From positions 12,685 through 76,684 of the IMG/VR virus record IMGVR_UViG_3300032083_003484: DNA of 64,000 nucleotides. The stretch is one strand, 5' to 3'. The notes beneath the pieces are model-generated. The model worked only from the letters and a program-made list of their open reading frames with translations, ran no database searches and was not told the DNA's origin. Shown one piece after another: positions 1-64,000 of this stretch (positions are counted from its first letter, which is position 1; each line of letters begins with the position of its first letter). The position numbers and the translations under genes are program-made. This DNA comes from a virus.

Positions 1-3000
1 GGCGGTAGAACATACTCCTGTCCCTTTCTTGCTAGGCTGATATACTCATCTCTCACTGACGGTCTTTCACCGCCATTTCTAACAAAGAATCTAGCCAACT
101 GGAACTCTGCGTAGTTTATGGGGAATAATCTTTTTTCTCCTTCGACAATCGTATACGGAATGGCGACGATAGCTTCTTTTACGGTTCTTCGGTCAGCAAT
201 TTCACCTATTTTTACAGGCTCGTTCGTAAAGCCAAGCGCTTGTGCTAGTGAGCCGGTTGTGCTTGTTATTATCGGCTCGGTGATCTGCATTTTGATACCT
301 TGAGATCCGGTTGGAATCCGGCCGTGTTGATGCCACATTCCAACATAATAGTTGTCGGACACAGAGGAGTTATCATAAAAGCCGGAGCCAATGGTTTCGT
401 TAAAGCTGGTGAATCCATTACCAGTGTTACTGTATACAACATTCTCTAGCGCACCCGGCACTCGGGCTGACATGGTAAATGCATTGGAGTTAACCGAGCA
501 GGTAAAATTGTTGTTCAGCGTGGTTGCCTTTGAGTAGATGTCGCCGGCGCTAGAAGTTATGCATGCATGAAGGTTTTGCAAAAATTCGTTGGCGGACGAA
601 CCGGTTGCAACCCAGCCATTTGCGAAAACGTTGCCAGGCGACGGCGACGTGACGACTGTAAACGTAACGCCAATGTTGCCATCTGGCAGAGTTACCGTGT
701 CGCCTGGACTCAATTGGTTATAGTCAACTTCAAATGTCAGCTGTGCACTTGTATTAGTGACGTTCATAGAAGATGTTCTATGGCTGAAGTCCAATACTGG
801 CGTTTCCCACTTTGGTTGTATTGAGATTGCGTATTCTGGCGCTGATGGCACCGCACGAGAAGAATCTCCAACCCTTACTTTTCTTTTGAGTTGTATGGAG
901 TCTGTTATTTTGGTTCGGCCGTCAATTCCAAAAGAAGTACCTTCGGCAATACCAAGATCATCATAAATTGTAAATGATTCAGTAAGGTTGCTTAGTATGT
1001 AGTCAATTGAGTGAATCTCGGCAGTTGGTTTGAAGACTAGTTCTACACCTTCTTCCTGGGTTGTGCTTCCAATGTCATAAGGAGGCAAGAAAGGAAGATG
1101 AGAAACCGGTGTCCCATTTGTATTATTGGCATCATCAACAGCCGGACCGAAGGAGCGATCGCCGTTGTACATATCGACACCCTCCTCAAAGACTCTAACT
1201 TTCATCCTGTATTCATTGCCAGGGATAAAAGGCCCGAAATCATTTTCTCCGGATGATACCAAAGAAGAAACAGAGCGGTTAGCCAAAAACAGATTCATTG
1301 TTTCTGCTAAGAAGTTGTTTACAGCGTATGAGTATAATGGAGAGCCAGCACGACTTGAGTCATACGAGGCAGTGCTGTATAATACTGCTGATTCATCAGG
1401 CTCGGAATCAATAATCGTAGTGATGAAACTTAGTGGATCTGTCACCGACTCAAATGGCATTCTATAATTGAACGAGGCAGAGATTCTAGCGGAGAACCCA
1501 TCATAAACTGCAGTGGAGCCATTGCCTAAATAAGTTCCGGTACACTGTGTTAGAACGTCAAAACTTGATGTGAATATTGGATATCCGACTGAGATTCCTG
1601 ATTTGATACTGTTACAAAGAATACCCGGACTAAAGAATGGCGCCATGGCAGTTCTAAACGAACCACCAGCATTGACTCCATTGGTTCTTAATGGATGCCC
1701 GGTGCCGTTAGTTGTTATGACGTCACTAAAGGACTGGCTGAATAAAGTACCTAATTGCAGAACACGCTGCGCCGGATAGAACCCTTCATAAGGTAAGAAC
1801 TTTTTAATTGCTTTGCAGGAAAGCTTGAGAACGCCCTTATTTTCGATTTCGGCCGAATCGTGTTTATCTTTTATAACGCTAAAGTATTTTAGGAAGTCTG
1901 AATTTGTGTAATCAGTATAGAAAGCATTATTTGTGTCATCGACCAAGTACCCTCCGGTGATTGAAAGCATTGGAGACAAGATAGTTGACCGGCCCTCTTC
2001 TCCAGTTAGGATCTGATCTATTGTTTCGCTTATTCTAAATTCCGGAATGACGGAATAATCTTTTCCGGCGGCTTTTGCTTCTTGTACATAAGCATCATAA
2101 TCTTCATAGTAGAAAGGCTCTTTTCCTGCTTCCTCGGGAGCGGTCCATGGCGTGGCGCCTATTATTTGATGTGGAACGAATGCCTGAACATCCGGATATC
2201 CCGATCCAGTGTAGGAGTAGATTAGATTTTGAACGTTTATTGTAAACGGTCTAGAATAAAGTGTAGATGGCTTTACCTTGGATTCCATCAATACCTGATC
2301 AGCGGTGAGCTGTTCGAAGGGACTTGGTGGTATATCTGGAGACCGCAGGCTGGCGCTGGAAGCGAAAGCTAGCGCTGCATAGGAGAAACTGCAGTTGTTA
2401 TTTAACTCGCCGGCGCCAAAGATGTACTTATTGCTGTATTGATCTGTACTACTGGAAACAAAAGTCGTAAATAAATTTTGGGGTTGGTCAGTTGGATTCA
2501 ATACGCCGTCTAAAGCCCAAATAGACTGTGTTAGAACGTTATTCCCTAGGGAGTTATCAACATCATTTCTACTTCTTGTTGCTCTTCCAGAACTCCACCA
2601 ATTGATTGCAAACTGTGTTCTTTGTCGGTTTTCTTTTATAAATGTTCTTTCAGCTTTTGGCCAAATGTTTTGCTTGTATACAATATTTCTTAGTTGTGTT
2701 GAGGATCCTATGGCATAAGAATCAGAGATATAGTTGAAGCTTGTTTTTTTCTTTCTTCGGATCTCGCTTGTGCCGGCTATGGCATTGAGTTGTGGGTCTG
2801 ATAGCGGAAGATACTCAAGCTCGTTTCCGAATGAATACTGGAAGTTCGATACTTTGGTGCCGATCAGCAACTGCTGTTTCACAGGATAGTGCTCTACTAT
2901 CGGCGCCATTGAGATGTTTCTGACTAACTCTATCGGATTTGACTCGCCGGGGCCGGTTTGCCGAGAATCAAGATAACTAAATGATAAAGTGTTATTTTCT

Positions 3001-6000
3001 CTTAGTGATCTTGCTTGTCTTGTATCCCCGCCTCTTATTTGGCTAAATGAGTTGTTCCCAAAGATAGAGTTGTTTATTGCGTGTGTATAGACGTGGAAGT
3101 TGTCTATGCCAACATTTGGAGCAGTAAGTTCGTTTGTGATTTCTGTGGTTCCCTGGTCAACCATCGAGGCATAAAGAGAAGAGGTCAATACCGCACTAGT
3201 TGGTGTTGAGGAACCACTAAATAAACCAGTGAATGCTCTAAAGTCTATTGTGGTTCTTTCTATGGAACTAATCAACTCTGCAAACGGAATCGCTTCTGAG
3301 CTTGAGCCGCTAGCAACTGTTGCGTTTCTGGAGTACGAGAGTGATCCGCTGGATCCATTTAAAGCGTACGCAACCCAAGAGTAGTTAGCTGGAGTTCTTG
3401 GGATCTGGTGTGACACAAAAAAGTTGTCATAGTAAATTTTTGCTGGATATGTGTCGATAAACTCACTGATGGCATCAACTCCTCCGGCAAAACCTTCGAC
3501 GTCGATGTCAGCCGGCACACTAGTTGAAATTGCATAATTATTTGCGCCAAGGTGCGCTGGTTTAAATTCAAGTGTTATTTCGGCGCCCGATCCGAGGGCT
3601 TCCACATAGCCGCTAAGCACCGGGTGGGCGTTGATTTTAGATCTCGTGTTTGTGGCAGTGTCCCCCTTGGCCCCGCCAATTCCTATTTGTACGTTTGTCG
3701 TTGCCGTCGGCTTATAAGTGAAAGTGATAGAATTAGTCGCAGTGTACGGTATCGTTATAGTGTCATTGCCGGCCGGATTGTTAATTAACAACACGCTGCC
3801 GGAAGATGCAATTGCTGCCACAGCCGCCCTTTGCACTTCTGTTACGGCTTCTCTATAGTCTAATAGGTTTTCATAGACCTTCTGATAAGAGCCAGTCGTA
3901 TCATAATCCAATTCTCTTACGGCACCAAAAATTGAATCAACGCCGAACTTTCCTCTTTTTCTAGCCAGGAGTACTCTCAACCCGTCATTTTGTGTGTGAA
4001 TATTTGTGTAGATATTAACTCTTGGATCGGAGGATCCAGCGAAATCATTATTTCCGGATCCGCTTGATCTTAAGACTCCGGTGTTTCGAAATGGGTAAGC
4101 GTTATAAGGCGATAGCTCTTCGCCAGTGGGTTCAAAATAACCACGAGACTGGATCTCAGGCCCTCCAGGTGCAGAGAACCGGTTGACTATAACAGACTTA
4201 ACAACGTCTCTAGAGGGTAGTGTGGCATTCAAATAAGGCGAATCCGTTCCTCTGTTCAAGTTCCAGACTTCGGTCTCGGTTAAGATGTCTGCAAAGTTGT
4301 CGTGGAACCAAAGGTTATTTTTGGTCCTTCCGTTGGTCATAACAACTTCGTAATTAGATCTAAAGTTTCCTAGGCGTGAAGAAGCGGTTGAGTATTGCCT
4401 GTTTGCTATGTTTATAGGCCTTTTTGCTAGTTCATCACGGAACAAAGAAGCACGAGGTGTATCAGAGTCGGCTGTTCCGTCGGTGGTATAAGATGTTTTC
4501 GTGACTCTGATCTGTTTGTTTGAGCTTCCAGTAAGAGTTAGGTAGAAGCCTTCCGGACGTGTTCCAAATGCGTCTGAGCCGTTGTTTAGAGCGTTGTGGC
4601 GGTATTGCCTACCACCTACCCACCCTTCAGTAAATGGAGACTGTAGAGGGGCATTACGGAACTTTGAGTATGTATCGTCGTGTTGGTTGTTGATACCAAT
4701 GCTTGTTTTAAAGTTGCTTGATAAGTTGGCTTGGTATCCTGTATCAACAGAAGAACTCCACATTGTGTATGGTGGAAGTAAGTGGCCTTTACCGTAAGAA
4801 TATGACTCATTGGATTCTCTGTTATTCTGAACTTTAAAGTCCATTCTAACTTTTTTATTTGGATCCACAACATCATTGCAATCCTCAAGAGAAGCAACAT
4901 CATCGGCATAGGAAACAAGATAATCTTCAGATTCGCTGCCTACGATTGCTCCAAGTTCTTTTATTGCTGAATCCCAATAAGTTGCTTTTCTTGTGTCCTT
5001 TCCGGTATAAAAGTCATCAACCTTATAACTTTGTGGGGTTGTATAAGATCTATTTGCAGCTGAAAGTTTGACTAGCCTTATCTGTTCTCGGCCAGCATCA
5101 ACGTTAGAGTCTCCGGATGTGATAATGGGGTTTGAGCGCTCGACTCTAAGCTTCCACCACTCACAGTTTGTATCTTGAGCTTCTGGGATTGGAGCGTGGT
5201 TCAGTCTCCAATTAACAAGAAGGGCATCAAGACTTTCCGCTGAGTCTACCGGGTCTGGCTGGCGAAGTTCCAAAGTCGGGAACTTGGTTTGGTATTTGTT
5301 TCTTTCAAGAGCGTGCGATTCTATAACGTTAAATACATCTTCATTAAAGTTTGCTGTAGCAGGTATGAACTGCCCGACAAGTGCCTGGACTGCGCTGTCA
5401 ATCCATTTATAGAAGTGTAGGAAGTCCTCAACATCAACGTCGTTTGCAACGTTTTTAAAGAACCTCTCTCTTAGGAATCTTAGGTTTTTATATTCTTTTT
5501 TATAACGATCTGCCGGCTGAGCAAAGTTTGATGCTAGTTCCTTGACAGAACCAAACATTTTTAGCATTTCTTCATTGATGCCTGCTTGCGCACTTTTCTC
5601 TACTGTGCTTACATATGAAACAAAGCGTGAGTTTAGGCCGTACTTTTCGTCTTCTGTTGTCTTGATCTGAATCAAATTGTCAGAGTTGTAGCCATCAAAC
5701 TCTACAGGCGAGTAAGAGTCAATAAACAAGGTCTGAACAACATCTGTCGATGATACCGGGAACTCGTATGATGTGGCTGGATAGTGATACCCGGCTATTT
5801 CATTGACGAACGTTCCTCTTGATCTTCTCTCGGATGAACCAGAGGTTGAGTCTAATACCTCAATCAATCCGGACGCATCTGTTGTGGTGATTTTGTCAAA
5901 CTGCCAGTTAAGAGCAAGATAGTCAGTTGGCGCTAGATCTCCTTGTCTTACGGAACTAGTCAAAGAATAGGCATTGTCTAGCCTTGTCGAAGAACCATAG

Positions 6001-8561
6001 TTTAGGAAGTCTTGGGCGTGATCTTTCTGTTCGTCGGCTGTCAGGTTTCTAAGCCAAAATCTCAAGCCGGCGTTTCTAACATCTGAACTGTATACCGTTC
6101 CGGCAGTAAAGTTTGTTCGCTCTGCGCCTATGTAAGCCTTTTGGTTGGTCTGTAGGAATGAAAGTGCTGTTGCTCGACTTACTGATGAAGAAACAGCAAA
6201 TGACTCATTTAGATTATTTCCTGAGTATGAGTATCCGCTAAAGACTAGGTCATAATCAGGGGCTGACGAGGAAGGGAATAGAATGTTTTGCGGCTCCAAC
6301 TGGACCGAGAAGTACCAGTCGCTGTTGTTGTATACATTATAGAAATTAGAAGATGTTAGAGCGGTGACGCCCACTACAGAAGAGCTTAGCTCAAAGTATA
6401 CTTTTTCGGCAAGATAGTTATCCTTGACCGCTCTTACGAAAGCACTAGCAGAAGCCTGGGTTTTCCAAGTGTTGTATGGCGCTGACGTTTCATCAATGTC
6501 GTGAAAGCCGAAAAGAGAAGAAACTAAAAAGTTTGGTATAAGATCAGCGTTTGTATTTTCATTTATTTTTGGGAATCGAACAAAAGATTCTACACATAAT
6601 GCATTTTTATCCGATGAAGAACTTATGTACCCTAGTTCGTTTGAGGTTGAGCCAGTTTGGTAAACAACGGCATCTCTAAAGTTTTTCTTGGAAAAGTCAA
6701 TAAACCTTATACTTTGATTGTTGTAAGATTTTTCGTCTTCTAATACTAGCTTTTCGCTGTCTATGTAGGTCTTGGCAGAAACTAACTCTTCACCGACCCC
6801 CATAGTGTGGAGGATGTTTCGTATTGCTTCTCTTGTGCCTTTCTGCTTTACTAGATCCGCTAAGTTGTTATAAATGTTTTGATAAATAAGGTTCTTTAGA
6901 TCGAACAGATCTGATTCTAAAGCATCTCCTGATGTCTTTTGAGAAAGATCTTCTAATACTGTTCTCTCGACAAAGAAGTCGGGTGCTATCATTCCTCTTT
7001 CGGTCAAGAGGCGTTCCGCAAAAGGATTTGGCTTATCGTCTAGTGCGTCAGTTTGTGAAGAGTATTCTATGTCCTTTAGTTCTCTAAGAGACTGAACTTG
7101 TAGTTGAGCCGTGTCAAAATAACTTGCAGCTGCTTGTGCTAGTTGGAGCAGTTTCTCTCCACTTTCTAAGTCTTCATCAATAATCCAATCAGGGAATGAA
7201 TAGTAAATGTTTGATGAGTTATTTAGATCGTGGCGCTTTCCTTTCTCTAGGGAATCATTATAATAAGTGGTATAAAGAGCGTTTGTGGTTCTTAGGATTG
7301 GATCTTTAAACTCTTTCTCGGCGGCAGAGGCTGAAACAATCGCTGAACCTATGTTGCGTGAGTTGGAGGTGTAACCGGTCCAAGAGCCATTAGAAATACG
7401 CCCTGAATAGTCTAGGACAGTTGCGTCTGTTGTGGTGTCCCCTGTTATTCCTTCGTTAAACTTAAAATAAACGCCCAGATCTGTGTTTGCATCGTCTGTG
7501 TTGGTGCCTCCATAGACGTTTGTATACCAGTTTCTTTCTATGTCTCGCTCAGTTCTGGTAGTTTTCCAGTATCTAAACTCGTCAATTGAGCCTGATAGCT
7601 TGCCAGAGCCGGTTGTTGCGGTAGATCCAGAAGGGTTTGTTATAAGTGCGCCAACAAAAGCGTTTAGTGTACCAGAAACATTTCCAAAGTCTGTTCCATA
7701 GGCCGCAGAGGAGTCTAATTCACCGTTCTTATAGAGCTTTATGGTGCTTTTTGATGTTGCAAAAGCAAAGTGGGTCCATTCTTGAGAGATAAACGAGGCG
7801 GTTGTTGTATAATCCCCAAGTAGAACCTCTTGTCTATTGGATCCAGAGTGTATAATGGCCCTGAAGGCCTTAGATGAAGCAAAATTGCCGGCACTTGAGG
7901 TGTTTAGTTCGATTCTAAACCGACCATAATCACCAGAGCTGCTTAGTTCGTTGTTCCAAAGGTCAAACACAACCTCTCGGGCTGTTGACCCAGGAACAAA
8001 CTCGTCTTTTTTGAGCCAGAACTCAACCGTGGCGCCTTTTGTGTCTAGGTTTAGCGCTAAGTTTGAGTTTCTTTGTTTAGACGGGTCATATATGTTGCCG
8101 CCGGCGTATGTGTTACCGGGACCTGCGTTTGGGCCGCCCTTGATAGAAATGTATTCCAAGGTTGCCGGAAGGCCATATCCATCCACTGTTGATGTTTGTG
8201 TTCCCCAACCATTTGCTGCGAAGATACCATAGCCATTAGACCTGGGATATTCATTCTCAAAGACATATAAGTCAAAGTAAGTTGAGTCATTATACCATTC
8301 GGTCAACTCTTTTTTAGAGCCATCATAAGGATAGTTGTTGATAACTCTTGACGTAGCATCTTTATAATACTGTTCGGCAAGACCGTAAAAAGCAAAGTTT
8401 TCCGGCTTAGAAAAGTCAACGTTGGGGATAAACCTTGTTCTTTGCTTTTCTAACTCATCAAGATACTCAAACGACTCAAAGTCTATTCCTTCCTTGTTTT
8501 CTAGGTCGGTTAATGAGTTATTCGAAAAAGAATTGTTTTCAAAATACTTTTTTATTGTCAT
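1..8561 (-). CDS. Giant virion structural protein (>2850 aa, baseplate/tail, LamG-like segment); 3' end runs off the window
   Basis: ATG at 8561 overlaps the TAA of the upstream gene (TAATG). It reads MTIKKYFENN...RFIPNVDFSKPENFAFYGLAEQYY...YPYDGS. The same frame is open at the window start (...ARKGQEYVLP), and no stop-terminated ORF in this frame is in the track. LamG-like 'GSIDEFRYWK' near 7560-7590. Lies in the baseplate operon. Confidence 0.8.
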   Translation of the reverse strand, partial: MTIKKYFENNSFSNNSLTDLENKEGIDFESFEYLDELEKQRTRFIPNVDFSKPENFAFYGLAEQYYKDATSRVINNYPYDGSKKELTEWYNDSTYFDLYVFENEYPRSNGYGIFAANGWGTQTSTVDGYGLPATLEYISIKGGPNAGPGNTYAGGNIYDPSKQRNSNLALNLDTKGATVEFWLKKDEFVPGSTAREVVFDLWNNELSSSGDYGRFRIELNTSSAGNFASSKAFRAIIHSGSNRQEVLLGDYTTTASFISQEWTHFAFATSKSTIKLYKNGELDSSAAYGTDFGNVSGTLNAFVGALITNPSGSTATTGSGKLSGSIDEFRYWKTTRTERDIERNWYTNVYGGTNTDDANTDLGVYFKFNEGITGDTTTDATVLDYSGRISNGSWTGYTSNSRNIGSAIVSASAAEKEFKDPILRTTNALYTTYYNDSLEKGKRHDLNNSSNIYYSFPDWIIDEDLESGEKLLQLAQAAASYFDTAQLQVQSLRELKDIEYSSQTDALDDKPNPFAERLLTERGMIAPDFFVERTVLEDLSQKTSGDALESDLFDLKNLIYQNIYNNLADLVKQKGTREAIRNILHTMGVGEELVSAKTYIDSEKLVLEDEKSYNNQSIRFIDFSKKNFRDAVVYQTGSTSNELGYISSSSDKNALCVESFVRFPKINENTNADLIPNFLVSSLFGFHDIDETSAPYNTWKTQASASAFVRAVKDNYLAEKVYFELSSSVVGVTALTSSNFYNVYNNSDWYFSVQLEPQNILFPSSSAPDYDLVFSGYSYSGNNLNESFAVSSSVSRATALSFLQTNQKAYIGAERTNFTAGTVYSSDVRNAGLRFWLRNLTADEQKDHAQDFLNYGSSTRLDNAYSLTSSVRQGDLAPTDYLALNWQFDKITTTDASGLIEVLDSTSGSSERRSRGTFVNEIAGYHYPATSYEFPVSSTDVVQTLFIDSYSPVEFDGYNSDNLIQIKTTEDEKYGLNSRFVSYVSTVEKSAQAGINEEMLKMFGSVKELASNFAQPADRYKKEYKNLRFLRERFFKNVANDVDVEDFLHFYKWIDSAVQALVGQFIPATANFNEDVFNVIESHALERNKYQTKFPTLELRQPDPVDSAESLDALLVNWRLNHAPIPEAQDTNCEWWKLRVERSNPIITSGDSNVDAGREQIRLVKLSAANRSYTTPQSYKVDDFYTGKDTRKATYWDSAIKELGAIVGSESEDYLVSYADDVASLEDCNDVVDPNKKVRMDFKVQNNRESNESYSYGKGHLLPPYTMWSSSVDTGYQANLSSNFKTSIGINNQHDDTYSKFRNAPLQSPFTEGWVGGRQYRHNALNNGSDAFGTRPEGFYLTLTGSSNKQIRVTKTSYTTDGTADSDTPRASLFRDELAKRPINIANRQYSTASSRLGNFRSNYEVVMTNGRTKNNLWFHDNFADILTETEVWNLNRGTDSPYLNATLPSRDVVKSVIVNRFSAPGGPEIQSRGYFEPTGEELSPYNAYPFRNTGVLRSSGSGNNDFAGSSDPRVNIYTNIHTQNDGLRVLLARKRGKFGVDSIFGAVRELDYDTTGSYQKVYENLLDYREAVTEVQRAAVAAIASSGSVLLINNPAGNDTITIPYTATNSITFTYKPTATTNVQIGIGGAKGDTATNTRSKINAHPVLSGYVEALGSGAEITLEFKPAHLGANNYAISTSVPADIDVEGFAGGVDAISEFIDTYPAKIYYDNFFVSHQIPRTPANYSWVAYALNGSSGSLSYSRNATVASGSSSEAIPFAELISSIERTTIDFRAFTGLFSGSSTPTSAVLTSSLYASMVDQGTTEITNELTAPNVGIDNFHVYTHAINNSIFGNNSFSQIRGGDTRQARSLRENNTLSFSYLDSRQTGPGESNPIELVRNISMAPIVEHYPVKQQLLIGTKVSNFQYSFGNELEYLPLSDPQLNAIAGTSEIRRKKKTSFNYISDSYAIGSSTQLRNIVYKQNIWPKAERTFIKENRQRTQFAINWWSSGRATRSRNDVDNSLGNNVLTQSIWALDGVLNPTDQPQNLFTTFVSSSTDQYSNKYIFGAGELNNNCSFSYAALAFASSASLRSPDIPPSPFEQLTADQVLMESKVKPSTLYSRPFTINVQNLIYSYTGSGYPDVQAFVPHQIIGATPWTAPEEAGKEPFYYEDYDAYVQEAKAAGKDYSVIPEFRISETIDQILTGEEGRSTILSPMLSITGGYLVDDTNNAFYTDYTNSDFLKYFSVIKDKHDSAEIENKGVLKLSCKAIKKFLPYEGFYPAQRVLQLGTLFSQSFSDVITTNGTGHPLRTNGVNAGGSFRTAMAPFFSPGILCNSIKSGISVGYPIFTSSFDVLTQCTGTYLGNGSTAVYDGFSARISASFNYRMPFESVTDPLSFITTIIDSEPDESAVLYSTASYDSSRAGSPLYSYAVNNFLAETMNLFLANRSVSSLVSSGENDFGPFIPGNEYRMKVRVFEEGVDMYNGDRSFGPAVDDANNTNGTPVSHLPFLPPYDIGSTTQEEGVELVFKPTAEIHSIDYILSNLTESFTIYDDLGIAEGTSFGIDGRTKITDSIQLKRKVRVGDSSRAVPSAPEYAISIQPKWETPVLDFSHRTSSMNVTNTSAQLTFEVDYNQLSPGDTVTLPDGNIGVTFTVVTSPSPGNVFANGWVATGSSANEFLQNLHACITSSAGDIYSKATTLNNNFTCSVNSNAFTMSARVPGALENVVYSNTGNGFTSFNETIGSGFYDNSSVSDNYYVGMWHQHGRIPTGSQGIKMQITEPIITSTTGSLAQALGFTNEPVKIGEIADRRTVKEAIVAIPYTIVEGEKRLFPINYAEFQLARFFVRNGGERPSVRDEYISLARKGQEYVLP

Positions 8562-9982
8562 TATTCGTCTACTCTAAACTTAAAGCCAGTTGGGTATTCA
8601 TTATAAATAGTTCCTTCTTTAATAATGAACTTGAATTCATACAGGTACCCCGCTTCTAAGCTAGAGAAGTCAAAATCGAAATAAGAGCCTTGCTTATCGT
8701 AAGACAAAAGAGTGTGTTCTACTGAGCCTGTGCCATACTGAACAACATCAGTATTATCAACCTTTCTTACTACTTTATAGTAGATGTTGTCGACAAAATA
8801 GTTTTCTATTGCTGTGCTCGCCACCGTATAAACAGTTGGGGACCAGTTGCGTTTTCTAGTAAAGAGCCTTACCCTTGTGTCTATTCCTGTTCGACTATAA
8901 ATGTCTTGTAAATTTGTAATAGAAAGAATTAAAGGTTCTATTTTATTATCTTCTTGCGCATTATAAGTTTTTAGATCTATTGTGCCTGTGTGGAAACAAG
9001 TTGAGTAATCTGCGTTAAACCATCGATCATACACTGTTGATGAAGTTGTGTTCAGATCAAATGAGCAAGAGTAAAGACCGGTATCAGCATAGCCGCCAGT
9101 CACTGGGTAGCTAACAGATACTGCTGAGTTTAGTTCTGTGCCACCTGACTCAGCATCAAAAATCTTTACATAAATCGGGCCGGTTCCTATTGCTGGAATG
9201 TTTTTTGCGATACCACGAAAGTTATTATAAAGATAAACAGTATGAAGATTTTCTGTTGATAGCATTGAGGATGAAACATAAAAGTCTCCTCTTTGGTCCT
9301 TCACAGAAGAGTCCCAGCGAGCTTCTATTGTTGGGCGTTTAAAGAAAAACTCCGATGATCTTGCAAAGAACTTTTTCGTGTAATAAGAGTCAGAGTCTGT
9401 TTCCAAAGAGCCTGAGAGTCTTACAATAACTCCATAATTTGCTACGGTACTATCAATCCAATCCTCTACAAGGTCTGAAATATCAACTGATAAATCCTCG
9501 GTTCCTTCTGTTAGGCGATAAGTTTTGTTGTAGATAGCTGAATCAAGAAAATCGCCACCTGCTGTTGTCCAGCCGGTAGTGGTGGAAGCAGAGACCCAGT
9601 TTGATACGCCTAGATCTTTGTATTCGTCCATATCCATTCCACGGCCTTCGTCCCACGATCTAGAAACTGCTTGGACTATTAGATCGACGTTTCTTGGTGT
9701 CGTGAATGGGGTTTTAGCATTGAATAAGTTGAGGTAAAATGAAACGGAACCAGAGGCAGGAATCTGACCGCTGGTCCTTGCTGTGTTTATTTCTGCGGTG
9801 TCAAACTCAAATAAGGCACGGCTTTGTTCTACTGACGAGGTTGTTATGTTGCCATAGAGCTTAAAGATCTCAACAGAATCTGCTAAGCCCATGTTAGAAC
9901 CGGTTGCCCTTGTTGTGCCACCAAACTTTGAGGCGTTTGTTATTGTATTATCTTTATTTGCAAAAAACTTTTTATAAGCCAT
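8561..9982 (-). CDS. Virion structural protein with DNRLRE/disaggregatase-like domain
   Basis: 473 aa; SRALFEFD...DISDLVEDW...NYGVIVR pattern; between baseplate genes. Confidence 0.55.
   Translation of the reverse strand: MAYKKFFANKDNTITNASKFGGTTRATGSNMGLADSVEIFKLYGNITTSSVEQSRALFEFDTAEINTARTSGQIPASGSVSFYLNLFNAKTPFTTPRNVDLIVQAVSRSWDEGRGMDMDEYKDLGVSNWVSASTTTGWTTAGGDFLDSAIYNKTYRLTEGTEDLSVDISDLVEDWIDSTVANYGVIVRLSGSLETDSDSYYTKKFFARSSEFFFKRPTIEARWDSSVKDQRGDFYVSSSMLSTENLHTVYLYNNFRGIAKNIPAIGTGPIYVKIFDAESGGTELNSAVSVSYPVTGGYADTGLYSCSFDLNTTSSTVYDRWFNADYSTCFHTGTIDLKTYNAQEDNKIEPLILSITNLQDIYSRTGIDTRVRLFTRKRNWSPTVYTVASTAIENYFVDNIYYKVVRKVDNTDVVQYGTGSVEHTLLSYDKQGSYFDFDFSSLEAGYLYEFKFIIKEGTIYNEYPTGFKFRVDE
8603..8612 (-). 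promoter_or_regulatory. Late-type promoter motif ACTATTTAT upstream of the giant ORF
   Basis: ATAAATAGTT on + strand about 40 nt upstream of the 8561 start; same motif precedes several other late genes. Confidence 0.5.
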
Positions 9983-11796
9983 TATCTTACCTCTCCGTTG
10001 ATATCTTGATTTGGAAACTTAACTTCCCAAATAACATTTTTTGGTATAAAGATCTTCCTACCATCAGATGAATAGTTTGCGTTTAGATTGTATACAGTTG
10101 AGGAATAATCTGCTCCTGTTTTTCTCTCCAGGAAGACACGTATAACATCAGCAACGCCTTCTGTTTCGTTAATGATATTTGTAAGTTTTGTTACGTGAAT
10201 TGAGTCACCTATTTCATTTGGATTTTGTCTTAGGTATTTTGCGAGATCTCTTTTGATTCTTGCTAGAACTGAGGCCCTGTCATAGCCATCCTCGGACACA
10301 GCAACAAAATCTATTTTAACATTTACAATTTTTGCAGAAAAGATGTCAACTGAGTCGTTTATTAGTTTGTATCTAGCCAACCACGCTTTAGTGTTATTGA
10401 ACATTGAGTCGGTAGGTGTAGATAGCTTTCCGGAATTATCCTCTGACAAAATAAATAAGTTTATATTATTTTTCAAACTTGCAGAATCTTTATAAGCCGC
10501 AACTCGTTTGACCCCTCCGAGACCGGAAGGCATTGCTGATAGCAGGGCTTTATAATCGGCCGTTGTTACCGCTCTGTTCTGTGCGAATAAGGAGTTAGAA
10601 GCAAGAACTTTTATGTCACTAGTTGTCAGCGGAGATAGGTCACCGGTGATAGGCTCCTCGTTGGTGACTTCTAGACTGTTTATTACTTGTGATTTTAAAC
10701 TATCGCTAGTCGCAGCGTCAGTAAACTTAAAATAAGGTCTTGCGATTGCGTTTAGAGTGCCGGCGGCAATGTTGACATTCGCATTGGTATTCTCTCTATA
10801 CGTTACGTTTAGGACCGTGTTTGCTGGAGATACTCCAAACTTACCACTCTTTAGAAGAACGTTTGGATCGAAAGAGGTGTCTGAGATATATTCTTTGCCG
10901 AATAAATCTAATGTTTTCTTGCTTGGTATGATTGTTTTTTCTTGACTCTCGATCTCTTCTTCTGATCCATATCCAAATCTAAGAAATGTTGCTCCCTGCT
11001 CTCTAAGGACTTCGAACCTTCTTGGGGTTGCTTTTGGTTGTAGGAGATATTTTACATACGCCTTGTCTGGACCGTTATTAGGCATCTGTCTATAAACCGT
11101 GTCCTGGGCTAGGTTTGGTACTTGGAAGTATTCGTTGTTGTTTGAGTCAGAGACAGAAAGTATCTCAATAATGTTGTTATTGTTTAGTCTAACTTTCTGA
11201 AATGGTCTAAACTCTCCGATCGTTCTTTGTAGGACTGACGTCTTTCCGGAAATAACACGGCCAAAGCCTTTTATTGCGAATCGGGACGGGCGACCTGTTT
11301 CATCATCTCTTTCGGCTACAACGACCTCATTGTTGCGGTCAGAAAAGTCAATGTCTGCTGCTAACGTGAACGCTATCCCTGAAGAGGTTTTGAGTGAAGT
11401 GCCTCTTGATAAGGTGGGAGCATAGTTATAGTTTGGTGCTGCGCCGCCTTCTAGGTCACTGGAAGTTGTTGCCGGCACTAAAATATAAAACGAGCAAATA
11501 CCAGTTGATGTTTTGTTTGGCTGATATCGATAACCCATTTGCCTGGCGATCTTTATTATGTTCTCAAACTCGCCGGCGGTGTCTAAAAAGGACTCGTTAA
11601 CAGAATAGTCTAAGTAGAAAGAAAGAATGTCACCAACATAAGCAGTGGTGTCAAGAACCATTGAGCCAAATCCGGCTTCTTGGAAGTCTTGGAAAGTATC
11701 CGGATAATATCTTTTAATGAAAGATACTAAATCCTGTTTGATTGTCTCAAACTCTCTTGATGTGTAACGTATCGCTGGTCTTGTAACCTTTGACAT
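9982..11796 (-). CDS. Baseplate wedge protein (T4 gp6 / baseplate J-like)
   Basis: 604 aa; YTSREFETIKQDL...DFQEAGFGSMVLD..AYVGDILSFYLD..NESFLDTA and QNRAVTTADY motifs typical of gp6. Confidence 0.85.
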   Translation of the reverse strand: MSKVTRPAIRYTSREFETIKQDLVSFIKRYYPDTFQDFQEAGFGSMVLDTTAYVGDILSFYLDYSVNESFLDTAGEFENIIKIARQMGYRYQPNKTSTGICSFYILVPATTSSDLEGGAAPNYNYAPTLSRGTSLKTSSGIAFTLAADIDFSDRNNEVVVAERDDETGRPSRFAIKGFGRVISGKTSVLQRTIGEFRPFQKVRLNNNNIIEILSVSDSNNNEYFQVPNLAQDTVYRQMPNNGPDKAYVKYLLQPKATPRRFEVLREQGATFLRFGYGSEEEIESQEKTIIPSKKTLDLFGKEYISDTSFDPNVLLKSGKFGVSPANTVLNVTYRENTNANVNIAAGTLNAIARPYFKFTDAATSDSLKSQVINSLEVTNEEPITGDLSPLTTSDIKVLASNSLFAQNRAVTTADYKALLSAMPSGLGGVKRVAAYKDSASLKNNINLFILSEDNSGKLSTPTDSMFNNTKAWLARYKLINDSVDIFSAKIVNVKIDFVAVSEDGYDRASVLARIKRDLAKYLRQNPNEIGDSIHVTKLTNIINETEGVADVIRVFLERKTGADYSSTVYNLNANYSSDGRKIFIPKNVIWEVKFPNQDINGEVR

Positions 11797-11815
11797 TTGA
11801 TTTCTCCTCTAGGGC

Positions 11816-12349
11816 CTATAAGCTTTGCTGGGTATTTGTAGAATAGTTAAAGAACTCGTTAATATTTAGCGGGTTGATAAAATAAGATACACTCACACCC
11901 AAGCGGTTATCGTTTTGTTGTTCACTAAAACTTACTTGTCTGATCGTTATATAGGAAAGGTATTTCTTAGTTTGTGAATAAATGCGGCCTTCCAGCTGGG
12001 ATTCTATTCCTCGCTGTCTCAACTCAAACAAATACTTCTTTACGCCAACTCCAAATAAAGGATCCATAATCTTTTCGCCTGGTGATGTTAGCATTAGATT
12101 TTTGAAGTTCTGTTTAACTAGATTTCTATAACCACGAATCATTTGATAGCCGTCCGAAGATGCGTTCGTTGAGTTTTTGTCTATTGGCAAACTAACAGAT
12201 AGAAAGGGCGCTGCTGTTAGTATTTGATCGTCCGATGGAATTACAAGCGAGTTGTCTACTAATCGGTCAGCATCAGTGGCTGTATCGAAAACCTGATCGT
12301 TTTCAAAGATATCAAAATCAATATTTGTTGTTTGTTTTATATTAGACAT
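11816..12349 (-). CDS. Baseplate wedge subunit, gp25/GPW family
   Basis: VKQNFKNLMLTSPGEKIMDPLFGVGVKKYLFE signature. Confidence 0.85.
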   Translation of the reverse strand: MSNIKQTTNIDFDIFENDQVFDTATDADRLVDNSLVIPSDDQILTAAPFLSVSLPIDKNSTNASSDGYQMIRGYRNLVKQNFKNLMLTSPGEKIMDPLFGVGVKKYLFELRQRGIESQLEGRIYSQTKKYLSYITIRQVSFSEQQNDNRLGVSVSYFINPLNINEFFNYSTNTQQSL

Positions 12350-15300
12350 TTTTTAAGAAGTCCTTGCTTACTTTTGTGCAGATCTTATTTTGTATTTTTA
12401 CAGGCTTGAAGACTATATCTCTAACTTCCACTTCCCCAACCAGGCCTAGCGGCCCGGCTTCGTCTTCTTCTGAAGCTATTTCTTTTTGGACTTCCTCTAC
12501 AGAATAACTAGTTGCTTCATTTATAATGTTTGGAATTGGCAGCATACAAGATAAGAAAATGTTAATAGAGGCGTTGGCTTTAAAGTCGCTAGCTAGTTGC
12601 GAGGTGTTGTTAGATAGCATTAGGTTTGAGATCAGTTGGTTATCTTGAGTCTCTTGCGGGGTGTTTATTTCTCTTTCGAATGAACAAAGCTCAGTCATTA
12701 TGAAACCCGCACCGTTGATCCCAAAGATTGGAGCTTCAGCAGCTGCCAAGATTGTGCTTATTTTCTGATCTCTATATAGGCCTAGTGTTTTTGTCTCTGA
12801 GCTGATCATATTGAGTTGGTCAATTGCTTGCTCGGGGGGCCTCGGGAATTCGCTAGAAAGGAATTTGGTCAGATAGGAACTAAGTACTCTATATTTCATA
12901 GAGACATTAAAGTTATTGAAAACAAAGTCTTCTAAGCTATCCTCAGACTCAGTAAGGGTTTGGATACTGGCCATAAGATTTTCGGTTTCAAACAGGTCGT
13001 CATGACCCAGGAGAACCGGATTGCCATTTTTAATGTTTAAGAAAACTAATCGCTGGAGTTCCATCTTTGAACCAACAGCCCTCTCGGCAGCTGTTGTTTC
13101 ATCGGAAGAAGGGAGGAGATCGTTCTGGTCAACGTCTTCCAGCGATGTTGCTAGGGTGCTTTCTGATTTGAGTGTAACTTTATAAGATAAGTTAGAGACT
13201 AAAAACGATGTCTTCCCCCTCGGGCCGTCAGCATCAGCGCCTCTGGTTAAAAATGGGCCAAAGTCTTCTTCGGCCAGTACAGCATCTTCAAGTAACGGCG
13301 TTTTAAAGTTGTATATAATCGAAGCCGGCTCGGTGCCTTCGATGGCTGAATAAAGAAGTTGGTTCTCTGAAGACATGCCTGTAGCAAATGAGCCAGACAC
13401 AGAAGAGGCGGCTTCATCTATCAGTAAGAACATTAGATCTTGAGGTGTAGCACGTCGACCTAGTGAGCGACTTAGAGAGGATAGTTGACCGGTTATTTTT
13501 GCTATCTCGTATACATAATAAGAGATGGCATTCCAGCCATAGATTTTATTATTGAGATAATTAACCTCAAAATCAGAAAATAGTGTATTGATTTTTACTT
13601 TTACCTTTTGTGCTGCGCTCGAACGATTATAAATAGATGTTGAGAAGTCGTTGATCGACAGGATATATCCTGCTGTATTTAGAACCGCAAATCTTAAATG
13701 GGCGTCCTCAAGAAGGATACATGTAAAGATTGTTTTTATGTTTTCTTTTATAGATGCAATTTCATCATCTGTTTTTGTCAATAAAAGCTGAGAATATTCT
13801 GGAAGTTCCTTGATAAATCTTTTATAAGTCATTTCTTGCTTTAAAGTTCCGTTCAGATAATCTTCCATTACGACTTCTAACTGCGAAGATGGTAGAAGGC
13901 TTGAGGAGCTTCCTTTGGGTACCTCTTCATTCCCGCCTAAAAGTTCAGCAATCCCACCTTCGTCCAAGCTAATACCGGAATTTTCCAACTTGATTCTTAG
14001 AGAAGCAGCAGCTATACTTTTACCCGTCGTTTCCATTTGTCTAGCAAACGTATCGAAGTCGACCTCTTCATTGAAAGAAATCTTATCCAAAGCTTGTTTG
14101 ACCAACTGACCTTCTTTTATTCTCTCGATACTTAACGCACCGGAGGCACGATTGGTCTCATCTCCATTTACCAAGCCTCTAAGAGGCGACTCGGGGTCTG
14201 TTTCAGAGTTGGCAATAGCTATCCCTAGAGGTTCTGAGACTTCTTCCTCATAAAAACTCACCCCTATATCAAAGCTTTTCTTGTCACTATTGTTGATCTC
14301 TGGATTTCGATCTATGATTTGGTATGCTAGTTCTCTTGGCTCTACCGGCATCTCATCTAAATAAAATAAATTATTCCGGAATGCTAGATCGATTGCGTCA
14401 CTAATAGGGATTTCCGGAATAATCTCGGATATCGTTTTTGGTTCGGCTAGAAGCCTCAAGGGAGAGCCTAGTCTAGTGATCTTATCCTCATATCTTCTTG
14501 ACCTTTCTATAAGGGACGTACCATACGCTGCAACGCATGCGTCTAGACTTCCTAGTGTTGCCTTTATATTATCTTCGTGAAGTTCTCCTAGGGTCTCCTG
14601 GTCTCTGTTTAGGGCGAATTTTGGTGTGTTCTTAATTACCGGTAGTTCATTGGTTTGTCCGGCAGCTGCCAACTGTGGGATTAGCAGTGAAGGGTGGGCT
14701 TGGTTTGGAAGTTGGTCTTCTATCTCTCTTGTAAGGCTTTCTGGATCTGTAAGGTATTTAAAGATCTTTGCGGCATCGTCTTTATCTGCTTCTCTCTGTT
14801 GCTGCAAGATTCTTTCTAGCTCCTCTCTTAGTGCTGGGTTTGGCTCTGTGCACAGCTGATCAATCAAATCAGAAATATTAGGATCTGAACATAAGTCTAG
14901 GTTGTTAACAAAGCCGTTTGCGCTCAGGCCCGGTAGTTGGGGTGAGAAGCCATCTAGTGTGTCAAGCAAGTCGCCTATTCCAATGATACTACCCATTGCT
15001 GAGCCGGCATCTGAAAGGATACTTGGGTTTAGCCTTATTTCTGATGCCAAATCGGAATTGATTGCTCTGAAATAGACGTCTGCTCTTTGGAGGGTGTCCT
15101 CACTGACATCGCCATCAAGTAAGCGTGCTAGATCGGGTCCAGGTAAAATGCCTTTTCCGCAAGCATCTTTAAAAAAGTTGAGCAAGTCACGATTGTTTCT
15201 TTGGTTGCCTATTCTCGGTGTTAAGACACTACAGGCAGCGACAGAAGGCAGGTCGACACCATCTAGACCAGCACAAATAGCACCGGCAAGAGTTTGGCCA

Positions 15301-17717
15301 AAATCACGCAGGGCGTTTGCAAACTCGCAGGGCTCAAAATCAAAAATAAAGTCAGGTATCAGCGATAACAAGAACTGAACCAGTGCTTTAATCAACCTTA
15401 GCAAAAGAGCATATAGGATTGATAAAACTGAGCCTAAAATGAAACCAAATATGTCAGGCATTGATATATCTGGTAGTCTAATGTTTAGGGGGAATAACTT
15501 AAAGTCTGGTAAGTTTAGATCTGGTAGGTTGCAAAAGTCTAAATTTTTCACGTCCCAAGCATTTAACCATTCAGACCACTCATCAAAGTATTCTAAGATT
15601 GGTGCACCTAGTTCATCGACCAAGAACATTATAAACTCTGTATAAACCTCAGCGTTATTTTGACGGTCGCAGTTTGACAAACCAATAATCAAATCGATTA
15701 GTTCGTTTTTTGTTTCGGCTGTAAACTCACCAGACACTCCGCCCGTTGCTATGTTGACTAGTCTTTTCCTTTGTTCTTTTTTAGCAGAACTCGGAGAGCT
15801 GACGTCTCGAAGATCAACGTCAATGTCTCTAGCGCTATCCGGATCATCTAAATCAACACCATAAAACTGCTTTGCGAGGAAAGACCCTTCTGACTCTGGC
15901 ATTTCAACGGTTGATAGATCTCCGATGTCTTCAAATGTTCCTAATATACTATTTAACTCGTTGATATATACGTCATCTTTATTTTCTTCCTCTCGTTCGG
16001 CTTCGATATCGGCTGATAGGCCGGCTAGACCAGTTGGCCCATTTAACCTTTCTTTTGCTATCTCGATCCTAGCTTCTAACTCATCTCGACGGTTACGGAT
16101 TTCTGCTATTTCTTCTGCTGTTCCTTCTTGTATTATTTGTCGCTCTTCTTCCACTAGGCCTGCACGCTCATCAAGCAAGGTGTTCAGTCTTCGTAGTCTT
16201 CTTTCCTCTATGGAGAATCCACCACCTACCGAGTTGGCCAAGTCGATACTCGCAAAAAATAAAGCAGCTCTTTGCAGGGCAGCGGGTGGAAGTCCTGACA
16301 TTAAAGTGTTTATTGTTCTTGGATCTTTGAAAAAATTAGAAATACGTTCAGCCATTATCTTCTTGACAAAACTATCATCTAAGATCTCGTCGATACCATA
16401 TCTTGAGGCTGTGCTCGCTAACGCAATTGCCAAAATCTGCTGCCATTCTATAGAGTTTGCAAACTGGCCAAATTTTGAGAGCGCTTGTGAGTCTTGATCA
16501 CTACTAATAAAACTGCCGGCATTCTGAAGTTGCTCGAAGAAGTCTGACACCTCGTCTTTTATCGAACTCCCCCCAACAAGAAACTCTTTTCTCAGAGTTT
16601 CTTTCATGGCGGCTCTAACATCGCTGCTTTCTAAGAATCCGCTTTCGTCTATAAGGTCCTCGGCGGTTTTGAAGGGGTTGTCCTTCAGTAGAGATCTGGC
16701 TTCTTTCGTGGGCACGTCTGATAAACTTTGTCTAATCCTTGCTGTAATGTCAGCAGAGGATACGTTTTGGCGAAAGTTAGCTGCAGCCAAACAATCATTT
16801 TGTACGATTTCTACATTGGGCGCTATAAAGTTTCTTCTTACCAGGTTGTCAAACTTTATGTTCAACCCTCTGAATGTTGTCGCAAACAGGTCTGGATATA
16901 TTGATTCAAAGTTATAAAGATAAAAGTTTGCTCGGGCGTCATTGAGGGCTTTGTATTTTCTAGTCTCAAACTCTTCGGCTGATTGACGAAAAACTAGTTG
17001 CATTTCGTTACTTACTTTTTCGTTTACATACTCGATCTTGGATATGGTCTGAAAGTTGTCTGCAAAGTGTATGATTATACTTTCACCATCTTTGTTTGGC
17101 TTGTTTGGGATAACAGTGTCTAGGAAGTTTGTAAGCTTGGTTAGCTGCTTCTTTTTAGTTGAGAACTTTCTAAAGTTGATTCCTTTTACTATGCTACGGC
17201 TTGTTGGTCTTTGTAACGCTAAGAAGTTGATCTTCATAAACGTCTGTATGAACCTAATTTTCTTTTTAAAGTCTCTATAGTTGCAGATCTTTATTCTTGC
17301 AACTGTCGGTAAATCTCGGCTAGGACTCATAAAGTCTTCACCCATAGGGAGGCTCAATAAGTCTAATGATATAAAGAAAACCTTTTTAAATATAACATCT
17401 TCACACTCTTCTTCACCTAGGTTTATAAATTCAACCCTTTCTAATGTGATCCTATCCCCCTCTGAAGTTATTGCAGTTCCGTCAACTGTATTGTTTGTAA
17501 AGAAGACTGACCCCTTTCCAAGATTTGCATAATGTAAGGAGAAAAGACTAGAAGCTTCTGTTTTTAGGCTAGCCCTTAAAGTAGGTAGGTCGATTCCGCC
17601 TGAGTTCTTCATGCTGAATCTAGTCTCTACATAGATTGCTGCAACTGAGGATAAGCCTCCAGGGTTGGACGTCTCTATTTCGCTAACTTTATTTAGTATT
17701 AGTTCTTCAAAAATCAT
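12342..17717 (-). CDS. Large putative tail/baseplate structural protein (1791 aa)
   Basis: Long ORF between the gp25-like and gp5-like genes; acidic, with a coiled-coil stretch and a hydrophobic amphipathic segment; no recognisable catalytic motif. Confidence 0.5.
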   Translation of the reverse strand: MIFEELILNKVSEIETSNPGGLSSVAAIYVETRFSMKNSGGIDLPTLRASLKTEASSLFSLHYANLGKGSVFFTNNTVDGTAITSEGDRITLERVEFINLGEEECEDVIFKKVFFISLDLLSLPMGEDFMSPSRDLPTVARIKICNYRDFKKKIRFIQTFMKINFLALQRPTSRSIVKGINFRKFSTKKKQLTKLTNFLDTVIPNKPNKDGESIIIHFADNFQTISKIEYVNEKVSNEMQLVFRQSAEEFETRKYKALNDARANFYLYNFESIYPDLFATTFRGLNIKFDNLVRRNFIAPNVEIVQNDCLAAANFRQNVSSADITARIRQSLSDVPTKEARSLLKDNPFKTAEDLIDESGFLESSDVRAAMKETLRKEFLVGGSSIKDEVSDFFEQLQNAGSFISSDQDSQALSKFGQFANSIEWQQILAIALASTASRYGIDEILDDSFVKKIMAERISNFFKDPRTINTLMSGLPPAALQRAALFFASIDLANSVGGGFSIEERRLRRLNTLLDERAGLVEEERQIIQEGTAEEIAEIRNRRDELEARIEIAKERLNGPTGLAGLSADIEAEREEENKDDVYINELNSILGTFEDIGDLSTVEMPESEGSFLAKQFYGVDLDDPDSARDIDVDLRDVSSPSSAKKEQRKRLVNIATGGVSGEFTAETKNELIDLIIGLSNCDRQNNAEVYTEFIMFLVDELGAPILEYFDEWSEWLNAWDVKNLDFCNLPDLNLPDFKLFPLNIRLPDISMPDIFGFILGSVLSILYALLLRLIKALVQFLLSLIPDFIFDFEPCEFANALRDFGQTLAGAICAGLDGVDLPSVAACSVLTPRIGNQRNNRDLLNFFKDACGKGILPGPDLARLLDGDVSEDTLQRADVYFRAINSDLASEIRLNPSILSDAGSAMGSIIGIGDLLDTLDGFSPQLPGLSANGFVNNLDLCSDPNISDLIDQLCTEPNPALREELERILQQQREADKDDAAKIFKYLTDPESLTREIEDQLPNQAHPSLLIPQLAAAGQTNELPVIKNTPKFALNRDQETLGELHEDNIKATLGSLDACVAAYGTSLIERSRRYEDKITRLGSPLRLLAEPKTISEIIPEIPISDAIDLAFRNNLFYLDEMPVEPRELAYQIIDRNPEINNSDKKSFDIGVSFYEEEVSEPLGIAIANSETDPESPLRGLVNGDETNRASGALSIERIKEGQLVKQALDKISFNEEVDFDTFARQMETTGKSIAAASLRIKLENSGISLDEGGIAELLGGNEEVPKGSSSSLLPSSQLEVVMEDYLNGTLKQEMTYKRFIKELPEYSQLLLTKTDDEIASIKENIKTIFTCILLEDAHLRFAVLNTAGYILSINDFSTSIYNRSSAAQKVKVKINTLFSDFEVNYLNNKIYGWNAISYYVYEIAKITGQLSSLSRSLGRRATPQDLMFLLIDEAASSVSGSFATGMSSENQLLYSAIEGTEPASIIYNFKTPLLEDAVLAEEDFGPFLTRGADADGPRGKTSFLVSNLSYKVTLKSESTLATSLEDVDQNDLLPSSDETTAAERAVGSKMELQRLVFLNIKNGNPVLLGHDDLFETENLMASIQTLTESEDSLEDFVFNNFNVSMKYRVLSSYLTKFLSSEFPRPPEQAIDQLNMISSETKTLGLYRDQKISTILAAAEAPIFGINGAGFIMTELCSFEREINTPQETQDNQLISNLMLSNNTSQLASDFKANASINIFLSCMLPIPNIINEATSYSVEEVQKEIASEEDEAGPLGLVGEVEVRDIVFKPVKIQNKICTKVSKDFLKNV

Positions 17718-18619
17718 TAGTTTACTCTATGATAACTAGAAAGTATATCTTTATAGCCAATGCTAGTTAAATAGTTTACTGTGTCTGATGTCAAACTTAT
17801 CTTTTGTGAGATACCTTTTAAGATAATCTTTGTGTCCTCTAGGGACTTGAGCACAGTGGGGACGGTTGCGACGGTGCCATTTCCTGGCCATGGCACTCCT
17901 AGGGCCGCTAAGATGCCGGCTTCGTAAATAAGCATCGCCTTGGACATTTCCATTACAAGACCGTTTGTATCGCTGATCTGCTTTATAAGTTTGTTTAGGA
18001 ACTCAACTAAGTTCTCTCCTTTTACCATAGGCTGTAGATCCGAGTCATCATTCCCACCTATCAGGTCCACTCCAAGAGACCGGTTGATTAGTTTTCCATT
18101 GGAGTTTCTGTTATTGACCTTTGTTACAAGTTTTATTCCAGCGTCGTCTGCTATTATTCTTATAGCGTCTGCTTTTAGAGCGACGGCAGAGCGAGCAATG
18201 GCGTTTGGAGAGTTCTTGCTGGTGATTTTAAAGTTTTGATCTACGTCTGTCTTCTCGGCAATGTAAACTCTGGCAGCGTCCGTTATAAAGTTAGGATCGA
18301 CAAAAACCTTTTCGTCTTTTGGCGCACCCGGTGCTCTGCGGCCGACAACTAAGTCAATAGAATGGGCGCCCGGTGCTCCAATGCCGCCGTAGCCGGTTAG
18401 GCGGTCCTTTGGGCGGTCCCTTCCTAGAACAATAAAAGAGTTTGCGTTTGAGAGTACTTTTTCACACTTTGCAGAAATAAACTCTGGTAAGGGCTCAAAC
18501 TTTTCTGCGCATCCAATACCTGAGCCTGTACTGTTCTTTTCGAAAGTTTTTTCTTCTATCTGCTTGTTGGCTTCTTTGGATACAACATTGTTTTCATTTA
18601 GTTTTTCTATTCTTGGCAT
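17717..18619 (-). CDS. Putative baseplate spike, gp5 C-terminal-like
   Basis: NSFIVLGRDRP...IDLVVGR, SAVALKADAIRII beta-repeat pattern and QPMVKGENLVEFL tail typical of phage spike proteins. Confidence 0.6.
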   Translation of the reverse strand: MPRIEKLNENNVVSKEANKQIEEKTFEKNSTGSGIGCAEKFEPLPEFISAKCEKVLSNANSFIVLGRDRPKDRLTGYGGIGAPGAHSIDLVVGRRAPGAPKDEKVFVDPNFITDAARVYIAEKTDVDQNFKITSKNSPNAIARSAVALKADAIRIIADDAGIKLVTKVNNRNSNGKLINRSLGVDLIGGNDDSDLQPMVKGENLVEFLNKLIKQISDTNGLVMEMSKAMLIYEAGILAALGVPWPGNGTVATVPTVLKSLEDTKIILKGISQKISLTSDTVNYLTSIGYKDILSSYHRVN

Positions 18620-18909
18620 TATTCTTCTTCTTTATCGTTTATGATGTCGTATAACTGATCTTTGTCTGATGATGAGAACTCAAAAGATGAAGTTTTTTGT
18701 TTTTGCATCAAAGCAGCAACTTTTACTAACTGTTCATTGGATCGTTGCAAGGTCTCAACATATTTAGCAGCAACAGGTCCAACTTCCCTGTGGCGTTCTT
18801 CGGCTGCGCCTAGGTATTTCATTAGGTCTTGGAGAAGTTCTTTTGTTGTTGCCCTGTCTTCCTCAATGTTGTCGAGGGCGTTTGATAATGTTTCGTCTAG
18901 GTTTTTCAT
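18619..18909 (-). CDS. Hypothetical helical phage protein
   Basis: 96 aa ORF translationally coupled to neighbours. Confidence 0.6.
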   Translation of the reverse strand: MKNLDETLSNALDNIEEDRATTKELLQDLMKYLGAAEERHREVGPVAAKYVETLQRSNEQLVKVAALMQKQKTSSFEFSSSDKDQLYDIINDKEEE

Positions 18910-18925
18910 AAATTTGTGTTATAAA

Positions 18926-21268
18926 CTAGGGAGGAGCGTTCCCGGCAGCAGTCCATGCTCCCTTTACGAACTCAAGGGCTGAGGCTGTGGTGTAGTTGTC
19001 ATTACCATCATCACCCCAGTAAGGCCTTCGGGAGCGGCCGTCATCTCGTGGGTTGCCTATATTGGCTATATCAACATGCAGATCTCCACTTTGATAGTCG
19101 TGGTCGGCGCCCATACCGGTTATACCTGCTTGGAAAAACGCTAAGGCTATTTGATAAATTCTCTTTCCATAAATTTCATAAACTCTGTAATCTTCTGGAT
19201 TTGTCATGGCGGCTAAAGTTCTGTCAACCCTGATTTTTGAGCCAGTTTTAGATGGTTGGCCGGTGGCCGGATCAGTAGTCGCATTATATATGTGTATATC
19301 TGCTGCCCAACCAAAGTCATGTCGGCCGCTCCCCGTGCGGTCTCCGCCTCCTTCAGGTGGTTGACCGCCGCTCCAAATCACAATGTACAAGTTTTCCTGA
19401 CTAGCGACAGACTGCAAGACTTGAAGTAGTTGAGGCTGCACAGCATTCCGTCGTCTACCACTTAAATCATATTCTAAACGATCGTATCCAGGTATTGGCC
19501 CGCTTGTGGGCCTAGTGAGCAGCGCCTGAGCCCCTGGGCCATCAATACCTTCCGGGACAAACGAACCGTCACCCTCTCTTACCTGTCTATAAGCGTTAGT
19601 AACACCATAAACTGCGTTTTTGTTCTCTTGATTTTGAAGACGGCCGACGCTCCAAAAATAAATGCGATCCGCAGACGAGTTTTCGATCGTACTCAATACA
19701 CACCTTAGCACGTTCTCGTAAGGAGATAGCGTTCCATTATCAAAGCCGGACAGTCTATATGCAGCGAGGCCCATACCAAGCTTGGGGTTGAGCGGTGAAC
19801 TAGAACTAAATTGATCATTAAACTTCTCAGCGGCTCGGGCCTGGAATGTGCCGGGCTGCCTCACTGCTTGTTCGGATGGCACAAACTTCGAATAGGCTTG
19901 TATATTCCACTGGCTAATTTTGGCAATTGAGGTGGACGCTTCCTCTTCGGCTTGCTGGGCTGCTAGAACGAAATCTCCAACTGTCCCCATGCGCCCCTGG
20001 TGGGTGGTGGCTTCCAGATTAATCGATCCATTATTGATTGATGGTATTTCATTCATCTTGGTCAGTAGGTATTTTGCTGCTTCCACCTTGTCAGCAAAGG
20101 CTTCTGAGGGATCTAACGCCCTGAAGTTTCGGTCTCCGTACCAAGCAGATGTATTCCAGCTTGCGCCTTCCACATCAAACTCAATAGCTTTTATTTTTTC
20201 TGGGCCTGCGGCGCCGATAAATCCTCTAATCTTTGCAGCATAATCATCTATCAGGGCTCTGCTGGGATATGGCCAAACAGTGATTGTATATTCTATTCCT
20301 GCTGTAGCTAGCTTGTCTGCAATTTGGGCTATCTGAGCCGGAGTGAAACCATCGGCTGCTTCGTCAAAATTTAGTGGCCATCGCTTGTCTCCGCTAGAAA
20401 GCGTCGGAATTTGACTAGAATCTAAATTTGGATTTCTATTATCAACAGCCTGACTGGTGATCATGTGATTGACCATAGCTATGTTGTTATTTTTCCACAT
20501 TGAGATAAAGTCATCCAAGTCCTGCATCGTCTCGGAGACTCCTCTATCGAGCCATACTCCAAATTTCATTGGCCTGTTGTTTTTGAACGTATCGACTACT
20601 TCAGCCGAGGTGACACCCGGAAGAGTCGGGCCTAAGCCACCATACACGTTTCGGCCGTGGCCCGAACGAAACGGCTGGCCTCCGGAGCTATTAAAATAAA
20701 ATGAAGCGCCGTCGCCAGTAACAACATCTGCAGAAAAGTTGTTTCTTACCACAACTTTTCTAACTACGGCGCCGTTCCATGAGTTTTGTTCTGGTTTATA
20801 TACCTCAACAATGTCACCGATACCAAAAGATTCTATTGTTTCACTAACGGGCTTTTCTGATATTGCTCGGCCTTGCAACCCAATCGTGTCGACATAACTT
20901 TGCACTGTTGTTGCATAACTTGAGGGATCTGGGGCAAACTGGTCTGATTCATCCCTTAGAACAAATATAAAATATTCAGGGATCTCTCCTGTCGTTGTTG
21001 AGTTGGCGTATAAATCCGGATAAAGATGTGCCGCCGGCCTTCCCGCTGTAACTCCCAGTATTCTAGCTTTGAATGTGTTGCCAAATGTAGATAAAGAATC
21101 GACAGCGTAAGAGTTTTGTAAGGCACTCTGAGCTATTTGAGTATACGGATCCAATACTCCGTTTCTTACGTCTAAAATCTTCTCAGAGTTTGAGTAAGGG
21201 TTTGATCTTAAATTGTTATAAGATCCAAACCTTTCTATTAATCTTGGACGTGGTATACGAACTGCCAT
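18926..21268 (-). CDS. Baseplate hub/gp5-N-like protein with glycoside-hydrolase-like and M15-peptidase-like domains
   Basis: N-terminal OB-like FKARILG...GDIVEVY; central AIEFDVE (GH18-like); C-terminal SGRHDFGWAADI...LHVDI (HxxxxAxD/HxD Zn motif). Confidence 0.55.
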   Translation of the reverse strand: MAVRIPRPRLIERFGSYNNLRSNPYSNSEKILDVRNGVLDPYTQIAQSALQNSYAVDSLSTFGNTFKARILGVTAGRPAAHLYPDLYANSTTTGEIPEYFIFVLRDESDQFAPDPSSYATTVQSYVDTIGLQGRAISEKPVSETIESFGIGDIVEVYKPEQNSWNGAVVRKVVVRNNFSADVVTGDGASFYFNSSGGQPFRSGHGRNVYGGLGPTLPGVTSAEVVDTFKNNRPMKFGVWLDRGVSETMQDLDDFISMWKNNNIAMVNHMITSQAVDNRNPNLDSSQIPTLSSGDKRWPLNFDEAADGFTPAQIAQIADKLATAGIEYTITVWPYPSRALIDDYAAKIRGFIGAAGPEKIKAIEFDVEGASWNTSAWYGDRNFRALDPSEAFADKVEAAKYLLTKMNEIPSINNGSINLEATTHQGRMGTVGDFVLAAQQAEEEASTSIAKISQWNIQAYSKFVPSEQAVRQPGTFQARAAEKFNDQFSSSSPLNPKLGMGLAAYRLSGFDNGTLSPYENVLRCVLSTIENSSADRIYFWSVGRLQNQENKNAVYGVTNAYRQVREGDGSFVPEGIDGPGAQALLTRPTSGPIPGYDRLEYDLSGRRRNAVQPQLLQVLQSVASQENLYIVIWSGGQPPEGGGDRTGSGRHDFGWAADIHIYNATTDPATGQPSKTGSKIRVDRTLAAMTNPEDYRVYEIYGKRIYQIALAFFQAGITGMGADHDYQSGDLHVDIANIGNPRDDGRSRRPYWGDDGNDNYTTASALEFVKGAWTAAGNAPP

Positions 21269-21285
21269 ACAAAACTACCTCTAAG

Positions 21286-21295
21286 ATAAATAGTT
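21286..21295 (-). promoter_or_regulatory. Late-type promoter motif ACTATTTAT
   Basis: ATAAATAGTT (+) 18 nt upstream of the 21268 start, at the head of the baseplate operon. Confidence 0.55.
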
Positions 21296-21300
21296 CCGCC

Positions 21301-22005
21301 TTAGATTTCTCCGTTGTCCCACTCGGCTCTTAGATTTCGATATTTTTTTCTTACTTTTGTTAGAGAAGAAGTTATTTGTTTTGTGCTAAAGCCGGTAATC
21401 TCCCGCAGATAAACATATACAGCTTTTTTGTTAAATATATCAATCTGTTCTACTGACTCAAATAAAACTTCGACTGCTTCTAAGATTTTTCTATCTTGAG
21501 CGCTGGATGTTTCTTCCTTCCACCATACTATTTCTTCGTGGAGCACCTCAATAAACTCTGCTTTTGTGCGATCTTGGATGTAAGTGTTTCGAACGATAAG
21601 CTTTTCATCTAATACTGTATCAGAAACATCCAAGGCAACTTCTTTTTGAAGCTTCTTTTTTCTTTTCTTGGTCTCGGCAATAAACCAGTTCTTTGTGATC
21701 ACTGAAAAGTAAGTAAAGGCCTTATAGCCCTTTTCAACATCAAACTTTTCTAAGATTGTAACCAAAAAGACTTTGCAATCTTCTTTTAGAATATCGCAAT
21801 TTGGAAGTGAGTTAAACTTATACGTATAAACAATCTTATCAACCAACTCGTCAAAAGCAGGTTGGATTAGTGTTACGTATAACTCTTCTCTTCTAGCTTT
21901 TGATTTTGATTTACAGTACTCAAGAATTGCGTCTTCGTGTACCTGCGTAAAATACATGTTTTTTTTCTTTGGATACTTGCTCTTCCTTCTCTTCTTCGTT
22001 GTCAT
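21301..22005 (-). CDS. Phage sigma-like late transcription factor (gp55-like)
   Basis: YFTQVHEDAILEY...KFDVEKGYKAFTYFSVITKNWFI sigma-2-like motif and C-terminal HTH (LREITGFSTKQIT). Confidence 0.65.
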   Translation of the reverse strand: MTTKKRRKSKYPKKKNMYFTQVHEDAILEYCKSKSKARREELYVTLIQPAFDELVDKIVYTYKFNSLPNCDILKEDCKVFLVTILEKFDVEKGYKAFTYFSVITKNWFIAETKKRKKKLQKEVALDVSDTVLDEKLIVRNTYIQDRTKAEFIEVLHEEIVWWKEETSSAQDRKILEAVEVLFESVEQIDIFNKKAVYVYLREITGFSTKQITSSLTKVRKKYRNLRAEWDNGEI

Positions 22006-22309
22006 CTATTTGCTCCTCTAGGGCACCTGTAAGCTCTTCTTCCTCTAACCTGCTAAACAGGGTCGTAAAGTCTCCAACTCTCTCTGAGACGGCCTTTGAG
22101 TGCTCTAACAAGGCACGTAAGGTTTCATCTCCATAAAAGGATTCAAGCTGGTATACTTGTTCGACGTGGCGATGATAAATGTTGAGGTCTGTAATCACTT
22201 CCTCAACTTCTAATGAAAGGTCTGAAAGGTCGGTTACAAGGCGGCGGCCATACCAAGTTAGAATTACATTAAGTAATACCGAAACTGTTATAATACCATA
22301 AATCATCAA
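21920..22309 (-). CDS. Hypothetical membrane-anchored protein
   Basis: N-terminal TM helix followed by acidic coil. Confidence 0.55.
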   Translation of the reverse strand: MMIYGIITVSVLLNVILTWYGRRLVTDLSDLSLEVEEVITDLNIYHRHVEQVYQLESFYGDETLRALLEHSKAVSERVGDFTTLFSRLEEEELTGALEEQIDDNEEEKEEQVSKEKKHVFYAGTRRRNS

Positions 22310-22572
22310 TCCAACATCCTATTTGCTAAATTATCTTTTTCGTCTTGAAGAATCTTTCTGTTTTCTTCAATATAATCTTTTGTTAGTTCGCCGGTCTTTT
22401 TTGAAGTTTCTTCGGCGGTTCTTCGGATACTAACAGTAGATAATTGTTTTGTTATTTCGCCTTTATCGGCGCAATCATACACTTCTGAACAAGTGGTTGG
22501 GTCTTCATCTGCCCCAACCATTGCCTTTAAAGTTGACCCACATTTTTTACATTCGTAAGCGTAAATGGGCAT
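22306..22572 (-). CDS. FmdB-family zinc-ribbon protein
   Basis: MPIYAYECKKCG start motif. Confidence 0.7.
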   Translation of the reverse strand: MPIYAYECKKCGSTLKAMVGADEDPTTCSEVYDCADKGEITKQLSTVSIRRTAEETSKKTGELTKDYIEENRKILQDEKDNLANRMLD

Positions 22573-22988
22573 TATTCTTCTTTATTATAGTAATCAGAAG
22601 ATGAACGGATCTTCATTCCAAGTCCATCAACTATTTCTGCTCCAATCTCTTTACAAGTTGTAGCTTCTGGAATCTCATCTATAAAGCGATCTCCGCCTTT
22701 TGCGAAGATGTCGGGGTTTACGGCTTGTAAAGATCTACATACCGTAGGATCCTCATCGATAGAAAGGAATACCTCGTCGACACACTTGAGAGAGGAGACG
22801 ATCTTAAGTCTATCTCCCTCGGTCATAAACGGGGTGCCCTTCTTGAGTACTGCCTGATTATCATTATTAACAATAACAATCAACTTATCTCCAAGTTTGG
22901 CGGCCATCTCTAAATACTCAATGTGACCAACGTGAATCGGATCAAAATAACCGCTGGCCACGACTGTTCTACTCTCTTTCATAATCAT
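22572..22988 (-). CDS. Cytidylyltransferase-like (HIGH) nucleotidyltransferase
   Basis: SGYFDPIHVGH, KGGDR, SSS motifs. Confidence 0.85.
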   Translation of the reverse strand: MIMKESRTVVASGYFDPIHVGHIEYLEMAAKLGDKLIVIVNNDNQAVLKKGTPFMTEGDRLKIVSSLKCVDEVFLSIDEDPTVCRSLQAVNPDIFAKGGDRFIDEIPEATTCKEIGAEIVDGLGMKIRSSSDYYNKEE

Positions 22989-23304
22989 CCTCTAGTCTCA
23001 CAACATCATCGAGGTGAGGTGTCGACACTTCCATTAAAACAACGTCTGCGCCCTGCATTGCCCCAAAGCGATGAACACGGCCCGGTTCGTTGTGCCAGGT
23101 GTTGCCTTGCTGGATGGCGACGGCTTCACTTGTATCAGTCCACACAATGAGAGTTCCCTCTAAGACGTATACAGTCTCTTCTTTGAGGTCGTGGTATTGG
23201 AGCGATAGGCGGTGACCTCCATTGATGTGTAGAATCTTCCCAACATAGTTATCAGTCTCCGCCCAAATCACTTCGTGGCCCCAAGGTTTATCAACCTTCC
23301 GCAT
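22969..23304 (-). CDS. Cupin, mannose-6-phosphate isomerase type II C-terminal-like
   Basis: KPWG...LSLQYH..KEET...HRF...EVSTPHLDDVVRLEDDY. Confidence 0.8.
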   Translation of the reverse strand: MRKVDKPWGHEVIWAETDNYVGKILHINGGHRLSLQYHDLKEETVYVLEGTLIVWTDTSEAVAIQQGNTWHNEPGRVHRFGAMQGADVVLMEVSTPHLDDVVRLEDDYERE

Positions 23305-23485
23305 TGACGGCCTCTTCTAGCTCTGAAAGGTCTCCGGATACGACAGGTGGATTGGTTACCACAAGCCCATCATCGGACATCTCAAAAACCATATCGTTAA
23401 GAAGCGGCATGATATCTGCTTGCTCCCAAAGACATTTTTGTAGAACCATTAACAGGGCTCCGGCTGCTTGATTTGATAGTTTCAT
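23291..23485 (-). CDS. Hypothetical protein
   Basis: 64 aa with AAGGAG RBS; overlaps the next gene. Confidence 0.55.
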   Translation of the reverse strand: MKLSNQAAGALLMVLQKCLWEQADIMPLLNDMVFEMSDDGLVVTNPPVVSGDLSELEEAVNAEG

Positions 23486-23500
23486 TATTTTTCTCCTTTA

Positions 23501-24466
23501 TTATAATTCCTTTTCCCAGCGATCGATCATATCATCTAATAGCGTTTCAAATGTGTACTCTGGCTTCCAGCCCAGCACGTTTTTTACTTTTGAAGGATCC
23601 CCCTTAAGGTATTTTAGCTCTTCAGGACGCATGTAAATCGGGTTCTGAACAATATGATCTTCGTAATTTAATCCAAGTTTTGAAAATACAACTTCACACA
23701 AATCTCTTACAGAGTGTGTTTCGCCGGTCGCAACAATAAACTCATCAGGAGTATCATGGTTAAGGATCATGTGCATAGCTCTCACATAATCTTTTGAGTG
23801 CCCCCAGTCTCTATAAGAATCCATGTTTCCTAGCTCTAGTTTATCTTGTAACCCTTTCTTAATTGCAACAGCGCCCTTAACAACTTTGTTGGTTACAAAA
23901 TTTGAACCCCTTCTTGGGGATTCGTGATTGAAAAGAACTCCGTTGCAAGCGTGAAGTCCATATGCGTGCCTATAATGCCTAACAAGATTATAGCCCATTA
24001 CCTTTGCACACCCATATGGACTAACCGGGTTCATTGGTGTTGTGAGTCTTTGTGTCCCGTCTTCATCAACAGAGTTGCCAAACATCTCTGAAGAAGATGC
24101 CTGATAGAATTTTGCTTCTGGGCATGTTGTTCTATATACTTCCAACATGTTCAAGACGCCTAGAGCGTTTGTTTGTATTGTAAATGATGGCATATCAAAA
24201 CTGATTCTAACATGACTCATTGCGCCAAGGTTATATATTTCATCCGGCTGGACTTCATTAACTATTCTTACCAAAGAAGGGTAGTCTAACAAGTCACCAT
24301 AGTACGTATTGATGTTTTTTGTTATATGATTTATTCTGGAATCTTGGTTTTCGGCTACCGAATGCCTTCTTATCATCCCATAGACCTCATAATCATTATC
24401 CAATAAATATTCCGCCAGGTAGCTGCCATCCTGGCCTCCTACGCCGGTTATTAATGCCTTTTTCAT
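23501..24466 (-). CDS. gmd: GDP-mannose 4,6-dehydratase
   Basis: ALITGVGGQDGSYLAE, YNLGAMSHV, FYQASSSEMFG, SPYGCAK, LFNHESPRRG, RDWGH. Confidence 0.95.
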   Translation of the reverse strand: MKKALITGVGGQDGSYLAEYLLDNDYEVYGMIRRHSVAENQDSRINHITKNINTYYGDLLDYPSLVRIVNEVQPDEIYNLGAMSHVRISFDMPSFTIQTNALGVLNMLEVYRTTCPEAKFYQASSSEMFGNSVDEDGTQRLTTPMNPVSPYGCAKVMGYNLVRHYRHAYGLHACNGVLFNHESPRRGSNFVTNKVVKGAVAIKKGLQDKLELGNMDSYRDWGHSKDYVRAMHMILNHDTPDEFIVATGETHSVRDLCEVVFSKLGLNYEDHIVQNPIYMRPEELKYLKGDPSKVKNVLGWKPEYTFETLLDDMIDRWEKEL

Positions 24467-24892
24467 TTAAACATTCTCCTTTGTTTTTATGTATGTTTTA
24501 TCTTTAATTTGGCCAAAATATGGCCCATTTTTAAATTCGTATAAAATAGTTCCCTCTTCTAAGACTTTAAAACCATGACCTCCAGAAAACACGATTGCGC
24601 AATCGCCCTTTTCTAGGATCTCTTCATGAACCAAGGTATTATCTAGATCCCAAAACCTTGCTTCAATCGAGCCTGAAAGAATGACCCATGCTTCATTGGT
24701 TCCAAAGGTTTCTCGCCTAATATTATTGTGCTTATGAGGCTCAAAAAGATCATTTTTTGATAAAACCTTCGAAGAAACTTGTAAAAGAGCATCATCAGGA
24801 GACAGATCGTTTCTATCCGCAACTATATCATCTTTTTTATTAATAATTAATAACAGTTTTTCATTAACTTTTGAATAAATAAACCTAGGCAT
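24467..24892 (-). CDS. WbuC-like cupin
   Basis: PHKH...E...GHGF..LE...YEFKNGPY. Confidence 0.7.
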   Translation of the reverse strand: MPRFIYSKVNEKLLLIINKKDDIVADRNDLSPDDALLQVSSKVLSKNDLFEPHKHNNIRRETFGTNEAWVILSGSIEARFWDLDNTLVHEEILEKGDCAIVFSGGHGFKVLEEGTILYEFKNGPYFGQIKDKTYIKTKENV

Positions 24893-25814
24893 TTACTTTC
24901 TCCCAAGCTATAATCGAATACCCATTTATATACATGCTCCCAATAAAGCTTTCTTTTTCAAAAATAATATTAATTTTTTTCTCTTTTTCTAGCTTGTGCA
25001 TATAGTTTTTAAAGTTTTTAAGATAATTTCTTTTTTCAAAATATTTTTTACTTAAAAAATCATATAAGTTTGTATCATCTAAGTATTCACTAATTGGTTC
25101 TATGTGAAAACATATTTTAGGATTATTTTCTAGTAAAAAATTAATAAAATCTTCATATTTATCGCCAATTTGCTCTAAAGCTGCAAAGGTATATACCCCT
25201 GAGTCTTTTTCTAGAGAAAGACCATAATTCGGATTAAAAAAATCAAACTTATTACACTTAAAATCAGTGTTGAAGACTTTGTTAATATTTTCAATCGATT
25301 GCTGTGAACTTGTGGCCCAATCAAGCCCAAAAACATTTGCTTCTGGATTGACTTCGTTAACTCTTAAAAGGTTATGTCCAGTCCCGCAGCCAAATTCATA
25401 TATATTTGCACAGTTCTTAATAAATTTTTCGAATATCCAATATTGTAATAAGCTAACTAGATTATATTCCATATCTTTATTGCATGGTTTAATTATTTTT
25501 TTATTCCATCTAATATATGGATATTTTCCGAAGTATTTTGGGATTAAAAAATTATGTTTTCTGTGTTTTAGAAACCCTTCAGAATTTTCACTCCAGCCTT
25601 TTTCCCAATCTCCTATTCGATGCTGTCCGGCACGAGTTACTTCCCCTGTATTTTTGTACAGATATTTTAATATTTCTAATATGACATCATTATTTTCTTC
25701 TTTATCTAATTCCATATAAGATAAATCAAAATCTTTAATTTTCTCTTTTAGAAAAACAGACAGTTCTTCACCAAGAGAATTTTCAAGATCTTTTTCACAA
25801 ATTTTATTAATCAT
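24885..25814 (-). CDS. Class I SAM-dependent methyltransferase
   Basis: IYEFGCGTGHN motif I, GLDW. Confidence 0.75.
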   Translation of the reverse strand: MINKICEKDLENSLGEELSVFLKEKIKDFDLSYMELDKEENNDVILEILKYLYKNTGEVTRAGQHRIGDWEKGWSENSEGFLKHRKHNFLIPKYFGKYPYIRWNKKIIKPCNKDMEYNLVSLLQYWIFEKFIKNCANIYEFGCGTGHNLLRVNEVNPEANVFGLDWATSSQQSIENINKVFNTDFKCNKFDFFNPNYGLSLEKDSGVYTFAALEQIGDKYEDFINFLLENNPKICFHIEPISEYLDDTNLYDFLSKKYFEKRNYLKNFKNYMHKLEKEKKINIIFEKESFIGSMYINGYSIIAWEKVNA

Positions 25815-26868
25815 CGGTTCCTCCTAAGTTAAACCATTTAATTGTCCTTTTAATCCCTTCATCTAAAGATATTATTTCTTTTTCATACTCAGGAAATTCA
25901 TTTCGAAACCTGTCCATGGCCAAACTAACAATTTTTGGCGCCTCTTTTGTGGCTTCTGAAGGAAGCTTATTTTTCTTTATGGCTTCTATATTAAAAAAGC
26001 TAGCTACTTTATTGGCTAATTCATAAATTGTTATTTCCTCAACATCTCCACCTACATTATATACTAATTCTTTTCCATCTGTCAATATATATATTAAAAT
26101 ATAAACACAATTAGTAATATAAAGGTAGTTTCTTCTTGAGGCGCCTTCATCTAGTAGATTAATATTTCCATTTTGCGCTTTAAAAAGAAAATCCTGCAGC
26201 ACCCTTTCATCAGAGAATAACGCTCCGGGACCATATGTTAAAGCGACTCTAGCTATTTTTGTTTCAACGTTATTGTTTTCTGCATATTGTTTGCAAAGTA
26301 TCTCGCCTAGGCGTTTTGATACGATATAACACGATCGATTGTTCTGTAAGTCGAAAACACCATTATAGCTCTCCGGAGTGGGGACAAAGTCTGTAGGAGG
26401 AGTGCCATAGACCTCACTAGTACTTAAAAATAAAAATTTTCCACCTTTTTTATCCATGTGCTCTAATATTGATTCAACACCCACTACATTTATCAAGCAT
26501 GTTGCTATACTATTTTTTAAAAATTTGGCTGGTTGTCCATAACCAGAACAAAAAAAACAAAAATCAATTTTTTCTGGTATTTTAGAGTGTTCAATTCTTG
26601 TTGTACAATCCCATGAAAAATATTTTGCCGTATTATCTTCTACTATATGTTTAATTCTTTTCAGATTATCTTTTTTACTTTTAGACGTCAAAAAAAGATT
26701 AATATTTAAAGAAAAACATTTATTAATATAAACAAAAAAATCAGCTAAAAAACCACCAATTAATCCATTTGCCCCAGTGATTAATATATTCGAATTTTTA
26801 AATTTTTCAATATTAATTTTTTTACTTAAAAAGCTACATTCCTCATATATAACATCATAATTATACAT
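25807..26868 (-). CDS. NAD-dependent epimerase/dehydratase (extended SDR)
   Basis: ILITGANGLIG, STSEVYG, YIVSK, YGPG. Confidence 0.9.
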   Translation of the reverse strand: MYNYDVIYEECSFLSKKINIEKFKNSNILITGANGLIGGFLADFFVYINKCFSLNINLFLTSKSKKDNLKRIKHIVEDNTAKYFSWDCTTRIEHSKIPEKIDFCFFCSGYGQPAKFLKNSIATCLINVVGVESILEHMDKKGGKFLFLSTSEVYGTPPTDFVPTPESYNGVFDLQNNRSCYIVSKRLGEILCKQYAENNNVETKIARVALTYGPGALFSDERVLQDFLFKAQNGNINLLDEGASRRNYLYITNCVYILIYILTDGKELVYNVGGDVEEITIYELANKVASFFNIEAIKKNKLPSEATKEAPKIVSLAMDRFRNEFPEYEKEIISLDEGIKRTIKWFNLGGTDD

Positions 26869-27733
26869 ACCTTAATTTCTCCTTTGTTAACCCTAAAATT
26901 TCTCTGTGTTCGTCAGCAGTTCCATAGTCTGTACAAAACTTTCTTGGTATACCTGTTTTTTTTAAATTTATTAGCATGTTGTTCCTGGAAGCAATATCGA
27001 ATATTTTATCTCCCAGGGCGCCTATTGAAGAATTTTCTTCAACTGATATACAATTATTTTGTTTTTTTAATAAATTAACTATTTTTAGTTCGGTTTCTAA
27101 TGAAAGCGGTTCTATTGTTGGTAAATATATAATTATGTTTTGCTTTTCCTTTACTATTTCTAGTGTATGCCCACACGTAAAAATAAGAGGCTTTGTTATA
27201 TCTCCTTCTATTATATGACAGTCATATGGATTAATATCAAAATCTTCTTCATGCATGCTTTTGAATAGTTTAAAGTATTTTGTCTTACCGTTAGACCATG
27301 TTTTATTAAAAAGATTTTTGAATTCTTTTTTATTTCCCGGACAAAATATATCGATATTTGGAAGTGGTCTTAAAATTGATATATCTGAATAACAATGGTG
27401 TGTGCATCCCAAGTGAGCGTAGTCAAACGAGCCACCAACTGTGACTATCGTCACATCCAGCTCTTGATAACATAAATCAATCTTAATTTGCTCATACGCC
27501 CTTTCAACACAGAATGGAGCTATCGTATGTACAACTGGCTTAAAGCCATTGAGAGCCAGGCCGGCGGCGATCCCGATCATGGACTGTTCACAGATCCCAA
27601 TGTTATAAAATCTATCTGGGAACCTGCTTTCGAATTCTTTTAATAGAAAATGACTAATATCGCCAATCAAAACTACTAGTTTTTCATCTTCTTCAGCTTT
27701 TCTTATTAATATATCTGCAAATGTTTTACGCAT
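26861..27733 (-). CDS. Transketolase-like, C-terminal (pyrimidine-binding) subunit
   Basis: NIGICEQSMIGIAAGLA, RAYEQIK, GCTHH. Confidence 0.9.
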   Translation of the reverse strand: MRKTFADILIRKAEEDEKLVVLIGDISHFLLKEFESRFPDRFYNIGICEQSMIGIAAGLALNGFKPVVHTIAPFCVERAYEQIKIDLCYQELDVTIVTVGGSFDYAHLGCTHHCYSDISILRPLPNIDIFCPGNKKEFKNLFNKTWSNGKTKYFKLFKSMHEEDFDINPYDCHIIEGDITKPLIFTCGHTLEIVKEKQNIIIYLPTIEPLSLETELKIVNLLKKQNNCISVEENSSIGALGDKIFDIASRNNMLINLKKTGIPRKFCTDYGTADEHREILGLTKEKLRYV

Positions 27734-28490
27734 CTAACTCCTCAATGAATTTTTCATATTGTTCTTTGTTTGGCGGGCCATGGTGCCAGGAGTGCATGTT
27801 GGTTTCCATCTCCTTTACCCCTTTTCCCTTTACAGTCTTGCACACCACACAAATAGGTAGGTCTTGCTCTTCCTTGGCGGCGCTTATCGCTTTATTGATA
27901 TCGGCTATGTTGTGACCGTCTAAAACAACTACTACTTTCCACCCAAAAGCTTCGAATTTTTTTTCGATTCTTTTAGTCGGTAAAGATCTGATTTGAGAAT
28001 TATTTTCATCAATTATGCATATTAAGTTGTTTAATTTTAAATTTGCGGCGACCATTGCGGATTCCCAAGTTGTGCCTTCGTTACACTCCCCATCACCAAT
28101 TAAACAAAAGGTTCTTTCATCCCTTTGTGATATTTTATTTGCGATCGCAATCCCAACACATATTGGCAGACCATGACCAAGAGAACCGGTTGATGCGTGA
28201 ATTTTTTTGTGCTTTCCCCTATGCGGGTGACCACCTAGTATACTATCGAAAGAACCGAATGAAAAAAACTCCTCTTCACTAATTATCCCCATCTCTAAAA
28301 ACACAGCATAAAGAGCCAAGCAGCCGTGTCCTTTGCTTAAGATAAATTTTTCTTCATCTTTTATATGATCTTTATAAAGGCAATATATGATCTCTAAAAT
28401 AGAAAAAGCACTTGGAATGTGACCTAGTTGAGTTTCATATGAAACTTTTAAAATTTGTTTTTTTAATTTTTTTATTATCTTATGATCCAT
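27726..28490 (-). CDS. Transketolase-like, N-terminal (TPP-binding) subunit
   Basis: FILSKGHG, STGSLGHGL, GDGECNEGTTWE, TVKGKG. Confidence 0.9.
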   Translation of the reverse strand: MDHKIIKKLKKQILKVSYETQLGHIPSAFSILEIIYCLYKDHIKDEEKFILSKGHGCLALYAVFLEMGIISEEEFFSFGSFDSILGGHPHRGKHKKIHASTGSLGHGLPICVGIAIANKISQRDERTFCLIGDGECNEGTTWESAMVAANLKLNNLICIIDENNSQIRSLPTKRIEKKFEAFGWKVVVVLDGHNIADINKAISAAKEEQDLPICVVCKTVKGKGVKEMETNMHSWHHGPPNKEQYEKFIEELDA

Positions 28491-29502
28491 ATATCCTGTT
28501 TAAGTATGTTATTGCACTGTGTGGATTAAAATATGCAGCTGCAGCTGCAACGTTTGAATCTGTACATATTAGACGGTCGCATCTTGACATCAAGACACAA
28601 TCAATTAAACACTCCTCTCCGTGTTCCGGGCCAGTTGCAGACGTCAAACATATGGGATCGCTGGAGTTATACTTGCTCATCCTTACGGCGGGACGTGCAA
28701 TTGTTCTCTTGCGGCCAAATGCTTTAAATATTTCCGCAATCGCCTCGTTGTTGTCAGATGCAACAAATATTTGACTATCTTTTTCTGTTAATTTTTCTTC
28801 GATCATATCTAAGTATGCATGCAACGGTAAGGATTTGTGGGGGAATTCCATTTTTTTGTCTGTCCCCCTTACGTGCACAGCTAGAACGTCTTCTTTAAAG
28901 AATTTATTATAAAATTTATTTATTTTGTTTGTTATTTCTTTTTTTATTTTTATATTATTTAATATTATTCTGTTAGCACTTTCCCTGTGTTCTCTCTCTA
29001 GTGGCGTTCCTAGTAAGTCCCATAGAAGGAGCGGTTCATACAAATGAATATTTTTAATTAAAAATTTATTTTGCATGTTATAATCTAGCTCTCCTGCCAT
29101 GAATATGTCAGATACATCATGATTAGCGGCGAGCGCATCTTTAACACTATAACTATTTAATGGCTCAAAATAATATTCCCATGGGTTTAAAGAGTTATTC
29201 CAACCATCTTTTGACCAGTAAAGACACTGACAGTGTTTCATCCCAGGAGTGTTGTTGTAGGATGCGGGCGCTGAATCTGTTAGAAAATTGTTTTTGTCTA
29301 AAACGCTTGGGTCTTTAGTGTTCCTATACTCTATGGTACCTGAGCGGCCGTGATTAGAGTCTCTTCGACCCGGCCCCCAACGGACAACAGGAATATAGTT
29401 ATTATCTTCTGCCCACTTAATATTATCAATTGTATGTAAAAATATAGAAAAAAGACCATATGGTCTTGAATCAATAATCAAGAATTTTTTATTCATTTTC
29501 AT
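28480..29502 (-). CDS. NodZ/GT23-like fucosyltransferase
   Basis: AVHVRGTDK, IFVASDN, SNVA motifs. Confidence 0.7.
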   Translation of the reverse strand: MKMNKKFLIIDSRPYGLFSIFLHTIDNIKWAEDNNYIPVVRWGPGRRDSNHGRSGTIEYRNTKDPSVLDKNNFLTDSAPASYNNTPGMKHCQCLYWSKDGWNNSLNPWEYYFEPLNSYSVKDALAANHDVSDIFMAGELDYNMQNKFLIKNIHLYEPLLLWDLLGTPLEREHRESANRIILNNIKIKKEITNKINKFYNKFFKEDVLAVHVRGTDKKMEFPHKSLPLHAYLDMIEEKLTEKDSQIFVASDNNEAIAEIFKAFGRKRTIARPAVRMSKYNSSDPICLTSATGPEHGEECLIDCVLMSRCDRLICTDSNVAAAAAYFNPHSAITYLNRIYGS

Positions 29503-31135
29503 TAATGTTAAAGTGTTTCTTGTACGTATTGTAATTTTTTAAACCAAAAACGTTTTTATATTTATTAAATATCTTTGATTCTTCTTTTAATTTTTCATGA
29601 AAATTTTCTTTTGCTGTAGATAAACCATTTACGTTGTAGTAGTACAAGCCAAGTACCTGTTGTATTTTCTTAAACTTCGATCCGCTTTGTGTGCAGCGCA
29701 GCCACATTTCCCAATCTCCCGCAAAGTTTAATTTTGTATCAAATAACCCATTTTTTTCACTCATTGTTTTTCTCCACATCGGGAGCGGTCCCGGAAGACA
29801 CTTAATCATGTTTTCTTTCGAATATTCTAACACCGAGTGCTCATAGAGTTTGTTGAACGAGCTGTTATTTAAATATGTTTCATTTTTTATATTTGTTTGA
29901 TAAGAATCAGCATAAACTAAATCAATTGTGTCGTCAACACTTAAATTTTTTGCCATTATCTCTAAAGAGTTATAAGCTCTGGTGTCGTCGACGTTCCACA
30001 AGGTAAGATAATCACCTGTCGATTTTTTAATCCCCAAGTTCATTGTTTCGTGCACATTTAAAGTTTTATTTAGTTTTTTATAAAATATATTATCATGCTT
30101 TTTAATGTATTTTTCTATTATTTCAAATTCTTTATCCGGCGAATTAGCATCAAATATTAATAACTCACATTTATCAAATATGGTCTGTTTGACCACTTCT
30201 GACATAAAATGCTCTATGTACTCTCCCCCTTTGTATAGGGAAGTTATTATTGAAATCTTAGGAATATATATCGATTTTATAAATTGAACTTTTTTATCTT
30301 GAATAACGTTTATAAATTTTGAAATTGTTTCATTTTTCTTATTTTCAATAAAATTTATTAAATCTAATCCTTTCAGATCACCAAACCAGGGTTCACTAGT
30401 GGCTCCTACTAATTTATTGGTGACAATTGTGCACCCCAGTATACGTGCCTCTATTGCAACCCGGCTAAAACTTTCAAGCCACTCGGGGAAAAAATATAAC
30501 TTTTCGGCGGTGGCTAGCTCTTTTATAAAAGTCTCATATTTGGACGGCTGTATAAATTCAAATTCAATATTATTTTTCTTACAATATTGAACTGTTCTAT
30601 CCATTCCTTTATTTTTGTTTTTTGTATACAATATTACATTTTTTTTTGTTTTTTTAATATTAATAGATTTTTTTAATAGTTCTATATTATCATTTGACCA
30701 TAAATTGCACCCTAAATTTACAACATGGTTTATTAAAAGATTTTTTTGTAAGACTTCTGCATGGATCTTACTTTGACAAAAAACTGCTTTTGCATTTTCA
30801 AAAAAATCTTTGTTTATAATAAATCTCGAAGGCGCTAGCATGTTTAAAAACTTAGAAGGATCATTTGTTGAAACATACTTATGATCGTGCTCTAAGATAA
30901 TATATTTTGTATTTTTAAGTAAATTTAAATTATTTTTACTTAAATTCATAAAATTTGAAATTATATAAAATTTATCATCTCTAATGTGAGCCGGCGTCAA
31001 TAAATGACAATTAATTTTTTCAAGCTTGCATCCTTCTGATACTAGGCATTTAATGAGTTCATCATTAAATGCCTCTGCGCCCCCCGAGATCCCTTGTTCG
31101 GCAAAGAAATCAGATACAAAAACAACATCATGCAT
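29489..31135 (-). CDS. Bifunctional glycosyltransferase (GT-B-like N-terminus + GT2 C-terminus)
   Basis: ESFSRVAIEARILG; KISIITSLY...NLGIKKSTGDYLTLWNVDD...GDWEMWLR. Confidence 0.8.
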   Translation of the reverse strand: MHDVVFVSDFFAEQGISGGAEAFNDELIKCLVSEGCKLEKINCHLLTPAHIRDDKFYIISNFMNLSKNNLNLLKNTKYIILEHDHKYVSTNDPSKFLNMLAPSRFIINKDFFENAKAVFCQSKIHAEVLQKNLLINHVVNLGCNLWSNDNIELLKKSINIKKTKKNVILYTKNKNKGMDRTVQYCKKNNIEFEFIQPSKYETFIKELATAEKLYFFPEWLESFSRVAIEARILGCTIVTNKLVGATSEPWFGDLKGLDLINFIENKKNETISKFINVIQDKKVQFIKSIYIPKISIITSLYKGGEYIEHFMSEVVKQTIFDKCELLIFDANSPDKEFEIIEKYIKKHDNIFYKKLNKTLNVHETMNLGIKKSTGDYLTLWNVDDTRAYNSLEIMAKNLSVDDTIDLVYADSYQTNIKNETYLNNSSFNKLYEHSVLEYSKENMIKCLPGPLPMWRKTMSEKNGLFDTKLNFAGDWEMWLRCTQSGSKFKKIQQVLGLYYYNVNGLSTAKENFHEKLKEESKIFNKYKNVFGLKNYNTYKKHFNINENE

Positions 31136-32417
31136 ATTCTTTTATTTCTTGTATGTTGTCAGACCATGTCTCCCAGTTAATTAATTCTGTCTTATCAACA
31201 ACATTATCGATTATTTTCTCAAATACTTCTTCTTCGTTTGGCCATTCTTTCTCAAGCCATTCTGCTAACTGGGTTGCTTTCTTTTGCATTGCGCCGTGAT
31301 TCTCCATCATCGAGCGCATCTTCATCTTAAATGAGCCTTCCTTTGGAAAACACCACATAGAATCAGGAATGATAACTTTATCCCATACAACTTCTTTCTG
31401 GACGTGGCGAAGTTCATAATCTACCTTAAGTGGAATGAACTTGTTTTTTCCCTTTACAGGCATCGTCAAGAAGTCGGTGTGCCCTGACCAAGCCGGTGCG
31501 ATGATAGGAAGGCCTGCTTGTGCTGCCTCGAATAGCGGAAGCCCATAACCTTCACCATGAGTTGTTGTGATAAAGGCGTGAATGTCCTTGTGTCGATAAA
31601 GGAGCGCCATCTCCTCTTCTGTCATATAGCCATGAAGAAGATATACCTTACATTTCTTTTCTTTGTAATCTTCGTGATCTAGAAGAACCTTGATTCTCTC
31701 AATACAATGAACCCGATCGATCTCGCAGTTCTTTGCTAGGTTGGTCTTTAGAACTAAGCCAACATTTTCACGATCGAAGTTTTCTTCGATAAACCATTTG
31801 ACTAGGTTCTCTAGATTCTTTCGTGGTCCCCATTGGGCAACTGAAAGAAAGTTAAAGTCTGTTTCAAAAGAGATTTGGTTTTCAATTGACTCTGGGCTGT
31901 CTTTAAATTCCCAATCTTTTCTTGGATAAGGAATAACTTCAATGGGTGTTTCGTTTTTGTAGCCCTTGACGATTTCTCCAGTTTGTTGGTTTTGTGCGTC
32001 ATAAGAGGTTTCGTCAAAAGCATAACGAGCAAACTGAGAAGGAACAATGATTTTATCCATCATATTTGCCTTCTCAATCCATTCTCCCGCAATCTTTGTG
32101 GTTTCAATACCTGCGGTGACGCCAATGTTGATCGGGGCCATACGCTCCCATTCAAGAGGTATTGTGACCTGTATTGAGACGTCTGGCTGAGGCATTTGCT
32201 TTTGTTGCATTAGCATAGCTGTCTTTTGAACGAGCGAGTCAAGCCATGCTCGCTCCTCATCGTCTTCAAAGATCCAGTTTGTCGCACCCCAACTGGTTGA
32301 AAGAAGGTAAAGATCTAGATCTTCCTCTCTTGAACGAAGTGAACGAAGAACCAAGCGTGTGTGTTCTCCATAGCCTGATTGTGATAGCGCTGGGCCTCTA
32401 ACTAATACCTTTTTCAT
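31128..32417 (-). CDS. GT4-family glycosyltransferase
   Basis: SGYG, RKN, GEGYGLPLFEA (Ex7E). Confidence 0.85.
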   Translation of the reverse strand: MKKVLVRGPALSQSGYGEHTRLVLRSLRSREEDLDLYLLSTSWGATNWIFEDDEERAWLDSLVQKTAMLMQQKQMPQPDVSIQVTIPLEWERMAPINIGVTAGIETTKIAGEWIEKANMMDKIIVPSQFARYAFDETSYDAQNQQTGEIVKGYKNETPIEVIPYPRKDWEFKDSPESIENQISFETDFNFLSVAQWGPRKNLENLVKWFIEENFDRENVGLVLKTNLAKNCEIDRVHCIERIKVLLDHEDYKEKKCKVYLLHGYMTEEEMALLYRHKDIHAFITTTHGEGYGLPLFEAAQAGLPIIAPAWSGHTDFLTMPVKGKNKFIPLKVDYELRHVQKEVVWDKVIIPDSMWCFPKEGSFKMKMRSMMENHGAMQKKATQLAEWLEKEWPNEEEVFEKIIDNVVDKTELINWETWSDNIQEIKEYA

Positions 32418-33676
32418 ACTACCTCCTCAAATGTCCAAGTTGAATGATTTTTTCTGCTTTCCCAAGATCCATAACGATTATGAATGTCTTCTAGGAGTGT
32501 TGGCCATTTATCACAAAAGTCTTTAAAGTTATAGTTCTTTTGCACGTGCTCTCGACCAGCTTCGCCAAGTGCGTTTCGCTCTTCTTCGGGCATTTCCATA
32601 ATCTTCGTGAGAGCCTCTATAAAGTCTTCCTTGTTGAGACGGTCCTCATAGATGTAAGGAATGTCTTGAGAGCCTATGATGGCCTTTGAGGACGGTTCTA
32701 GGCCTATTCCAAACCAGTTCTCACCATCAGTTACTTGTTCTTGGAGCCCACCGGTCATATTTACAATGATTGGGGTTCCACAAGAAAGAGACTCAAGGGT
32801 TGCTAGACCAAAACCTTCAGCATCTGAAATGTTGAGGGTGCAATCAACCATATTGTAAATGTTCGCAAGAATCTGCGGTGGATACTTTTGCTTTGAAAAG
32901 AATACTTGGCCATCTTCGTGCATATCAAGTTTCTTTGCAATTGCTTCTAGGTCTTGACCGTTTGGATCTTTTGGTTCTGTATGCATAATAAGAGTTGCCT
33001 TGTCCTTTCCAACTCTTTCCAAAAACTCTTTAAACCAAAATAGCAGGGTTCCTGACTGCTTTCGTCGTGCGTTTCGGTTGTTCCAAAAGAATACAAACTT
33101 TTCGTGGGACTCTCCTAGTTGTTCTTTCCTAAGATCTGATGTAGCTTCTGTTGGCATTGGCTTGAAGATGTCGCCATCAACTGCGTGTGGAACATAGTGA
33201 GATTCAACATCCGGCGCAACTTCTCGAACAATAGCATCTGTAACCTTTGAGATTGAACAAATAACATCATTTGAGTTATAAAACTTTTCATTGTAATAGG
33301 GAGCTGGGAAGTTGTCCCATACGTGATAATAAACCATCGGCATTTGAGAACGGATCTCGTCTTCCATTTCCCAAAGCCACCCAAAGAAACGTGGATCTGT
33401 CATAAACCACAAAAGGTCCGGTCGATGATTTCTCATAATCGACCGGACCACATCAGGCGTTCCAAACCCGTCAATCGGGTAAATGACCCAATCATCGCCC
33501 CATTCCTCTGTCTTGATGGGGTCGTATTTTGGATGTTTTATAGCACCACCAAGCGAAATAACTTGGTACTTTCCTGTTTTCAGAAGGGATTCTATTACAT
33601 ACTTTGTTTGAGTGCCAACACCAGACGGGGAAAGAGGCATGTCTGATATTGTTAGAATCTTAATCTTGTCTGTCAT
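32414..33676 (-). CDS. GT4-family glycosyltransferase
   Basis: NRNARRK, EGFGLATLES; start moved to MTDKIK (33676, GAGG RBS) instead of track start 33712. Confidence 0.85.
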   Translation of the reverse strand: MTDKIKILTISDMPLSPSGVGTQTKYVIESLLKTGKYQVISLGGAIKHPKYDPIKTEEWGDDWVIYPIDGFGTPDVVRSIMRNHRPDLLWFMTDPRFFGWLWEMEDEIRSQMPMVYYHVWDNFPAPYYNEKFYNSNDVICSISKVTDAIVREVAPDVESHYVPHAVDGDIFKPMPTEATSDLRKEQLGESHEKFVFFWNNRNARRKQSGTLLFWFKEFLERVGKDKATLIMHTEPKDPNGQDLEAIAKKLDMHEDGQVFFSKQKYPPQILANIYNMVDCTLNISDAEGFGLATLESLSCGTPIIVNMTGGLQEQVTDGENWFGIGLEPSSKAIIGSQDIPYIYEDRLNKEDFIEALTKIMEMPEEERNALGEAGREHVQKNYNFKDFCDKWPTLLEDIHNRYGSWESRKNHSTWTFEEVV

Positions 33677-33677
33677 T

Positions 33678-34481
33678 TTACCTCGGGCAATGTTTTGTAT
33701 GTTTGAATTCACAATAAGTGCAATTCATTCTATTCTTAAAGTATAACTGTTTGTGAATATTATAAACTGCTTTTTTTGTAAAGTCAAGAGCATTTTCAAC
33801 TTTTTTTTGCCCTGAAGTGATTTTAAATATTTCTACCCTATTTTTCTTTGCTGTTCTTTTAAGAAGCGCAAAGTGACATTCAACGTCTTTTAGTGGAATG
33901 CCGTATTTCTTAGCATAAAAATACTTGTAAAGAACTAACTGGTAGTTCGTCATCTTGCTACTTTTCTTTTCTGCTTTCCATCCCCAAGAACAAGTTTTGT
34001 AATCTAGAATGTGAATCTTGCCATCTGAAGTCTTGATAATAAGATCGATAAAACCTTTGAAAGAAAAGTTATAATCAATTCCTAGATCTTCTTTACAGTC
34101 TTCATAAAGAGAGTACTCTACAGCAACTAACTCAAACTTGCCGAATTCGATGCGAAGAGCGGGTAAAATAAGCTCAACAAGGTCTTCACCCTGTGCTTTC
34201 ATCTGTTCTACGAGCATTTCATCGTATTCTACACCATCTTTTTGGAGTTGGTTGATTTGTTTTGTAAAATCTTTTTGGAAATAAGAAATAGGGTCTTCTA
34301 TATTCTCCAAAAGCAACTGTTCCGCTGTGTTGTGAACAGCGGAACCAAAAGCGGTATGGGCAGAGCCCTTGAAACCAGCAATGTCGTCGACGTATACTAA
34401 CTTGTGATACCAAGGGCATTTATGCCAATTGGAAAGTTCGGAAAAAGAAATATGTGGTTTATGTAGCTTCGGCTCGGTCAT
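33678..34481 (-). CDS. PD-(D/E)XK exonuclease (RecB/Cas4-like)
   Basis: SFSEL...CP, FGSAVH, GFIDL, ILDYKT, QLVLY, C-terminal CxxCxxxxxC Fe-S motif. Confidence 0.85.
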   Translation of the reverse strand: MTEPKLHKPHISFSELSNWHKCPWYHKLVYVDDIAGFKGSAHTAFGSAVHNTAEQLLLENIEDPISYFQKDFTKQINQLQKDGVEYDEMLVEQMKAQGEDLVELILPALRIEFGKFELVAVEYSLYEDCKEDLGIDYNFSFKGFIDLIIKTSDGKIHILDYKTCSWGWKAEKKSSKMTNYQLVLYKYFYAKKYGIPLKDVECHFALLKRTAKKNRVEIFKITSGQKKVENALDFTKKAVYNIHKQLYFKNRMNCTYCEFKHTKHCPR

Positions 34482-35109
34482 TTAGCTCCTTTATCTTGTT
34501 AAACGCCTCTGGTGAGATCTTAGCAGATGCGGAGGCGCTTGTCAAGTAAAAGTGCTCAAAAGCGTTGGCCCAGTATTCCCTGAGAGACGTCGCCCCATAC
34601 GGAGAGGCGAAGAGGCCTGGAGTTAGGATGTGTAAGATGTCGTAGCCAACAGTTTGATAAAGAAACTCATCCCATTCTGGGTCATACTCAAACGGAACAG
34701 TTATAAGGAACTTTTCTGGAATTGCTATTTGAGCTTGCTTTCCCATTAGGCCGATTAGCTTTAAGTATTTTTCTTTATACTCTTGTTGGATCTTGCCGTC
34801 GCCATAGATAAAGTCGGTGAAGCGCTCCTCAAGAGAGTGCGCAACCTCGTGCACGATGTCGTCTAGAAAGTCCTGTTCGGAAGACTGTTCAGGCAAGACA
34901 TAGATAGCGCCGTCAGCATAGGCAGCATTTAGCTCTCTTTCTCTAAGATCCTCAAACTCACCAACATAAATAACATCGATGCCTTGCATTAGAAAATAAC
35001 CCGGTAAGGCTTTTTCTAATTTTTCCAAGGCTTGTTTAAAATCAAACCTAGTCTTTCCTTGTATAAAAACCTCAATTTGTCCGGCGTATAAAGTAAAAAA
35101 ATTATTCAT
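34459..35109 (-). CDS. Zincin-like metallopeptidase
   Basis: HEVAH and downstream EYWA motif. Confidence 0.6.
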   Translation of the reverse strand: MNNFFTLYAGQIEVFIQGKTRFDFKQALEKLEKALPGYFLMQGIDVIYVGEFEDLRERELNAAYADGAIYVLPEQSSEQDFLDDIVHEVAHSLEERFTDFIYGDGKIQQEYKEKYLKLIGLMGKQAQIAIPEKFLITVPFEYDPEWDEFLYQTVGYDILHILTPGLFASPYGATSLREYWANAFEHFYLTSASASAKISPEAFNKIKELNDRAEAT

Positions 35110-35371
35110 CGTCTTCAGCTTGCGGACCTAGATCGTCCATTGCTTGCTCGTAGCCACGAATAAAGTTTTCCTCAGCAAGAGCAAAAACAAGCTCTGGGAA
35201 GTGTGAAGCCAGTACATCAATAACCATCTCAACCGTAACATTGCCGGTTTCCGGCTTAAGCTCTTTTCCAACATAATCAACAACAAAAGTCTTAAGTTCG
35301 TTGTCGACCTGTACAACCTCATCAAGATCAGGATTACGCATTGCTTCTTCCATGGTTTTTATCTTTTCCAT
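35102..35371 (-). CDS. Hypothetical phage protein
   Basis: 89 aa with GAGG RBS. Confidence 0.6.
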   Translation of the reverse strand: MEKIKTMEEAMRNPDLDEVVQVDNELKTFVVDYVGKELKPETGNVTVEMVIDVLASHFPELVFALAEENFIRGYEQAMDDLGPQAEDDE

Positions 35372-35381
35372 TTTTTACCTC

Positions 35382-36692
35382 TTATAAGATCTTGGATGCT
35401 AGAGTAGCAATCTTGGATCGCTCACCTCTAACAAGTGTGACGTGGCCGGAGATTTCGTACTCCTTGAACTTCTCAACTGCGTAAGCAAGTCCGTTTGACG
35501 TCTCGTCAGTATAGTCATTATCGATTTGCTCAATGTCTCCGGTGAGAACAATCTTTGTATTATTTCCAACACGTGTAATAATAGTTTTTATTTCATGCAT
35601 TGTCAAGTTTTGTGCTTCATCAATAATAATGTAAGCGTTGTTTATTGAACGACCACGAATGTAAGTAAGTGCTTCAATCTCAATAATTCCTCGCTCTTGG
35701 AACATCTTAAAATTTTCCTTGCCTGAGAGCAGGGTTTCTAAGTTGTCCTGAACGGGGGCTAGCCAGGGAAGCATCTTTTCTTCTAGCGTACCTGGAAGGA
35801 AGCCAATGTCCTTACCCATAGGAGTTACGGGACGTGATACAATAAGTTTGTCGTATTCTTCCTTCTCTAAGACTAGCTCCAACCCAGCAGCAATTGCGGT
35901 CAAGGTTTTGCCAGTTCCTGCTTTTCCGATAAGGCTTACCAAACTAATGCTGTCATCTAAAAGTAAGTTTATAGCAAATGCTTGCTCTTTGTTTCTTGGA
36001 GACAGAGTGTTAAATACCTTTACACGCTCGCCTGAACGAACTTTTCGCAAAGGGGATGACGGTCTAATATATCTTGCTAGCGCAGTCTTTTTATCGTTAG
36101 CATTGGAAACCAACATCAAGAACTGACTTGGGTAATAAGCTTCATCTACAAAGATTTCTTCACCGGCATAAAACCGATCAACAACTTCATCATCAACCAA
36201 AACTGATGAGAAGCCTGTGTAAAGTTCGCTTGTGTCTTTTACGACCTTTGAGCGAATATAGTCTTCACACAGGAGACCAAGAGAGTCGCACTTGACTCGC
36301 ATGTTGATGTCCCTGGAGACCATGACATGCTTTCTCCGTGGGTTGGCGGCTCGCTCTTGGAAAGCGCAGCAAATGATCTCATTGTCTGGATCTTTTAATT
36401 GAATGTCCGGACAGTCTGCTAGATTTTCAGGATCTAACTGAACTGCTTTTAAAATTCCTAAACCTTTTCCTAAACGAACTCCTTTATAAAGAGATCCTTT
36501 TTCTCGCAAACTGTCTAAAATGCGGATTGTTTCTCTGGCATTTCTGCCAACACCATCTTGCCTTTTCTTGTGTTTATCTAACTCTTCTAGGACCTTAAAG
36601 GGTAATAAAATATCGTTATTCTCAAACGCATAAAGCGAATCCGGATGTGTCAAAGGTACATTCGTATCTAGAACATAAGTTTTTTTTGCCAT
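35382..36692 (-). CDS. phoH: PIN-PhoH (PhoH2/YlaK-like) ATPase
   Basis: YVLDTNV PIN start, DNEII, GKAGTGKT Walker A, GFLPG, RGRS, IIDEAQN, GDIEQID. Confidence 0.92.
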   Translation of the reverse strand: MAKKTYVLDTNVPLTHPDSLYAFENNDILLPFKVLEELDKHKKRQDGVGRNARETIRILDSLREKGSLYKGVRLGKGLGILKAVQLDPENLADCPDIQLKDPDNEIICCAFQERAANPRRKHVMVSRDINMRVKCDSLGLLCEDYIRSKVVKDTSELYTGFSSVLVDDEVVDRFYAGEEIFVDEAYYPSQFLMLVSNANDKKTALARYIRPSSPLRKVRSGERVKVFNTLSPRNKEQAFAINLLLDDSISLVSLIGKAGTGKTLTAIAAGLELVLEKEEYDKLIVSRPVTPMGKDIGFLPGTLEEKMLPWLAPVQDNLETLLSGKENFKMFQERGIIEIEALTYIRGRSINNAYIIIDEAQNLTMHEIKTIITRVGNNTKIVLTGDIEQIDNDYTDETSNGLAYAVEKFKEYEISGHVTLVRGERSKIATLASKIL

Positions 36693-36721
36693 GTGGTTTA
36701 TCTCCTTTCTTTAAATAGTGT

Positions 36722-36916
36722 TTAGATCGATTCCATGGCCTTTCTATAACATTTTGGGAGAACCGAGAAACTAGTAAAAACAACCTTTCTTTTTGTTGTT
36801 CCAAAGTTAGTTTTCGTTGTGAGAATAAAGTTTAAGCATCTTTCTGAGGAATTCGCCTTGTCAAACTCAATATTGATATTTCTAGCAAAGCTAGGGTCTA
36901 ATTTTTCATCATACAT
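36722..36916 (-). CDS. Small hypothetical protein
   Basis: MYDEKLDPSF... with AAGGA RBS; the track start (36976) lies inside tRNA-Asn. Confidence 0.5.
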   Translation of the reverse strand: MYDEKLDPSFARNINIEFDKANSSERCLNFILTTKTNFGTTKRKVVFTSFSVLPKCYRKAMESI

Positions 36917-36946
36917 AATTTTTTTCCTTTTGTGTTTCGCTACCAG

Positions 36947-37021
36947 CTCTGACACTTGGACTCGAACCAAGGACAAGCGGATTAACAGTCCGCCGCTCTA
37001 AACCAACTGAGCTATGCCAGA
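36947..37021 (-). tRNA. tRNA-Asn(GTT)
   Basis: TCTGGCA/TGTCAGA acceptor, GCTC-AGTTGGTTTA-GAGC D arm, GCGGA-CTGTTAA-TCCGC, CTTGG-TTCGAGT-CCAAG. Confidence 0.92.
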
Positions 37022-37731
37022 ATATTTAATATATTTATTGTCTCTTCCCATCCTTCTGTCTGAACGGAAACTCCTAATCTATTATCAACAATCTTTTTAG
37101 AAAGAGCATAATCATTTCCACCAGGGCGAGTTCTGTCTCCAACAAAAGCCAACCTTGCATTCGGGTGAAGCTCTAAGACTTCTTCAGCAACCTGGGACTT
37201 GTCTTGACCTGGATTGTTTAGGTCTAATGAGATCTCTCCACCGGCAACAGCAGATACTCCTGGGAATGTTTGTTCTATCTTCTTTACCAAGCCTAATCTT
37301 TCACCGGACATTTTATCCCAAGTATGGTATTCTTTTCGTTCCTGTAGTGTCGCATTTCGGCCAACAATAGAAAAGTTCCACATTCCAATTCTTTTTTCTA
37401 TGTGGTTTCCAGTCTTAAAAGGATAGTCAGAAGATCTAAGCTGGAATTTAAGAAACCTTTCAAAGCCAAGTGGTGGTCTAAAGTCTCTTTGATAAACTTT
37501 TTTATCGTTCTTGTAAAAGGCATTTCCCATACAAGCAAAAATACCCCCGGACAAGTTGAGAGTGTCCGGGGGTAACTGCTCTTCTATTTTTTCTAGATCT
37601 GAACCTGAGCATAAATAAAATGTATGCTCTTTTGCCCAGTCCTCAAAGAAAGTTAGGAACTCTTTTGTTGCGGGCTGTCTTGCCGGGGTTAAAGTTCCAT
37701 CAACATCAAATATATATACTTTTTCAGTCAT
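37012..37731 (-). CDS. Phosphomannomutase, HAD-IIB (eukaryotic PMM-type)
   Basis: FDVDGTLT, GSD, NFSIVGRNA, GGEISLD, FVGDR..PGGNDY. Confidence 0.85.
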   Translation of the reverse strand: MTEKVYIFDVDGTLTPARQPATKEFLTFFEDWAKEHTFYLCSGSDLEKIEEQLPPDTLNLSGGIFACMGNAFYKNDKKVYQRDFRPPLGFERFLKFQLRSSDYPFKTGNHIEKRIGMWNFSIVGRNATLQERKEYHTWDKMSGERLGLVKKIEQTFPGVSAVAGGEISLDLNNPGQDKSQVAEEVLELHPNARLAFVGDRTRPGGNDYALSKKIVDNRLGVSVQTEGWEETINILNILA

Positions 37732-38425
37732 TTGAGCATTCTAGTGAGAACTCTTGTTTCTCTCCGGAGTTTAGTTTGATTGTAACATCACGCTTTTCAA
37801 ACCAAGTTCTTCCGATGCGGCTGTCGGCGGCATCCTCTAATGTTGCTCTGAGTTCTCCAACGGTTGTAGTAATAACGGTGGAAATAGAAACTTCGGCGCT
37901 CTCACGATCAGTCATCTCGGTTGTTTTCTCAAACGCATCGTAGATAGCACTTGGCTTAGCATCAATTAGCGTATCAAAGTAATCAACAATGGCATTAGAC
38001 ATTGTGCGGCCTCTATCTTCCCTTAGAGCGGCATTAACATTTTCTCCGTTCATCTCCTTTCCATCTAGAAGCTTCTCAAGGGGCGCAGTAATCACGCTGG
38101 TTGAAAGCTCTTCTTCTAAGTTTAGGAGGGTCTTGAAAACATCCCAATCAAAATAGAAGCCGCCAATCAAAGCCACCCCATCACCATAAAGGTCTAGATA
38201 GGTTTCTCCCTCAAAGCAAAGGTTATTGTTTCTAATAACTTCCCGATCTGTGAGAAGTTGATATACATCGTCCAAAAGGCCGGTCTCTTCAATTGCCAGA
38301 TCTACAAAGTCATCATCAACGTGGATGCCATAGTAAGTTCCTTCAATAGTGATAGAGACTTGGTTTTCATCGTCGGCATCTAAGTTATCAAAAAAGCTTG
38401 TCCAGTTTTTTGTTGTTGTATTCAT
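37724..38425 (-). CDS. Acidic hypothetical protein
   Basis: 233 aa with AAGGAG RBS. Confidence 0.6.
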   Translation of the reverse strand: MNTTTKNWTSFFDNLDADDENQVSITIEGTYYGIHVDDDFVDLAIEETGLLDDVYQLLTDREVIRNNNLCFEGETYLDLYGDGVALIGGFYFDWDVFKTLLNLEEELSTSVITAPLEKLLDGKEMNGENVNAALREDRGRTMSNAIVDYFDTLIDAKPSAIYDAFEKTTEMTDRESAEVSISTVITTTVGELRATLEDAADSRIGRTWFEKRDVTIKLNSGEKQEFSLECSND

Positions 38426-38441
38426 TTTTCTCCTTATTTAG

Positions 38442-38486
38442 TAGACCCACCAGGACTTGAACCTGGAACCAATCGTTTATGAGACG
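38442..38486 (-). pseudogene. 3' half of a second CAT-anticodon tRNA
   Basis: CGT-CTCATAA-ACGAT TGGTT CCAGG-TTCAAGT-CCTGG TGGGTCT A; no D arm or 5' acceptor strand. Confidence 0.7.
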
Positions 38487-38502
38487 TATGATTTAATATT
38501 AA

Positions 38503-38576
38503 TGGGCGCAGAGGGACTTGAACCCCCATTGGATCGTTTATGAGACGACGGCATTAACCAATTATGCTATACGCCC
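38503..38576 (-). tRNA. tRNA with CAT anticodon, probably Ile2 (lysidine)
   Basis: GGGCGTA/TGCGCCC acceptor, A73, GTCGT-CTCATAA-ACGAT; directly downstream of tilS. Confidence 0.88.
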
Positions 38577-38639
38577 TTATACGGTTTTTACAGACTGATC
38601 AGGAGGGACGGTGACAGTGTCTGAAGGGAACCGTAAACC

Positions 38640-39251
38640 TTATAACTCATTGTATAAGCTTTTTACTTTTTTTGCAACAACTTTTTGTATGCCTGGGTTG
38701 ATTTTCTTAATTTCTGGAATAATAACGTTTCGGATTCTGTTTCTTGCGAAAGCATTATCATTATTAGATCTATCCTCAATCCAAGGCATTTCTTTTTTAT
38801 CACACCATTTGATCAACTTTTCTTTTTTTGTCAAAAGGAAAGGACGTATAACATTACCCCTCCTGTATGGTGTGATTTTTGCTTTTCCGTGTAGTGAAGA
38901 AAAAACATAAAATTCAACAACATCATCCAAGTGGTGACCTGTGATGATTGGCTTGTCGCTAAATTCATCAAAGAATTTATATCTTTGATCTCGCCAGAAC
39001 TCCTCTTGAGAGGCTCCAGGAGGCTTCACAGCGCCAAGGAAGCCGGTGTGAAGGGTAAGGGTGCGGTTTTCACAGAAACGTCTTAGAAAGGCTTCTGCTT
39101 CGTTTGACGTTGGGGTGTTGTGATTAAAGAAAAGCACCTCAACGTCATTTGATGGGTTGTTTGAGATAAAACTCAAGGCCGCCATAGAGTCAACGCCGCC
39201 AGAACAGGCAACATAAGATACTCTTGGGATGTTTCCAAGTAGTTGAATCAT
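38640..39251 (-). CDS. tilS: tRNA(Ile)-lysidine synthetase, minimal form
   Basis: PP-loop SGGVDS, FNH, RDQRY, GHHLDD, IRPFL, EDRSN, RNRIR. Confidence 0.9.
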   Translation of the reverse strand: MIQLLGNIPRVSYVACSGGVDSMAALSFISNNPSNDVEVLFFNHNTPTSNEAEAFLRRFCENRTLTLHTGFLGAVKPPGASQEEFWRDQRYKFFDEFSDKPIITGHHLDDVVEFYVFSSLHGKAKITPYRRGNVIRPFLLTKKEKLIKWCDKKEMPWIEDRSNNDNAFARNRIRNVIIPEIKKINPGIQKVVAKKVKSLYNEL

Positions 39252-39257
39252 ACAAGC

Positions 39258-39286
39258 ATTATAAATTACTTGTATGAAAAAGTCAA
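39258..39286 (-). promoter_or_regulatory. sigma70-type promoter of tilS (probably leaderless transcript)
   Basis: TTGACT-N17-TATAAT with the ATG 6 nt after the -10. Confidence 0.75.
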
Positions 39287-39354
39287 TAAATTATTTTTTC
39301 AAGCTAGCGCAGACAACGAAAGAAGAAAAGAGCCAATAATAAAACTTACTGCTC

Positions 39355-39684
39355 TTATATAACTCCAGCTGCGTGTAGACTTACCGTTACTATGTTCCAT
39401 GTTACTGTTGCTACGTAGGCCGTGATCAAGAAATACCATACCCATTTTTTTGAAAGTTTATCTTTTTTAACCCAGCGATCGTACTCAACCAACAAGGCGT
39501 GTTGCATAACAAAGATTTTAAACATAGCAAAGGAGATTACTGAATTCTCTAAAAAGTATCCCATTACTGGATTAACTTCTTCGGCAAAGCCTCCTTCTAC
39601 AGCAAAAATTGTTATGCATAGATCTAAAAGGTTTAAAATAACTAGTGCTTTTAGAAATTTATCATGTGGGTGTTTTTCAATCAT
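39355..39684 (-). CDS. Small membrane protein (DUF5658-like)
   Basis: NLLDLCIT...G..EVNPVM pattern; about 3 TM helices. Confidence 0.6.
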   Translation of the reverse strand: MIEKHPHDKFLKALVILNLLDLCITIFAVEGGFAEEVNPVMGYFLENSVISFAMFKIFVMQHALLVEYDRWVKKDKLSKKWVWYFLITAYVATVTWNIVTVSLHAAGVI

Positions 39685-39687
39685 TAG

Positions 39688-39995
39688 TGGAGATGTGGGG
39701 AGTCGAACCCCAGTCCTTAAAACTTAAAATCAATCGTCATTCACAAAATTAGTTAGTCAACCACCCGACTAACAAGCCACCTCGTACAACGAGGGTATCT
39801 ACATTAAATAGAAACAAATTAACAAAAAAGCAACTTTGGATAACAAGGCAGTTGCCGCCCCCTGATTATGCTGCTAACGCAACAGAGTCAAATTCAACGT
39901 TATTGTTGGCAATTATTTTTTTTCTGGTTTTCGTATGTCCAGCCAAGCTTTTGCACGATTTATTTTTTATTCCAAGTCGAAGCCAGTGCATCCCC
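39688..39995 (-). ncRNA. ssrA: tmRNA; tag peptide ANNNVEFDSVALAA (39866-39910)
   Basis: 5' GGGGATG..CTGGCTTCGAC, 3' GACTGGGG-TTCGACT-CCCCA CATCTCC A with G3.U70; AATAATT-GCC resume context; tag ends ALAA-stop. Confidence 0.93.
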
Positions 39996-40322
39996 TTATT
40001 TTCTAAGGCTATTTTCTAGCCGGTTTAGGTGTATAGTGTCTATCCCTAAAAACAAAGCTGTTTCTTGTTGGGATGAACAAACAGATTTGGCATACTTTAC
40101 TAATGCCTCTATAGTTATTTTTTTTATTGATCTTGCTAAACTTAGGCCGTACATCTTGCCATTTATCTTGTGGCTCAAAGACTCAAGCTTGATTGCTATA
40201 ATGTCTTCTAGTGGCAGGTTTGATATACGAACTAAGAATCTATCGTCAATCAAATTTTCTTCTTTAAGATTTTTTATGATTGAGTATTTAGATTTTTTTA
40301 TTTTACTTTTTGTTTTTCTCAA
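39996..40322 (-). CDS. Hypothetical protein, possible Fis-like HTH
   Basis: C-terminal SQQETALFLGIDTIHLNRL. Confidence 0.55.
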   Translation of the reverse strand: MRKTKSKIKKSKYSIIKNLKEENLIDDRFLVRISNLPLEDIIAIKLESLSHKINGKMYGLSLARSIKKITIEALVKYAKSVCSSQQETALFLGIDTIHLNRLENSLRK

Positions 40323-43073
40323 TTAAAGTAAGCTAGCTAGTTTGTGAAGAAGGTCCTCTGATAAGTCAAGCTGGTCTTCGACCTCGGCTTCAGGTTCAGG
40401 CTCTTCGACCTCAACAGAACCGGTAGGGTCTTCTACTTCCACTTCCGGAGCAGGTGTTATTTCTGCTTCCTGGTCCTCTAAATGAGCTTCGATGTTCGGA
40501 AGAATATAATCTTTAAAAGCTTTCTCGTCTTCAGGGTTAGATAAGGTCTCATAAGTATTGAGAATCTGTGTCTGGATCTTCTTGAGTGTTACAGCTGCTT
40601 CTCTCATCCCTGTTAACTGGTCAGGGTCGGTTGGTATATCATCGCCAGATACTAGCTTCTCTTCTTCGGTCCTAGAATCTCCTTCTTCAGGATCGATTAC
40701 CGGTTCTTCTTCCCTACCAAGACCTAAGTCCATTCTATTTGGGTCACTCGGAGCGACACCAATCTCGATATCTTCTTCTAACTCTAAGTTGGCGGCCGGG
40801 TCAGTCTCTGAACTCTTTGAGATGTCTGCGATACCTAAGAGGTTTTTGATGCCAATCATTAAGTGGTTGGAATACGCCTGTCTTTGTTCTGACGAGGTTG
40901 TAAGATCTTTATAGTCATCCTGAATTGATGGGATAATATTTTTTAAGAGATCACGAAGTTTATTGACGCCGGTGTTTTGATAAACAACTTCATCGGACTG
41001 TTTTGCTTCTGTGAGGATCCCACGAATAGCTTTACGTAGGCGTTGCTCTTCGTTTAGTTGTTTTCTTTTATTCTCGGTGATAATCTTTCGTATTGCTTTT
41101 CGAAGTTTGAGTTCTTCCATTAAATCTTCTCTTTTTATGAAATAGTTTTCTTGCATCTCTCTATAAATAGTGCGCTTTTTAGGTTCATCGCCTACAGGGG
41201 CAGCAAACCCACCAACTGCTCCTCCCCCCATCGCAGACATTTCATCCAGCGAAGATTCCGAAGAAGGGGGTTGGTCTTTTCCCAGAATAACTAAAACCTC
41301 ATCAGGGTCAACGCCCTGCGGTATGAATGGAGTTATATCCTCTCCTTTCGAAAAGGCTTCTCTAAAGTCTGTAGCACTCAATTCCGGAGGTTGTGGAGTG
41401 AATGCGTGTTCCATTGGATCTAAGACCTTTACTCCCTCTGCCGCATAGTTTTGTACACTTTTTGCAAAACGACTTTGATCGCCGCCTTTTGTGCTAGTAC
41501 CTAATAGGACTTTCTCACCGGGCTTTGCCACTTCTTCTACATGCTTGTAGGCTGCGGTTACTGGTGATGCTGATGGGGACTCTTCGACTCTTACGTTTCT
41601 AAGGCCAAGTGCTTTTGCGTATACGTCAAATATTTGTTTTGCCTGCTCTGACGTTACCTGAACTCCGTTTGCTTCTCTGGTCTTCGGAGAGACGTATACG
41701 ATAACCTCGTCTGCGATGCCGGCATAGTGTGCTACCATATCCATATGGCCACGATGAGGCGGTTTGAAGCTTCCTGGTATTACTGCGACTATCTTTTCTT
41801 GACCTTCTTGTTCTGTTAGAGTGCTAAGGGCCGGTATCTTTCCTCGGCCATATTTAAACATACCCAAGATCTGGTTGATGGGAGCAAAATTACCGGTAAA
41901 TTTATAGGTGCTTCCATTCCAGTCAAAGACAAAACCTTCGGCGGCAGTAGTAACACGATCGGCATCTTTTAATTTTTCTAGTTGAGACTTGAGAATTTCT
42001 ATAGCCTCTTCATGACCGGAGGCCTCTATAACTTTTATTGCGTTGGCTACTTCATCTTTCAGTCTTGCTACTTCTGTTGAGTTGTCAAGAATAAAAAGTG
42101 ATTGGAGGCCTTCTAAAACATCAACAGTAAAGTCGTGGACAACACTCTCTACGGGAGCAATCGCTGCTTTCAAAAACTTTGCATCTGCTTCTTTAACCAT
42201 ACGACTAAAAGCTGCCCGCTGTTCGGAAGGGATAATGCTTTTAAGTTTTGTTACTGAGTATGGGCCGCTACGTTGACCGGAGGCGAATCGATTTACCAAG
42301 AGAGCTTTTGCTTCGTCTGGTAGGAAGCCAAAACTGTCTTCTACCATTGGGGTTATTCTAGCAACAAGATAATCTAATACAGTATCATTATCTGAAACTC
42401 CAACCCTGGATATTGTTTGTTCTAAAGCAGCAAGATTCCTATTCAGTGTCTCGTCACTTAGTTTGTCTAGCTTTCGAATCGGGTTAACCATAAACCCAAA
42501 CTCTTCATTGGCGACGGCCTCTTGCATCTTTACAAGGGCGTTCCGAAGAGTGTTAAAGCTCTCAGAGACATCAACATCCTCAACTTGGCCCGACTCTTTA
42601 TTAAAATAGGCATGACCAACGTGGTGGATGGTTAGATTCTTGGTATCATAGTTAATGACGTTTGCGTTTCTAGGATCTTGTATCTCGGCGTTATAATAGA
42701 TGTTTGCATCTGGTCCGAAGATCTTTTCCTGTGTCTCTGCTGGAAGTGACTGAACTGCTTTCTCGAAAACAGAAAAAGCATCGTTGAACGCTTGCTCAAC
42801 AGAACCTCGCCCAGCAAACTTCGCAGCAAGGCCGGCGGCGTCTAGGCCGCCTTTCTTGATGTTCCCCTTGTTCCTGGCTGCTTTGGCCTTACCATCCTTT
42901 ACAGAATAAGAAATGTAAAGGTTCTGACCATCAGTCTTCTCTGTTCCCTCAAGTTCGCCCTGGGAAGCTGCGATGAATATTTCTTTCATCTGCTTAAAAG
43001 TTAACGCCGGGTTATCATAAAGGTGAGACATGTGACCGGCGACGCCTCCTTCGTTAACGAACATTGAAGTCAT
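40323..43073 (-). CDS. Multidomain protein: RNA-ligase-like nucleotidyltransferase + HIGH nucleotidyltransferase + acidic C-terminus
   Basis: EKTDG (KxDG), NAEI, EGFVF, YK ligase motifs; GSFKPPHRGH...LSATDFR HIGH domain; repeated LRKAIRxIxxE. Confidence 0.65.
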   Translation of the reverse strand: MTSMFVNEGGVAGHMSHLYDNPALTFKQMKEIFIAASQGELEGTEKTDGQNLYISYSVKDGKAKAARNKGNIKKGGLDAAGLAAKFAGRGSVEQAFNDAFSVFEKAVQSLPAETQEKIFGPDANIYYNAEIQDPRNANVINYDTKNLTIHHVGHAYFNKESGQVEDVDVSESFNTLRNALVKMQEAVANEEFGFMVNPIRKLDKLSDETLNRNLAALEQTISRVGVSDNDTVLDYLVARITPMVEDSFGFLPDEAKALLVNRFASGQRSGPYSVTKLKSIIPSEQRAAFSRMVKEADAKFLKAAIAPVESVVHDFTVDVLEGLQSLFILDNSTEVARLKDEVANAIKVIEASGHEEAIEILKSQLEKLKDADRVTTAAEGFVFDWNGSTYKFTGNFAPINQILGMFKYGRGKIPALSTLTEQEGQEKIVAVIPGSFKPPHRGHMDMVAHYAGIADEVIVYVSPKTREANGVQVTSEQAKQIFDVYAKALGLRNVRVEESPSASPVTAAYKHVEEVAKPGEKVLLGTSTKGGDQSRFAKSVQNYAAEGVKVLDPMEHAFTPQPPELSATDFREAFSKGEDITPFIPQGVDPDEVLVILGKDQPPSSESSLDEMSAMGGGAVGGFAAPVGDEPKKRTIYREMQENYFIKREDLMEELKLRKAIRKIITENKRKQLNEEQRLRKAIRGILTEAKQSDEVVYQNTGVNKLRDLLKNIIPSIQDDYKDLTTSSEQRQAYSNHLMIGIKNLLGIADISKSSETDPAANLELEEDIEIGVAPSDPNRMDLGLGREEEPVIDPEEGDSRTEEEKLVSGDDIPTDPDQLTGMREAAVTLKKIQTQILNTYETLSNPEDEKAFKDYILPNIEAHLEDQEAEITPAPEVEVEDPTGSVEVEEPEPEAEVEDQLDLSEDLLHKLASLL

Positions 43074-43074
43074 C

Positions 43075-43329
43075 TTATTTTCCTTCTTCTAGAACTTTTA
43101 TTTGTTCTTGTAGAGTCTTTAACCGCTCATCCATCCTTCGGGATTCTAAGCATGCTTGTTTAAGTTCGTGAAGAGCCATAACAAGCGCCCGCCGAGAACT
43201 AACAGTACGAGGTTTAAGTGACTCTAGATTCCTTATAGCAGACTCTAAGATGGCACTTAAGCCAGGTTTGTTTTTGGATTCGTTAAGGTATAAAAAATCA
43301 TTAAACTTTTTTTCTATACTCTTTAACAC
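43075..43329 (-). CDS. Hypothetical protein
   Basis: 84 aa coupled to neighbours; N-terminal FNDFLYLNE. Confidence 0.55.
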   Translation of the reverse strand: MLKSIEKKFNDFLYLNESKNKPGLSAILESAIRNLESLKPRTVSSRRALVMALHELKQACLESRRMDERLKTLQEQIKVLEEGK

Positions 43330-43330
43330 T

Positions 43331-43576
43331 TTATCCCTCTGCTAGATCAGCCGGAGCCGCCTTCTTCGCTTTTCGTCTAGGAGCCGGCTTGGCTTCTTTC
43401 TTCGCAACTGGCTCGGGCTTAGGCTCGGGCTTAGGTGCTGGCTTGGGTGCTGGCTTGGGTGCTGGCTTGGGTGCTGGTACTGGTTTTGCTGCCGGCTCTA
43501 CTGCAGCTGCTTTTCGGGCCTCGGCAGCTCTTATTGCTCGGAGCTTTCGAATCCTTCTTGTTCTTGGTGATGCCAT
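43331..43576 (-). CDS. Basic Pro/Lys/Ala-rich protein
   Basis: 81 aa; (PKPA)n repeat; AAGGAG RBS. Confidence 0.55.
   Translation of the reverse strand: MASPRTRRIRKLRAIRAAEARKAAAVEPAAKPVPAPKPAPKPAPKPAPKPEPKPEPVAKKEAKPAPRRKAKKAAPADLAEG
43410..43483. repeat. 12-bp tandem repeat encoding PKPA/PKPE
   Basis: GGTGCTGGCTTG and GGCTCGGGCTTA units. Confidence 0.85.
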
Positions 43577-43578
43577 TT

Positions 43579-44079
43579 TTATTCTCCTTTTTTGATTCCA
43601 AACTTTCGGAGCAGCATGTTATGAAGCATACTGTTCTTTTTGTCATGGTAATCTTTTGATTCAGTTTGTGTTTCTTTATTTTTTGATGTTTCTTGCTTTC
43701 CTTCACTCATTGGGTATCCTCCGATTTGATTTTGATATCTTTTCATCAACCGACCTGAACCTATGTGGAAAGCTTCATCTTCCATTGCTTTTAGATTTGG
43801 GTCAGCGTCAATGTCGTGTGTCTTGACCATTAGATCTTCGCCACGACAGTTTTGTGAATGATGCACTAACTCATGAGAAAGAGACCTTAGAATGTCTTTT
43901 GGGTGTCTTCCGGTAGTATAAATAGTCACCACCATAGAAGAAGGATCATAATGAGCAGTATACCCCATTGGATTCTGCGCATTTTCTTGATCATCTACAA
44001 AGTTTATTGTTGGATCTTGATCGAATCCAAGTTGCTTTTTAGCAAACGGATAAAACTCATTTACCAAATCTTCATACAT
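43579..44079 (-). CDS. HExxH metallopeptidase-like protein
   Basis: RSLSHELVHHSQ...EDEA. Confidence 0.65.
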   Translation of the reverse strand: MYEDLVNEFYPFAKKQLGFDQDPTINFVDDQENAQNPMGYTAHYDPSSMVVTIYTTGRHPKDILRSLSHELVHHSQNCRGEDLMVKTHDIDADPNLKAMEDEAFHIGSGRLMKRYQNQIGGYPMSEGKQETSKNKETQTESKDYHDKKNSMLHNMLLRKFGIKKGE

Positions 44080-44101
44080 TATAAGGTACCTTTACTTATA
44101 A

Positions 44102-44311
44102 TTAGTGTGTAAACTCAGAATTAACCGTTTTACATTCTACACAACGAAAAATTGGAATCGGTGCATACGATGTTTGACCTGATGGTGACTGTAGTGCGGA
44201 AAGTCTCTTGATCTGAACGACTTGCTCAAAAAAGATACTGTCGCACTCATCGCACTTAACGTCAGTGCAGTCTTCTGGTCGGATGTTGATGTTTAGATTG
44301 TCTTGTTGCAT
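44102..44311 (-). CDS. Small zinc-ribbon protein
   Basis: CDEC...CVEC. Confidence 0.65.
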   Translation of the reverse strand: MQQDNLNINIRPEDCTDVKCDECDSIFFEQVVQIKRLSALQSPSGQTSYAPIPIFRCVECKTVNSEFTH

Positions 44312-44323
44312 TATTGTATTCTC

Positions 44324-44575
44324 CTATATGTTTATTGCTCTTCGGAATAAGCTTAAATCTTTTTGCTTAAACCATTCTGGATCTAACCCTTCTATTGGCG
44401 CCAACTCAGCAGTTAACGCCCATTCAATTTTATAACAATGAAATCCCATTAACTTTCGGTGATCAATAACAACACCAATTAAAAGATCATTAATATAATT
44501 AACTGATACTCCTAATACTAAGTCACTAACATTATATTGCTTAGTTGTATCATTAATATTAACTTTATTAGTCAT
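44324..44575 (-). CDS. Hypothetical protein
   Basis: 83 aa, overlapping coupling. Confidence 0.5.
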   Translation of the reverse strand: MTNKVNINDTTKQYNVSDLVLGVSVNYINDLLIGVVIDHRKLMGFHCYKIEWALTAELAPIEGLDPEWFKQKDLSLFRRAINI

Positions 44576-44754
44576 TGTTTATTAATATAAAGTACCGGAA
44601 CTTCTATGTGTTCAATAATAGTATTCATGCTTTCTAGCTTAGTAAACCATATTCTATCATACTTTACGTAAATGTCAACAACTAAATACAGTTCTTTTTT
44701 ATACAGTATTAAATCACCAAGTTCCAAGTTCTTTACAAACGACTCTCCAATCAC
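44572..44754 (-). CDS. Hypothetical protein
   Basis: 60 aa, LELGDLI SH3-like start. Confidence 0.45.
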   Translation of the reverse strand: MIGESFVKNLELGDLILYKKELYLVVDIYVKYDRIWFTKLESMNTIIEHIEVPVLYINKQ

Positions 44755-45284
44755 TAGATACAGATCTGTTCGCTAATTCTATCACTATTGCGAGTTACTG
44801 CTTCCGATAGTAGATCAGCACGTCTAATGATCCGACGAGCATAAGCTCTAGATCTAGGTGTGCACTGATTTCCAGCATTATAATGACAGAGAGGATCAGC
44901 CCACTCTTGTTGGTGATCTACAGAGAAAAGCTGGAACGGCTCTGTTGAGATCGATCTAGAAAACCTATAATGAAAATCTTTTACCGCATTGACTCCATCC
45001 TTAATTAAATCACAATTCTCCAATCTTCCTTCTTCACAAAAGTATCTAGGATTGATCTGCAATGGTCCGTGGCAACAACCTGTGTAAGAAACAACTCCTT
45101 TTTGAAGTCTAGATTCTTCCCAGGCTACCGATACAGCAATTAGGGGTGAAACATTTCTAGCAATTGCTTCACTAGCAATCACCTCACAAGTATTAAACCT
45201 TTCAGGGTTCAGGACATGATCTGGAGTGTTTAGTACTCCAGCAGTAAAAAGGATATAGCAAATCCCATAGCTTAACTTAACCAT
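44754..45284 (-). CDS. Lytic transglycosylase (SLT/lysozyme-like)
   Basis: AVSVAWEESR, GPLQIN, HYNAG motifs. Confidence 0.75.
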   Translation of the reverse strand: MVKLSYGICYILFTAGVLNTPDHVLNPERFNTCEVIASEAIARNVSPLIAVSVAWEESRLQKGVVSYTGCCHGPLQINPRYFCEEGRLENCDLIKDGVNAVKDFHYRFSRSISTEPFQLFSVDHQQEWADPLCHYNAGNQCTPRSRAYARRIIRRADLLSEAVTRNSDRISEQICI

Positions 45285-46206
45285 TGATAATCTCCGTTTT
45301 GTATTTAATAACTGCTAGTTCTTTAGCCTTAGCTTCTACCATAATATGCATATTGTTATTATAGTTATTAATAGTATTATATATATAGTTAGAATGTTTC
45401 TCTTCTCTAATCTTAATATTGTTCTGTTCTTCTCTAGCTGACTCTGAGTAATGTACCACAGGGGTGATATCCCCCCAGGTCGACAAAGCTAGTTCTAGCG
45501 CATCTTGTTCAGACTGACCTCCTGTACAAAGCTTGTGATGGTGGTAATCAAAAACAATAGGGATCCCAGTTTGTTCATGAACCCCTTCGTAAAGATCTTT
45601 TGTTGAGTAGAGAGAAACCTTATCATCATTTTCCACCGTTAGTCTTGATCTAACTGCTGGAGAAAGTTTGTTTACATTCTCACAAAACGTTTTCAGAGCA
45701 CTTGGCTTGTCTCCATAAGCAGCACCAACGTGAATGTTGATTTTAGCCCAGTGATCTCTTGGGAGACCCATCAAATCCATAACCTTGCCGTGAATCTCCA
45801 AATCAGTAATGGTGTTTTGGACTACACGCTCTTTAGGTGAGGCCAACTTGTTGAAAGGCCCAGGGTGGTATGTAAGTCTATGGTTGTGCTTTTTAGCAAA
45901 GTCACCAACTTCTTTTAGCTTCTTAGAGATCTCCTTGATGTCCGGCATATCATCAATGTTGTAATGAGATGCCCAAGGAAACATGTTAGAACTCATTCGA
46001 AAAAACTTTACATTGTTTTGCTCATTCCACTTGACAATCTCAAGCAGGTCTGTTATATTTAGTAGAGTTAGTTGAGAGGCATAATGGATACCCTTCGCAT
46101 CAAAAGTTTTTTTAATCATTGTTCTGTTAGTAGTGATGCGTTGACTCTTAGGTCGTTCACTGAAACCCATGTTAATGCAAGCGTAGCCGATATAGTCGCT
46201 ATTCAT
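45277..46206 (-). CDS. uvsE: UV damage endonuclease
   Basis: IGYACIN, FRMSS, RLTYHPGPF, INIHVG, LTVENDD, IVFDYHHH, HYSE, MVEAKAKE. Confidence 0.92.
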   Translation of the reverse strand: MNSDYIGYACINMGFSERPKSQRITTNRTMIKKTFDAKGIHYASQLTLLNITDLLEIVKWNEQNNVKFFRMSSNMFPWASHYNIDDMPDIKEISKKLKEVGDFAKKHNHRLTYHPGPFNKLASPKERVVQNTITDLEIHGKVMDLMGLPRDHWAKINIHVGAAYGDKPSALKTFCENVNKLSPAVRSRLTVENDDKVSLYSTKDLYEGVHEQTGIPIVFDYHHHKLCTGGQSEQDALELALSTWGDITPVVHYSESAREEQNNIKIREEKHSNYIYNTINNYNNNMHIMVEAKAKELAVIKYKTEIING

Positions 46207-46240
46207 AATCCTCCTGTGAGTTGGCCCGGAAAGCCCGGTG

Positions 46241-46277
46241 TGTATATTAGACGAACGAGCGACGGATCTTATCCACT
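46241..46277 (-). promoter_or_regulatory. ECF-type promoter repeat, copy 1 (uvsE)
   Basis: AGTGGATAAGATCC-N10-CGTCTAATATAC on minus strand. Confidence 0.75.
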
Positions 46278-46361
46278 TTTCGAACGCTTTTTTCCGATAA
46301 GTTTACCGGTCCTGGCGGCGCAAGCGACCGACGACCAGTACGAGGCGTTCGGGGAGATGTC

Positions 46362-46571
46362 GTGAGGATACCGAAGTTACCTGACGGCTGGATCTGGCGT
46401 TTCGACGACGATGAGGAGATGCCCTCCTTCGACCTCTTCCATAACACCCTAGGATACCAGGGCTCGGCCTTCCGAGACTCTTGCGAGCCCGAAGGCTATG
46501 CCGGAGGACCGGTAGACTCTTGGCAAAGCGCCCTTGACCTGCTGGTGGAGATTAAAGTTCCGCTACACTAA
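46362..46571 (+). CDS. Small hypothetical protein in a GC-rich patch
   Basis: GGGGAG RBS + GTG; 69 aa. Confidence 0.45.
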   Translation: MRIPKLPDGWIWRFDDDEEMPSFDLFHNTLGYQGSAFRDSCEPEGYAGGPVDSWQSALDLLVEIKVPLH

Positions 46572-46653
46572 GGCCCCGACCCACCTACTCGGGACGTCGG
46601 AGTAGACGTCCTTCCTGCAGGAACCTGTCCAGGACGATCCTCGCAGTCCCTTC

Positions 46654-47232
46654 TTACCAAATCTTTTTATCAACTTCGCCAAAAACGGGTGTATCACCTG
46701 GCTTGATTGATACTACTTCTATCATTGCCGCAGTTAGCACCTCGGCATTATACCTTTCCGCACTTTGTTCTGCCCAGTCCCAACGAGAGTCAATATCGGA
46801 AGGCATACGATAATCGCACCACTTCATTTTATTTTCCTTGTCGATAAAAACACAAACAACGTGCCCGCTTAGCTTTCTAGTATCTCTTGATCGCATTTGG
46901 AAGAAAGAAAACCAAACTTTTAAAACTAGGTCAGATTTTAGTAGACAAGTAGCCCAGTAAATGCTATGATCATCACAGTCACCAATTAGTTCACCATTAA
47001 CGATTCTTTTTTGAATTTCAGTTGGGTGAGAGAGATTATCGAGCTTTCCTTCCCATTTATCTTTTCGGTACCGCTTGCCCCACTCTAGTCTTTCACCAAC
47101 TTCACTATACGTAGAAACTTTCTCAACAGGAAACTCGTTATTTTTTGTAACCTTCATTGTGAGCCCATACCACCACTTGCCAAAGTTCGGTATAAAGTTC
47201 CAAAAAAAGTAAAGTAATTTAATTAAAAACAT
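46654..47232 (-). CDS. Transglutaminase-like cysteine protease fold protein
   Basis: GDCDD...GHVVC...D triad pattern. Confidence 0.6.
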   Translation of the reverse strand: MFLIKLLYFFWNFIPNFGKWWYGLTMKVTKNNEFPVEKVSTYSEVGERLEWGKRYRKDKWEGKLDNLSHPTEIQKRIVNGELIGDCDDHSIYWATCLLKSDLVLKVWFSFFQMRSRDTRKLSGHVVCVFIDKENKMKWCDYRMPSDIDSRWDWAEQSAERYNAEVLTAAMIEVVSIKPGDTPVFGEVDKKIW

Positions 47233-47395
47233 TATTTTATTCTCCTTTATTAATTATTTATTCTTGCTAGCTATAAGGATTATGGTAAATACCACAAGCC
47301 ACAAAAAAGCAATTGCAAACAAAGTGCTTTGAACAACTAAATTGTTCTTTATTTTTTCTTTAATCATTCTATTTACCACAATACATTCCAATAAT

Positions 47396-48037
47396 ATGAA
47401 AACCCTATATAACATTCTAAGAACTGCTTTAAATAGTTTGCGCAACCCAAATGCGCCAGCAGAAGAGGAGACCGATGAAATGCCCAAGACTGATAGATTT
47501 AAAGAAATGAACCCTTTTGAAAGAATTGTAGATCGATTCAACAAGGCAGTTGTCGATCCACAGGACTATGAACTAACTATGGCTGGGTATCAATCTTATC
47601 TAGACGCCACAGGTATTGTTTTTGTTTCCGCCAAGGAGATGTGCACACCTCACCACCTTGATACTGCCTCTGAGTTGGGCTATGAAGCGTTTGTTCCGAA
47701 ACACGAATGGTGGGACAGGGGTGCTGCGCTAGCGTCCTTCTTCGACTATCTCAGGAAAGATTTAGGAAATCCGATTGTTGTAAGAAACTGGTGGCGCCCA
47801 GAAGATTATAATGAAAAAGTTGGCGGAGCAAAAGCCTCCGATCATATTGGCGCTTATGCTTTTGACATGGATTTCAAGACACAAGATGATCGCCGGCACG
47901 TTGAGGCGTTGTTGGAAGGTTTTTATAACGATCTAGAACTAGGAATGTCTTTAGGTTTAGGCGGTTATACTATCCATCTTGGCCTTCTTTCCGAACGTGG
48001 GAACAGACGCTGGTATTATAATAGCTACGAAAAGTAA
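47396..48037 (+). CDS. Peptidase M15A-type endolysin
   Basis: WWRPEDYNEKVGGAKASDH...AFD...IHL; start taken at MKTLYN after a CTATTTAC late-like motif (47369). Confidence 0.75.
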   Translation: MKTLYNILRTALNSLRNPNAPAEEETDEMPKTDRFKEMNPFERIVDRFNKAVVDPQDYELTMAGYQSYLDATGIVFVSAKEMCTPHHLDTASELGYEAFVPKHEWWDRGAALASFFDYLRKDLGNPIVVRNWWRPEDYNEKVGGAKASDHIGAYAFDMDFKTQDDRRHVEALLEGFYNDLELGMSLGLGGYTIHLGLLSERGNRRWYYNSYEK

Positions 48038-48058
48038 ACTTTAGAAAGCTTAATGATG

Positions 48059-48078
48059 TGCCCCCTTGAGCGGGGGCA
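48059..48078. terminator. Hairpin between convergent genes
   Basis: TGCCCCC-TTGAGC-GGGGGCA. Confidence 0.55.
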
Positions 48079-48084
48079 GTAAAT

Positions 48085-48198
48085 TTACTCTGCTTTCTTA
48101 AGAACGCTGAGGTATTTACGATAACACCACTTCAAGCCTTCCCAAACGAAAGGTGAAGCAACGGCGCCACAAACGACGCCCCACATAAATGCTGACAT
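48085..48198 (-). CDS. 37-aa membrane peptide MSAFMWGVVCGAVASPFVWEGLKWCYRKYLSVLKKAE (not in track)
   Basis: AAGGAG RBS; late motif at 48241-48250; TM helix and basic tail. Confidence 0.6.
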   Translation of the reverse strand: MSAFMWGVVCGAVASPFVWEGLKWCYRKYLSVLKKAE

Positions 48199-48274
48199 AA
48201 TGATACTCCTTTGCAAGCTGTGGTAAAAATCACCACTACAATAAATAGTTAAGTAAAGGTTTTAAAGTATTTTG

Positions 48275-49099
48275 TTATAAATAAGGCTTGACAATGTTAT
48301 TTGCCCTTAGAAAATTATTTATAATAGACGGACGAGCTGAAATTCCAAAACTATCAACAGAAGAATTTGAAGCAACTTGCAATCCAAACAGTTTTTCACC
48401 TAAATAAATTGCAGATCCGGATTGACCAGAAGATGTGGGAATAGAATGCATGAAAAAGTTGTTTCCATCTAAGTTATTTGGAAGCTGACAAAAGTCGTCA
48501 CACCAACCTCCCCAGTATCCTTCAAACAAAAGCAGCCCAAAAGAAGGAAACGTGCGGAAAAACCCTCTTGGTGCGCCCCAATTGCGAAGTTCAGCAAAGA
48601 TTTTTATGTTTTCTTCATCAGCAATAGCATAAATTTCATGATCAAAGTCGCCTTGAAGCCAAATCAAGCATAAATCAACATCCGGATTTTGCGCAACCAC
48701 CCAGCCATCACCGGTTTCGCCCGCCAAGTTCTCACCAGAAAAAGAATATTTAAAATTAACGCTATAATCAATGTGCTCTGGCTCCGGCCCAAACAAATCT
48801 TCGGGGTCAGAATGGCAAAAATGATCAACAGTTAAGATAAAACAGCCGTCTTCATCGCTTTTGATACAAACACCGCCGGCAGACCACCAGCCATAAGGTA
48901 TTTCATTGCCCTCAAAACGCATTGTAAGCGCTTTGGAGAGTTGAACATAGGCAAGGGCCGGGACAAAACCTTCGGAGGCAGCAGAAGACGTTTGAGGAAG
49001 ATTGTTTCCTTTACAATCAAACAAAGAAAAACAAAAAATCGCAATAAAAATCATTCGCCGCATAAAATAAATAGAAACCGCAAGTAAAAATAACCACAA
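48275..49099 (-). CDS. Trypsin-like serine protease, probably exported
   Basis: LTVDH, DLCLI, GQSGS catalytic motifs; hydrophobic N-terminus. Confidence 0.75.
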   Translation of the reverse strand: MWLFLLAVSIYFMRRMIFIAIFCFSLFDCKGNNLPQTSSAASEGFVPALAYVQLSKALTMRFEGNEIPYGWWSAGGVCIKSDEDGCFILTVDHFCHSDPEDLFGPEPEHIDYSVNFKYSFSGENLAGETGDGWVVAQNPDVDLCLIWLQGDFDHEIYAIADEENIKIFAELRNWGAPRGFFRTFPSFGLLLFEGYWGGWCDDFCQLPNNLDGNNFFMHSIPTSSGQSGSAIYLGEKLFGLQVASNSSVDSFGISARPSIINNFLRANNIVKPYL

Positions 49100-49105
49100 A
49101 ATTTT

Positions 49106-49291
49106 TTATTTATTTAAGCTTTCCCAAACTGTTTCAAATAAATAATGTAAAAACATCATCAAGAAAGTTAAAAAAATTGTAAGCGTTAAAGATTTTTTAA
49201 GTTCGCCAATCCAAATCCAAGAAACGGTACCGGCCACTGTGGTAGAAAAAATTCGCCAAACAATAACTTTGTAAATTAAAGGTTTTTTCAT
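49106..49291 (-). CDS. Small membrane protein (DUF2061-like)
   Basis: KVIVWRIFST...HYLFETVW. Confidence 0.6.
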   Translation of the reverse strand: MKKPLIYKVIVWRIFSTTVAGTVSWIWIGELKKSLTLTIFLTFLMMFLHYLFETVWESLNK

Positions 49292-49300
49292 AATTTAGAT

Positions 49301-49332
49301 AAAAGAAAAGGGCGGGAAGAACCCGCCCTTTC
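49301..49332 (-). terminator. Rho-independent terminator after the ECF sigma gene
   Basis: AAAGGGCGGG-N5-CCCGCCCTTT with U-tract on minus strand. Confidence 0.8.
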
Positions 49333-49356
49333 ATTATAACATAACTTTAAAGTTGT

Positions 49357-50508
49357 TTATAGACCCAAAGTCTCTTTTACGACTGCAGCAATTGTTTCTT
49401 CTAAAGAAAGTTCTTCGTTTTTGCGATATCTTTCATCTGGTCGCCTAGGAAACATAGATCCTCGCCTAGTGGCTGTCGCCGGCGTTGGGTTTGGTGATGA
49501 GCCGGCCATTGATCCTCGCTTTGGAAGTTCATAGTCCAAGTCGATTCCGGGCTCCATAAGGTCGGCATCCGGATCTTCTGGCATACCCTGGTATTCGGCG
49601 TCCTCATAGTTCATAAGATCATCTATAGCGCCCTCAGCTTCTTTCTCGCTCCGAAATCGGAACCCAGGCCGAACGTTGTGTATTTCTTTAAACATATCTG
49701 AAAAAAGATCGTTTAGATAATCCAAGCCCATTTCCGGCTTGGCTGTTTCGCCTTCTCGGATATCGCCGGGCTTCACACCACCAGCAAATGCGATTCGAAG
49801 AGTTTTCTTGACGCCTTCATCACCTGGAGAGTGCAGCCATCGATCAATTCTTTCACGTGACCGAGAAATTTCACGACCAACTTCTCCGACAGTGTTATAA
49901 CCAAGCTCGACACGCAGTTCCTCGACTGACTTTGGATCGGCCGCAAACTGATTTAGGGTAACAATTTTTTGCCGATCGTTGAGGTTGACTTTGTCATCCT
50001 TGATTGCTTGGACCATAGCATCGAAAGCTTCATTGCGCTCTTTGTCAAGAAGAATCTGCTCGGGGTTCTTAATTTTTGGAACCAACGGATAGATTTCGCT
50101 CTTGTCGGACATACTTGTGATATCCGGCTCGCCTTCAGCTGCGCCGCCACCGGCAAAAGGAAGCTCTTTGCGTCCTGCTCGGAAACTGTCAATTAATGCA
50201 TTTTTCACAATAGCGCCGGCCCAAGTGGAGAATGCAGAATCTCCTCGGAACCCACCAATTTGAGTCATGATTTTGATAAGGGCGCTTTGCATTGCGTCCT
50301 CGGCGTCAGCTTCGTTTCCGCCGGCTAGCTTAAGCGCAAGAAAACGATGCTTTTTTGAAAGTCTGGTTAGAAGTTCTTCCATTGCCGGACTATTTGGGTT
50401 TTCTTTGGCTTTGGCAGCAAGCGCTTCCATGCTGTCCCCTTTCTCTTCATCAATGCGTGCAATCTCCTCTTGGATGATTTGCAGCAGCCTAGTTTTCTTG
50501 ATTTTCAC
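49357..50508 (-). CDS. ECF (group 4) sigma factor with N- and C-terminal extensions
   Basis: sigma2: ADAEDAMQSALIKI..GGFRGDSAFSTWAGAIVKNALIDSFR; sigma4: LNDRQK..SVEELRVELG..VGEVGREISRSRERI; N-terminal MKIKKTRLLQIIQEEI tag. Confidence 0.88.
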   Translation of the reverse strand: MKIKKTRLLQIIQEEIARIDEEKGDSMEALAAKAKENPNSPAMEELLTRLSKKHRFLALKLAGGNEADAEDAMQSALIKIMTQIGGFRGDSAFSTWAGAIVKNALIDSFRAGRKELPFAGGGAAEGEPDITSMSDKSEIYPLVPKIKNPEQILLDKERNEAFDAMVQAIKDDKVNLNDRQKIVTLNQFAADPKSVEELRVELGYNTVGEVGREISRSRERIDRWLHSPGDEGVKKTLRIAFAGGVKPGDIREGETAKPEMGLDYLNDLFSDMFKEIHNVRPGFRFRSEKEAEGAIDDLMNYEDAEYQGMPEDPDADLMEPGIDLDYELPKRGSMAGSSPNPTPATATRRGSMFPRRPDERYRKNEELSLEETIAAVVKETLGL

Positions 50509-50540
50509 TTTAAAAAACTCCTTATAAGTTATGTTTTGTT

Positions 50541-50550
50541 ATAAATAGTT
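50541..50550 (-). promoter_or_regulatory. Late-type promoter motif ACTATTTAT upstream of the ECF sigma gene
   Basis: ATAAATAGTT (+) between the upstream terminator and the GTG start. Confidence 0.6.
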
Positions 50551-50560
50551 AGTCAAAACA

Positions 50561-50590
50561 AAAAAAGCCCCGCCGAAAAAGGCGGGGCTT
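50561..50590 (-). terminator. Rho-independent terminator
   Basis: AAGCCCCGCC-N6-GGCGGGGCTT + U-tract. Confidence 0.8.
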
Positions 50591-50611
50591 GGATTCGCAA
50601 GATTTTTTTTC

Positions 50612-50872
50612 TTAGAAGTCTATGCCGTCATCGTTTGCCGGGAGGGCTTCGGAAGTTTCCGCATTTCTTAGCGCATCAACTTCTGCATTTGCGTGAGCGG
50701 ATGCCTCATCGACATCAGCACCGGCAGCTTCGGCTTCTTCGAAAGCGCTTTTCCAAAATTCCCACTCTGCGTCGGTAAGACCTTCAATTGGCATGGGGCT
50801 TTTGGATTCGGCAAGAGCAGCCTCAAGCTCTTCTTTGATAATCTTGACAAGTTTTTGTTTTGTGATTTTCAT
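50612..50872 (-). CDS. Acidic protein with MKITK...IIKEE tag (putative internal head protein)
   Basis: MKITKQKLVKIIKEELEAALAE. Confidence 0.6.
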   Translation of the reverse strand: MKITKQKLVKIIKEELEAALAESKSPMPIEGLTDAEWEFWKSAFEEAEAAGADVDEASAHANAEVDALRNAETSEALPANDDGIDF

Positions 50873-50893
50873 TATAATCTCCTTTAGTTTATT

Positions 50894-52474
50894 TTAATCC
50901 AAGCGAGCAAGTCGTGGGTTTGGGGCAATTGAAAGCTCGGCATCACCAATAAGCAGCACTTCACCTTCGGTCCAAGCAACAAGCGGGATTGGGTTTCCGT
51001 TAACAGCGTCGTGCCCGCCGGAACCAATTGTTGGGACAGCAGAAACACCAAAGTTGGCCAAGGGTGAAAGCTCATTGGCGGCGCAAAGCCCATCTTGATT
51101 AAAATCTTGCCAAACAACCAACCCAGAAAAAATTTTATCATTTTTTGTTATAAGGTTGTCCATGTCTAAATCAAAAGAAGCAAGGTGGTCAAATCCGTCG
51201 GTCCAATCGCCTTGAACGTTTCCAAAAAGTTCTGCGCCGGAAGTTATAACGCCATCACCATTCCAATCATAAGCCAAAAAGCCGTCGCCACCATTAGGCC
51301 ATGCAATTGCTTGTTCTCGGCCAATGTTGTATAAGTCAAAGTTAACTCCATCAACAATCGAGCTTAATTCGATACCGTCGCCATCCAAGTCAATCACCAA
51401 CGGGTCACCAACGTTGCAAGGAATAACCCGAAACGCCGCAACAGCCGCAAGGGCCATTTCATCTTCCAAGCCTTGACGAACGCCTCGCTCATAATCGATT
51501 TGAGCTTGCGCCCACTGCAATGAAGCTTCGGCATTTGGTGGGGTATAGTCAGAAGCACAAAGAGGCTCGGCTTCCATGGCCATTCCAAGGCTGCCAAGGG
51601 CGTTGCTCATTGCCGGTTCGATAAAAGCTTCATTAGCATCGCAGATCTCGATAATTGGCATTTCAGGATAAGAAGGAGCAAACCCTCGTCGCTCCAATTC
51701 CAAATTAAAAGTTTGCGCAAAGTGCTGCCGACCGATTGCAATGCCTTTTATATAAGAGCTTTCCACCGGTGTGGGCTCAACGCTACAAAGGCCTCGGTTC
51801 ATTAGGTCGAAGCGAACCCGAACACGGTTATCTTCCAAGGCGCTAATTGCTCCTTGCTCATACCAAAACTGGGCCTCCTCAAAATGAATAGAGCCGGCGA
51901 TCGCACTTGTTAGCGGCGCAGCGTCCAATTCTTGTGTTAGGCTAGAATAAACTTCCACTTTTGCCATGTCCGCAAGATAATCGCAGGAAACCGAATTTGC
52001 TTGTTCAACATTATCGTAAAACTCCACAAAAGGGCAATCCGTTATTGATGCATCCAATCCGGCAAATAAATCTTCGTGAGAAAGGTTATAGTCCATTATA
52101 ATGTTGAGGTTTTGCAATTGAATGGCCATTTGGTCCAAGTAAAGCTCTGTGCCCAAATTCAAACCAATATTAATAGAGTCTCGGAGAATCTCGACCCGTT
52201 GAAGCTCGTCGGCGCTAAGGTCTTCTGCTTCCACGAAAGGATCGGCAGGGGGGTCAACAGGAGGCTCGACAGGAGGGTCAATTGGGTCTGCCGGGGGATT
52301 GGCAATTGGAGGTCGATCATCAGGTTGGGTGTCGATCGGTGGGTTGTCGACAGGCTCACAGCAGGGTCTAGGTTCGTTTGTTGTGCCTTCATATGAAATG
52401 TCCCCATCCGCAGCACAAGCGCCCATCACGCCAACCAAGCAAGCAGCGATAACGGTTGTTTTATAATTTTTCAT
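50894..52474 (-). CDS. Lipoprotein with C-terminal FrpC-type self-processing module
   Basis: Lipobox VMGA-C, Pro-rich linker, then DPLVIDLDGDGIE...DGFLAYDWNGDGVITSGAELFG...LVVWQDFNQDG..ANEL. Confidence 0.75.
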   Translation of the reverse strand: MKNYKTTVIAACLVGVMGACAADGDISYEGTTNEPRPCCEPVDNPPIDTQPDDRPPIANPPADPIDPPVEPPVDPPADPFVEAEDLSADELQRVEILRDSINIGLNLGTELYLDQMAIQLQNLNIIMDYNLSHEDLFAGLDASITDCPFVEFYDNVEQANSVSCDYLADMAKVEVYSSLTQELDAAPLTSAIAGSIHFEEAQFWYEQGAISALEDNRVRVRFDLMNRGLCSVEPTPVESSYIKGIAIGRQHFAQTFNLELERRGFAPSYPEMPIIEICDANEAFIEPAMSNALGSLGMAMEAEPLCASDYTPPNAEASLQWAQAQIDYERGVRQGLEDEMALAAVAAFRVIPCNVGDPLVIDLDGDGIELSSIVDGVNFDLYNIGREQAIAWPNGGDGFLAYDWNGDGVITSGAELFGNVQGDWTDGFDHLASFDLDMDNLITKNDKIFSGLVVWQDFNQDGLCAANELSPLANFGVSAVPTIGSGGHDAVNGNPIPLVAWTEGEVLLIGDAELSIAPNPRLARLD

Positions 52475-52521
52475 TAATTTCTCCTTTATAATGGTGTTTT
52501 TATCGATAGTTTCGAATTTTT

Positions 52522-52869
52522 TTATAAGCTTCCACCTAATTCACGTGTTATTCGATCGAAGAGCCAGTCGAAAGGGTCACCGTCTCTTGCCTTCTGCGTG
52601 CCATATGGCATCTCTCCGTTCTCACTATAGTGTTTGAGGAGCATATCATAGGGGCTGACCTCATATCCGTGTGAATCTTTGCGGTAAGCCGTCTCGAATT
52701 CTCTATCATCGCCATCAAGGAAAGCTAGGGTCGCTTCAACCTCTTGGGGATTGAAGCCATACAGAAACTTAAGCCGAGCCCGATTCATGTCACCACCTTC
52801 AGTTTCATGCATAACAGCAGAAATTTCTTCTTTAATAACTCCAATTAGGTATTCTTTTGTGATTTTCAC
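52522..52869 (-). CDS. MKITK...VIKEE-tagged protein (putative internal head protein)
   Basis: MKITKEYLIGVIKEEI; late motif at 52913-52922. Confidence 0.6.
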   Translation of the reverse strand: MKITKEYLIGVIKEEISAVMHETEGGDMNRARLKFLYGFNPQEVEATLAFLDGDDREFETAYRKDSHGYEVSPYDMLLKHYSENGEMPYGTQKARDGDPFDWLFDRITRELGGSL

Positions 52870-52949
52870 TTTGTTTCTCCTTTAAAATTTTTCTGAAAAT
52901 GTTTCTTGCCTTATAAATAGTTTCGAATATTTTTTAAATTTTTTGATGC

Positions 52950-53504
52950 CTAAGAGGTTTGTTCGTCGGAAAGAAAAGCCTCAACGGGCCGGAACATTAC
53001 CACAACGGCAAAATTTGGTGTTTCATAGTACATCCCATCGGCCATACCAGGATTTTTTATCCATTTTCCTTGGTTTTCGGTGCCCCAAGCGCCTTGTTGC
53101 CATCCGGAAACCTTTTTTAGCACCTGATCCATGTCAAGAATGTTATAGTTTTCTTTTCGGACTGCCGCTTTCACCCCCTCCGGGTCATCGACAAGATTAT
53201 AAATGTCGGCCGTGGGAACGTTTGCTGTATAAAGCGCCTTGCTAGCGAAAAAACTTTCTTTCTCTGCTGGATTCACATAGAAAAACGTGCGAGGAACCGC
53301 CGAAATCGCCAAATCTTTTTTTGAATAACCCATTTTTCCGAATTTCTCTGGATCAAGCAAGATTTTTTCTTTTGCGTTCTCCGGAGATTCTTGAGTAAAG
53401 TGGTATAGCGTTGTATTGCCCCCTTCGGAAGGAATGCGTTCCTCTGAAGCTTCAACCAAAATCTCCTCAACCAAAGTTTCAAGGTAGTGCTTTGTGAGCT
53501 TCAT
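52950..53504 (-). CDS. MKLTK...LVEE-tagged protein, possible ADP-ribosyltransferase fold
   Basis: Tag followed by TLYHFT...TFFY...LY...DG; late motif at 53536-53544. Confidence 0.5.
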   Translation of the reverse strand: MKLTKHYLETLVEEILVEASEERIPSEGGNTTLYHFTQESPENAKEKILLDPEKFGKMGYSKKDLAISAVPRTFFYVNPAEKESFFASKALYTANVPTADIYNLVDDPEGVKAAVRKENYNILDMDQVLKKVSGWQQGAWGTENQGKWIKNPGMADGMYYETPNFAVVVMFRPVEAFLSDEQTS

Positions 53505-53834
53505 TGACTTTCTCCTTTTATAATAATGTTCCTTTATAAATAGTCTTAAAAACTGAAAAATTTTCTACGGGGATTTTTTTGGGGGGCCTTATTTTTCTTA
53601 TAGGGGGAGGGGGGTCTAAAATCTTGAAAATTTTCTGTGCGTGTTGCGAGTGTCCTTAGCCGGGCCGGAGGCCATTCTCCCACGGGCCAACCTGGTTCCG
53701 GGGGAGGGGAGGGGGGACCCCTACCCCAACAAAACAAAATTGTCAAAGCACAAAGGCCAAGCACAATCCTGCGATCAACATACAGCCAATAGCGATACCA
53801 CCTAAAACGTCTTTGATACTTTCTGCGTCCATTC

Positions 53835-54266
53835 CTATACCTCAGTGAGCTTGTATTTCTTTCCATCGATCTCAACAAACTTTCCGGTGTAGCTTTGTGT
53901 TTGCTGCCGGTGTTGTTCTTCGGTCAAGCGATCTCCGTTTAGATACCATTCTTTGCGTCCGTCAGCATATTCAGCAGCCGGGCCGTCTTCACGGTGGGGT
54001 TTTCCATTCAGCCACCATTCTTTGGATCCGTTGGCCCATTCAACAGCCGGGCCATCTTCACGGTGGGGTTCTCCGTTTAGATACCATTCTTTGCTTCCGT
54101 CAGCATATTCAGCAGCCGGGCCGTCTTCACGGTGGGGTTTTCCATTCAGCCACCATTCTTTGGATCCGTTGGCCCATTCAATAGCCGGGCCGTCTTCACG
54201 GTGGAGTACTCCATTCAGCCACCATTCTTTGCCCTTGGGCCACACTTTTACTTTATATTCAATCAT
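53835..54266 (-). CDS. HREDGPA-repeat protein, class A (4 repeats)
   Basis: 23-aa repeats; MIEYKVKVW start; EIDGKKYKL end. Confidence 0.85.
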   Translation of the reverse strand: MIEYKVKVWPKGKEWWLNGVLHREDGPAIEWANGSKEWWLNGKPHREDGPAAEYADGSKEWYLNGEPHREDGPAVEWANGSKEWWLNGKPHREDGPAAEYADGRKEWYLNGDRLTEEQHRQQTQSYTGKFVEIDGKKYKLTEV

Positions 54267-54289
54267 TTTCTTTCCTCTTATGTTGGGTT

Positions 54290-54326
54290 CATTAGTTAGA
54301 CGAACGGGGGCCGGATCTTATCCACA
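54290..54326 (-). promoter_or_regulatory. ECF-type promoter repeat, copy 2
   Basis: TGTGGATAAGATCC-N10-CGTCTAACTAATG. Confidence 0.8.
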
Positions 54327-54560
54327 ATTTTCCGGAAACATTTCATTCCACATTGCCGGAGTCATCCCGGTCATGATGAATTCCCGACGGTCGGCGTCAA
54401 GGAAAGGGAGCGCATCTTGGATCAGGGCGCCGGCTTCCCATTTACGCAGGCCCTGTAGCAGCTCGGTAAGACTAACCCGCCCGAATGGCATATCGGAATT
54501 GGTTCGTGAGTGCCAAGCGTGGATGGTTCCGTCTCGATTGATAGTAAAAGTGCAATTCAT
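54318..54560 (-). CDS. Small early protein
   Basis: GGAG RBS; LIQDALPFLDADRREFIMTG; stop lies inside promoter copy 2. Confidence 0.7.
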   Translation of the reverse strand: MNCTFTINRDGTIHAWHSRTNSDMPFGRVSLTELLQGLRKWEAGALIQDALPFLDADRREFIMTGMTPAMWNEMFPENCG

Positions 54561-54574
54561 AAAGTATACTCCGA

Positions 54575-54640
54575 TTAGAGGGTTGCGAGGGCGCCGACAA
54601 AGCCAAGAGCGAGATAGCTTGCGAAAAGTAGTTCAATCAT
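54575..54640 (-). CDS. 21-aa hydrophobic peptide MIELLFASYLALGFVGALATL (not in track)
   Basis: AAGGAAG RBS right after promoter copy 3. Confidence 0.55.
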   Translation of the reverse strand: MIELLFASYLALGFVGALATL

Positions 54641-54659
54641 TTTCTTCCTTTGTTGGGTT

Positions 54660-54696
54660 CATTAGTTAGACGAACTAGACGAGGATCTTATCCACA
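54660..54696 (-). promoter_or_regulatory. ECF-type promoter repeat, copy 3
   Basis: Exact consensus. Confidence 0.8.
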
Positions 54697-54710
54697 TAAA
54701 GTTTGATTTA

Positions 54711-54902
54711 TTACGAAATCAAGCCAAGCAACTCTTGAAAGTCCTCGACTCGCCAACCTTGATAAGCTACCGATCGGATCCCGTCATCGTCTTCGGCAAA
54801 GCCTTGATCGGTGGCGAGCACTTCGATATCGGCAACCAAACCGGGCTTAAGGTGGAGGCAATTGTTGATCCACTCGGCGGCTTCTTGAATAGTGCGCTGC
54901 AT
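54711..54902 (-). CDS. Small early protein (MQRTIQEAA...)
   Basis: AAGGAAG RBS before ATG 54902; track start 54926 is inside the promoter. Confidence 0.65.
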   Translation of the reverse strand: MQRTIQEAAEWINNCLHLKPGLVADIEVLATDQGFAEDDDGIRSVAYQGWRVEDFQELLGLIS

Positions 54903-54923
54903 TTTCTTCCTTTGCGTTGGGTT

Positions 54924-54960
54924 CATTAGTTAGACGAATAAGACGAGGATCTTATCCACA
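54924..54960 (-). promoter_or_regulatory. ECF-type promoter repeat, copy 4
   Basis: Exact consensus. Confidence 0.8.
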
Positions 54961-54965
54961 TAAAA

Positions 54966-55169
54966 TCAAAGTACGTTGCGATCTGTCTTATAGAAATGCC
55001 ACTTGATCGATCCATCTTTCTGGCGAACCTTCTGGATGATCCGATCATATTCGGTCACCGTCCGCATATGCATCTTTAATTGACGTTCAGCGCCCTTGCC
55101 TCGAAAGCTCTTGGTCAACTGTCCGTCTTGATAGAGTTCGTATCCGATGGTTCGTTTGGTTCTTTTCAT
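54966..55169 (-). CDS. Small basic early protein
   Basis: AAGGAAAG RBS; 67 aa. Confidence 0.65.
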   Translation of the reverse strand: MKRTKRTIGYELYQDGQLTKSFRGKGAERQLKMHMRTVTEYDRIIQKVRQKDGSIKWHFYKTDRNVL

Positions 55170-55191
55170 GTTCTTTCCTTTGTGCTGGTTT

Positions 55192-55228
55192 CATTAGTTA
55201 GACGATCAAGTCGAGGATCTTATCCACA
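55192..55228 (-). promoter_or_regulatory. ECF-type promoter repeat, copy 5
   Basis: Exact consensus. Confidence 0.8.
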
Positions 55229-55256
55229 TAAAGTGGCGACCGGGGGCCGATTTCTA

Positions 55257-55382
55257 TCAGTCCCCCCAATCCCCAAAGAAAGCCTGATCCAGCTCTTCCG
55301 CTTCGGCTTCACAGCTAGCGCACGGCCACTCATCTGAAAGGGGCTCAAGGCAGATCTCGCAAGTGTCTTCGAAAGTGTCCAT
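55257..55382 (-). CDS. 41-aa acidic zinc-finger peptide MDTFEDTCEICLEPLSDEWPCASCEAEAEELDQAFFGDWGD (not in track)
   Basis: Same AAGGAAGAAA leader as neighbouring cassettes; CxxC..CxxC. Confidence 0.65.
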   Translation of the reverse strand: MDTFEDTCEICLEPLSDEWPCASCEAEAEELDQAFFGDWGD

Positions 55383-55518
55383 TTTCTTCCTTTGTGATGG
55401 GTTCAGGTCCAAGTGTGGCGTGCAAGGGATTCTCGCCCAACCTGCGCAAGCGCAGTTTAAAACCGACCAATACGGCGCACCCCGTAAGTGTGTAAGGGTT
55501 AGCAGGTGTTTCCCGCTT

Positions 55519-55555
55519 CATTAGTTAGACGAACAACGGGCGGATCTTATCCACA
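55519..55555 (-). promoter_or_regulatory. ECF-type promoter repeat, copy 6
   Basis: Exact consensus. Confidence 0.8.
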
Positions 55556-55646
55556 TAAAAGCAATAAAAGTGCTCGACGGGGGCCGATTACTGTAACCTA
55601 CCGTAATCATTGGACTTTTCATCTTTTATCACTTTATTTCACTTTA

Positions 55647-55683
55647 TGTGGATAAGATCCGGCCTTCGATCGTCTAACTAATG
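55647..55683 (+). promoter_or_regulatory. ECF-type promoter repeat, copy 7 (divergent from copy 6)
   Basis: Exact consensus on + strand. Confidence 0.8.
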
Positions 55684-55754
55684 AGAGACGGGAGAGCGAC
55701 GACAAAGCGGCAACGCCAAGTCAGCCGAATCGAACTGAAGAAAACTGAACTTTC

Positions 55755-55791
55755 TTTGGATAAGATCCGGCGCTTAATCGTCTAACTAATG
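55755..55791 (+). promoter_or_regulatory. ECF-type promoter repeat, copy 8
   Basis: TTTGGATAAGATCC-N10-CGTCTAACTAATG. Confidence 0.8.
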
Positions 55792-55835
55792 TAACGGGGC
55801 TCAGCCGCCCTTTCTTTCTACCCACGAGGTAAACA

Positions 55836-56282
55836 ATGGCTAATCAGAACTTCAAGGCAATCGCAATGGCTCAACTCGGATACACGCTGCGAGACGTTCG
55901 CATCGAATCCCGCCGTGAGGAGATTTACGATCTCACCGCTTCGCTTGCTGCCGAGGCTCGCCGCACTCGTGAGACGGACACCGTTCGTCAATCGACTGTC
56001 GCAAACGTCCTTATGGGCTTTGTCGGCTTCTCAACCGACCCGGATCAATACGGTCCGACGTGTGAGGACGTTCACAACGTCTTGCTTGAAGGCGGTTCGA
56101 ACGTCAAGCGCAATGCGGTTGCGCAGCACCTCGCCAAGCTCAGAGCTGGCGGCTTCATCGACTCGGCTCGCAAGATGGAATGCGAACCGGGCAAGCGGGG
56201 GGCGCCTCCGGTGTTCTTCTTCCTGACCTCAAGCGAGGATGATTTCGCTTCGGTCCTCTCCGGCGAGACGGTCGCCAAGTAA
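55836..56282 (+). CDS. Putative winged-helix DNA-binding protein
   Basis: GAGG RBS; RNAVAQHLAKLRAGGFIDS...GKRGAPPVFF wHTH-like pattern. Confidence 0.6.
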   Translation: MANQNFKAIAMAQLGYTLRDVRIESRREEIYDLTASLAAEARRTRETDTVRQSTVANVLMGFVGFSTDPDQYGPTCEDVHNVLLEGGSNVKRNAVAQHLAKLRAGGFIDSARKMECEPGKRGAPPVFFFLTSSEDDFASVLSGETVAK

Positions 56283-56290
56283 GGCGGCTC

Positions 56291-56310
56291 GGGGGCTTCG
56301 GCCCCCTTTC
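56291..56310 (+). terminator. Rho-independent terminator
   Basis: GGGGGC-TTCG-GCCCCC-TTT. Confidence 0.8.
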
Positions 56311-56341
56311 ACTTTTCCCCTAAACTTTTTGGAGCTTCGCT

Positions 56342-56593
56342 ATGTATGATCTTACCATGGCAGTAATGAACGAACTTGATCAAGAACTTGTCCGACGGTC
56401 TGAAGCGAGGCAGCTGGAACTAGAACAGGCGGCCATGACTGACTGCGAGGATATTGTCGCTGGTTGGTGCGACGTTGCTTGCCTGGACCGAACAAATAGG
56501 GAGGTTTTGGTATACGAAGATTGGTGCGATTGTTGCCAAGCCAGATGGCAGGACGCTTCGCCGCATTGGACTGAAATCGGCCGATCGGAATAA
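56342..56593 (+). CDS. Small Cys-rich acidic protein
   Basis: GGAG RBS; 83 aa. Confidence 0.55.
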   Translation: MYDLTMAVMNELDQELVRRSEARQLELEQAAMTDCEDIVAGWCDVACLDRTNREVLVYEDWCDCCQARWQDASPHWTEIGRSE

Positions 56594-56963
56594 AAACAAA
56601 ATCGCCAATCGTCGCTCCGGTGGGGCGGCGTGCAGCGGGGGCCGAAAAACCTAAAAACAAAATCGATGGGGGCCTCTCCTATCGTAGTCGGTTTATTCGG
56701 CCCCTTATTTGTTTCAATAAGGGGTTTAATTTTGTTTTATATATAACGTAACGGTTAGTTTTGCTTTAGTCTTCCCTTACCTTTCCTCTACAGGCTTTCT
56801 TGTTATTCTGTTTTCTTTGATCTGGAATGGTTGATGGTTTGAATAGGGTTCTCATAACCTCGTGATAAGGGTTGCGTCGGGGCTTAGTTGTTTTCTTTTT
56901 GTTCTTGTTAGACATTTGTTTTGTTTTATTTTTTCTTTGATCTTGTTTTGTTTGCCGTTATAG

Positions 56964-57046
56964 TGCACCCTGGTGGAATCGAACCACTCGCTCTCCTTCC
57001 ACCTAGTTTGAGATCAGTTTAGAAGACTGATGGCGGTGCAGGGTGC
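56964..57046 (-). tRNA. Non-canonical tRNA-Arg(TCT)-like RNA (8/4 acceptor/T stems, no D arm, long variable arm)
   Basis: GCACCCTG/CAGGGTGC-A, TCAGT-CTTCTAA-ACTGA, GTGG-TTCGATT-CCAC. Confidence 0.7.
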
Positions 57047-57068
57047 TTTATATAGATCCTAGGATAGT

Positions 57069-57503
57069 TTATACCTCTACTAGTTTGTATTTCTTTCCAT
57101 CAATCTCAATTACTTTATTTGCGCATCCTTGAGTTTGAGCTTGGTGTTCTTTTTCGGTAAGATTCTTTCCGTTTAGATACCACAGTTTGGTTCCGTTGGC
57201 ATTTTCAACAGCAGGGCCATCTTCACGGTGGCACTTGTCGTTTAGATACCACACTTTGGTTCCGTCGGCTAACTCAATAGCAGGGCCATCTTCACGGTGG
57301 AGATCTCCGTTTAGCCACCATTCTTTGGATCCGTTGGCCCTTTCAACAGCAGGGCCATCTTCACGGTTAAGCTTTCCGCTTAGATACCATTCTTTGTGTC
57401 CATTGGTATACTCACAAGCAGGGCCATCTTCACGGTGGTACTTTCCGTTTAGATACCATTCTTTGTCTCCGTTGGGCCACACTTTTACATTATATTCAAT
57501 CAT
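57069..57503 (-). CDS. HREDGPA-repeat protein, class A (4 repeats)
   Basis: 144 aa. Confidence 0.88.
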   Translation of the reverse strand: MIEYNVKVWPNGDKEWYLNGKYHREDGPACEYTNGHKEWYLSGKLNREDGPAVERANGSKEWWLNGDLHREDGPAIELADGTKVWYLNDKCHREDGPAVENANGTKLWYLNGKNLTEKEHQAQTQGCANKVIEIDGKKYKLVEV

Positions 57504-57504
57504 T

Positions 57505-57939
57505 TTATGCTTCTACTAGTTTGTATTTCTTTCCGTCGATCTCAATTACTTTGTTTGTACATCGACTAGTTTGATCTTGGTGTTCTTTTTCGGTAAGTTG
57601 CTTTCCGTTTAGCCACCATTCTTTGCCTCCGTCGGCTAACTCAACAGCAGGGCCATCTTCACGGTGGCGCTTGTCGTTTAGAAACCACAGTTTGGTTCCG
57701 TTGGCTAACTCAATAGCAGGGCCATCTTCACGGTGGAAATTTCTGTTTAGCCACCATTCTTTGTCTCCGTTGGAGCGCTCAACAGCAGGGCCATCTTCAC
57801 GGTGGAGATCTCCGTTTAGCCACCATTCTTTGTCTCCGTTGGCCCTTTCAACAGCAGGGCCATCTTCACGGTGATACTTTCCGTTTAGATACCATTCTTT
57901 GCTTCCGCTGGGCCACACTTTTACATTATATTCAATCAT
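57505..57939 (-). CDS. HREDGPA-repeat protein, class A (4 repeats)
   Basis: 144 aa. Confidence 0.88.
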   Translation of the reverse strand: MIEYNVKVWPSGSKEWYLNGKYHREDGPAVERANGDKEWWLNGDLHREDGPAVERSNGDKEWWLNRNFHREDGPAIELANGTKLWFLNDKRHREDGPAVELADGGKEWWLNGKQLTEKEHQDQTSRCTNKVIEIDGKKYKLVEA

Positions 57940-57940
57940 T

Positions 57941-58306
57941 TTATGCTTCTACTAGTTTGTATTTCTTTCCGTCGATCTCAATTACTTTGCTTGTGCATCC
58001 TTGAGTTTGAGCTTGGTGTTCTTTTTCGGTAAGCTCCTTTCCGTTTAGGAACCACACTTTGTCTCCGTCGACCCTTTCAACAGCAGGGCCATCTTCACGG
58101 TGATACTTTCCGTTTAGCCACCACATTTTGTCTCCGTTGGCCCATTCAACAGCCGGGCCATCTTCACGGTGGAGATCTCCGTTTAGATGCCAAGATTTGT
58201 GTCCGTTGGCAAACTCAAGAGCCGGGCCATCTTCACGGTGAAGCTTTCCGTTTAGAAACCATTCTTTGGTTCCGTTGGCATGCACTCTTACTTTATATTC
58301 AATCAT
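57941..58306 (-). CDS. HREDGPA-repeat protein, class A (3 repeats)
   Basis: 121 aa. Confidence 0.88.
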   Translation of the reverse strand: MIEYKVRVHANGTKEWFLNGKLHREDGPALEFANGHKSWHLNGDLHREDGPAVEWANGDKMWWLNGKYHREDGPAVERVDGDKVWFLNGKELTEKEHQAQTQGCTSKVIEIDGKKYKLVEA

Positions 58307-58307
58307 T

Positions 58308-58673
58308 TTATGCCTCTACTAGTTTGTATTTCTTTCCGTCGATCTCAATTACTTTGTTTGTACATTGACTAGTTTGATCTTGGTGTTCTTTTTCGGTAAG
58401 CTGCTTTCCGTTTAGATACCACCATTTGGTTCCGTTGGCCCTTTCAACAGCAGGACCATCTTCACGGTGGCGCTTTCCGTTTAGCCACCATTCTTTGGTT
58501 CCGTTGGTATACTCAATAGCAGGACCATCTTCACGGTGGCGCTTTCCGTTTAGCCACCATTCTTTGTCTCCGTTGGCCCTTTCAATAGCCGGGCCATCTT
58601 CACGGTGAAGCTTATCGTTTAGATACCATTCTTTGGCTCCGTTGGGCCACACTTTTACTTTATATTCAATCAT
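58308..58673 (-). CDS. HREDGPA-repeat protein, class A (3 repeats)
   Basis: 121 aa. Confidence 0.88.
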   Translation of the reverse strand: MIEYKVKVWPNGAKEWYLNDKLHREDGPAIERANGDKEWWLNGKRHREDGPAIEYTNGTKEWWLNGKRHREDGPAVERANGTKWWYLNGKQLTEKEHQDQTSQCTNKVIEIDGKKYKLVEA

Positions 58674-58674
58674 T

Positions 58675-59040
58675 TTATGCCTCTACTAGTTTGTATTTCT
58701 TTCCGTCGATCTCAATTACTTTGTTTGCACATCCTTGAGTTTGATCTTGGTGTTCTTTTTCGGTAAGCTGCTTTCCGTTTAGCCACCATTCTCTGTGTCC
58801 GCTGGCTAACTCAATAGCAGGGCCATCTTCACGGTGGAGAACTCCGTTTAGCCACCATTCTTTGGTTCCGTCGGCTAACTCACGAGCAGGGCCATCTTCA
58901 CGGTGGAGAACTCCGTTTAGCCACCATTCTTTGTCTCCGTTGGCCCTTTCAATAGCCGGGCCATCTTCACGGTGAAGCTTATCGTTTAGATACCATTCTT
59001 TGCGGCCGCTGGGCCATACTTTTACTTTATATTCAATCAT
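58675..59040 (-). CDS. HREDGPA-repeat protein, class A (3 repeats)
   Basis: 121 aa. Confidence 0.88.
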   Translation of the reverse strand: MIEYKVKVWPSGRKEWYLNDKLHREDGPAIERANGDKEWWLNGVLHREDGPARELADGTKEWWLNGVLHREDGPAIELASGHREWWLNGKQLTEKEHQDQTQGCANKVIEIDGKKYKLVEA

Positions 59041-59041
59041 T

Positions 59042-59338
59042 TTATGCTTCTACTAGTTTGTATTTCTTTCCGTCGATCTCAATTACTTTGCATGCACATC
59101 CTTGAGTTTGATCTTGGTGTTCTTTTTCGGTAAGTTTCTTTCCGTTTAGATACCATTCTTTGTGTCCGCTGGCTAACTCAATAGCAGGGCCATCTTCACG
59201 GTGGCACTTGTCGTTTAGATACCACAGTTTGGTTCCGCTGGCATACTCATTAGCAGGGCCATCTTCACGGTGGCGCTCTCCGTTAACAAACCAAAATTTG
59301 TCTCCGTTGGGCCACACTTTTACTTTATATTCAATCAT
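59042..59338 (-). CDS. HREDGPA-repeat protein, class A (2 repeats)
   Basis: 98 aa. Confidence 0.88.
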   Translation of the reverse strand: MIEYKVKVWPNGDKFWFVNGERHREDGPANEYASGTKLWYLNDKCHREDGPAIELASGHKEWYLNGKKLTEKEHQDQTQGCACKVIEIDGKKYKLVEA

Positions 59339-59368
59339 TTTTTGTTTGAGCTTTATGGTTTTTATTGG

Positions 59369-59629
59369 TTAGCGCTTTGGAGCATACTTTGGATGAATAC
59401 AAGCATTGGCATACCTTGTAGCAATTCCAACATGACATGAAGTTGTTTGAGATACAAAGTGTGGCGCTCTATGTTCTAGTGCTACTTTGTTTCCATTCTC
59501 GGAAGTAAACCCAATAAGAAGATTGTATGAATAAAGGTTGCTTCCATCCGTGTGAAGTGAGTGGCGACCATTTCGTGCGCTTTCACTATTAGCCCAAGCG
59601 TTGACAACTTGTTCATTTCTTTTAGCCAT
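59369..59629 (-). CDS. Small early phage protein
   Basis: AAGGAAAG RBS; LYSY...SQTTSCHV. Confidence 0.7.
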   Translation of the reverse strand: MAKRNEQVVNAWANSESARNGRHSLHTDGSNLYSYNLLIGFTSENGNKVALEHRAPHFVSQTTSCHVGIATRYANACIHPKYAPKR

Positions 59630-59659
59630 TTTCTTTCCTTTCTTTGTGGTTTGAAGAAG

Positions 59660-59690
59660 TGGAACCTCTCGGGATCGAACCGAGGATCCC
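59660..59690 (-). ncRNA. tRNA minihelix-like element (acceptor + T arm)
   Basis: GGGATC-CTCGG-TTCGATC-CCGAG-A-GGTTCC-A immediately after promoter copy 9. Confidence 0.5.
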
Positions 59691-59693
59691 TCT

Positions 59694-59730
59694 CATCAGT
59701 TAGACGATCAAGCGGAGGATCTTATCCACA
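59694..59730 (-). promoter_or_regulatory. ECF-type promoter repeat, copy 9
   Basis: TGTGGATAAGATCC-N10-CGTCTAACTGATG. Confidence 0.8.
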
Positions 59731-60216
59731 TAAAACGCCGGTTTCGTCAATTAGTTTGCCGCTTTGTTCCTGGGATAGTTTATACCTATACCAGTTTCCT
59801 CTTTTTGACGTTCTACGCTTATGACAGTTCGCACATACAACGTCGCATTTATCTATTTCTTTTTTTATGGTCTCGATCGCATAGCCATTAATGATCATTC
59901 CTGCTACTTCGTATTTCTTTTCGTATTCCGGTAAATGATCAAACTCCATAACAATGGGATCCTCTTCGCCACAATCAACACACGGATGATCTAACAGGTA
60001 TTCATACGCCCATTTTTTGTTTCTTTCTTTATGTCTAAGGTTTGTTTCATACACTGCCCTTTTATGCTCGGCAGTATTTTCTTTATAATACTTTCTTGAT
60101 CTCTCCTTAGAGCATTCTCGGCAAATACTATTAAGTCCGTCTTTTTTACCTTTATTCTTATTAAACTCAGTGGGGCTTTTCATCTCGCCGCACGTATAAC
60201 ATTTCTTCGTTTTCAT
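59722..60216 (-). CDS. HNH endonuclease with N-terminal zinc finger
   Basis: CYTC..CREC; CVDCG...EFDH...VVCANCHKRRT; late motif at 60245-60253. Confidence 0.85.
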   Translation of the reverse strand: MKTKKCYTCGEMKSPTEFNKNKGKKDGLNSICRECSKERSRKYYKENTAEHKRAVYETNLRHKERNKKWAYEYLLDHPCVDCGEEDPIVMEFDHLPEYEKKYEVAGMIINGYAIETIKKEIDKCDVVCANCHKRRTSKRGNWYRYKLSQEQSGKLIDETGVLCG

Positions 60217-60305
60217 AGTATAGTTCTCCTTTTTAACTACTACTATAAATAGTATGCTAAATGACTTTTAACTATACTTTTTTGTTTAAACACTACTTTT
60301 TTTAG

Positions 60306-60378
60306 TGGGACGCCGGGAGATCGAATCCCGAACCTGCGGATTAAAAGTCCGATGCTCTACCAGTTGAGCTAGCGTCCC
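60306..60378 (-). tRNA. tRNA-Lys(TTT)
   Basis: GGGACGC/GCGTCCC-A, GCTC-AACTGGTA-GAGC, CGGA-CTTTTAA-TCCG, CGGGA-TTCGATC-TCCCG. Confidence 0.92.
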
Positions 60379-60460
60379 GTATTTGGTTTTGTTTCAGATC
60401 TTGGTGATCTTAACACTTAATGAAGATCTAATAAAAAAATAATGTAAAAGTATAAAAGCA

Positions 60461-60498
60461 TTAAAAGGCCGATGCTCTACCAACTGAGCTAGCGTTCC
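60461..60498 (-). pseudogene. 5' half duplicate of tRNA-Lys(TTT)
   Basis: 60461-60516 is an imperfect direct repeat of 60341-60396, including the upstream flank; 3' half absent. Confidence 0.7.
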
Positions 60499-60523
60499 GT
60501 ATTTGGTTTTGTTTCAATTAGAA

Positions 60524-60607
60524 TACCGGGTGCGGGACTCGAACCCGCAAGATCATAAAGATCGGGAGATTTTAAGTCTCCTGCGTTTGCCATTTCGCCA
60601 ACCCGGC
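60524..60607 (-). tRNA. tRNA-Leu(TAA)
   Basis: GCCGGGT/ACCCGGT-A, GGAGA-CTTAAAA-TCTCC, long variable arm, GCGGG-TTCGAGT-CCCGC. Confidence 0.93.
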
Positions 60608-60638
60608 CGGCGTTCGTTCTCCACCGTCCCCGGTGGCT

Positions 60639-60675
60639 CATTAGTTAGACGATCGGGGGGAGGATCTTATCCACA
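60639..60675 (-). promoter_or_regulatory. ECF-type promoter repeat, copy 10 (tRNA cluster)
   Basis: Exact consensus. Confidence 0.8.
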
Positions 60676-60784
60676 CAAAGTGAAAAAAACGTCCGGCCGG
60701 GGTGATTTGTTTCAATAGCGAATAGTTTCAATCGCCGGGGGCCGAGATCTTTGTTTCAATTCATTTGCATTAATTGGCGTTATT

Positions 60785-60821
60785 TATGGATAAGATCCCT
60801 TCTTTATTCGTCTAACTTATG
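60785..60821 (+). promoter_or_regulatory. ECF-type promoter repeat, copy 11 (divergent from copy 10)
   Basis: TATGGATAAGATCC-N10-CGTCTAACTTATG. Confidence 0.75.
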
Positions 60822-61584
60822 AAAGCGAAAACGTTTTATCTTTCTTGCGGAGGAACCTAAACCAACCCCGCATAAACACTGGGGATTTTAACTTTGGCTA
60901 TTTTAAGAAGGCGTCATTTTGGGATATTTGGGTGGTTTTAGGGGGTTTTTAGGTATTTTGTTTATCTTTCCCTAGGGGCTACCCATATCAACCCCGCTGT
61001 TTTAGCGGCTTTCCCGATTTGCCCTATTTTTGAGATTTGCCTTACTTTACCCTTTTGGAAGCCCATTATAGCCTATTTTTAGAGTTTAGGCAAGATCAAA
61101 AACATAAAATCTATCTTTTCTGGCTTTATAAGGATCTCCCTAGGGAAAGATAAAGTGCAACAAGAACATTAAGTCAGGCTTTAGTTTCGTTCGGCGCCCG
61201 GTGTTTCAATCGGGGGTTTTTTTGTATTTGGGGATGGTCTAACAAAGGGCTTGGATAGCGCTTAGAGGCAGTATACAAGGGGGTTTGAGGGGCATTGGCG
61301 TTTTGGTTTATTCGATACTATTTACTATGTTCTTGATTGGGTAAAATAGGTGTGTTTAACCCCAACCCCTGAGAGAGCCTTTTTGTTTATAAAGCCTATA
61401 GTTCTTTTGGTTGTGGGACTTATTCTTTACTAAGGGTTTTATTTAGGTTTATTCCCCCCTTATGGTATTGTTATAGCATACTGGGTTTTGTTTTGTTATA
61501 AGGATTGTGTTTTGTTTTGTTTTATGTTTCTTTTTTTTGTGTTCTTGGCCAAGTGTGAAAAAGGTGGGGCTCTTGCAACTCACG

Positions 61585-62295
61585 CTAACCTTCCCATTCA
61601 TCCGGTGTCTTGGTTCCTTTGGATAAGTTGCAAGAAGCACAAGCCGGCACCAAGTTGTCTTTTGTATGTGTGCCGCCTCTTGATAATGGAATGCAGTGCT
61701 CTAAATGTTCGTATAACCCTTCTTCACAATAAAAACAACGCTGGGGATCAATGTTTTTCTTGATCCAATATTCTTTTAGAAGTTCATCTGTTATAACTTC
61801 CACTTGTGTGTTTCTTTTTTGTGCTCTTCGTTTGGAATTTTTTAGGCGGTTGATGGCTCTTAATTTTTCTAGATTTTCCTGATAATACTTTTTGTGTCTG
61901 GCTCTTTCTTTTTCTTTATTTTCTTCTCTATACTTTTTCTTTCTGGCTCTTACTTGTTCTTTATTTTCCTGATAATACTTTTTACTATAGGCTTTGTCGT
62001 ATTCTGGATTTTCTTGATAATACTTTTTGTGTCTGGCTTTTACTTTTTCTTTATTTTCTTGATAATACTTTTTCCTATAGGCTTTTACTTTTTCTGGATT
62101 TTCTTTTTTCCACTTTTTCCTTTGGGCTTTTTCTTTTTCTGGATTTTCTTGATAATACTTTTTACTATAGGCGTTTCTGCATTCTTTGCAAGCAGACGTA
62201 ACACCATCTTTTCCCTTCTTATGCTTATGGTATTCTGTTAGGCTTTTTTCTTTGTTACATTTATTGCATACTTTTTTCTTCATCTTGATCTCCAT
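61585..62295 (-). CDS. HNH endonuclease with zinc finger and 15-aa basic repeats
   Basis: CNKC..CKEC; KKYYQENxEK repeats; CFYC...EHCIPLSRGGTH..NLVPACASCNLSK. Confidence 0.85.
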   Translation of the reverse strand: MEIKMKKKVCNKCNKEKSLTEYHKHKKGKDGVTSACKECRNAYSKKYYQENPEKEKAQRKKWKKENPEKVKAYRKKYYQENKEKVKARHKKYYQENPEYDKAYSKKYYQENKEQVRARKKKYREENKEKERARHKKYYQENLEKLRAINRLKNSKRRAQKRNTQVEVITDELLKEYWIKKNIDPQRCFYCEEGLYEHLEHCIPLSRGGTHTKDNLVPACASCNLSKGTKTPDEWEG

Positions 62296-62309
62296 TGGCT
62301 TATAATAAT

Positions 62310-62338
62310 ACCATAAACTTATTTTGCTGGCCAGTCAA
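62310..62338 (-). promoter_or_regulatory. sigma70-type promoter
   Basis: TTGACT-N17-TATGGT upstream of the HNH gene. Confidence 0.5.
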
Positions 62339-62347
62339 GGTTTAGTT

Positions 62348-62599
62348 TTATGCAACCAGCCGAAGTCGCCAAGAGAGCCCTTCTTCATTTAGGCTATAAG
62401 AGATAGGATAGTTTTGTCTTGGTTGGTTTTCTCCTTCTTCTATTTCGCCTTCAAGGTTTTCTGTCCATAACCACTGGACCATTACTTTATCTTTTTCTGT
62501 TCTCTCAACCAACCCAAATGTTCTAAATAAGTGTTCTGGCGGGTATTGGTATTCTACAAGGTCTCCTTCTTTTATTTTATTTTTCATTGTTCTTGGCAA
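62348..62599 (-). CDS. Small SH3/KOW-like hypothetical protein
   Basis: IKEGDLVEY...GLV...VMVQW. Confidence 0.55.
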   Translation of the reverse strand: MPRTMKNKIKEGDLVEYQYPPEHLFRTFGLVERTEKDKVMVQWLWTENLEGEIEEGENQPRQNYPISYSLNEEGLSWRLRLVA

Positions 62600-62620
62600 A
62601 GTGCGAAGAGTCTAGTTCTC

Positions 62621-63121
62621 TCATTCAAACTCCAAACTGTCTGTTTCTTTGTTATAAATACAATAAATGTTTTTTGCGAGCCATAGATCCACAATGGTTT
62701 CCGGGTTGACTTCTTCGTCGTTTAGATACCATTCTTTGCCTCCGTTGGCCCTTTCAATAGCAGGGCCATCTTCACGGTGGGGTTCTCCGTTTAGATACCA
62801 TTCTTTGTCTCCGTTGGCTAACTCAATAGCAGGGCCATCTTCACGGTGGTACTTTCCGTTTAGATACCATTTTTTGGTTCCGTTGGCTAACTCAATAGCA
62901 GGGCCATCTTCACGGTGGTACTTTCCGTTTAGGTACCACACTTTGTATCCGCTGGTACACTCAATAGCCGGGCCATCTTCACGGTGGGGTTCTCCGTTTA
63001 GCCACCATTCTTTGCCTCCGTTGGCCCTTTCAACAGCAGGGCCATCTTCACGGTGATACTTTCCGTTTAGCCGCCATTCTTTGGTTCCGTTGGCATTGGT
63101 TTTACATTCAGGTTTATTCAT
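62621..63121 (-). CDS. HREDGPA-repeat protein, class B (5 repeats)
   Basis: MNKPECKT start; DLWLAKNIYCIYN..SLEFE end. Confidence 0.88.
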   Translation of the reverse strand: MNKPECKTNANGTKEWRLNGKYHREDGPAVERANGGKEWWLNGEPHREDGPAIECTSGYKVWYLNGKYHREDGPAIELANGTKKWYLNGKYHREDGPAIELANGDKEWYLNGEPHREDGPAIERANGGKEWYLNDEEVNPETIVDLWLAKNIYCIYNKETDSLEFE

Positions 63122-63553
63122 TTACTCAAACTCCAAACTGTTTGTTTCAGCATTGTAAAGACAGTAGATGTTTTTTGCCAGCCATAGATCCACAATGGTT
63201 TCCGGGTTGACTTCTTCGTCGTTTAGATACCACCACTTGTCTCCGCTGGCTAACTCAAGAGCAGGGCCATCTTCACGGTGGAGATCTCCGTTTAGCCACC
63301 ATTCTTTGCCTCCGTTGGACCTTTCAATAGCAGGGCCATCTTCACGGTGGCGCTTTCCGTTTAGATACCAGTATTTGGTTCCGTTGGCCCATTCAATAGC
63401 AGGACCATCTTCACGGTGATACTTTCCGCTTAGATACCATTCTTTGGTTCCGTTGGCTAACTCACGAGCAGGGCCATCTTCCCGGTGATACTTTCCGTTT
63501 AGCCACCATTCTTTGGTTCCGTTGGCATAGGTTTTACATTCAGGTTTATTCAT
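63122..63553 (-). CDS. HREDGPA-repeat protein, class B (4 repeats)
   Basis: 143 aa. Confidence 0.88.
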   Translation of the reverse strand: MNKPECKTYANGTKEWWLNGKYHREDGPARELANGTKEWYLSGKYHREDGPAIEWANGTKYWYLNGKRHREDGPAIERSNGGKEWWLNGDLHREDGPALELASGDKWWYLNDEEVNPETIVDLWLAKNIYCLYNAETNSLEFE

Positions 63554-64000
63554 TTACTCAAACTCTAAACTGTCTGTTTCTTTATTGTAAATGCAGTAGA
63601 TGTTTTTTGCGAGCCATAGATCCACAACGGTTTCCGGGTTGACTTCTTCGTCGTTTAGATACCATCTTTTGTCTCCGTTGGCATACTCACAAGCAGGGCC
63701 ATCTTCACGGTGGCACTTTCCGTTTAGGTACCACACTTTGTATCCGTTGGCAAACTCACGAGCCGGGCCATCTTCACGGTGGTACTTTCCGTTTAGATAC
63801 CACCATTTGTCTCCGTTGGCCCTTTCAATAGCAGGGCCATCTTCACGGTGGTACTTTCCGTTTAGATACCATTCTTTGGTTCCGTCGGGCCATTCACAAG
63901 CAGGACCATCTTCACGGTGATACTTTCCGTTTAGCCACCATTCTTTGCCTCCGTTGGCCCACTCAAAAGCAGGGCCATCTTCACGGTGGTAGTATCCGAT
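63554..64000 (-). CDS. HREDGPA-repeat protein, class B (>=5 repeats; start lies beyond the window)
   Basis: Frame stays open to 64000 (IGYYHREDGPA...); the track shows only the last 60 aa. Confidence 0.85.
   Translation of the reverse strand: MGYYHREDGPAFEWANGGKEWWLNGKYHREDGPACEWPDGTKEWYLNGKYHREDGPAIERANGDKWWYLNGKYHREDGPAREFANGYKVWYLNGKCHREDGPACEYANGDKRWYLNDEEVNPETVVDLWLAKNIYCIYNKETDSLEFE

Follow-up and report, generated by a model that had tools for sequence, protein, structure and literature searches.

A candidate virion-delivered ECF sigma factor and its probable promoter class in an uncultured, marine, T4-like phage

Sigma factors and virion cargo in described phages

Sigma factors encoded by phages, including gp55 of T4, gp28 and gp33/34 of SPO1, and gp36 of phiEco32, act within the infected cell. 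Such regulation depends on a phage sigma that turns the host core enzyme toward phage promoters (PMC7318152), and the virion RNA polymerases of N4 and phiKZ/AR9 carry their own promoter specificity in the capsid (PMC13282480). In T4, packaged cargo bears a 10-aa CTS and is cleaved by gp21 at L/I-X-E, and the ejected protein Alt, which has been trimmed at both ends, acts on the RNA polymerase of the host (PMC9026906). In promoters of E. coli sigmaE, GGAACTT-N16-TCAAA is preceded by A/T-rich DNA and followed by a 5/6-nt discriminator (PMC1312014); the AA of the -35 element is essential, with residues S172 and R176 of sigmaE contacting bases -34 and -35, respectively (PMC1540707). A packaged sigma factor was not found described for any phage in the literature searched.

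The locus described here lies in a window of 64,000 nt, the whole stretch of DNA analysed, from an uncultured, marine, T4-like phage. The contig that holds the window is only 42% complete and has no head module. Two relatives, one 93% and one 85% complete, were used alongside it, and contigs carrying distant sigma homologs were taken from a metagenome scan. The nearest cultured relatives share only 36-41% identity in the major capsid protein. Megablast of the region against cultured phages gave no match, tblastn of the sigma against the phage collection (E 1e-3) gave one unrelated fragment and no match in the nearest cultured relatives, and tblastn of a 75-aa tagged protein of the head module gave no match, indicating that no cultured relative with proteomics is available. 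An Rfam scan of positions 36000-64000 returned nothing beyond tRNAs and a tmRNA, and the material in four marine metatranscriptome runs (44000-62000) consists of assembled contigs with ends at the repeated promoter cassettes, which show neither the start, nor the strand, nor the timing of transcription. New here are the sigmaE geometry of a phage promoter class, a protein-DNA covariation at base -34, constraint on the leader and tail of the sigma, and a set of eight leader-tagged proteins.

The sigma factor, its late-type promoter and its leader

The gene at the center of this locus (Table 1) encodes a real and complete ECF sigma, as a sequence-only reading of the region had proposed, and this sigma is of the RpoE/AlgU type. 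Pfam Sigma70_r2 matches residues 56-113 (E 6e-11), NCBIfam TIGR02937 (sigma70-ECF) matches residues 42-226 with 51 bits against a cut-off of 43, and hhalign aligns residues 35-226 with a canonical ECF sigma at 98% probability, through the helix-turn-helix of region 4. The top Foldseek matches, over approximately 200 columns, are the whole ECF sigmas E. coli sigmaE, M. tuberculosis SigE, AlgU and SigW, and a PDB profile search matched AlgU and sigmaE (E 3e-15); region 4 alone, which is too divergent, gave only noise in a phmmer search of the PDB. Like ECF (group IV) sigmas, it has regions 2 and 4 but lacks regions 1.1 and 3. In both near-complete relatives the sigma gene is the sole gene with a Sigma70_r2 match; a search for a T7-type RNA polymerase found none, though the same search was silent in all control genomes too, and no RNA polymerase domains were found in the large unknown proteins. 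The protein has the two-domain fold of sigmaE and AlgU, its best matches in sequence and fold, but differs from them in being phage-encoded, in having no evident adjoining anti-sigma gene, and in carrying a 21-aa N-terminal leader and a C-terminal extension of approximately 150 aa with a conserved tail.

Table 1. Positions of the sigma gene, its signals, tagged genes and ECF-type promoters in the window
Feature	Position	Strand	Remarks
ECF (RpoE/AlgU-like) sigma gene	49357-50508	-	383 aa, GTG start
Sigma leader, codons 1-22	50443-50508	-	MKIKKTRLLQIIQEEIARIDEE; I-Q-E and I-D-E sites fitting T4 gp21 rule L/I-X-E
Sigma region 2	50167-50430	-	residues ~27-114
Sigma region 4	49831-50064	-	residues ~149-226; AlphaFold pLDDT ~80, hhalign, Foldseek
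Conserved C-terminal tail	49360-49413	-	ELSLEETIAAVVKETLGL; second possible propeptide
Intrinsic terminator downstream of sigma gene	49306-49332	-	hairpin
Late-type promoter motif before sigma gene	50541-50549	-	ACTATTTAT
Intrinsic terminator upstream of sigma unit	50565-50590	-	10-bp stem, T run; conserved in relatives
Candidate gp55-like late sigma	21301-22005	-	weak match, PHROG 234, E 4.5e-4
Leader-tagged acidic protein, 86 aa	50612-50872	-	
Leader-tagged protein, 115 aa	52522-52869	-	late motif 52913-52921
Leader-tagged protein, 184 aa	52950-53504	-	late motif 53536-53544
ECF-type promoter	46247-46275	-	before UvdE (45277-46206)
ECF-type promoter	54296-54324	-	before 143-aa repeat protein (53835-54266)
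ECF-type promoter	54666-54694	-	small-ORF cassette
ECF-type promoter	54930-54958	-	small-ORF cassette
ECF-type promoter	55198-55226	-	small-ORF cassette
ECF-type promoter	55525-55553	-	downstream: 58-aa ORF or non-coding RNA
ECF-type promoter	55649-55677	+	no ORF before next promoter
ECF-type promoter	55757-55785	+	before 148-aa ORF 55836-56282(+)
ECF-type promoter	59700-59728	-	before paralog array 57069-59629
ECF-type promoter	60645-60673	-	before tRNA-Leu + tRNA-Lys
ECF-type promoter	60787-60815	+	without clear target

The sigma gene had been read as flanked by terminators and as standing behind a late motif shared with baseplate genes, and both hairpins and the motif were found. The only promoter of the gene is of the late type, and the upstream terminator and late motif are retained in 25/25 relatives examined. 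Within the window the motif occurs nine times, always on the minus strand, against 0.68 expected, and also precedes the giant tail gene (8603) and the gene following the gp55-like ORF (21286); in a relative, all 17 copies are on the coding strand, before head, tail and baseplate genes, the sigma gene and the tagged genes. The likely reader of ACTATTTATA is the candidate gp55-like sigma, the gene for which gave no Pfam match.

The leader of the sigma is shared, as previously suggested, with three neighboring genes. It is nearly invariant among 16 homologs, with an invariant I-Q/K-E site, and both the 21-residue leader and the 18-residue tail are kept through many synonymous changes while identity in the sigma core falls to 35-50%; retention of residues despite synonymous change indicates that the shared leader is under selection. 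The L/I-X-E sites themselves are short and frequent by chance. A leader profile search of a relative identified eight tagged proteins, all with late-type promoters, one of which lies between the portal and a Peptidase_S77 gp21-type prohead protease, the position of gp67/68 in T4, and another upstream of the large terminase. The gp21-family protease is present in relative G002 (Peptidase_S77, E 3e-28, 166588-167211). The leader is linked to the head module, in a phage that also encodes a protease of the gp21 family. As with IPI-III and Alt of T4, clustered late genes encode unrelated bodies behind a short, shared N-terminal leader ending in (I/L)-x-E, and a gp21-family protease is present; the leader differs from the T4 CTS in its length of approximately 20 aa and in its sequence, and its putative cargo would be a sigma factor.

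The ECF-type promoter class and its proposed reader

Eleven exact copies of AGATCC-N10-CGTCTAA occur in the window, where none is expected, and 19 occur in each near-complete relative. Their conservation reaches beyond this core to a consensus of 42 nt, TTATGTGGATAAGATCC-N10-CGTCTAACTAATGA, with a T-rich stretch upstream and a conserved CTAATGA, and GGATAAG-N16-TCTAA is present in 11/11 sites of the window and 19/19 of a relative. The T-rich stretch was considered as a general terminator tail and rejected; a strong hairpin was found at only 1/16, so the stretch is taken to be UP-like DNA. No enrichment of a Bacteroidota-type -7 motif (TAnnTTTG) was seen upstream of genes. The initial account of the class, in which 11 copies stood before small genes, tRNAs and uvsE, holds in part: the number and the small-gene and tRNA sites stand, but several sites have no clear downstream ORF, and T4 uvsE is rejected as the identity of the repair gene, which is UvdE (Pfam PF03851, E 3e-67). 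In addition to UvdE, tRNAs and small-gene arrays, the targets of the class in complete relatives include an SSB/UvsX/RNR unit, a DNA polymerase and a DNA methylase.

The ECF geometry originally ascribed to the motif is borne out, in that GGATAAG-N16-TCTAA has the layout of the E. coli sigmaE promoter, GGAACTT-N16-TCAAA. Shared with sigmaE/AlgU promoters are a -35 heptamer, N16 and TC(A/T)AA, together with a discriminator of 5/6 nt and an upstream region rich in A/T. In contrast, the phage -35 element is GGATAAG or GAATAAG and is missing the AAC core, suggesting a specificity related to, but distinct from, that of sigmaE, and there are corresponding changes at the contact residues: by hhalign, G211, R212 and S215 of the phage sigma replace R171, S172 and F175 of sigmaE, and in the recognition helix of region 4, VGEVGREISRSR, R212 and R216 occupy the places of S172 and R176. 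Across homologs, Arg at the -34 contact place accompanies GGATAAG in sigma alleles of types A, B and B' that diverge widely elsewhere, and Ser or Thr accompanies GAATAAG, with the exception of phages L040 and L042, which have Arg at this place and still a few GAATAAG sites. The covariation at -34 amounts to approximately two events and is alignment-dependent. Co-occurrence of sigma and motif across related genomes, which had been proposed as a check, is seen at every locus with enough flank. On these grounds the phage sigma probably reads the ECF-type motif, a putative link supported by one protein-DNA covariation, and we infer that it would bind core RNA polymerase and initiate transcription.

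Proposed delivery in the virion and its alternatives

The explanation put forward here envisions three promoter classes: a host sigma70-type class; an ECF-type class, (T)GGATAAG-N16-TCTAA within the 42-nt cassette; and a late class, ACTATTTATA. The phage RpoE-like sigma would join host core RNA polymerase and read the ECF-type class. Produced only alongside virion genes, it would be loaded into the prohead core by its leader, and perhaps its tail too, trimmed after Glu by the gp21-type protease, and carried with the DNA into the next host, in which the ECF-type promoters would fire at once beside host sigma70 promoters. This three-class, injected-sigma explanation is held provisionally as a whole, at a little under an even prospect. 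That the sigma is packaged, processed and ejected, and hence virion-delivered, appears evenly balanced, the packaging step being drawn from analogy with T4 CTS cargo and Alt. The late motif, its conservation in 25 relatives, the eight tagged proteins and the constraint on leader and tail suggest such delivery. Counting against the explanation are the tandem promoters described below, which suit two separate time classes better than simultaneous firing, and the 42-nt conservation, which far exceeds the need of one sigma and may involve a further factor or gene conversion.

Early transcription from sigma70-type promoters bears directly upon this question. Near-consensus TTGACA-N17-TATAAT sites in the 93%-complete relative number 13 on the coding strand and two on the other strand, against 0.9 expected, and are spaced over 76-147 kb, throughout the pre-replicative region. 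At three genes, those for SSB, the methylase and UvdE, such a site stands in tandem with an ECF-type promoter, and the gp55-like gene lies downstream of sigma70-type, not ECF-type, sites. This enrichment indicates that host holoenzyme can start infection and that an injected sigma is dispensable for the start, and with host-readable promoters in place the chicken-and-egg argument fails. The suggestion of the sequence-only reading that the phage sigma replaces sigma70-driven early transcription is not supported by these counts; judged by promoter content, the phage sigma is an addition to sigma70, not its replacement.

The same sites favor the best-surviving alternative, an unlikely but sizeable one, in which a cascade operates without packaging: sigma70 starts, replication genes and the gp55-like factor are made, and the ECF sigma, expressed afterwards from the late promoter, sustains transcription of DNA-metabolism genes, tRNAs and small genes at late times in the same cell; the leader and tail would have some other role, or packaging would be confined to the remaining tagged proteins. 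The sigma70 counts and tandem sites, the placement of the gp55-like gene and the exclusively late-type promoter of the sigma gene all fit such a cascade, and T4 offers precedent, as some of its replication genes are served by several promoter classes. The cascade leaves unexplained, however, why the 21-aa leader and 18-aa tail outdo the sigma domains in conservation and why the leader is shared with a protease-adjacent protein of the head module. Small-gene cassettes arrayed one after another, every one behind a promoter of its own, are characteristic of genes for early takeover of the host, for which late-only expression would be odd.

It is improbable that a host RpoE-like sigma, perhaps freed when infection damages the envelope, is the first to fire the motif and that the phage sigma is a later amplifier or decoy. 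The CGTCTAA -10 half, N16 spacing and A/T-rich upstream DNA are near the enterobacterial sigmaE consensus, but the -35 element, GGATAAG against GGAACTT, differs at the essential AAC core (PMC1540707) and is matched by the altered residues of the phage sigma. Moreover, the full motif, the extended form being the only one searched, has two matches in 596 Gb of bacterial genomes, which is chance level; both are unrelated to the phage, and no host is thereby indicated. Least probable, and very much so, is reading or co-reading of the cassette by another phage factor, such as a binder of the GGAT-N3-ATCC palindrome or a reader of GATC methylation state, with different targets for the sigma: the information of the cassette (46-71 bits, the range from 14 to 46 bits being empty) is far beyond one sigma's need, AAGATCC is conserved in both promoter lineages though within the spacer, one motif is common to very different sigma alleles, and an N6/N4 DNA methylase is encoded by the phage, but no other enriched motif was found that the sigma might read, the geometry as well as the -34 covariation indicates the sigma, and the palindrome is broken in the GAATAAG lineage.

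If the injected-sigma explanation is correct, this protein would be the first virion-delivered sigma, loaded by a T4-type leader, trimmed at both ends, and firing an orthogonal regulon of approximately 20 promoters before phage protein synthesis, a claim that we place slightly on the doubtful side of even. Like the sigmas of T4 (gp55), SPO1 and phiEco32, it is proposed to steer the host core enzyme toward a class of promoters found only in the phage; those sigmas precede their class, whereas the ECF sigma is co-regulated with virion genes and its regulon is pre-replicative in content. Compared with the virion RNA polymerases of N4 and phiKZ/AR9, only a specificity subunit of approximately 40 kDa would be delivered, and catalysis would stay with the host core.

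Packaging aside, the locus provides a defined, very high-information and apparently orthogonal sigma/promoter pair, open to in vitro work without phage culture, with natural specificity variants at base -34 (Arg with G, Ser or Thr with A). It also provides a T4-like phage in which the ECF-type class covers the kinds of genes served in T4 by MotA/AsiA-dependent middle promoters, and a clear case of a protein core exchanged as a module between conserved terminal signals. If the sigma is injected, it would constitute a third route to control of the first minutes of infection, besides strong sigma70 promoters and a virion RNA polymerase, with a cargo that is small and readily exchanged, and the exchange of sigma cores while both termini stay invariant would mirror the adaptation of an injected protein to different hosts.

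The sigma gene and its genomic setting

The IMG/VR contig of which the window covers bases 12685-76684 (76.7 kb, rated 42% complete) carries the predicted gene content of a distant T4-like myovirus, including baseplate wedge proteins of the gp6, gp25 and gp53 kinds, a weak gp55-like ORF, PhoH, an exonuclease and glycosyltransferases. Two near-complete relatives, G001 (154.9 kb, 85% complete) and G002 (168.9 kb, 93% complete), encode the sigma at 83% identity. Nearly all G002 genes lie on one strand and specify large terminase, portal, a Peptidase_S77 (gp21-type) prohead protease, major capsid protein and tail sheath, as well as a replication set of DNA polymerase, gp32-like SSB, UvsX, ribonucleotide reductase and DNA methylase. 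The closest cultured phages (Microcystis phage Mel-JY01, Flavobacterium phage immuto and Rhodothermus phage RM378) share merely 36-41% major capsid protein identity. In the window, a gene for a full-length tmRNA (Rfam, 105 bits; tag ANNNVEFDSVALAA) adjoins those for tRNA-Met and tRNA-Asn.

Identification of the gene product as an ECF sigma was borne out: residues 42-226 exceed the curated cut-off of the ECF superfamily model, and the solved proteins that best match a 16-homolog profile are AlgU and E. coli sigmaE. The AlphaFold model (pLDDT about 70-80 in both domains, with residues 112-150 a disordered linker) best matches whole ECF sigmas in Foldseek over about 200 columns, and hhalign against a canonical ECF sigma gives 98% probability across both domains. 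As the sequence-only reading had noted, terminators bound the gene on each side and the late-type promoter motif ACTATTTAT precedes it; the hairpins are strong, and the motif lies 33 nt 5' of the start codon. The upstream terminator and late motif are kept in 25 of 25 relatives. Neither G001 nor G002 has a second gene with sigma region 2.

Compared with loci L026-L047 from a metagenome scan, the gene is mosaic, with at least five very different cores of 249-394 aa, some bearing an acidic/basic extension of about 150 aa and others lacking it, between a common leader and tail. One metatranscriptome contig parts from the window sequence exactly at the gene's 5' edge. The protein encoded directly downstream of the sigma unit has a hydrophobic N-terminus and a trypsin-like peptidase domain (Pfam Trypsin_2, E 7e-7).

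Coordinates of features (window unless G002 is named)
Feature	Position	Strand	Product
ECF sigma	49357-50508	-	383 aa
Contig divergence point	50515		
Trypsin-like protein	48275-49099	-	
Predicted lipoprotein	50894-52474	-	526 aa
tmRNA	39685-39995	-	
ECF-type promoter with palindrome (example)	54296-54324		
ORF-less ECF-type promoter	55525-55553	-	
ORF-less ECF-type promoter	55649-55677	+	
ORF-less ECF-type promoter	60787-60815	+	
Promoter before T-arm-like sequence	59700-59728		
T-arm-like region	59640-59700	-	
HREDGPA-repeat proteins	53835-54266, 57069-59338	-	
N6/N4 DNA methylase, G002	130113-131078		
Near-consensus sigma70 sites	39286, 33787, 26085, 44678		
Near-consensus sigma70 sites, G002	146805, 144300, 131887, 125853, 115753, 115075, 109056, 92098, 76430, 69297, 63417, 50281, 2932		

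Promoter classes and the ECF-type regulon

Enrichment of exact intergenic 8-mers returned only ACTATTTAT, the ECF-type motif and the ribosome-binding site. All 17 G002 copies of ACTATTTAT are on the coding strand, 26-41 nt upstream of head, tail and baseplate gene starts and at equal distance before sigma and every gene sharing its leader; the window holds nine, all on the - strand, where 0.68 are expected.

The repeated promoter-like motif also proved real, with 11 exact copies of AGATCC-N10-CGTCTAA in the window and none in 100 shuffles. On a weight matrix built from window and G002 sites, every site scores 46-71 bits, and no score falls from 14 to 46 bits. There are 19 sites in each near-complete relative; those of G002 are confined to 76-145 kb, with none in the structural blocks (0-76 kb and 145-169 kb), and precede SSB-UvsX-RNR, a tRNA with DNA polymerase, DNA methylase, ATPase/HNH, tRNAs, UvdE and many small ORFs. 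This distribution defines a pre-replicative, auxiliary regulon, similar in content to the early and middle genes of T4.

Several features of these promoters deserve record. GATC lies within a GGAT-N3-ATCC palindrome in the spacer of all 11 window promoters, and the N6/N4 methylase of G002 is itself under an ECF-type promoter; methylation state might tune this class. Three promoters lack a convincing ORF downstream, where Rfam gave no match, and may yield small RNAs. Just 3' of another, the transcript carries a T-arm-like GGTTCGATCCCGAG, in a region where ARAGORN called no tRNA. Paralogous proteins with a recurring HREDGPA unit also lie under ECF-type promoters, and the many metatranscriptome-contig joints there indicate that copy number varies between strains.

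A third promoter class had escaped the sequence-only reading. A strict sigma70 consensus (TTGAC[AT]-N16-18-TA[TAC]A[AT]T) occurs in G002 at 13 coding-strand and two other-strand positions, against 0.9 in local shuffles (maximum 3), which contradicts the proposal that the phage sigma replaces sigma70-driven early transcription. The pre-replicative region accounts for nine of the 13. Three sites, preceding SSB, methylase and UvdE, are paired in tandem with an ECF-type promoter, and others lie upstream of a block whose last gene is gp55-like. Given these positions, host holoenzyme can, as the predicted promoters suggest, begin infection and carry it through to late transcription with no sigma from the phage, and the argument that sigma injection is necessary falls. 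The strong coding-strand bias of near-consensus sites (TTGACA-N17-TATAAT, in many cases TG-extended) suggests that the primary sigma of the host is canonical, not of Bacteroidota type. The tandem promoters are accounted for by the main rival to packaging, an in-cell cascade in which sigma70 leads to gp55 and then to the ECF sigma, which would keep DNA-metabolism genes and tRNAs expressed late in infection.

Probable recognition of the motif by the sigma

The phage ECF sigma probably reads the ECF-type motif. E. coli sigmaE promoters have GGAACTT-N16-TCAAA, a 5/6-nt discriminator and A/T-rich upstream DNA (PMC1312014); the phage counterpart is GGATAAG-N16-TCTAA, T-rich upstream, with CTAATGA conserved at the expected start. 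In the sigmaE region 4-DNA structure, R176 contacts G at -35, S172 base -34 and R171 C at -31, while F175 touches -33 (PMC1540707); by hhalign, the aligned phage residues are R216, R212, G211 and S215, and the missing R171 is consistent with absence of C at -31 from the motif. Comparison of sigma alleles across loci from the metagenome scan suggests that the -34-contact residue covaries with the -34 base. Alleles A, B and B', all with Arg, are otherwise very different in sequence. Resting on about two evolutionary events and on an alignment, the covariation is supportive rather than decisive.

Sigma alleles, -34-contact residue and -35 heptamer
Allele	Loci	Residue	Heptamer (sites)
A	window, L023	Arg	GGATAAG (11, 9)
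B	L027-L029	Arg	GGATAAG (11, 6, 6)
B'	L040, L042	Arg	GGATAAG (8, 2); GAATAAG (2, 1)
A'	L031	Ser	GAATAAG (8)
A' by N-terminal part only	L035	beyond truncation before region 4	GAATAAG (11)
L034 type	L034	Thr	GAATAAG (1)

The sigma alone fails to explain the extra conservation of spacer AAGATCC and the region around the start, and a second factor may read the promoter cassette. Firing by host sigmaE is less likely, since the -35 lacks the AAC core; across 596 Gb of bacterial genomes, the full motif is no commoner than chance. A T7-type polymerase was not found by a search that also matched none of its control genomes, nor were polymerase domains found in the large unknown proteins.

Leader-tagged proteins and possible packaging

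The sigma leader (its first 21 residues) hardly varies among homologs that share only 35-50% core identity; as 11 of 22 codons differ synonymously and five conservatively between lineages, the peptide itself is under selection. The tail (last 18 residues) follows the same pattern, and identical leader DNA in alleles A and B shows recent swapping of cores between fixed ends. The leader contains invariant I-Q-E and I/L-D/N-E sites, and every tail variant has (I/L/V)-x-E. The common leader noted from sequence is real, and a profile of it picks out eight tagged proteins in G002: six cluster around sigma, one is encoded upstream of the large terminase, and one, of 75 aa, shares the cluster's promoter-leader cassette and lies between portal and protease, the place of gp67/gp68 in T4. 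Inside the cluster, a predicted lipoprotein (lipobox LVGVMGAC, DGDG calcium-binding-like repeats at the C-terminus) lacks the leader and is preceded by ACTATCGAT, not ACTATTTAT.

In T4, a capsid targeting sequence of 10 residues at the N-terminus directs the loading of IPI-III, gp21 cleaves L/I-X-E after Glu, and Alt, an ejected protein that modifies the host's RNA polymerase, undergoes trimming at its two ends (PMC9026906). The phage sigma has comparable predicted short sites in leader and tail, a likeness that is weak alone. The in-cell cascade leaves the conserved sigma termini without explanation and does not account for the leader's link to the head module; the sigma is possibly packaged in the virion, with the case about evenly balanced. 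The original interpretation is thus partly supported: a sigma with its own regulon is probable, and replacement of sigma70 does not stand.

Full-text literature searches returned no account of a sigma factor delivered in the virion; a 2026 review notes that jumbo phages without RNA polymerase encode sigma homologs, likely partnering the host enzyme (PMC13282480). Two kinds already known meet in this locus: the phage ECF sigma that has a regulon of its own, and cargo tagged with a leader of T4 type. There is a roughly even chance that it encodes the first injected sigma factor, and it contributes a defined regulon together with protein-DNA covariation.

What the first reader, a model, noticed from the sequence alone, without database searches (positions are those of the whole stretch)
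50894..52474. Phage lipoprotein carrying a FrpC-like self-processing 'clip-and-link' module
Seen: lipobox, Pro-rich linker, then D357-P358 (codons 51401-51406) opening DPLVIDLDGDGIE...DGFLAYDWNGDGVITSGAELFG...FSGLVVWQDFNQDG...ANEL, which runs about 170 aa to the C-terminus. Established: this motif order follows the Neisseria FrpC/ApxIVA self-processing module. On binding Ca2+ that module cleaves the Asp-Pro bond and links the freed Asp to a lysine of another protein through an isopeptide bond. Inference: the phage displays a lipid-anchored protein that covalently staples itself to host surface proteins (receptor blocking or superinfection exclusion, cell adhesion) or to virion parts. I know of no such module described in a phage.
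Basis: partly seen in the sequence, partly recalled or inferred. Interest (0 to 1): 0.85.

Follow-up and report, generated by a model that had tools for sequence, protein, structure and literature searches.

The report
Phage lipoprotein with self-cleaving SPM
An uncultured marine phage carries a gene, apparently taken from Myxococcota-like bacteria, for a lipid-anchored envelope protein ending in an intact copy of the calcium-triggered "clip-and-link" module studied so far only in secreted RTX toxins, so it probably cuts itself and may bond its helical head covalently to something in the host envelope.

Summary
ORF 50894-52474 (-) encodes 526 aa: a lipoprotein signal peptide (Cys20), a Pro-rich linker, a 274-aa all-helical domain and a 169-aa C-terminal module. 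The module matches the solved FrpC self-processing module (SPM; 6SJW, E 4e-21; fold TM 0.73). It starts exactly at D357-P358, which aligns with FrpC D414-P415, and keeps the Ca2+ ligands and the Trp pair.

It is not an RTX protein. It has no RTX repeats, the SPM ends the chain, and export would be by Sec and the lipoprotein pathway.

The architecture defines a small family. In 148 of 154 members with the junction motif the bond is Asp-Pro. Cellular members lie in 24 Myxococcota/Bradymonadales MAG loci (GC 53-70%). In 18 of these a Big_7/beta-propeller lipoprotein gene lies beside it (directly downstream in 16). Viral members (GC 35-45%) take at least 3 separate places in the tree. No phage genome searched has the propeller gene.

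The phage copy is under purifying selection (dN/dS 0.09-0.16). Cleavage, ligation and the target are inferred.

Pfam 38.1 already models the domain (PF26745) and phrog_3677 matches it. I found no paper on a phage or lipoprotein SPM. This scan flagged the same family before on other DNA, with concordant follow-ups.

This is a new variant of a known kind.

The parts
50894..52474 (-). Whole gene, 526 codons plus stop: lipoprotein with helical head and C-terminal SPM
   Evidence: Full-length homologues have 98-33% identity. dN/dS is 0.09-0.16 against near-identical phage variants.
52415..52474 (-). Signal peptide with lipobox, residues 1-20 (MKNYK..VMGA|C20)
   Evidence: Fits the PROSITE-type lipobox pattern. 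Cys20 is invariant in 31 aligned homologues. Lipidation itself is inferred.
52229..52414 (-). Disordered Pro/Asp-rich linker ('stalk'), residues 21-82
   Evidence: Sequence. pLDDT is below 50 over most of residues 10-76. Length and sequence vary across the family.
51407..52228 (-). All-alpha head domain, residues 83-356, with 6 invariant Cys and invariant Lys243
   Evidence: AF2 domain model has pLDDT 91.5 and pTM 0.89, with six long helices. No clear structural or profile relative was found. Only 63 representatives at 50% identity exist among 1.8 billion proteins; the sequences inspected, and the full-length lengths of most others, show an SPM behind this domain.
51401..51406 (-). Predicted scissile bond Asp357-Pro358
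   Evidence: Aligns to FrpC D414-P415. Invariant in alignment A1. Asp-Pro is present in 148 of 154 family proteins with the junction motif. Cleavage itself is inferred.
50897..51403 (-). Self-processing module (SPM), residues 358-526, ending the protein
   Evidence: phmmer against 6SJW gives E 3.6e-21. Foldseek gives TM 0.73 and E 1e-10. phrog_3677 matches at E 5e-13. PF26745 'SPM' is precomputed on homologues.
51374..51391 (-). First Ca2+ loop, D362-L-D364-G-D366-G367 (FrpC D419/D421/D423/G424)
   Evidence: Alignment. Roles of the FrpC residues come from PMC7078468. D362 and G367 are invariant.
51230..51268 (-). EF-hand-like loop D403..E415 (FrpC D462..E474)
   Evidence: D403 and E415 are invariant.
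51137..51172 (-). EF-hand-like loop D435..D446 (FrpC D499..D510)
   Evidence: D435 and D446 are invariant.
51071..51106 (-). EF-hand-like loop D457..E468 (FrpC D521..E532), preceded by W455 (FrpC W519)
   Evidence: W455, D457 and E468 are invariant.
52481..52486 (-). Shine-Dalgarno AAGGAG, 6 nt before the ATG
   Evidence: Sequence read.
52502..52510 (-). ACTATCGAT, a 2-mismatch variant of the recurrent ACTATTTAT promoter-like motif, 27 nt before the ATG
   Evidence: Sequence. The exact motif occurs 9 times, all on the - strand, against 0.68 expected. Its function as a promoter is inferred.
50565..50590 (-). Intrinsic-terminator-like hairpin (10 bp, 8 GC, T-run) that would end the transcription unit after the 86-aa downstream gene

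Best explanation
The gene encodes an exported, lipid-anchored envelope protein with four parts: signal peptide and lipobox Cys20, a flexible Pro-rich stalk, a disulfide-bonded helical head (residues 83-356), and a complete Ca2+-dependent self-processing module (358-526). Proposed mechanism: the chain is exported unfolded by Sec and lipidated. In the Ca2+-rich periplasm or outside the cell the SPM folds around four or five Ca2+ ions and breaks the Asp357-Pro358 bond. The 169-aa SPM is released. The stalked, lipid-anchored head is left with a reactive C-terminal aspartic anhydride. This anhydride either acylates a nearby amine, giving an isopeptide bond to a partner, or hydrolyses. The most likely partner class is suggested by the bacterial homologues: in 16 of 24 Myxococcota loci a second lipoprotein, with a Big_7 Ig-like domain and a PQQ/BamB-like beta-propeller, is encoded directly downstream, and in 2 more it lies upstream on the opposite strand. 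The phage lacks that gene, so its copy would act on a host envelope component. Phages appear to have taken the gene from Myxococcota-like bacteria more than once and keep it under purifying selection, so it does something for the phage during infection. Shown: the domain identity, the architecture, conservation of the scissile bond and Ca2+ ligands, the gene's phylogenetic position and the selection. Inferred: lipidation, cleavage, ligation, the target, and the benefit to the phage.
For: SPM identity:
- phmmer against 6SJW/6SJX gives E about 4e-21, with D357-P358 on D414-P415.
- Conserved positions are D362/D364/D366/G367 (FrpC D419/D421/D423/G424), D397 (D456), three EF-hand-like loops, and W392/W455 (W451/W519).
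- The fold matches at TM 0.73, Foldseek E 1e-10.

Architecture:
- There is no RTX/HemolysinCabind hit, and the module ends the chain.
- The lipobox rule is met and the Cys is invariant.
- Six invariant Cys in the head fit an extracytoplasmic protein.

Family:
- 159 full-length homologues were found.
- Asp-Pro is present in 148 of 154 proteins with the junction motif, and a median of 171 aa follow the Asp.
- 24 loci are in Myxococcota/Bradymonadales MAGs and 14 in viral contigs, with GC 53-70% against 35-45%.
- The propeller-lipoprotein neighbour occurs in 18 MAG loci and is absent from 5 phage records, one of them 93% complete.

Phage identity:
- The window is an IMG/VR record.
- It has a gp6-like baseplate protein and PhoH.
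- A terminase is found in the 169-kb relative and in two other carriers.

Origin and selection:
- The window clade is nested among MAG sequences, and viral rows need at least 3 changes on the tree.
- Gene GC is 48% against 41% for the window.
- dN/dS is 0.09-0.16.

Chemistry of the SPM (cleavage, anhydride, Lys ligation): PMC7078468, PMC7846742 and PMC12538545.
Against: No experiment exists on any member of this family.
- FrpC D478 is Asn419 here. The paper's section title says D478 and D579 do not catalyse cleavage, but its text places D478 in the modelled fifth Ca2+ site.
- A few distant members have Ser-, Thr- or Glu-Pro at the junction, so cleavage is not indispensable to the fold family.
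- The phage-host link to Myxococcota is weak. GC differs by 12-27 points and no CRISPR or prophage evidence was available.
- The head domain has no recognisable fold relative, so its activity is unknown.
Confidence: 0.6

Rival explanations
1. The SPM is only a self-removing C-terminal propeptide. It acts as a Ca2+ sensor or intramolecular chaperone that keeps the head inactive or export-competent until it reaches a Ca2+-rich compartment. It is then clipped off, the anhydride simply hydrolyses, and no covalent partner exists.
For: The SPM always ends the protein, with a median of 171 aa after the Asp, as a removable propeptide would. Hydrolysis is the default fate of the anhydride when no nucleophile is docked (NeissLock papers). 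A few family members have Ser/Thr/Glu-Pro at the junction, which suggests the module also has a role that does not need the Asp anhydride.
Against: Asp-Pro is kept in 96% of members with the junction motif. A second lipoprotein gene lies beside 18 of the bacterial loci, which suggests a docking target. In FrpC and ApxIVA the module does ligate (PMC7078468).
Confidence: 0.22
2. Intramolecular staple: after cleavage the Asp357 anhydride reacts with the family-invariant Lys243 of the protein's own head domain. This locks the C-terminal helix to the bundle and gives a hyper-stable envelope protein.
For: Lys243 is the only invariant Lys in 31 sequences. The phage protein is strongly Lys-depleted, at 1.1% against a mean of 8.3% for 33 other window proteins and the lowest of all. 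That would focus the reaction on few acceptors.
Against: Lys depletion is not family-wide (0.4-6%). Lys243 sits in a conserved ESSxxKG motif that may be purely structural.
Confidence: 0.08
3. The protein is a virion or assembly component that staples phage parts together.
For: The gene lies among genes preceded by the ACTATTTAT motif that also precedes baseplate genes. Covalent cross-links are known in some capsids (general knowledge).
Against: A signal peptide with an invariant lipobox sends the protein out of the cytoplasm, where virions assemble. Six invariant Cys suit an oxidising compartment. The SPM is unfolded at cytosolic Ca2+ levels (PMC7078468). The cellular homologues are ordinary chromosomal lipoprotein genes.
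Confidence: 0.04
4. It is a passenger gene with no function in the phage, or an inactive module.
For: It is a host-like gene with raised GC (48% against 41%). It has no phage-encoded partner.
Against: dN/dS is 0.09-0.16 among phage variants from several metagenomes. All key SPM residues are intact. A second, deep viral clade of 10 contigs keeps the same architecture.
Confidence: 0.05

Closest known systems
Self-processing module of Neisseria meningitidis FrpC/FrpA and Actinobacillus pleuropneumoniae ApxIVA (PDB 6SJW/6SJX; Pfam PF26745 'SPM')
   Same: The domains are homologous (E 4e-21; 34-36% identity in the Foldseek alignments) and share the fold (TM 0.73). The Asp-Pro bond sits at the same boundary. 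The Ca2+ ligands and the Trp pair are the same. The module length matches: 169 aa here against 177 aa.
   Different: There are no RTX repeats and no T1SS context. The module is C-terminal rather than internal. The protein has an N-terminal lipoprotein signal, so it is exported by Sec. FrpC D478 is Asn here. The cargo is an unrelated helical head. The gene sits in a phage.
[quoted passage not shown]
   Same: A clip-and-link protein is encoded next to a lipoprotein that could dock its N-terminal part. The bacterial relatives here are followed by a Big_7/beta-propeller lipoprotein gene.
   Different: Here the SPM protein is itself a lipoprotein. The neighbour is a beta-propeller unrelated to FrpD. 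Binding is untested, and the phage has no such neighbour.
Unnamed Myxococcota/Bradymonadales 'helical head + SPM' lipoproteins (for example the gene at L003:3096-4757, 56% identical)
   Same: Homology runs the full length and the architecture is identical: lipobox, stalk, 6-Cys head, Asp-Pro, SPM.
   Different: The cellular copies lie in high-GC chromosomal contigs, usually with the propeller-lipoprotein gene beside them. The phage copy has neither.
Phage-encoded envelope lipoproteins used for superinfection exclusion or receptor masking (T5 Llp, phi80/N15 Cor; recalled from general knowledge)
   Same: Each is a phage gene for a host-envelope lipoprotein, which makes this a plausible functional analogy.
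   Different: No sequence or family similarity was found; phrog_3677 was the only PHROG hit and PADLOC gave none. Those proteins are small and non-covalent. The analogy is untested.
phrog_3677 ('protease') and the RTX-type protein on MT835772 (unverified human-faecal phage scaffold)
   Same: Both hold an SPM-like stretch in phage-labelled sequence.
   Different: The MT835772 protein is a classical giant RTX protein: VDP junction, SPM, then GGxGxD repeats. It has no lipobox, and its phage origin is unverified.

Membership tests
SPM domain (FrpC 415-591; Pfam PF26745) | Significant sequence similarity to the solved SPM | tested here: met
   phmmer against PDB: 6SJW E 3.6e-21 and 6SJX E 6.8e-21, residues 357/358-496.
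SPM domain (FrpC 415-591; Pfam PF26745) | Asp-Pro scissile bond at the N-terminal edge of the module | tested here: met
   D357-P358 aligns with D414-P415. It is invariant in 31 homologues and present in 148 of 154 family proteins with the junction motif.
SPM domain (FrpC 415-591; Pfam PF26745) | Ca2+-binding residues: D419/D421/D423/G424 plus D456, and three EF-hand-like loops | tested here: met
   The equivalents are D362/D364/D366/G367, D397, D403..E415, D435..D446 and D457..E468 (residue roles from PMC7078468). Most are invariant. FrpC D478 is N419.
SPM domain (FrpC 415-591; Pfam PF26745) | Trp451/Trp519 pair | tested here: met
   W392 and W455 align with them and are invariant. The T-shaped Trp pair is mentioned.
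SPM domain (FrpC 415-591; Pfam PF26745) | SPM fold | tested here: met
   The AF2 model (SPM region pLDDT about 85-97) against 6SJW gives Foldseek E 1e-10, probability 1.00 and TM 0.73 over 177 of 179 residues.
SPM domain (FrpC 415-591; Pfam PF26745) | Hit to the Pfam model PF26745 | tested here: inconclusive
   The local Pfam copy lacks the model. PF26745 is precomputed on every homologue, including the 98%-identical P0002. The Atlas names it 'SPM'. This evidence is indirect but positive.
SPM domain (FrpC 415-591; Pfam PF26745) | Ca2+-dependent autocleavage and Asp-Lys isopeptide formation | not testable with these tools
   This needs purified protein, Ca2+, SDS-PAGE and MS.
Clip-and-link RTX exoproteins (FrpC/FrpA/ApxIVA class) | RTX nonapeptide repeat block C-terminal to the SPM | tested here: not met
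   There is no HemolysinCabind or other Pfam hit at E up to 1. The SPM runs to the stop codon.
Clip-and-link RTX exoproteins (FrpC/FrpA/ApxIVA class) | Type I secretion (C-terminal signal, no N-terminal signal peptide) | tested here: not met
   The protein has an N-terminal signal peptide with a lipobox. No T1SS genes were seen among the ORFs annotated in the window.
Bacterial lipoproteins (Lgt/LspA substrates) | Lipobox with Cys at +1 after a positive n-region and a hydrophobic h-region | tested here: met
   K2, K5, h-region, VMGA|C20. The PROSITE-type pattern matches here and in 28 of 31 homologues. The Cys is invariant.
Bacterial lipoproteins (Lgt/LspA substrates) | Actual lipidation and membrane localisation | not testable with these tools
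   This needs expression with globomycin or palmitate labelling.
Myxococcota helical-head + SPM lipoprotein family (unnamed) | Full-length homology including the 6-Cys helical head | tested here: met
   Identity is 33-75% over at least 83% of the length. A head-only search finds 63 representatives; most are of full-length size, and those inspected carry an SPM.
Myxococcota helical-head + SPM lipoprotein family (unnamed) | Adjacent Big_7 + PQQ/BamB-like beta-propeller lipoprotein gene | tested here: not met
   It is present in 18 of 24 MAG loci. It is absent from the window's record and four other phage records.
Known phage exclusion lipoproteins (Llp, Cor) or defence-system proteins | Sequence-family match | tested here: not met
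   phrog_3677 is the only PHROG hit. PADLOC gives none and NCBIfam gives none.

The most novel reading that the evidence does not exclude
The family is an enzyme-free, Ca2+-armed covalent tethering device of the Gram-negative envelope. A stalked lipoprotein, once exported, converts its own C-terminus into an anhydride and welds its head to a specific envelope amine. That amine could be a Lys of the neighbouring beta-propeller lipoprotein or even the free amine of peptidoglycan stem peptides. Phages have repeatedly taken up the device to lock or mask a host surface component irreversibly during infection, for example as covalent superinfection exclusion or envelope stabilisation until lysis.
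Probability: 0.15. Interest if true: 0.8.

Novelty: new variant of a known kind. Interest (0 to 1): 0.55.

Why it matters
In the literature I could search, SPM chemistry has been studied only in T1SS-secreted RTX proteins of pathogens, and as the NeissLock protein-ligation tool. This family shows the same module in a different setting: at the C-terminus of Sec-exported lipoproteins, in environmental Myxococcota, and in marine phages that appear to have acquired it several times.

If the module cleaves and ligates, this would be, as far as I could find in print, the first case of a phage using autocatalytic anhydride chemistry on the host envelope. The bacterial two-lipoprotein cassette would give a natural binder-target pair for studying what clip-and-link is for, which is still unclear even for FrpC. 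The compact modules (169 aa) from seawater organisms, where Ca2+ is about 10 mM, may also interest protein engineers.

Tried and rejected
- Pfam. The local Pfam copy gave only a sub-threshold EF-hand_5 hit. PF26745 is absent from the local library.
- Head domain. A profile search against PDB sequences gave nothing. Foldseek gave no match below E 0.2. The VIA-align wide search gave a best Z of 6.0 (ICMT, 114 residues), within the noise for helical bundles. No fold assignment was made, and this does not show that the fold is new.
- Family libraries. NCBIfam and PADLOC gave no hit for the protein.
- Propeller gene. A search for it in five phage records found none. Three of the five records are 42-66% complete.
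- Synteny. The 380-aa gene downstream in L030 is not a homologue of the window's ECF sigma. In the second viral clade the conserved downstream gene is a cytidylyltransferase-like enzyme, not a candidate partner.
- Lys243-Asp357 distance. It could not be measured because model coordinates are not exposed.
- Literature. Searches for SPM or clip-and-link together with phage found no relevant paper.
Full report
OBSERVATION

The ORF at 50894-52474 on the minus strand is open for 526 codons. D357-P358 lie on bases 51401-51406, and 169 residues follow to the stop.

The N-terminus (MKNYKTTVIAACLVGVMGA|C20) satisfies the PROSITE-type lipobox rule. Residues about 35-80 are Pro/Asp-rich and are predicted to be disordered.

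THE MODULE IS A REAL SPM

phmmer against all PDB sequences finds only the two FrpC self-processing-module entries. 6SJW scores E 3.6e-21 and 6SJX scores E 6.8e-21. P358 aligns with P415, and D357 aligns with D414 of the precursor construct.

I read this alignment against the residue roles given by Kuban et al. 2020 (PMC7078468):
- The incomplete EF-hand D419/D421/D423/G424 is D362/D364/D366/G367.
- D456 is D397.
- The three EF-hand-like loops are D403..E415, D435..D446 and D457..E468.
- The Trp pair W451/W519 is W392/W455.
- D478 is Asn419. The paper's section title says D478 and D579 do not catalyse cleavage, although its text places them in a modelled fifth Ca2+ site.

An AlphaFold2 model built on 31 homologues has mean pLDDT 81, with the folded parts mostly above 90. 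It matches 6SJW with Foldseek E 1e-10, probability 1.00 and TM 0.73 over 177 of 179 target residues.

IT IS NOT AN RTX PROTEIN

The local Pfam copy finds no RTX repeats. The module ends the chain. The protein carries an N-terminal lipoprotein signal instead of depending on type I secretion. It therefore fails the defining features of the FrpC/ApxIVA class of RTX exoproteins while carrying their module.

THE REST OF THE PROTEIN

Residues 83-356 fold as a confident all-alpha bundle (domain model pLDDT 91.5, pTM 0.89). The domain has six family-invariant cysteines and one invariant lysine, K243.

No sequence profile, Foldseek or VIA-align search gives it a convincing relative.

An exhaustive HMMER scan of 1.8 billion representatives finds only 63 relatives of this head. 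The ones I inspected, and the lengths of most others, show an SPM behind it.

Across the 178 family proteins fetched, 154 show the junction motif. Of these, 148 have Asp-Pro, 4 Ser-Pro, 1 Thr-Pro and 1 Glu-Pro. A median of 171 residues follow the Asp. Head plus C-terminal SPM is thus one fixed architecture.

WHERE THE FAMILY LIVES

A word-indexed search found 159 full-length homologues. All carry the precomputed Pfam hit PF26745, which the ESM Atlas names 'SPM' (Pfam 38.1).

In species-representative genomes the gene occurs in 24 loci of Myxococcota, Bradymonadales or 'Deltaproteobacteria' MAGs. In IMG/VR it occurs in 14 viral contigs. The two sets separate cleanly by GC: 53-70% for the MAG loci and 35-45% for the viral ones.

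The viral carriers are real phages:
- The window is an IMG/VR virus record, 76.7 kb and 42% complete.
- It has a gp6-like baseplate wedge protein, PhoH, glycosyltransferases, a tmRNA and four tRNAs.
- Its 98%-identical relative of 169 kb (93% complete) and two other carriers encode a large terminase.
- Another carrier group has a primase and an SbcC-like protein beside the gene.

GENE NEIGHBOURHOOD

I clustered the ORFs of all loci. In 16 MAG loci the gene is followed directly, on the same strand, by a gene of about 600 aa. In 2 more loci that gene lies upstream on the opposite strand.

Its product is itself a lipoprotein. It has a lipobox, an acidic and Pro-rich stalk, a Big_7 Ig-like domain and a PQQ/BamB-like beta-propeller.

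By analogy with FrpD-FrpC (PMC5233953) and with the NeissLock principle (PMC7846742), it is the best candidate for the docking target of the head.

None of five phage records encodes this propeller. In the window the neighbours are small genes that share an MK(I/L)TK..L..IIKEE N-terminus, plus an ECF-type sigma factor.

ORIGIN AND SELECTION

I built a maximum-likelihood tree of 43 sequences.
- The window's clade sits inside MAG sequences with starred support. Its nearest sequence with a bacterial-type context is L003 (56% identity, propeller gene downstream), followed by a Bradymonadales sequence.
- A separate, well-supported clade of ten viral sequences branches elsewhere.
- L027 pairs with another MAG sequence.
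- The 'viral' label needs at least three changes on the tree.

The gene's GC is 48%, against 41% for the window. Together these results point to repeated capture from high-GC cellular donors. The root and the direction of transfer were not formally tested.

Near-identical copies (91-99%) occur in several marine metagenomes. Against them dN/dS is 0.09-0.16, so the phage copy is maintained by selection. One variant (L047) has 37 of its 39 differences within residues 436-523, which looks like recombination between SPM alleles.

EXPRESSION SIGNALS

An AAGGAG Shine-Dalgarno lies 6 nt before the ATG.

A 2-mismatch variant (ACTATCGAT) of the motif ACTATTTAT lies 27 nt upstream. The exact motif occurs nine times in the window, all on the minus strand, against 0.68 expected. 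Seven of the nine lie 18-44 nt before start codons, including those of two of the large genes in the baseplate block.

The only strong terminator-like hairpin nearby is at 50565-50590, after the 86-aa downstream gene. Co-transcription with the flanking small genes is therefore likely but is inferred.

MECHANISM

Shown: the domain identities, the conserved scissile bond and Ca2+ ligands, the export signal, the family distribution, and the selection.

Established for FrpC and ApxIVA (PMC7078468, PMC7846742, PMC12538545):
- The SPM is unfolded at cytosolic Ca2+ levels.
- It folds on Ca2+ binding and breaks the Asp-Pro bond through a cyclic intermediate.
- It leaves an aspartic anhydride that acylates nearby lysines or hydrolyses.

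Inferred here: after Sec export and lipidation the module meets Ca2+, releases itself, and leaves the stalked head armed. The head is then bonded to an envelope amine or simply matures.

I put about 0.9 on the domain call, about 0.75 on self-cleavage, and about 0.4 on a functional covalent link to a host envelope component.

One detail is worth testing. The phage protein has the lowest lysine content of 34 window proteins, 1.1% against a mean of 8.3% for the other 33, while K243 is invariant across the family. This could mean either avoidance of self-reaction or a dedicated intramolecular acceptor.

HOST

The host is unknown. Myxococcota is the only lead. The evidence for it is the gene tree and a tmRNA tag (ANNNVEFDSVALAA) that resembles the tags ANSDVEFALAA and ANDNVDFALAA of two carrier MAGs. 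The large GC gap argues for caution.

PRIOR KNOWLEDGE AND NOVELTY

The papers I could search describe SPMs only in RTX proteins and as an engineering tool. None links them to phages or lipoproteins.

Databases already cover the domain:
- PF26745 is precomputed on all homologues.
- phrog_3677, labelled 'protease', matches the module at E 5e-13.
- An Atlas cluster of 559-aa SPM proteins is labelled 100% viral.
- A classical RTX-type SPM protein sits on an unverified human-faecal 'phage' scaffold.

This scan has flagged the same family before on other DNA (e1-5648195, e1-6040514, e1-5902143). Their follow-ups reached the same reading, and I reached mine from my own calls before seeing them.

Verdict: a new variant of a known kind, of moderate interest.

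Noticed in passing
window 49357-50508, 50612-50872, 52522-52869, 52950-53504 (all -): Four otherwise unrelated neighbouring proteins begin with the same amphipathic N-terminus, MK(I/L)(T/K)K..L..(I/L)(I/V).EE. One of them is an ECF-type sigma factor (Sigma70_r2, E 6e-11). The SPM lipoprotein between them does not have it.
   Followed up: partly
window 8603, 21286, 41163, 43918, 48241, 50541, 52913, 53536, 60245 (all -): ACTATTTAT occurs 9 times, all on the minus strand, against 0.68 expected by chance. Seven of the nine lie 18-44 nt before start codons, including those of two of the large genes in the baseplate block and of the sigma factor. It is a candidate phage promoter class.
   Followed up: partly
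window 39687-39995 (-): The phage encodes a tmRNA with tag ANNNVEFDSVALAA. tmRNA tags of Myxococcota MAGs that carry the SPM-lipoprotein family read ANSDVEFALAA, ANDNVDFALAA, ANDNAFALAA and ANDSNYALAA. This is a weak hint about the host.
   Followed up: partly
L047:2-1288 (metagenome contig Ga0257114_1051308): A near-identical phage variant has 37 of its 39 amino-acid differences within residues 436-523 of the SPM. This looks like a recombinant (mosaic) C-terminal half.
   Followed up: no
P0161, P0168, P0169, P0175 (Ser-Pro), P0163 (Thr-Pro), P0037 (Glu-Pro): Six family members replace the scissile Asp while keeping the rest of the SPM motif. They may be natural non-cleaving variants, or variants that cleave differently.
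   Followed up: no
L003:4870-6726 and 17 other MAG loci: In Myxococcota a conserved lipoprotein with an acidic stalk, a Big_7 domain and a PQQ/BamB-like beta-propeller lies beside the SPM lipoprotein gene: directly downstream in 16 loci, upstream on the opposite strand in 2. It scores below the BamB equivalog cut-off, so it is not BamB itself.
   Followed up: partly
L040:2141-5476 (MT835772.1, unverified phage scaffold from human faeces): An open-ended ORF of more than 1100 aa has a VDP junction, an SPM and downstream GGxGxD RTX repeats. It is a classical clip-and-link RTX layout in a record labelled as phage.
   Followed up: partly
window 53835-54266 and 57069-59338 (-): These are arrays of proteins built from HREDGPA / 'KEWWLNG' 23-aa repeats, with a weak MORN_2-like signal (E 0.006).
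   Followed up: no
window 45277-46206 and 48275-49099 (-): The phage encodes a UvdE UV-damage endonuclease (E 3e-67) and a trypsin-like peptidase (Trypsin_2, E 7e-7).
   Followed up: no
L031:11395-11862, L034, L037, L028, L030, L036: In the second viral clade the SPM lipoprotein gene is followed, directly in L031, L034 and L037 and within a few kb in L028 and L030 (L036 has a copy upstream), by a GGFDPxHxGH cytidylyltransferase-like gene. The window also has sugar-nucleotide and glycosyltransferase genes at about 23-34 kb, so both phage groups carry such genes.
   Followed up: no
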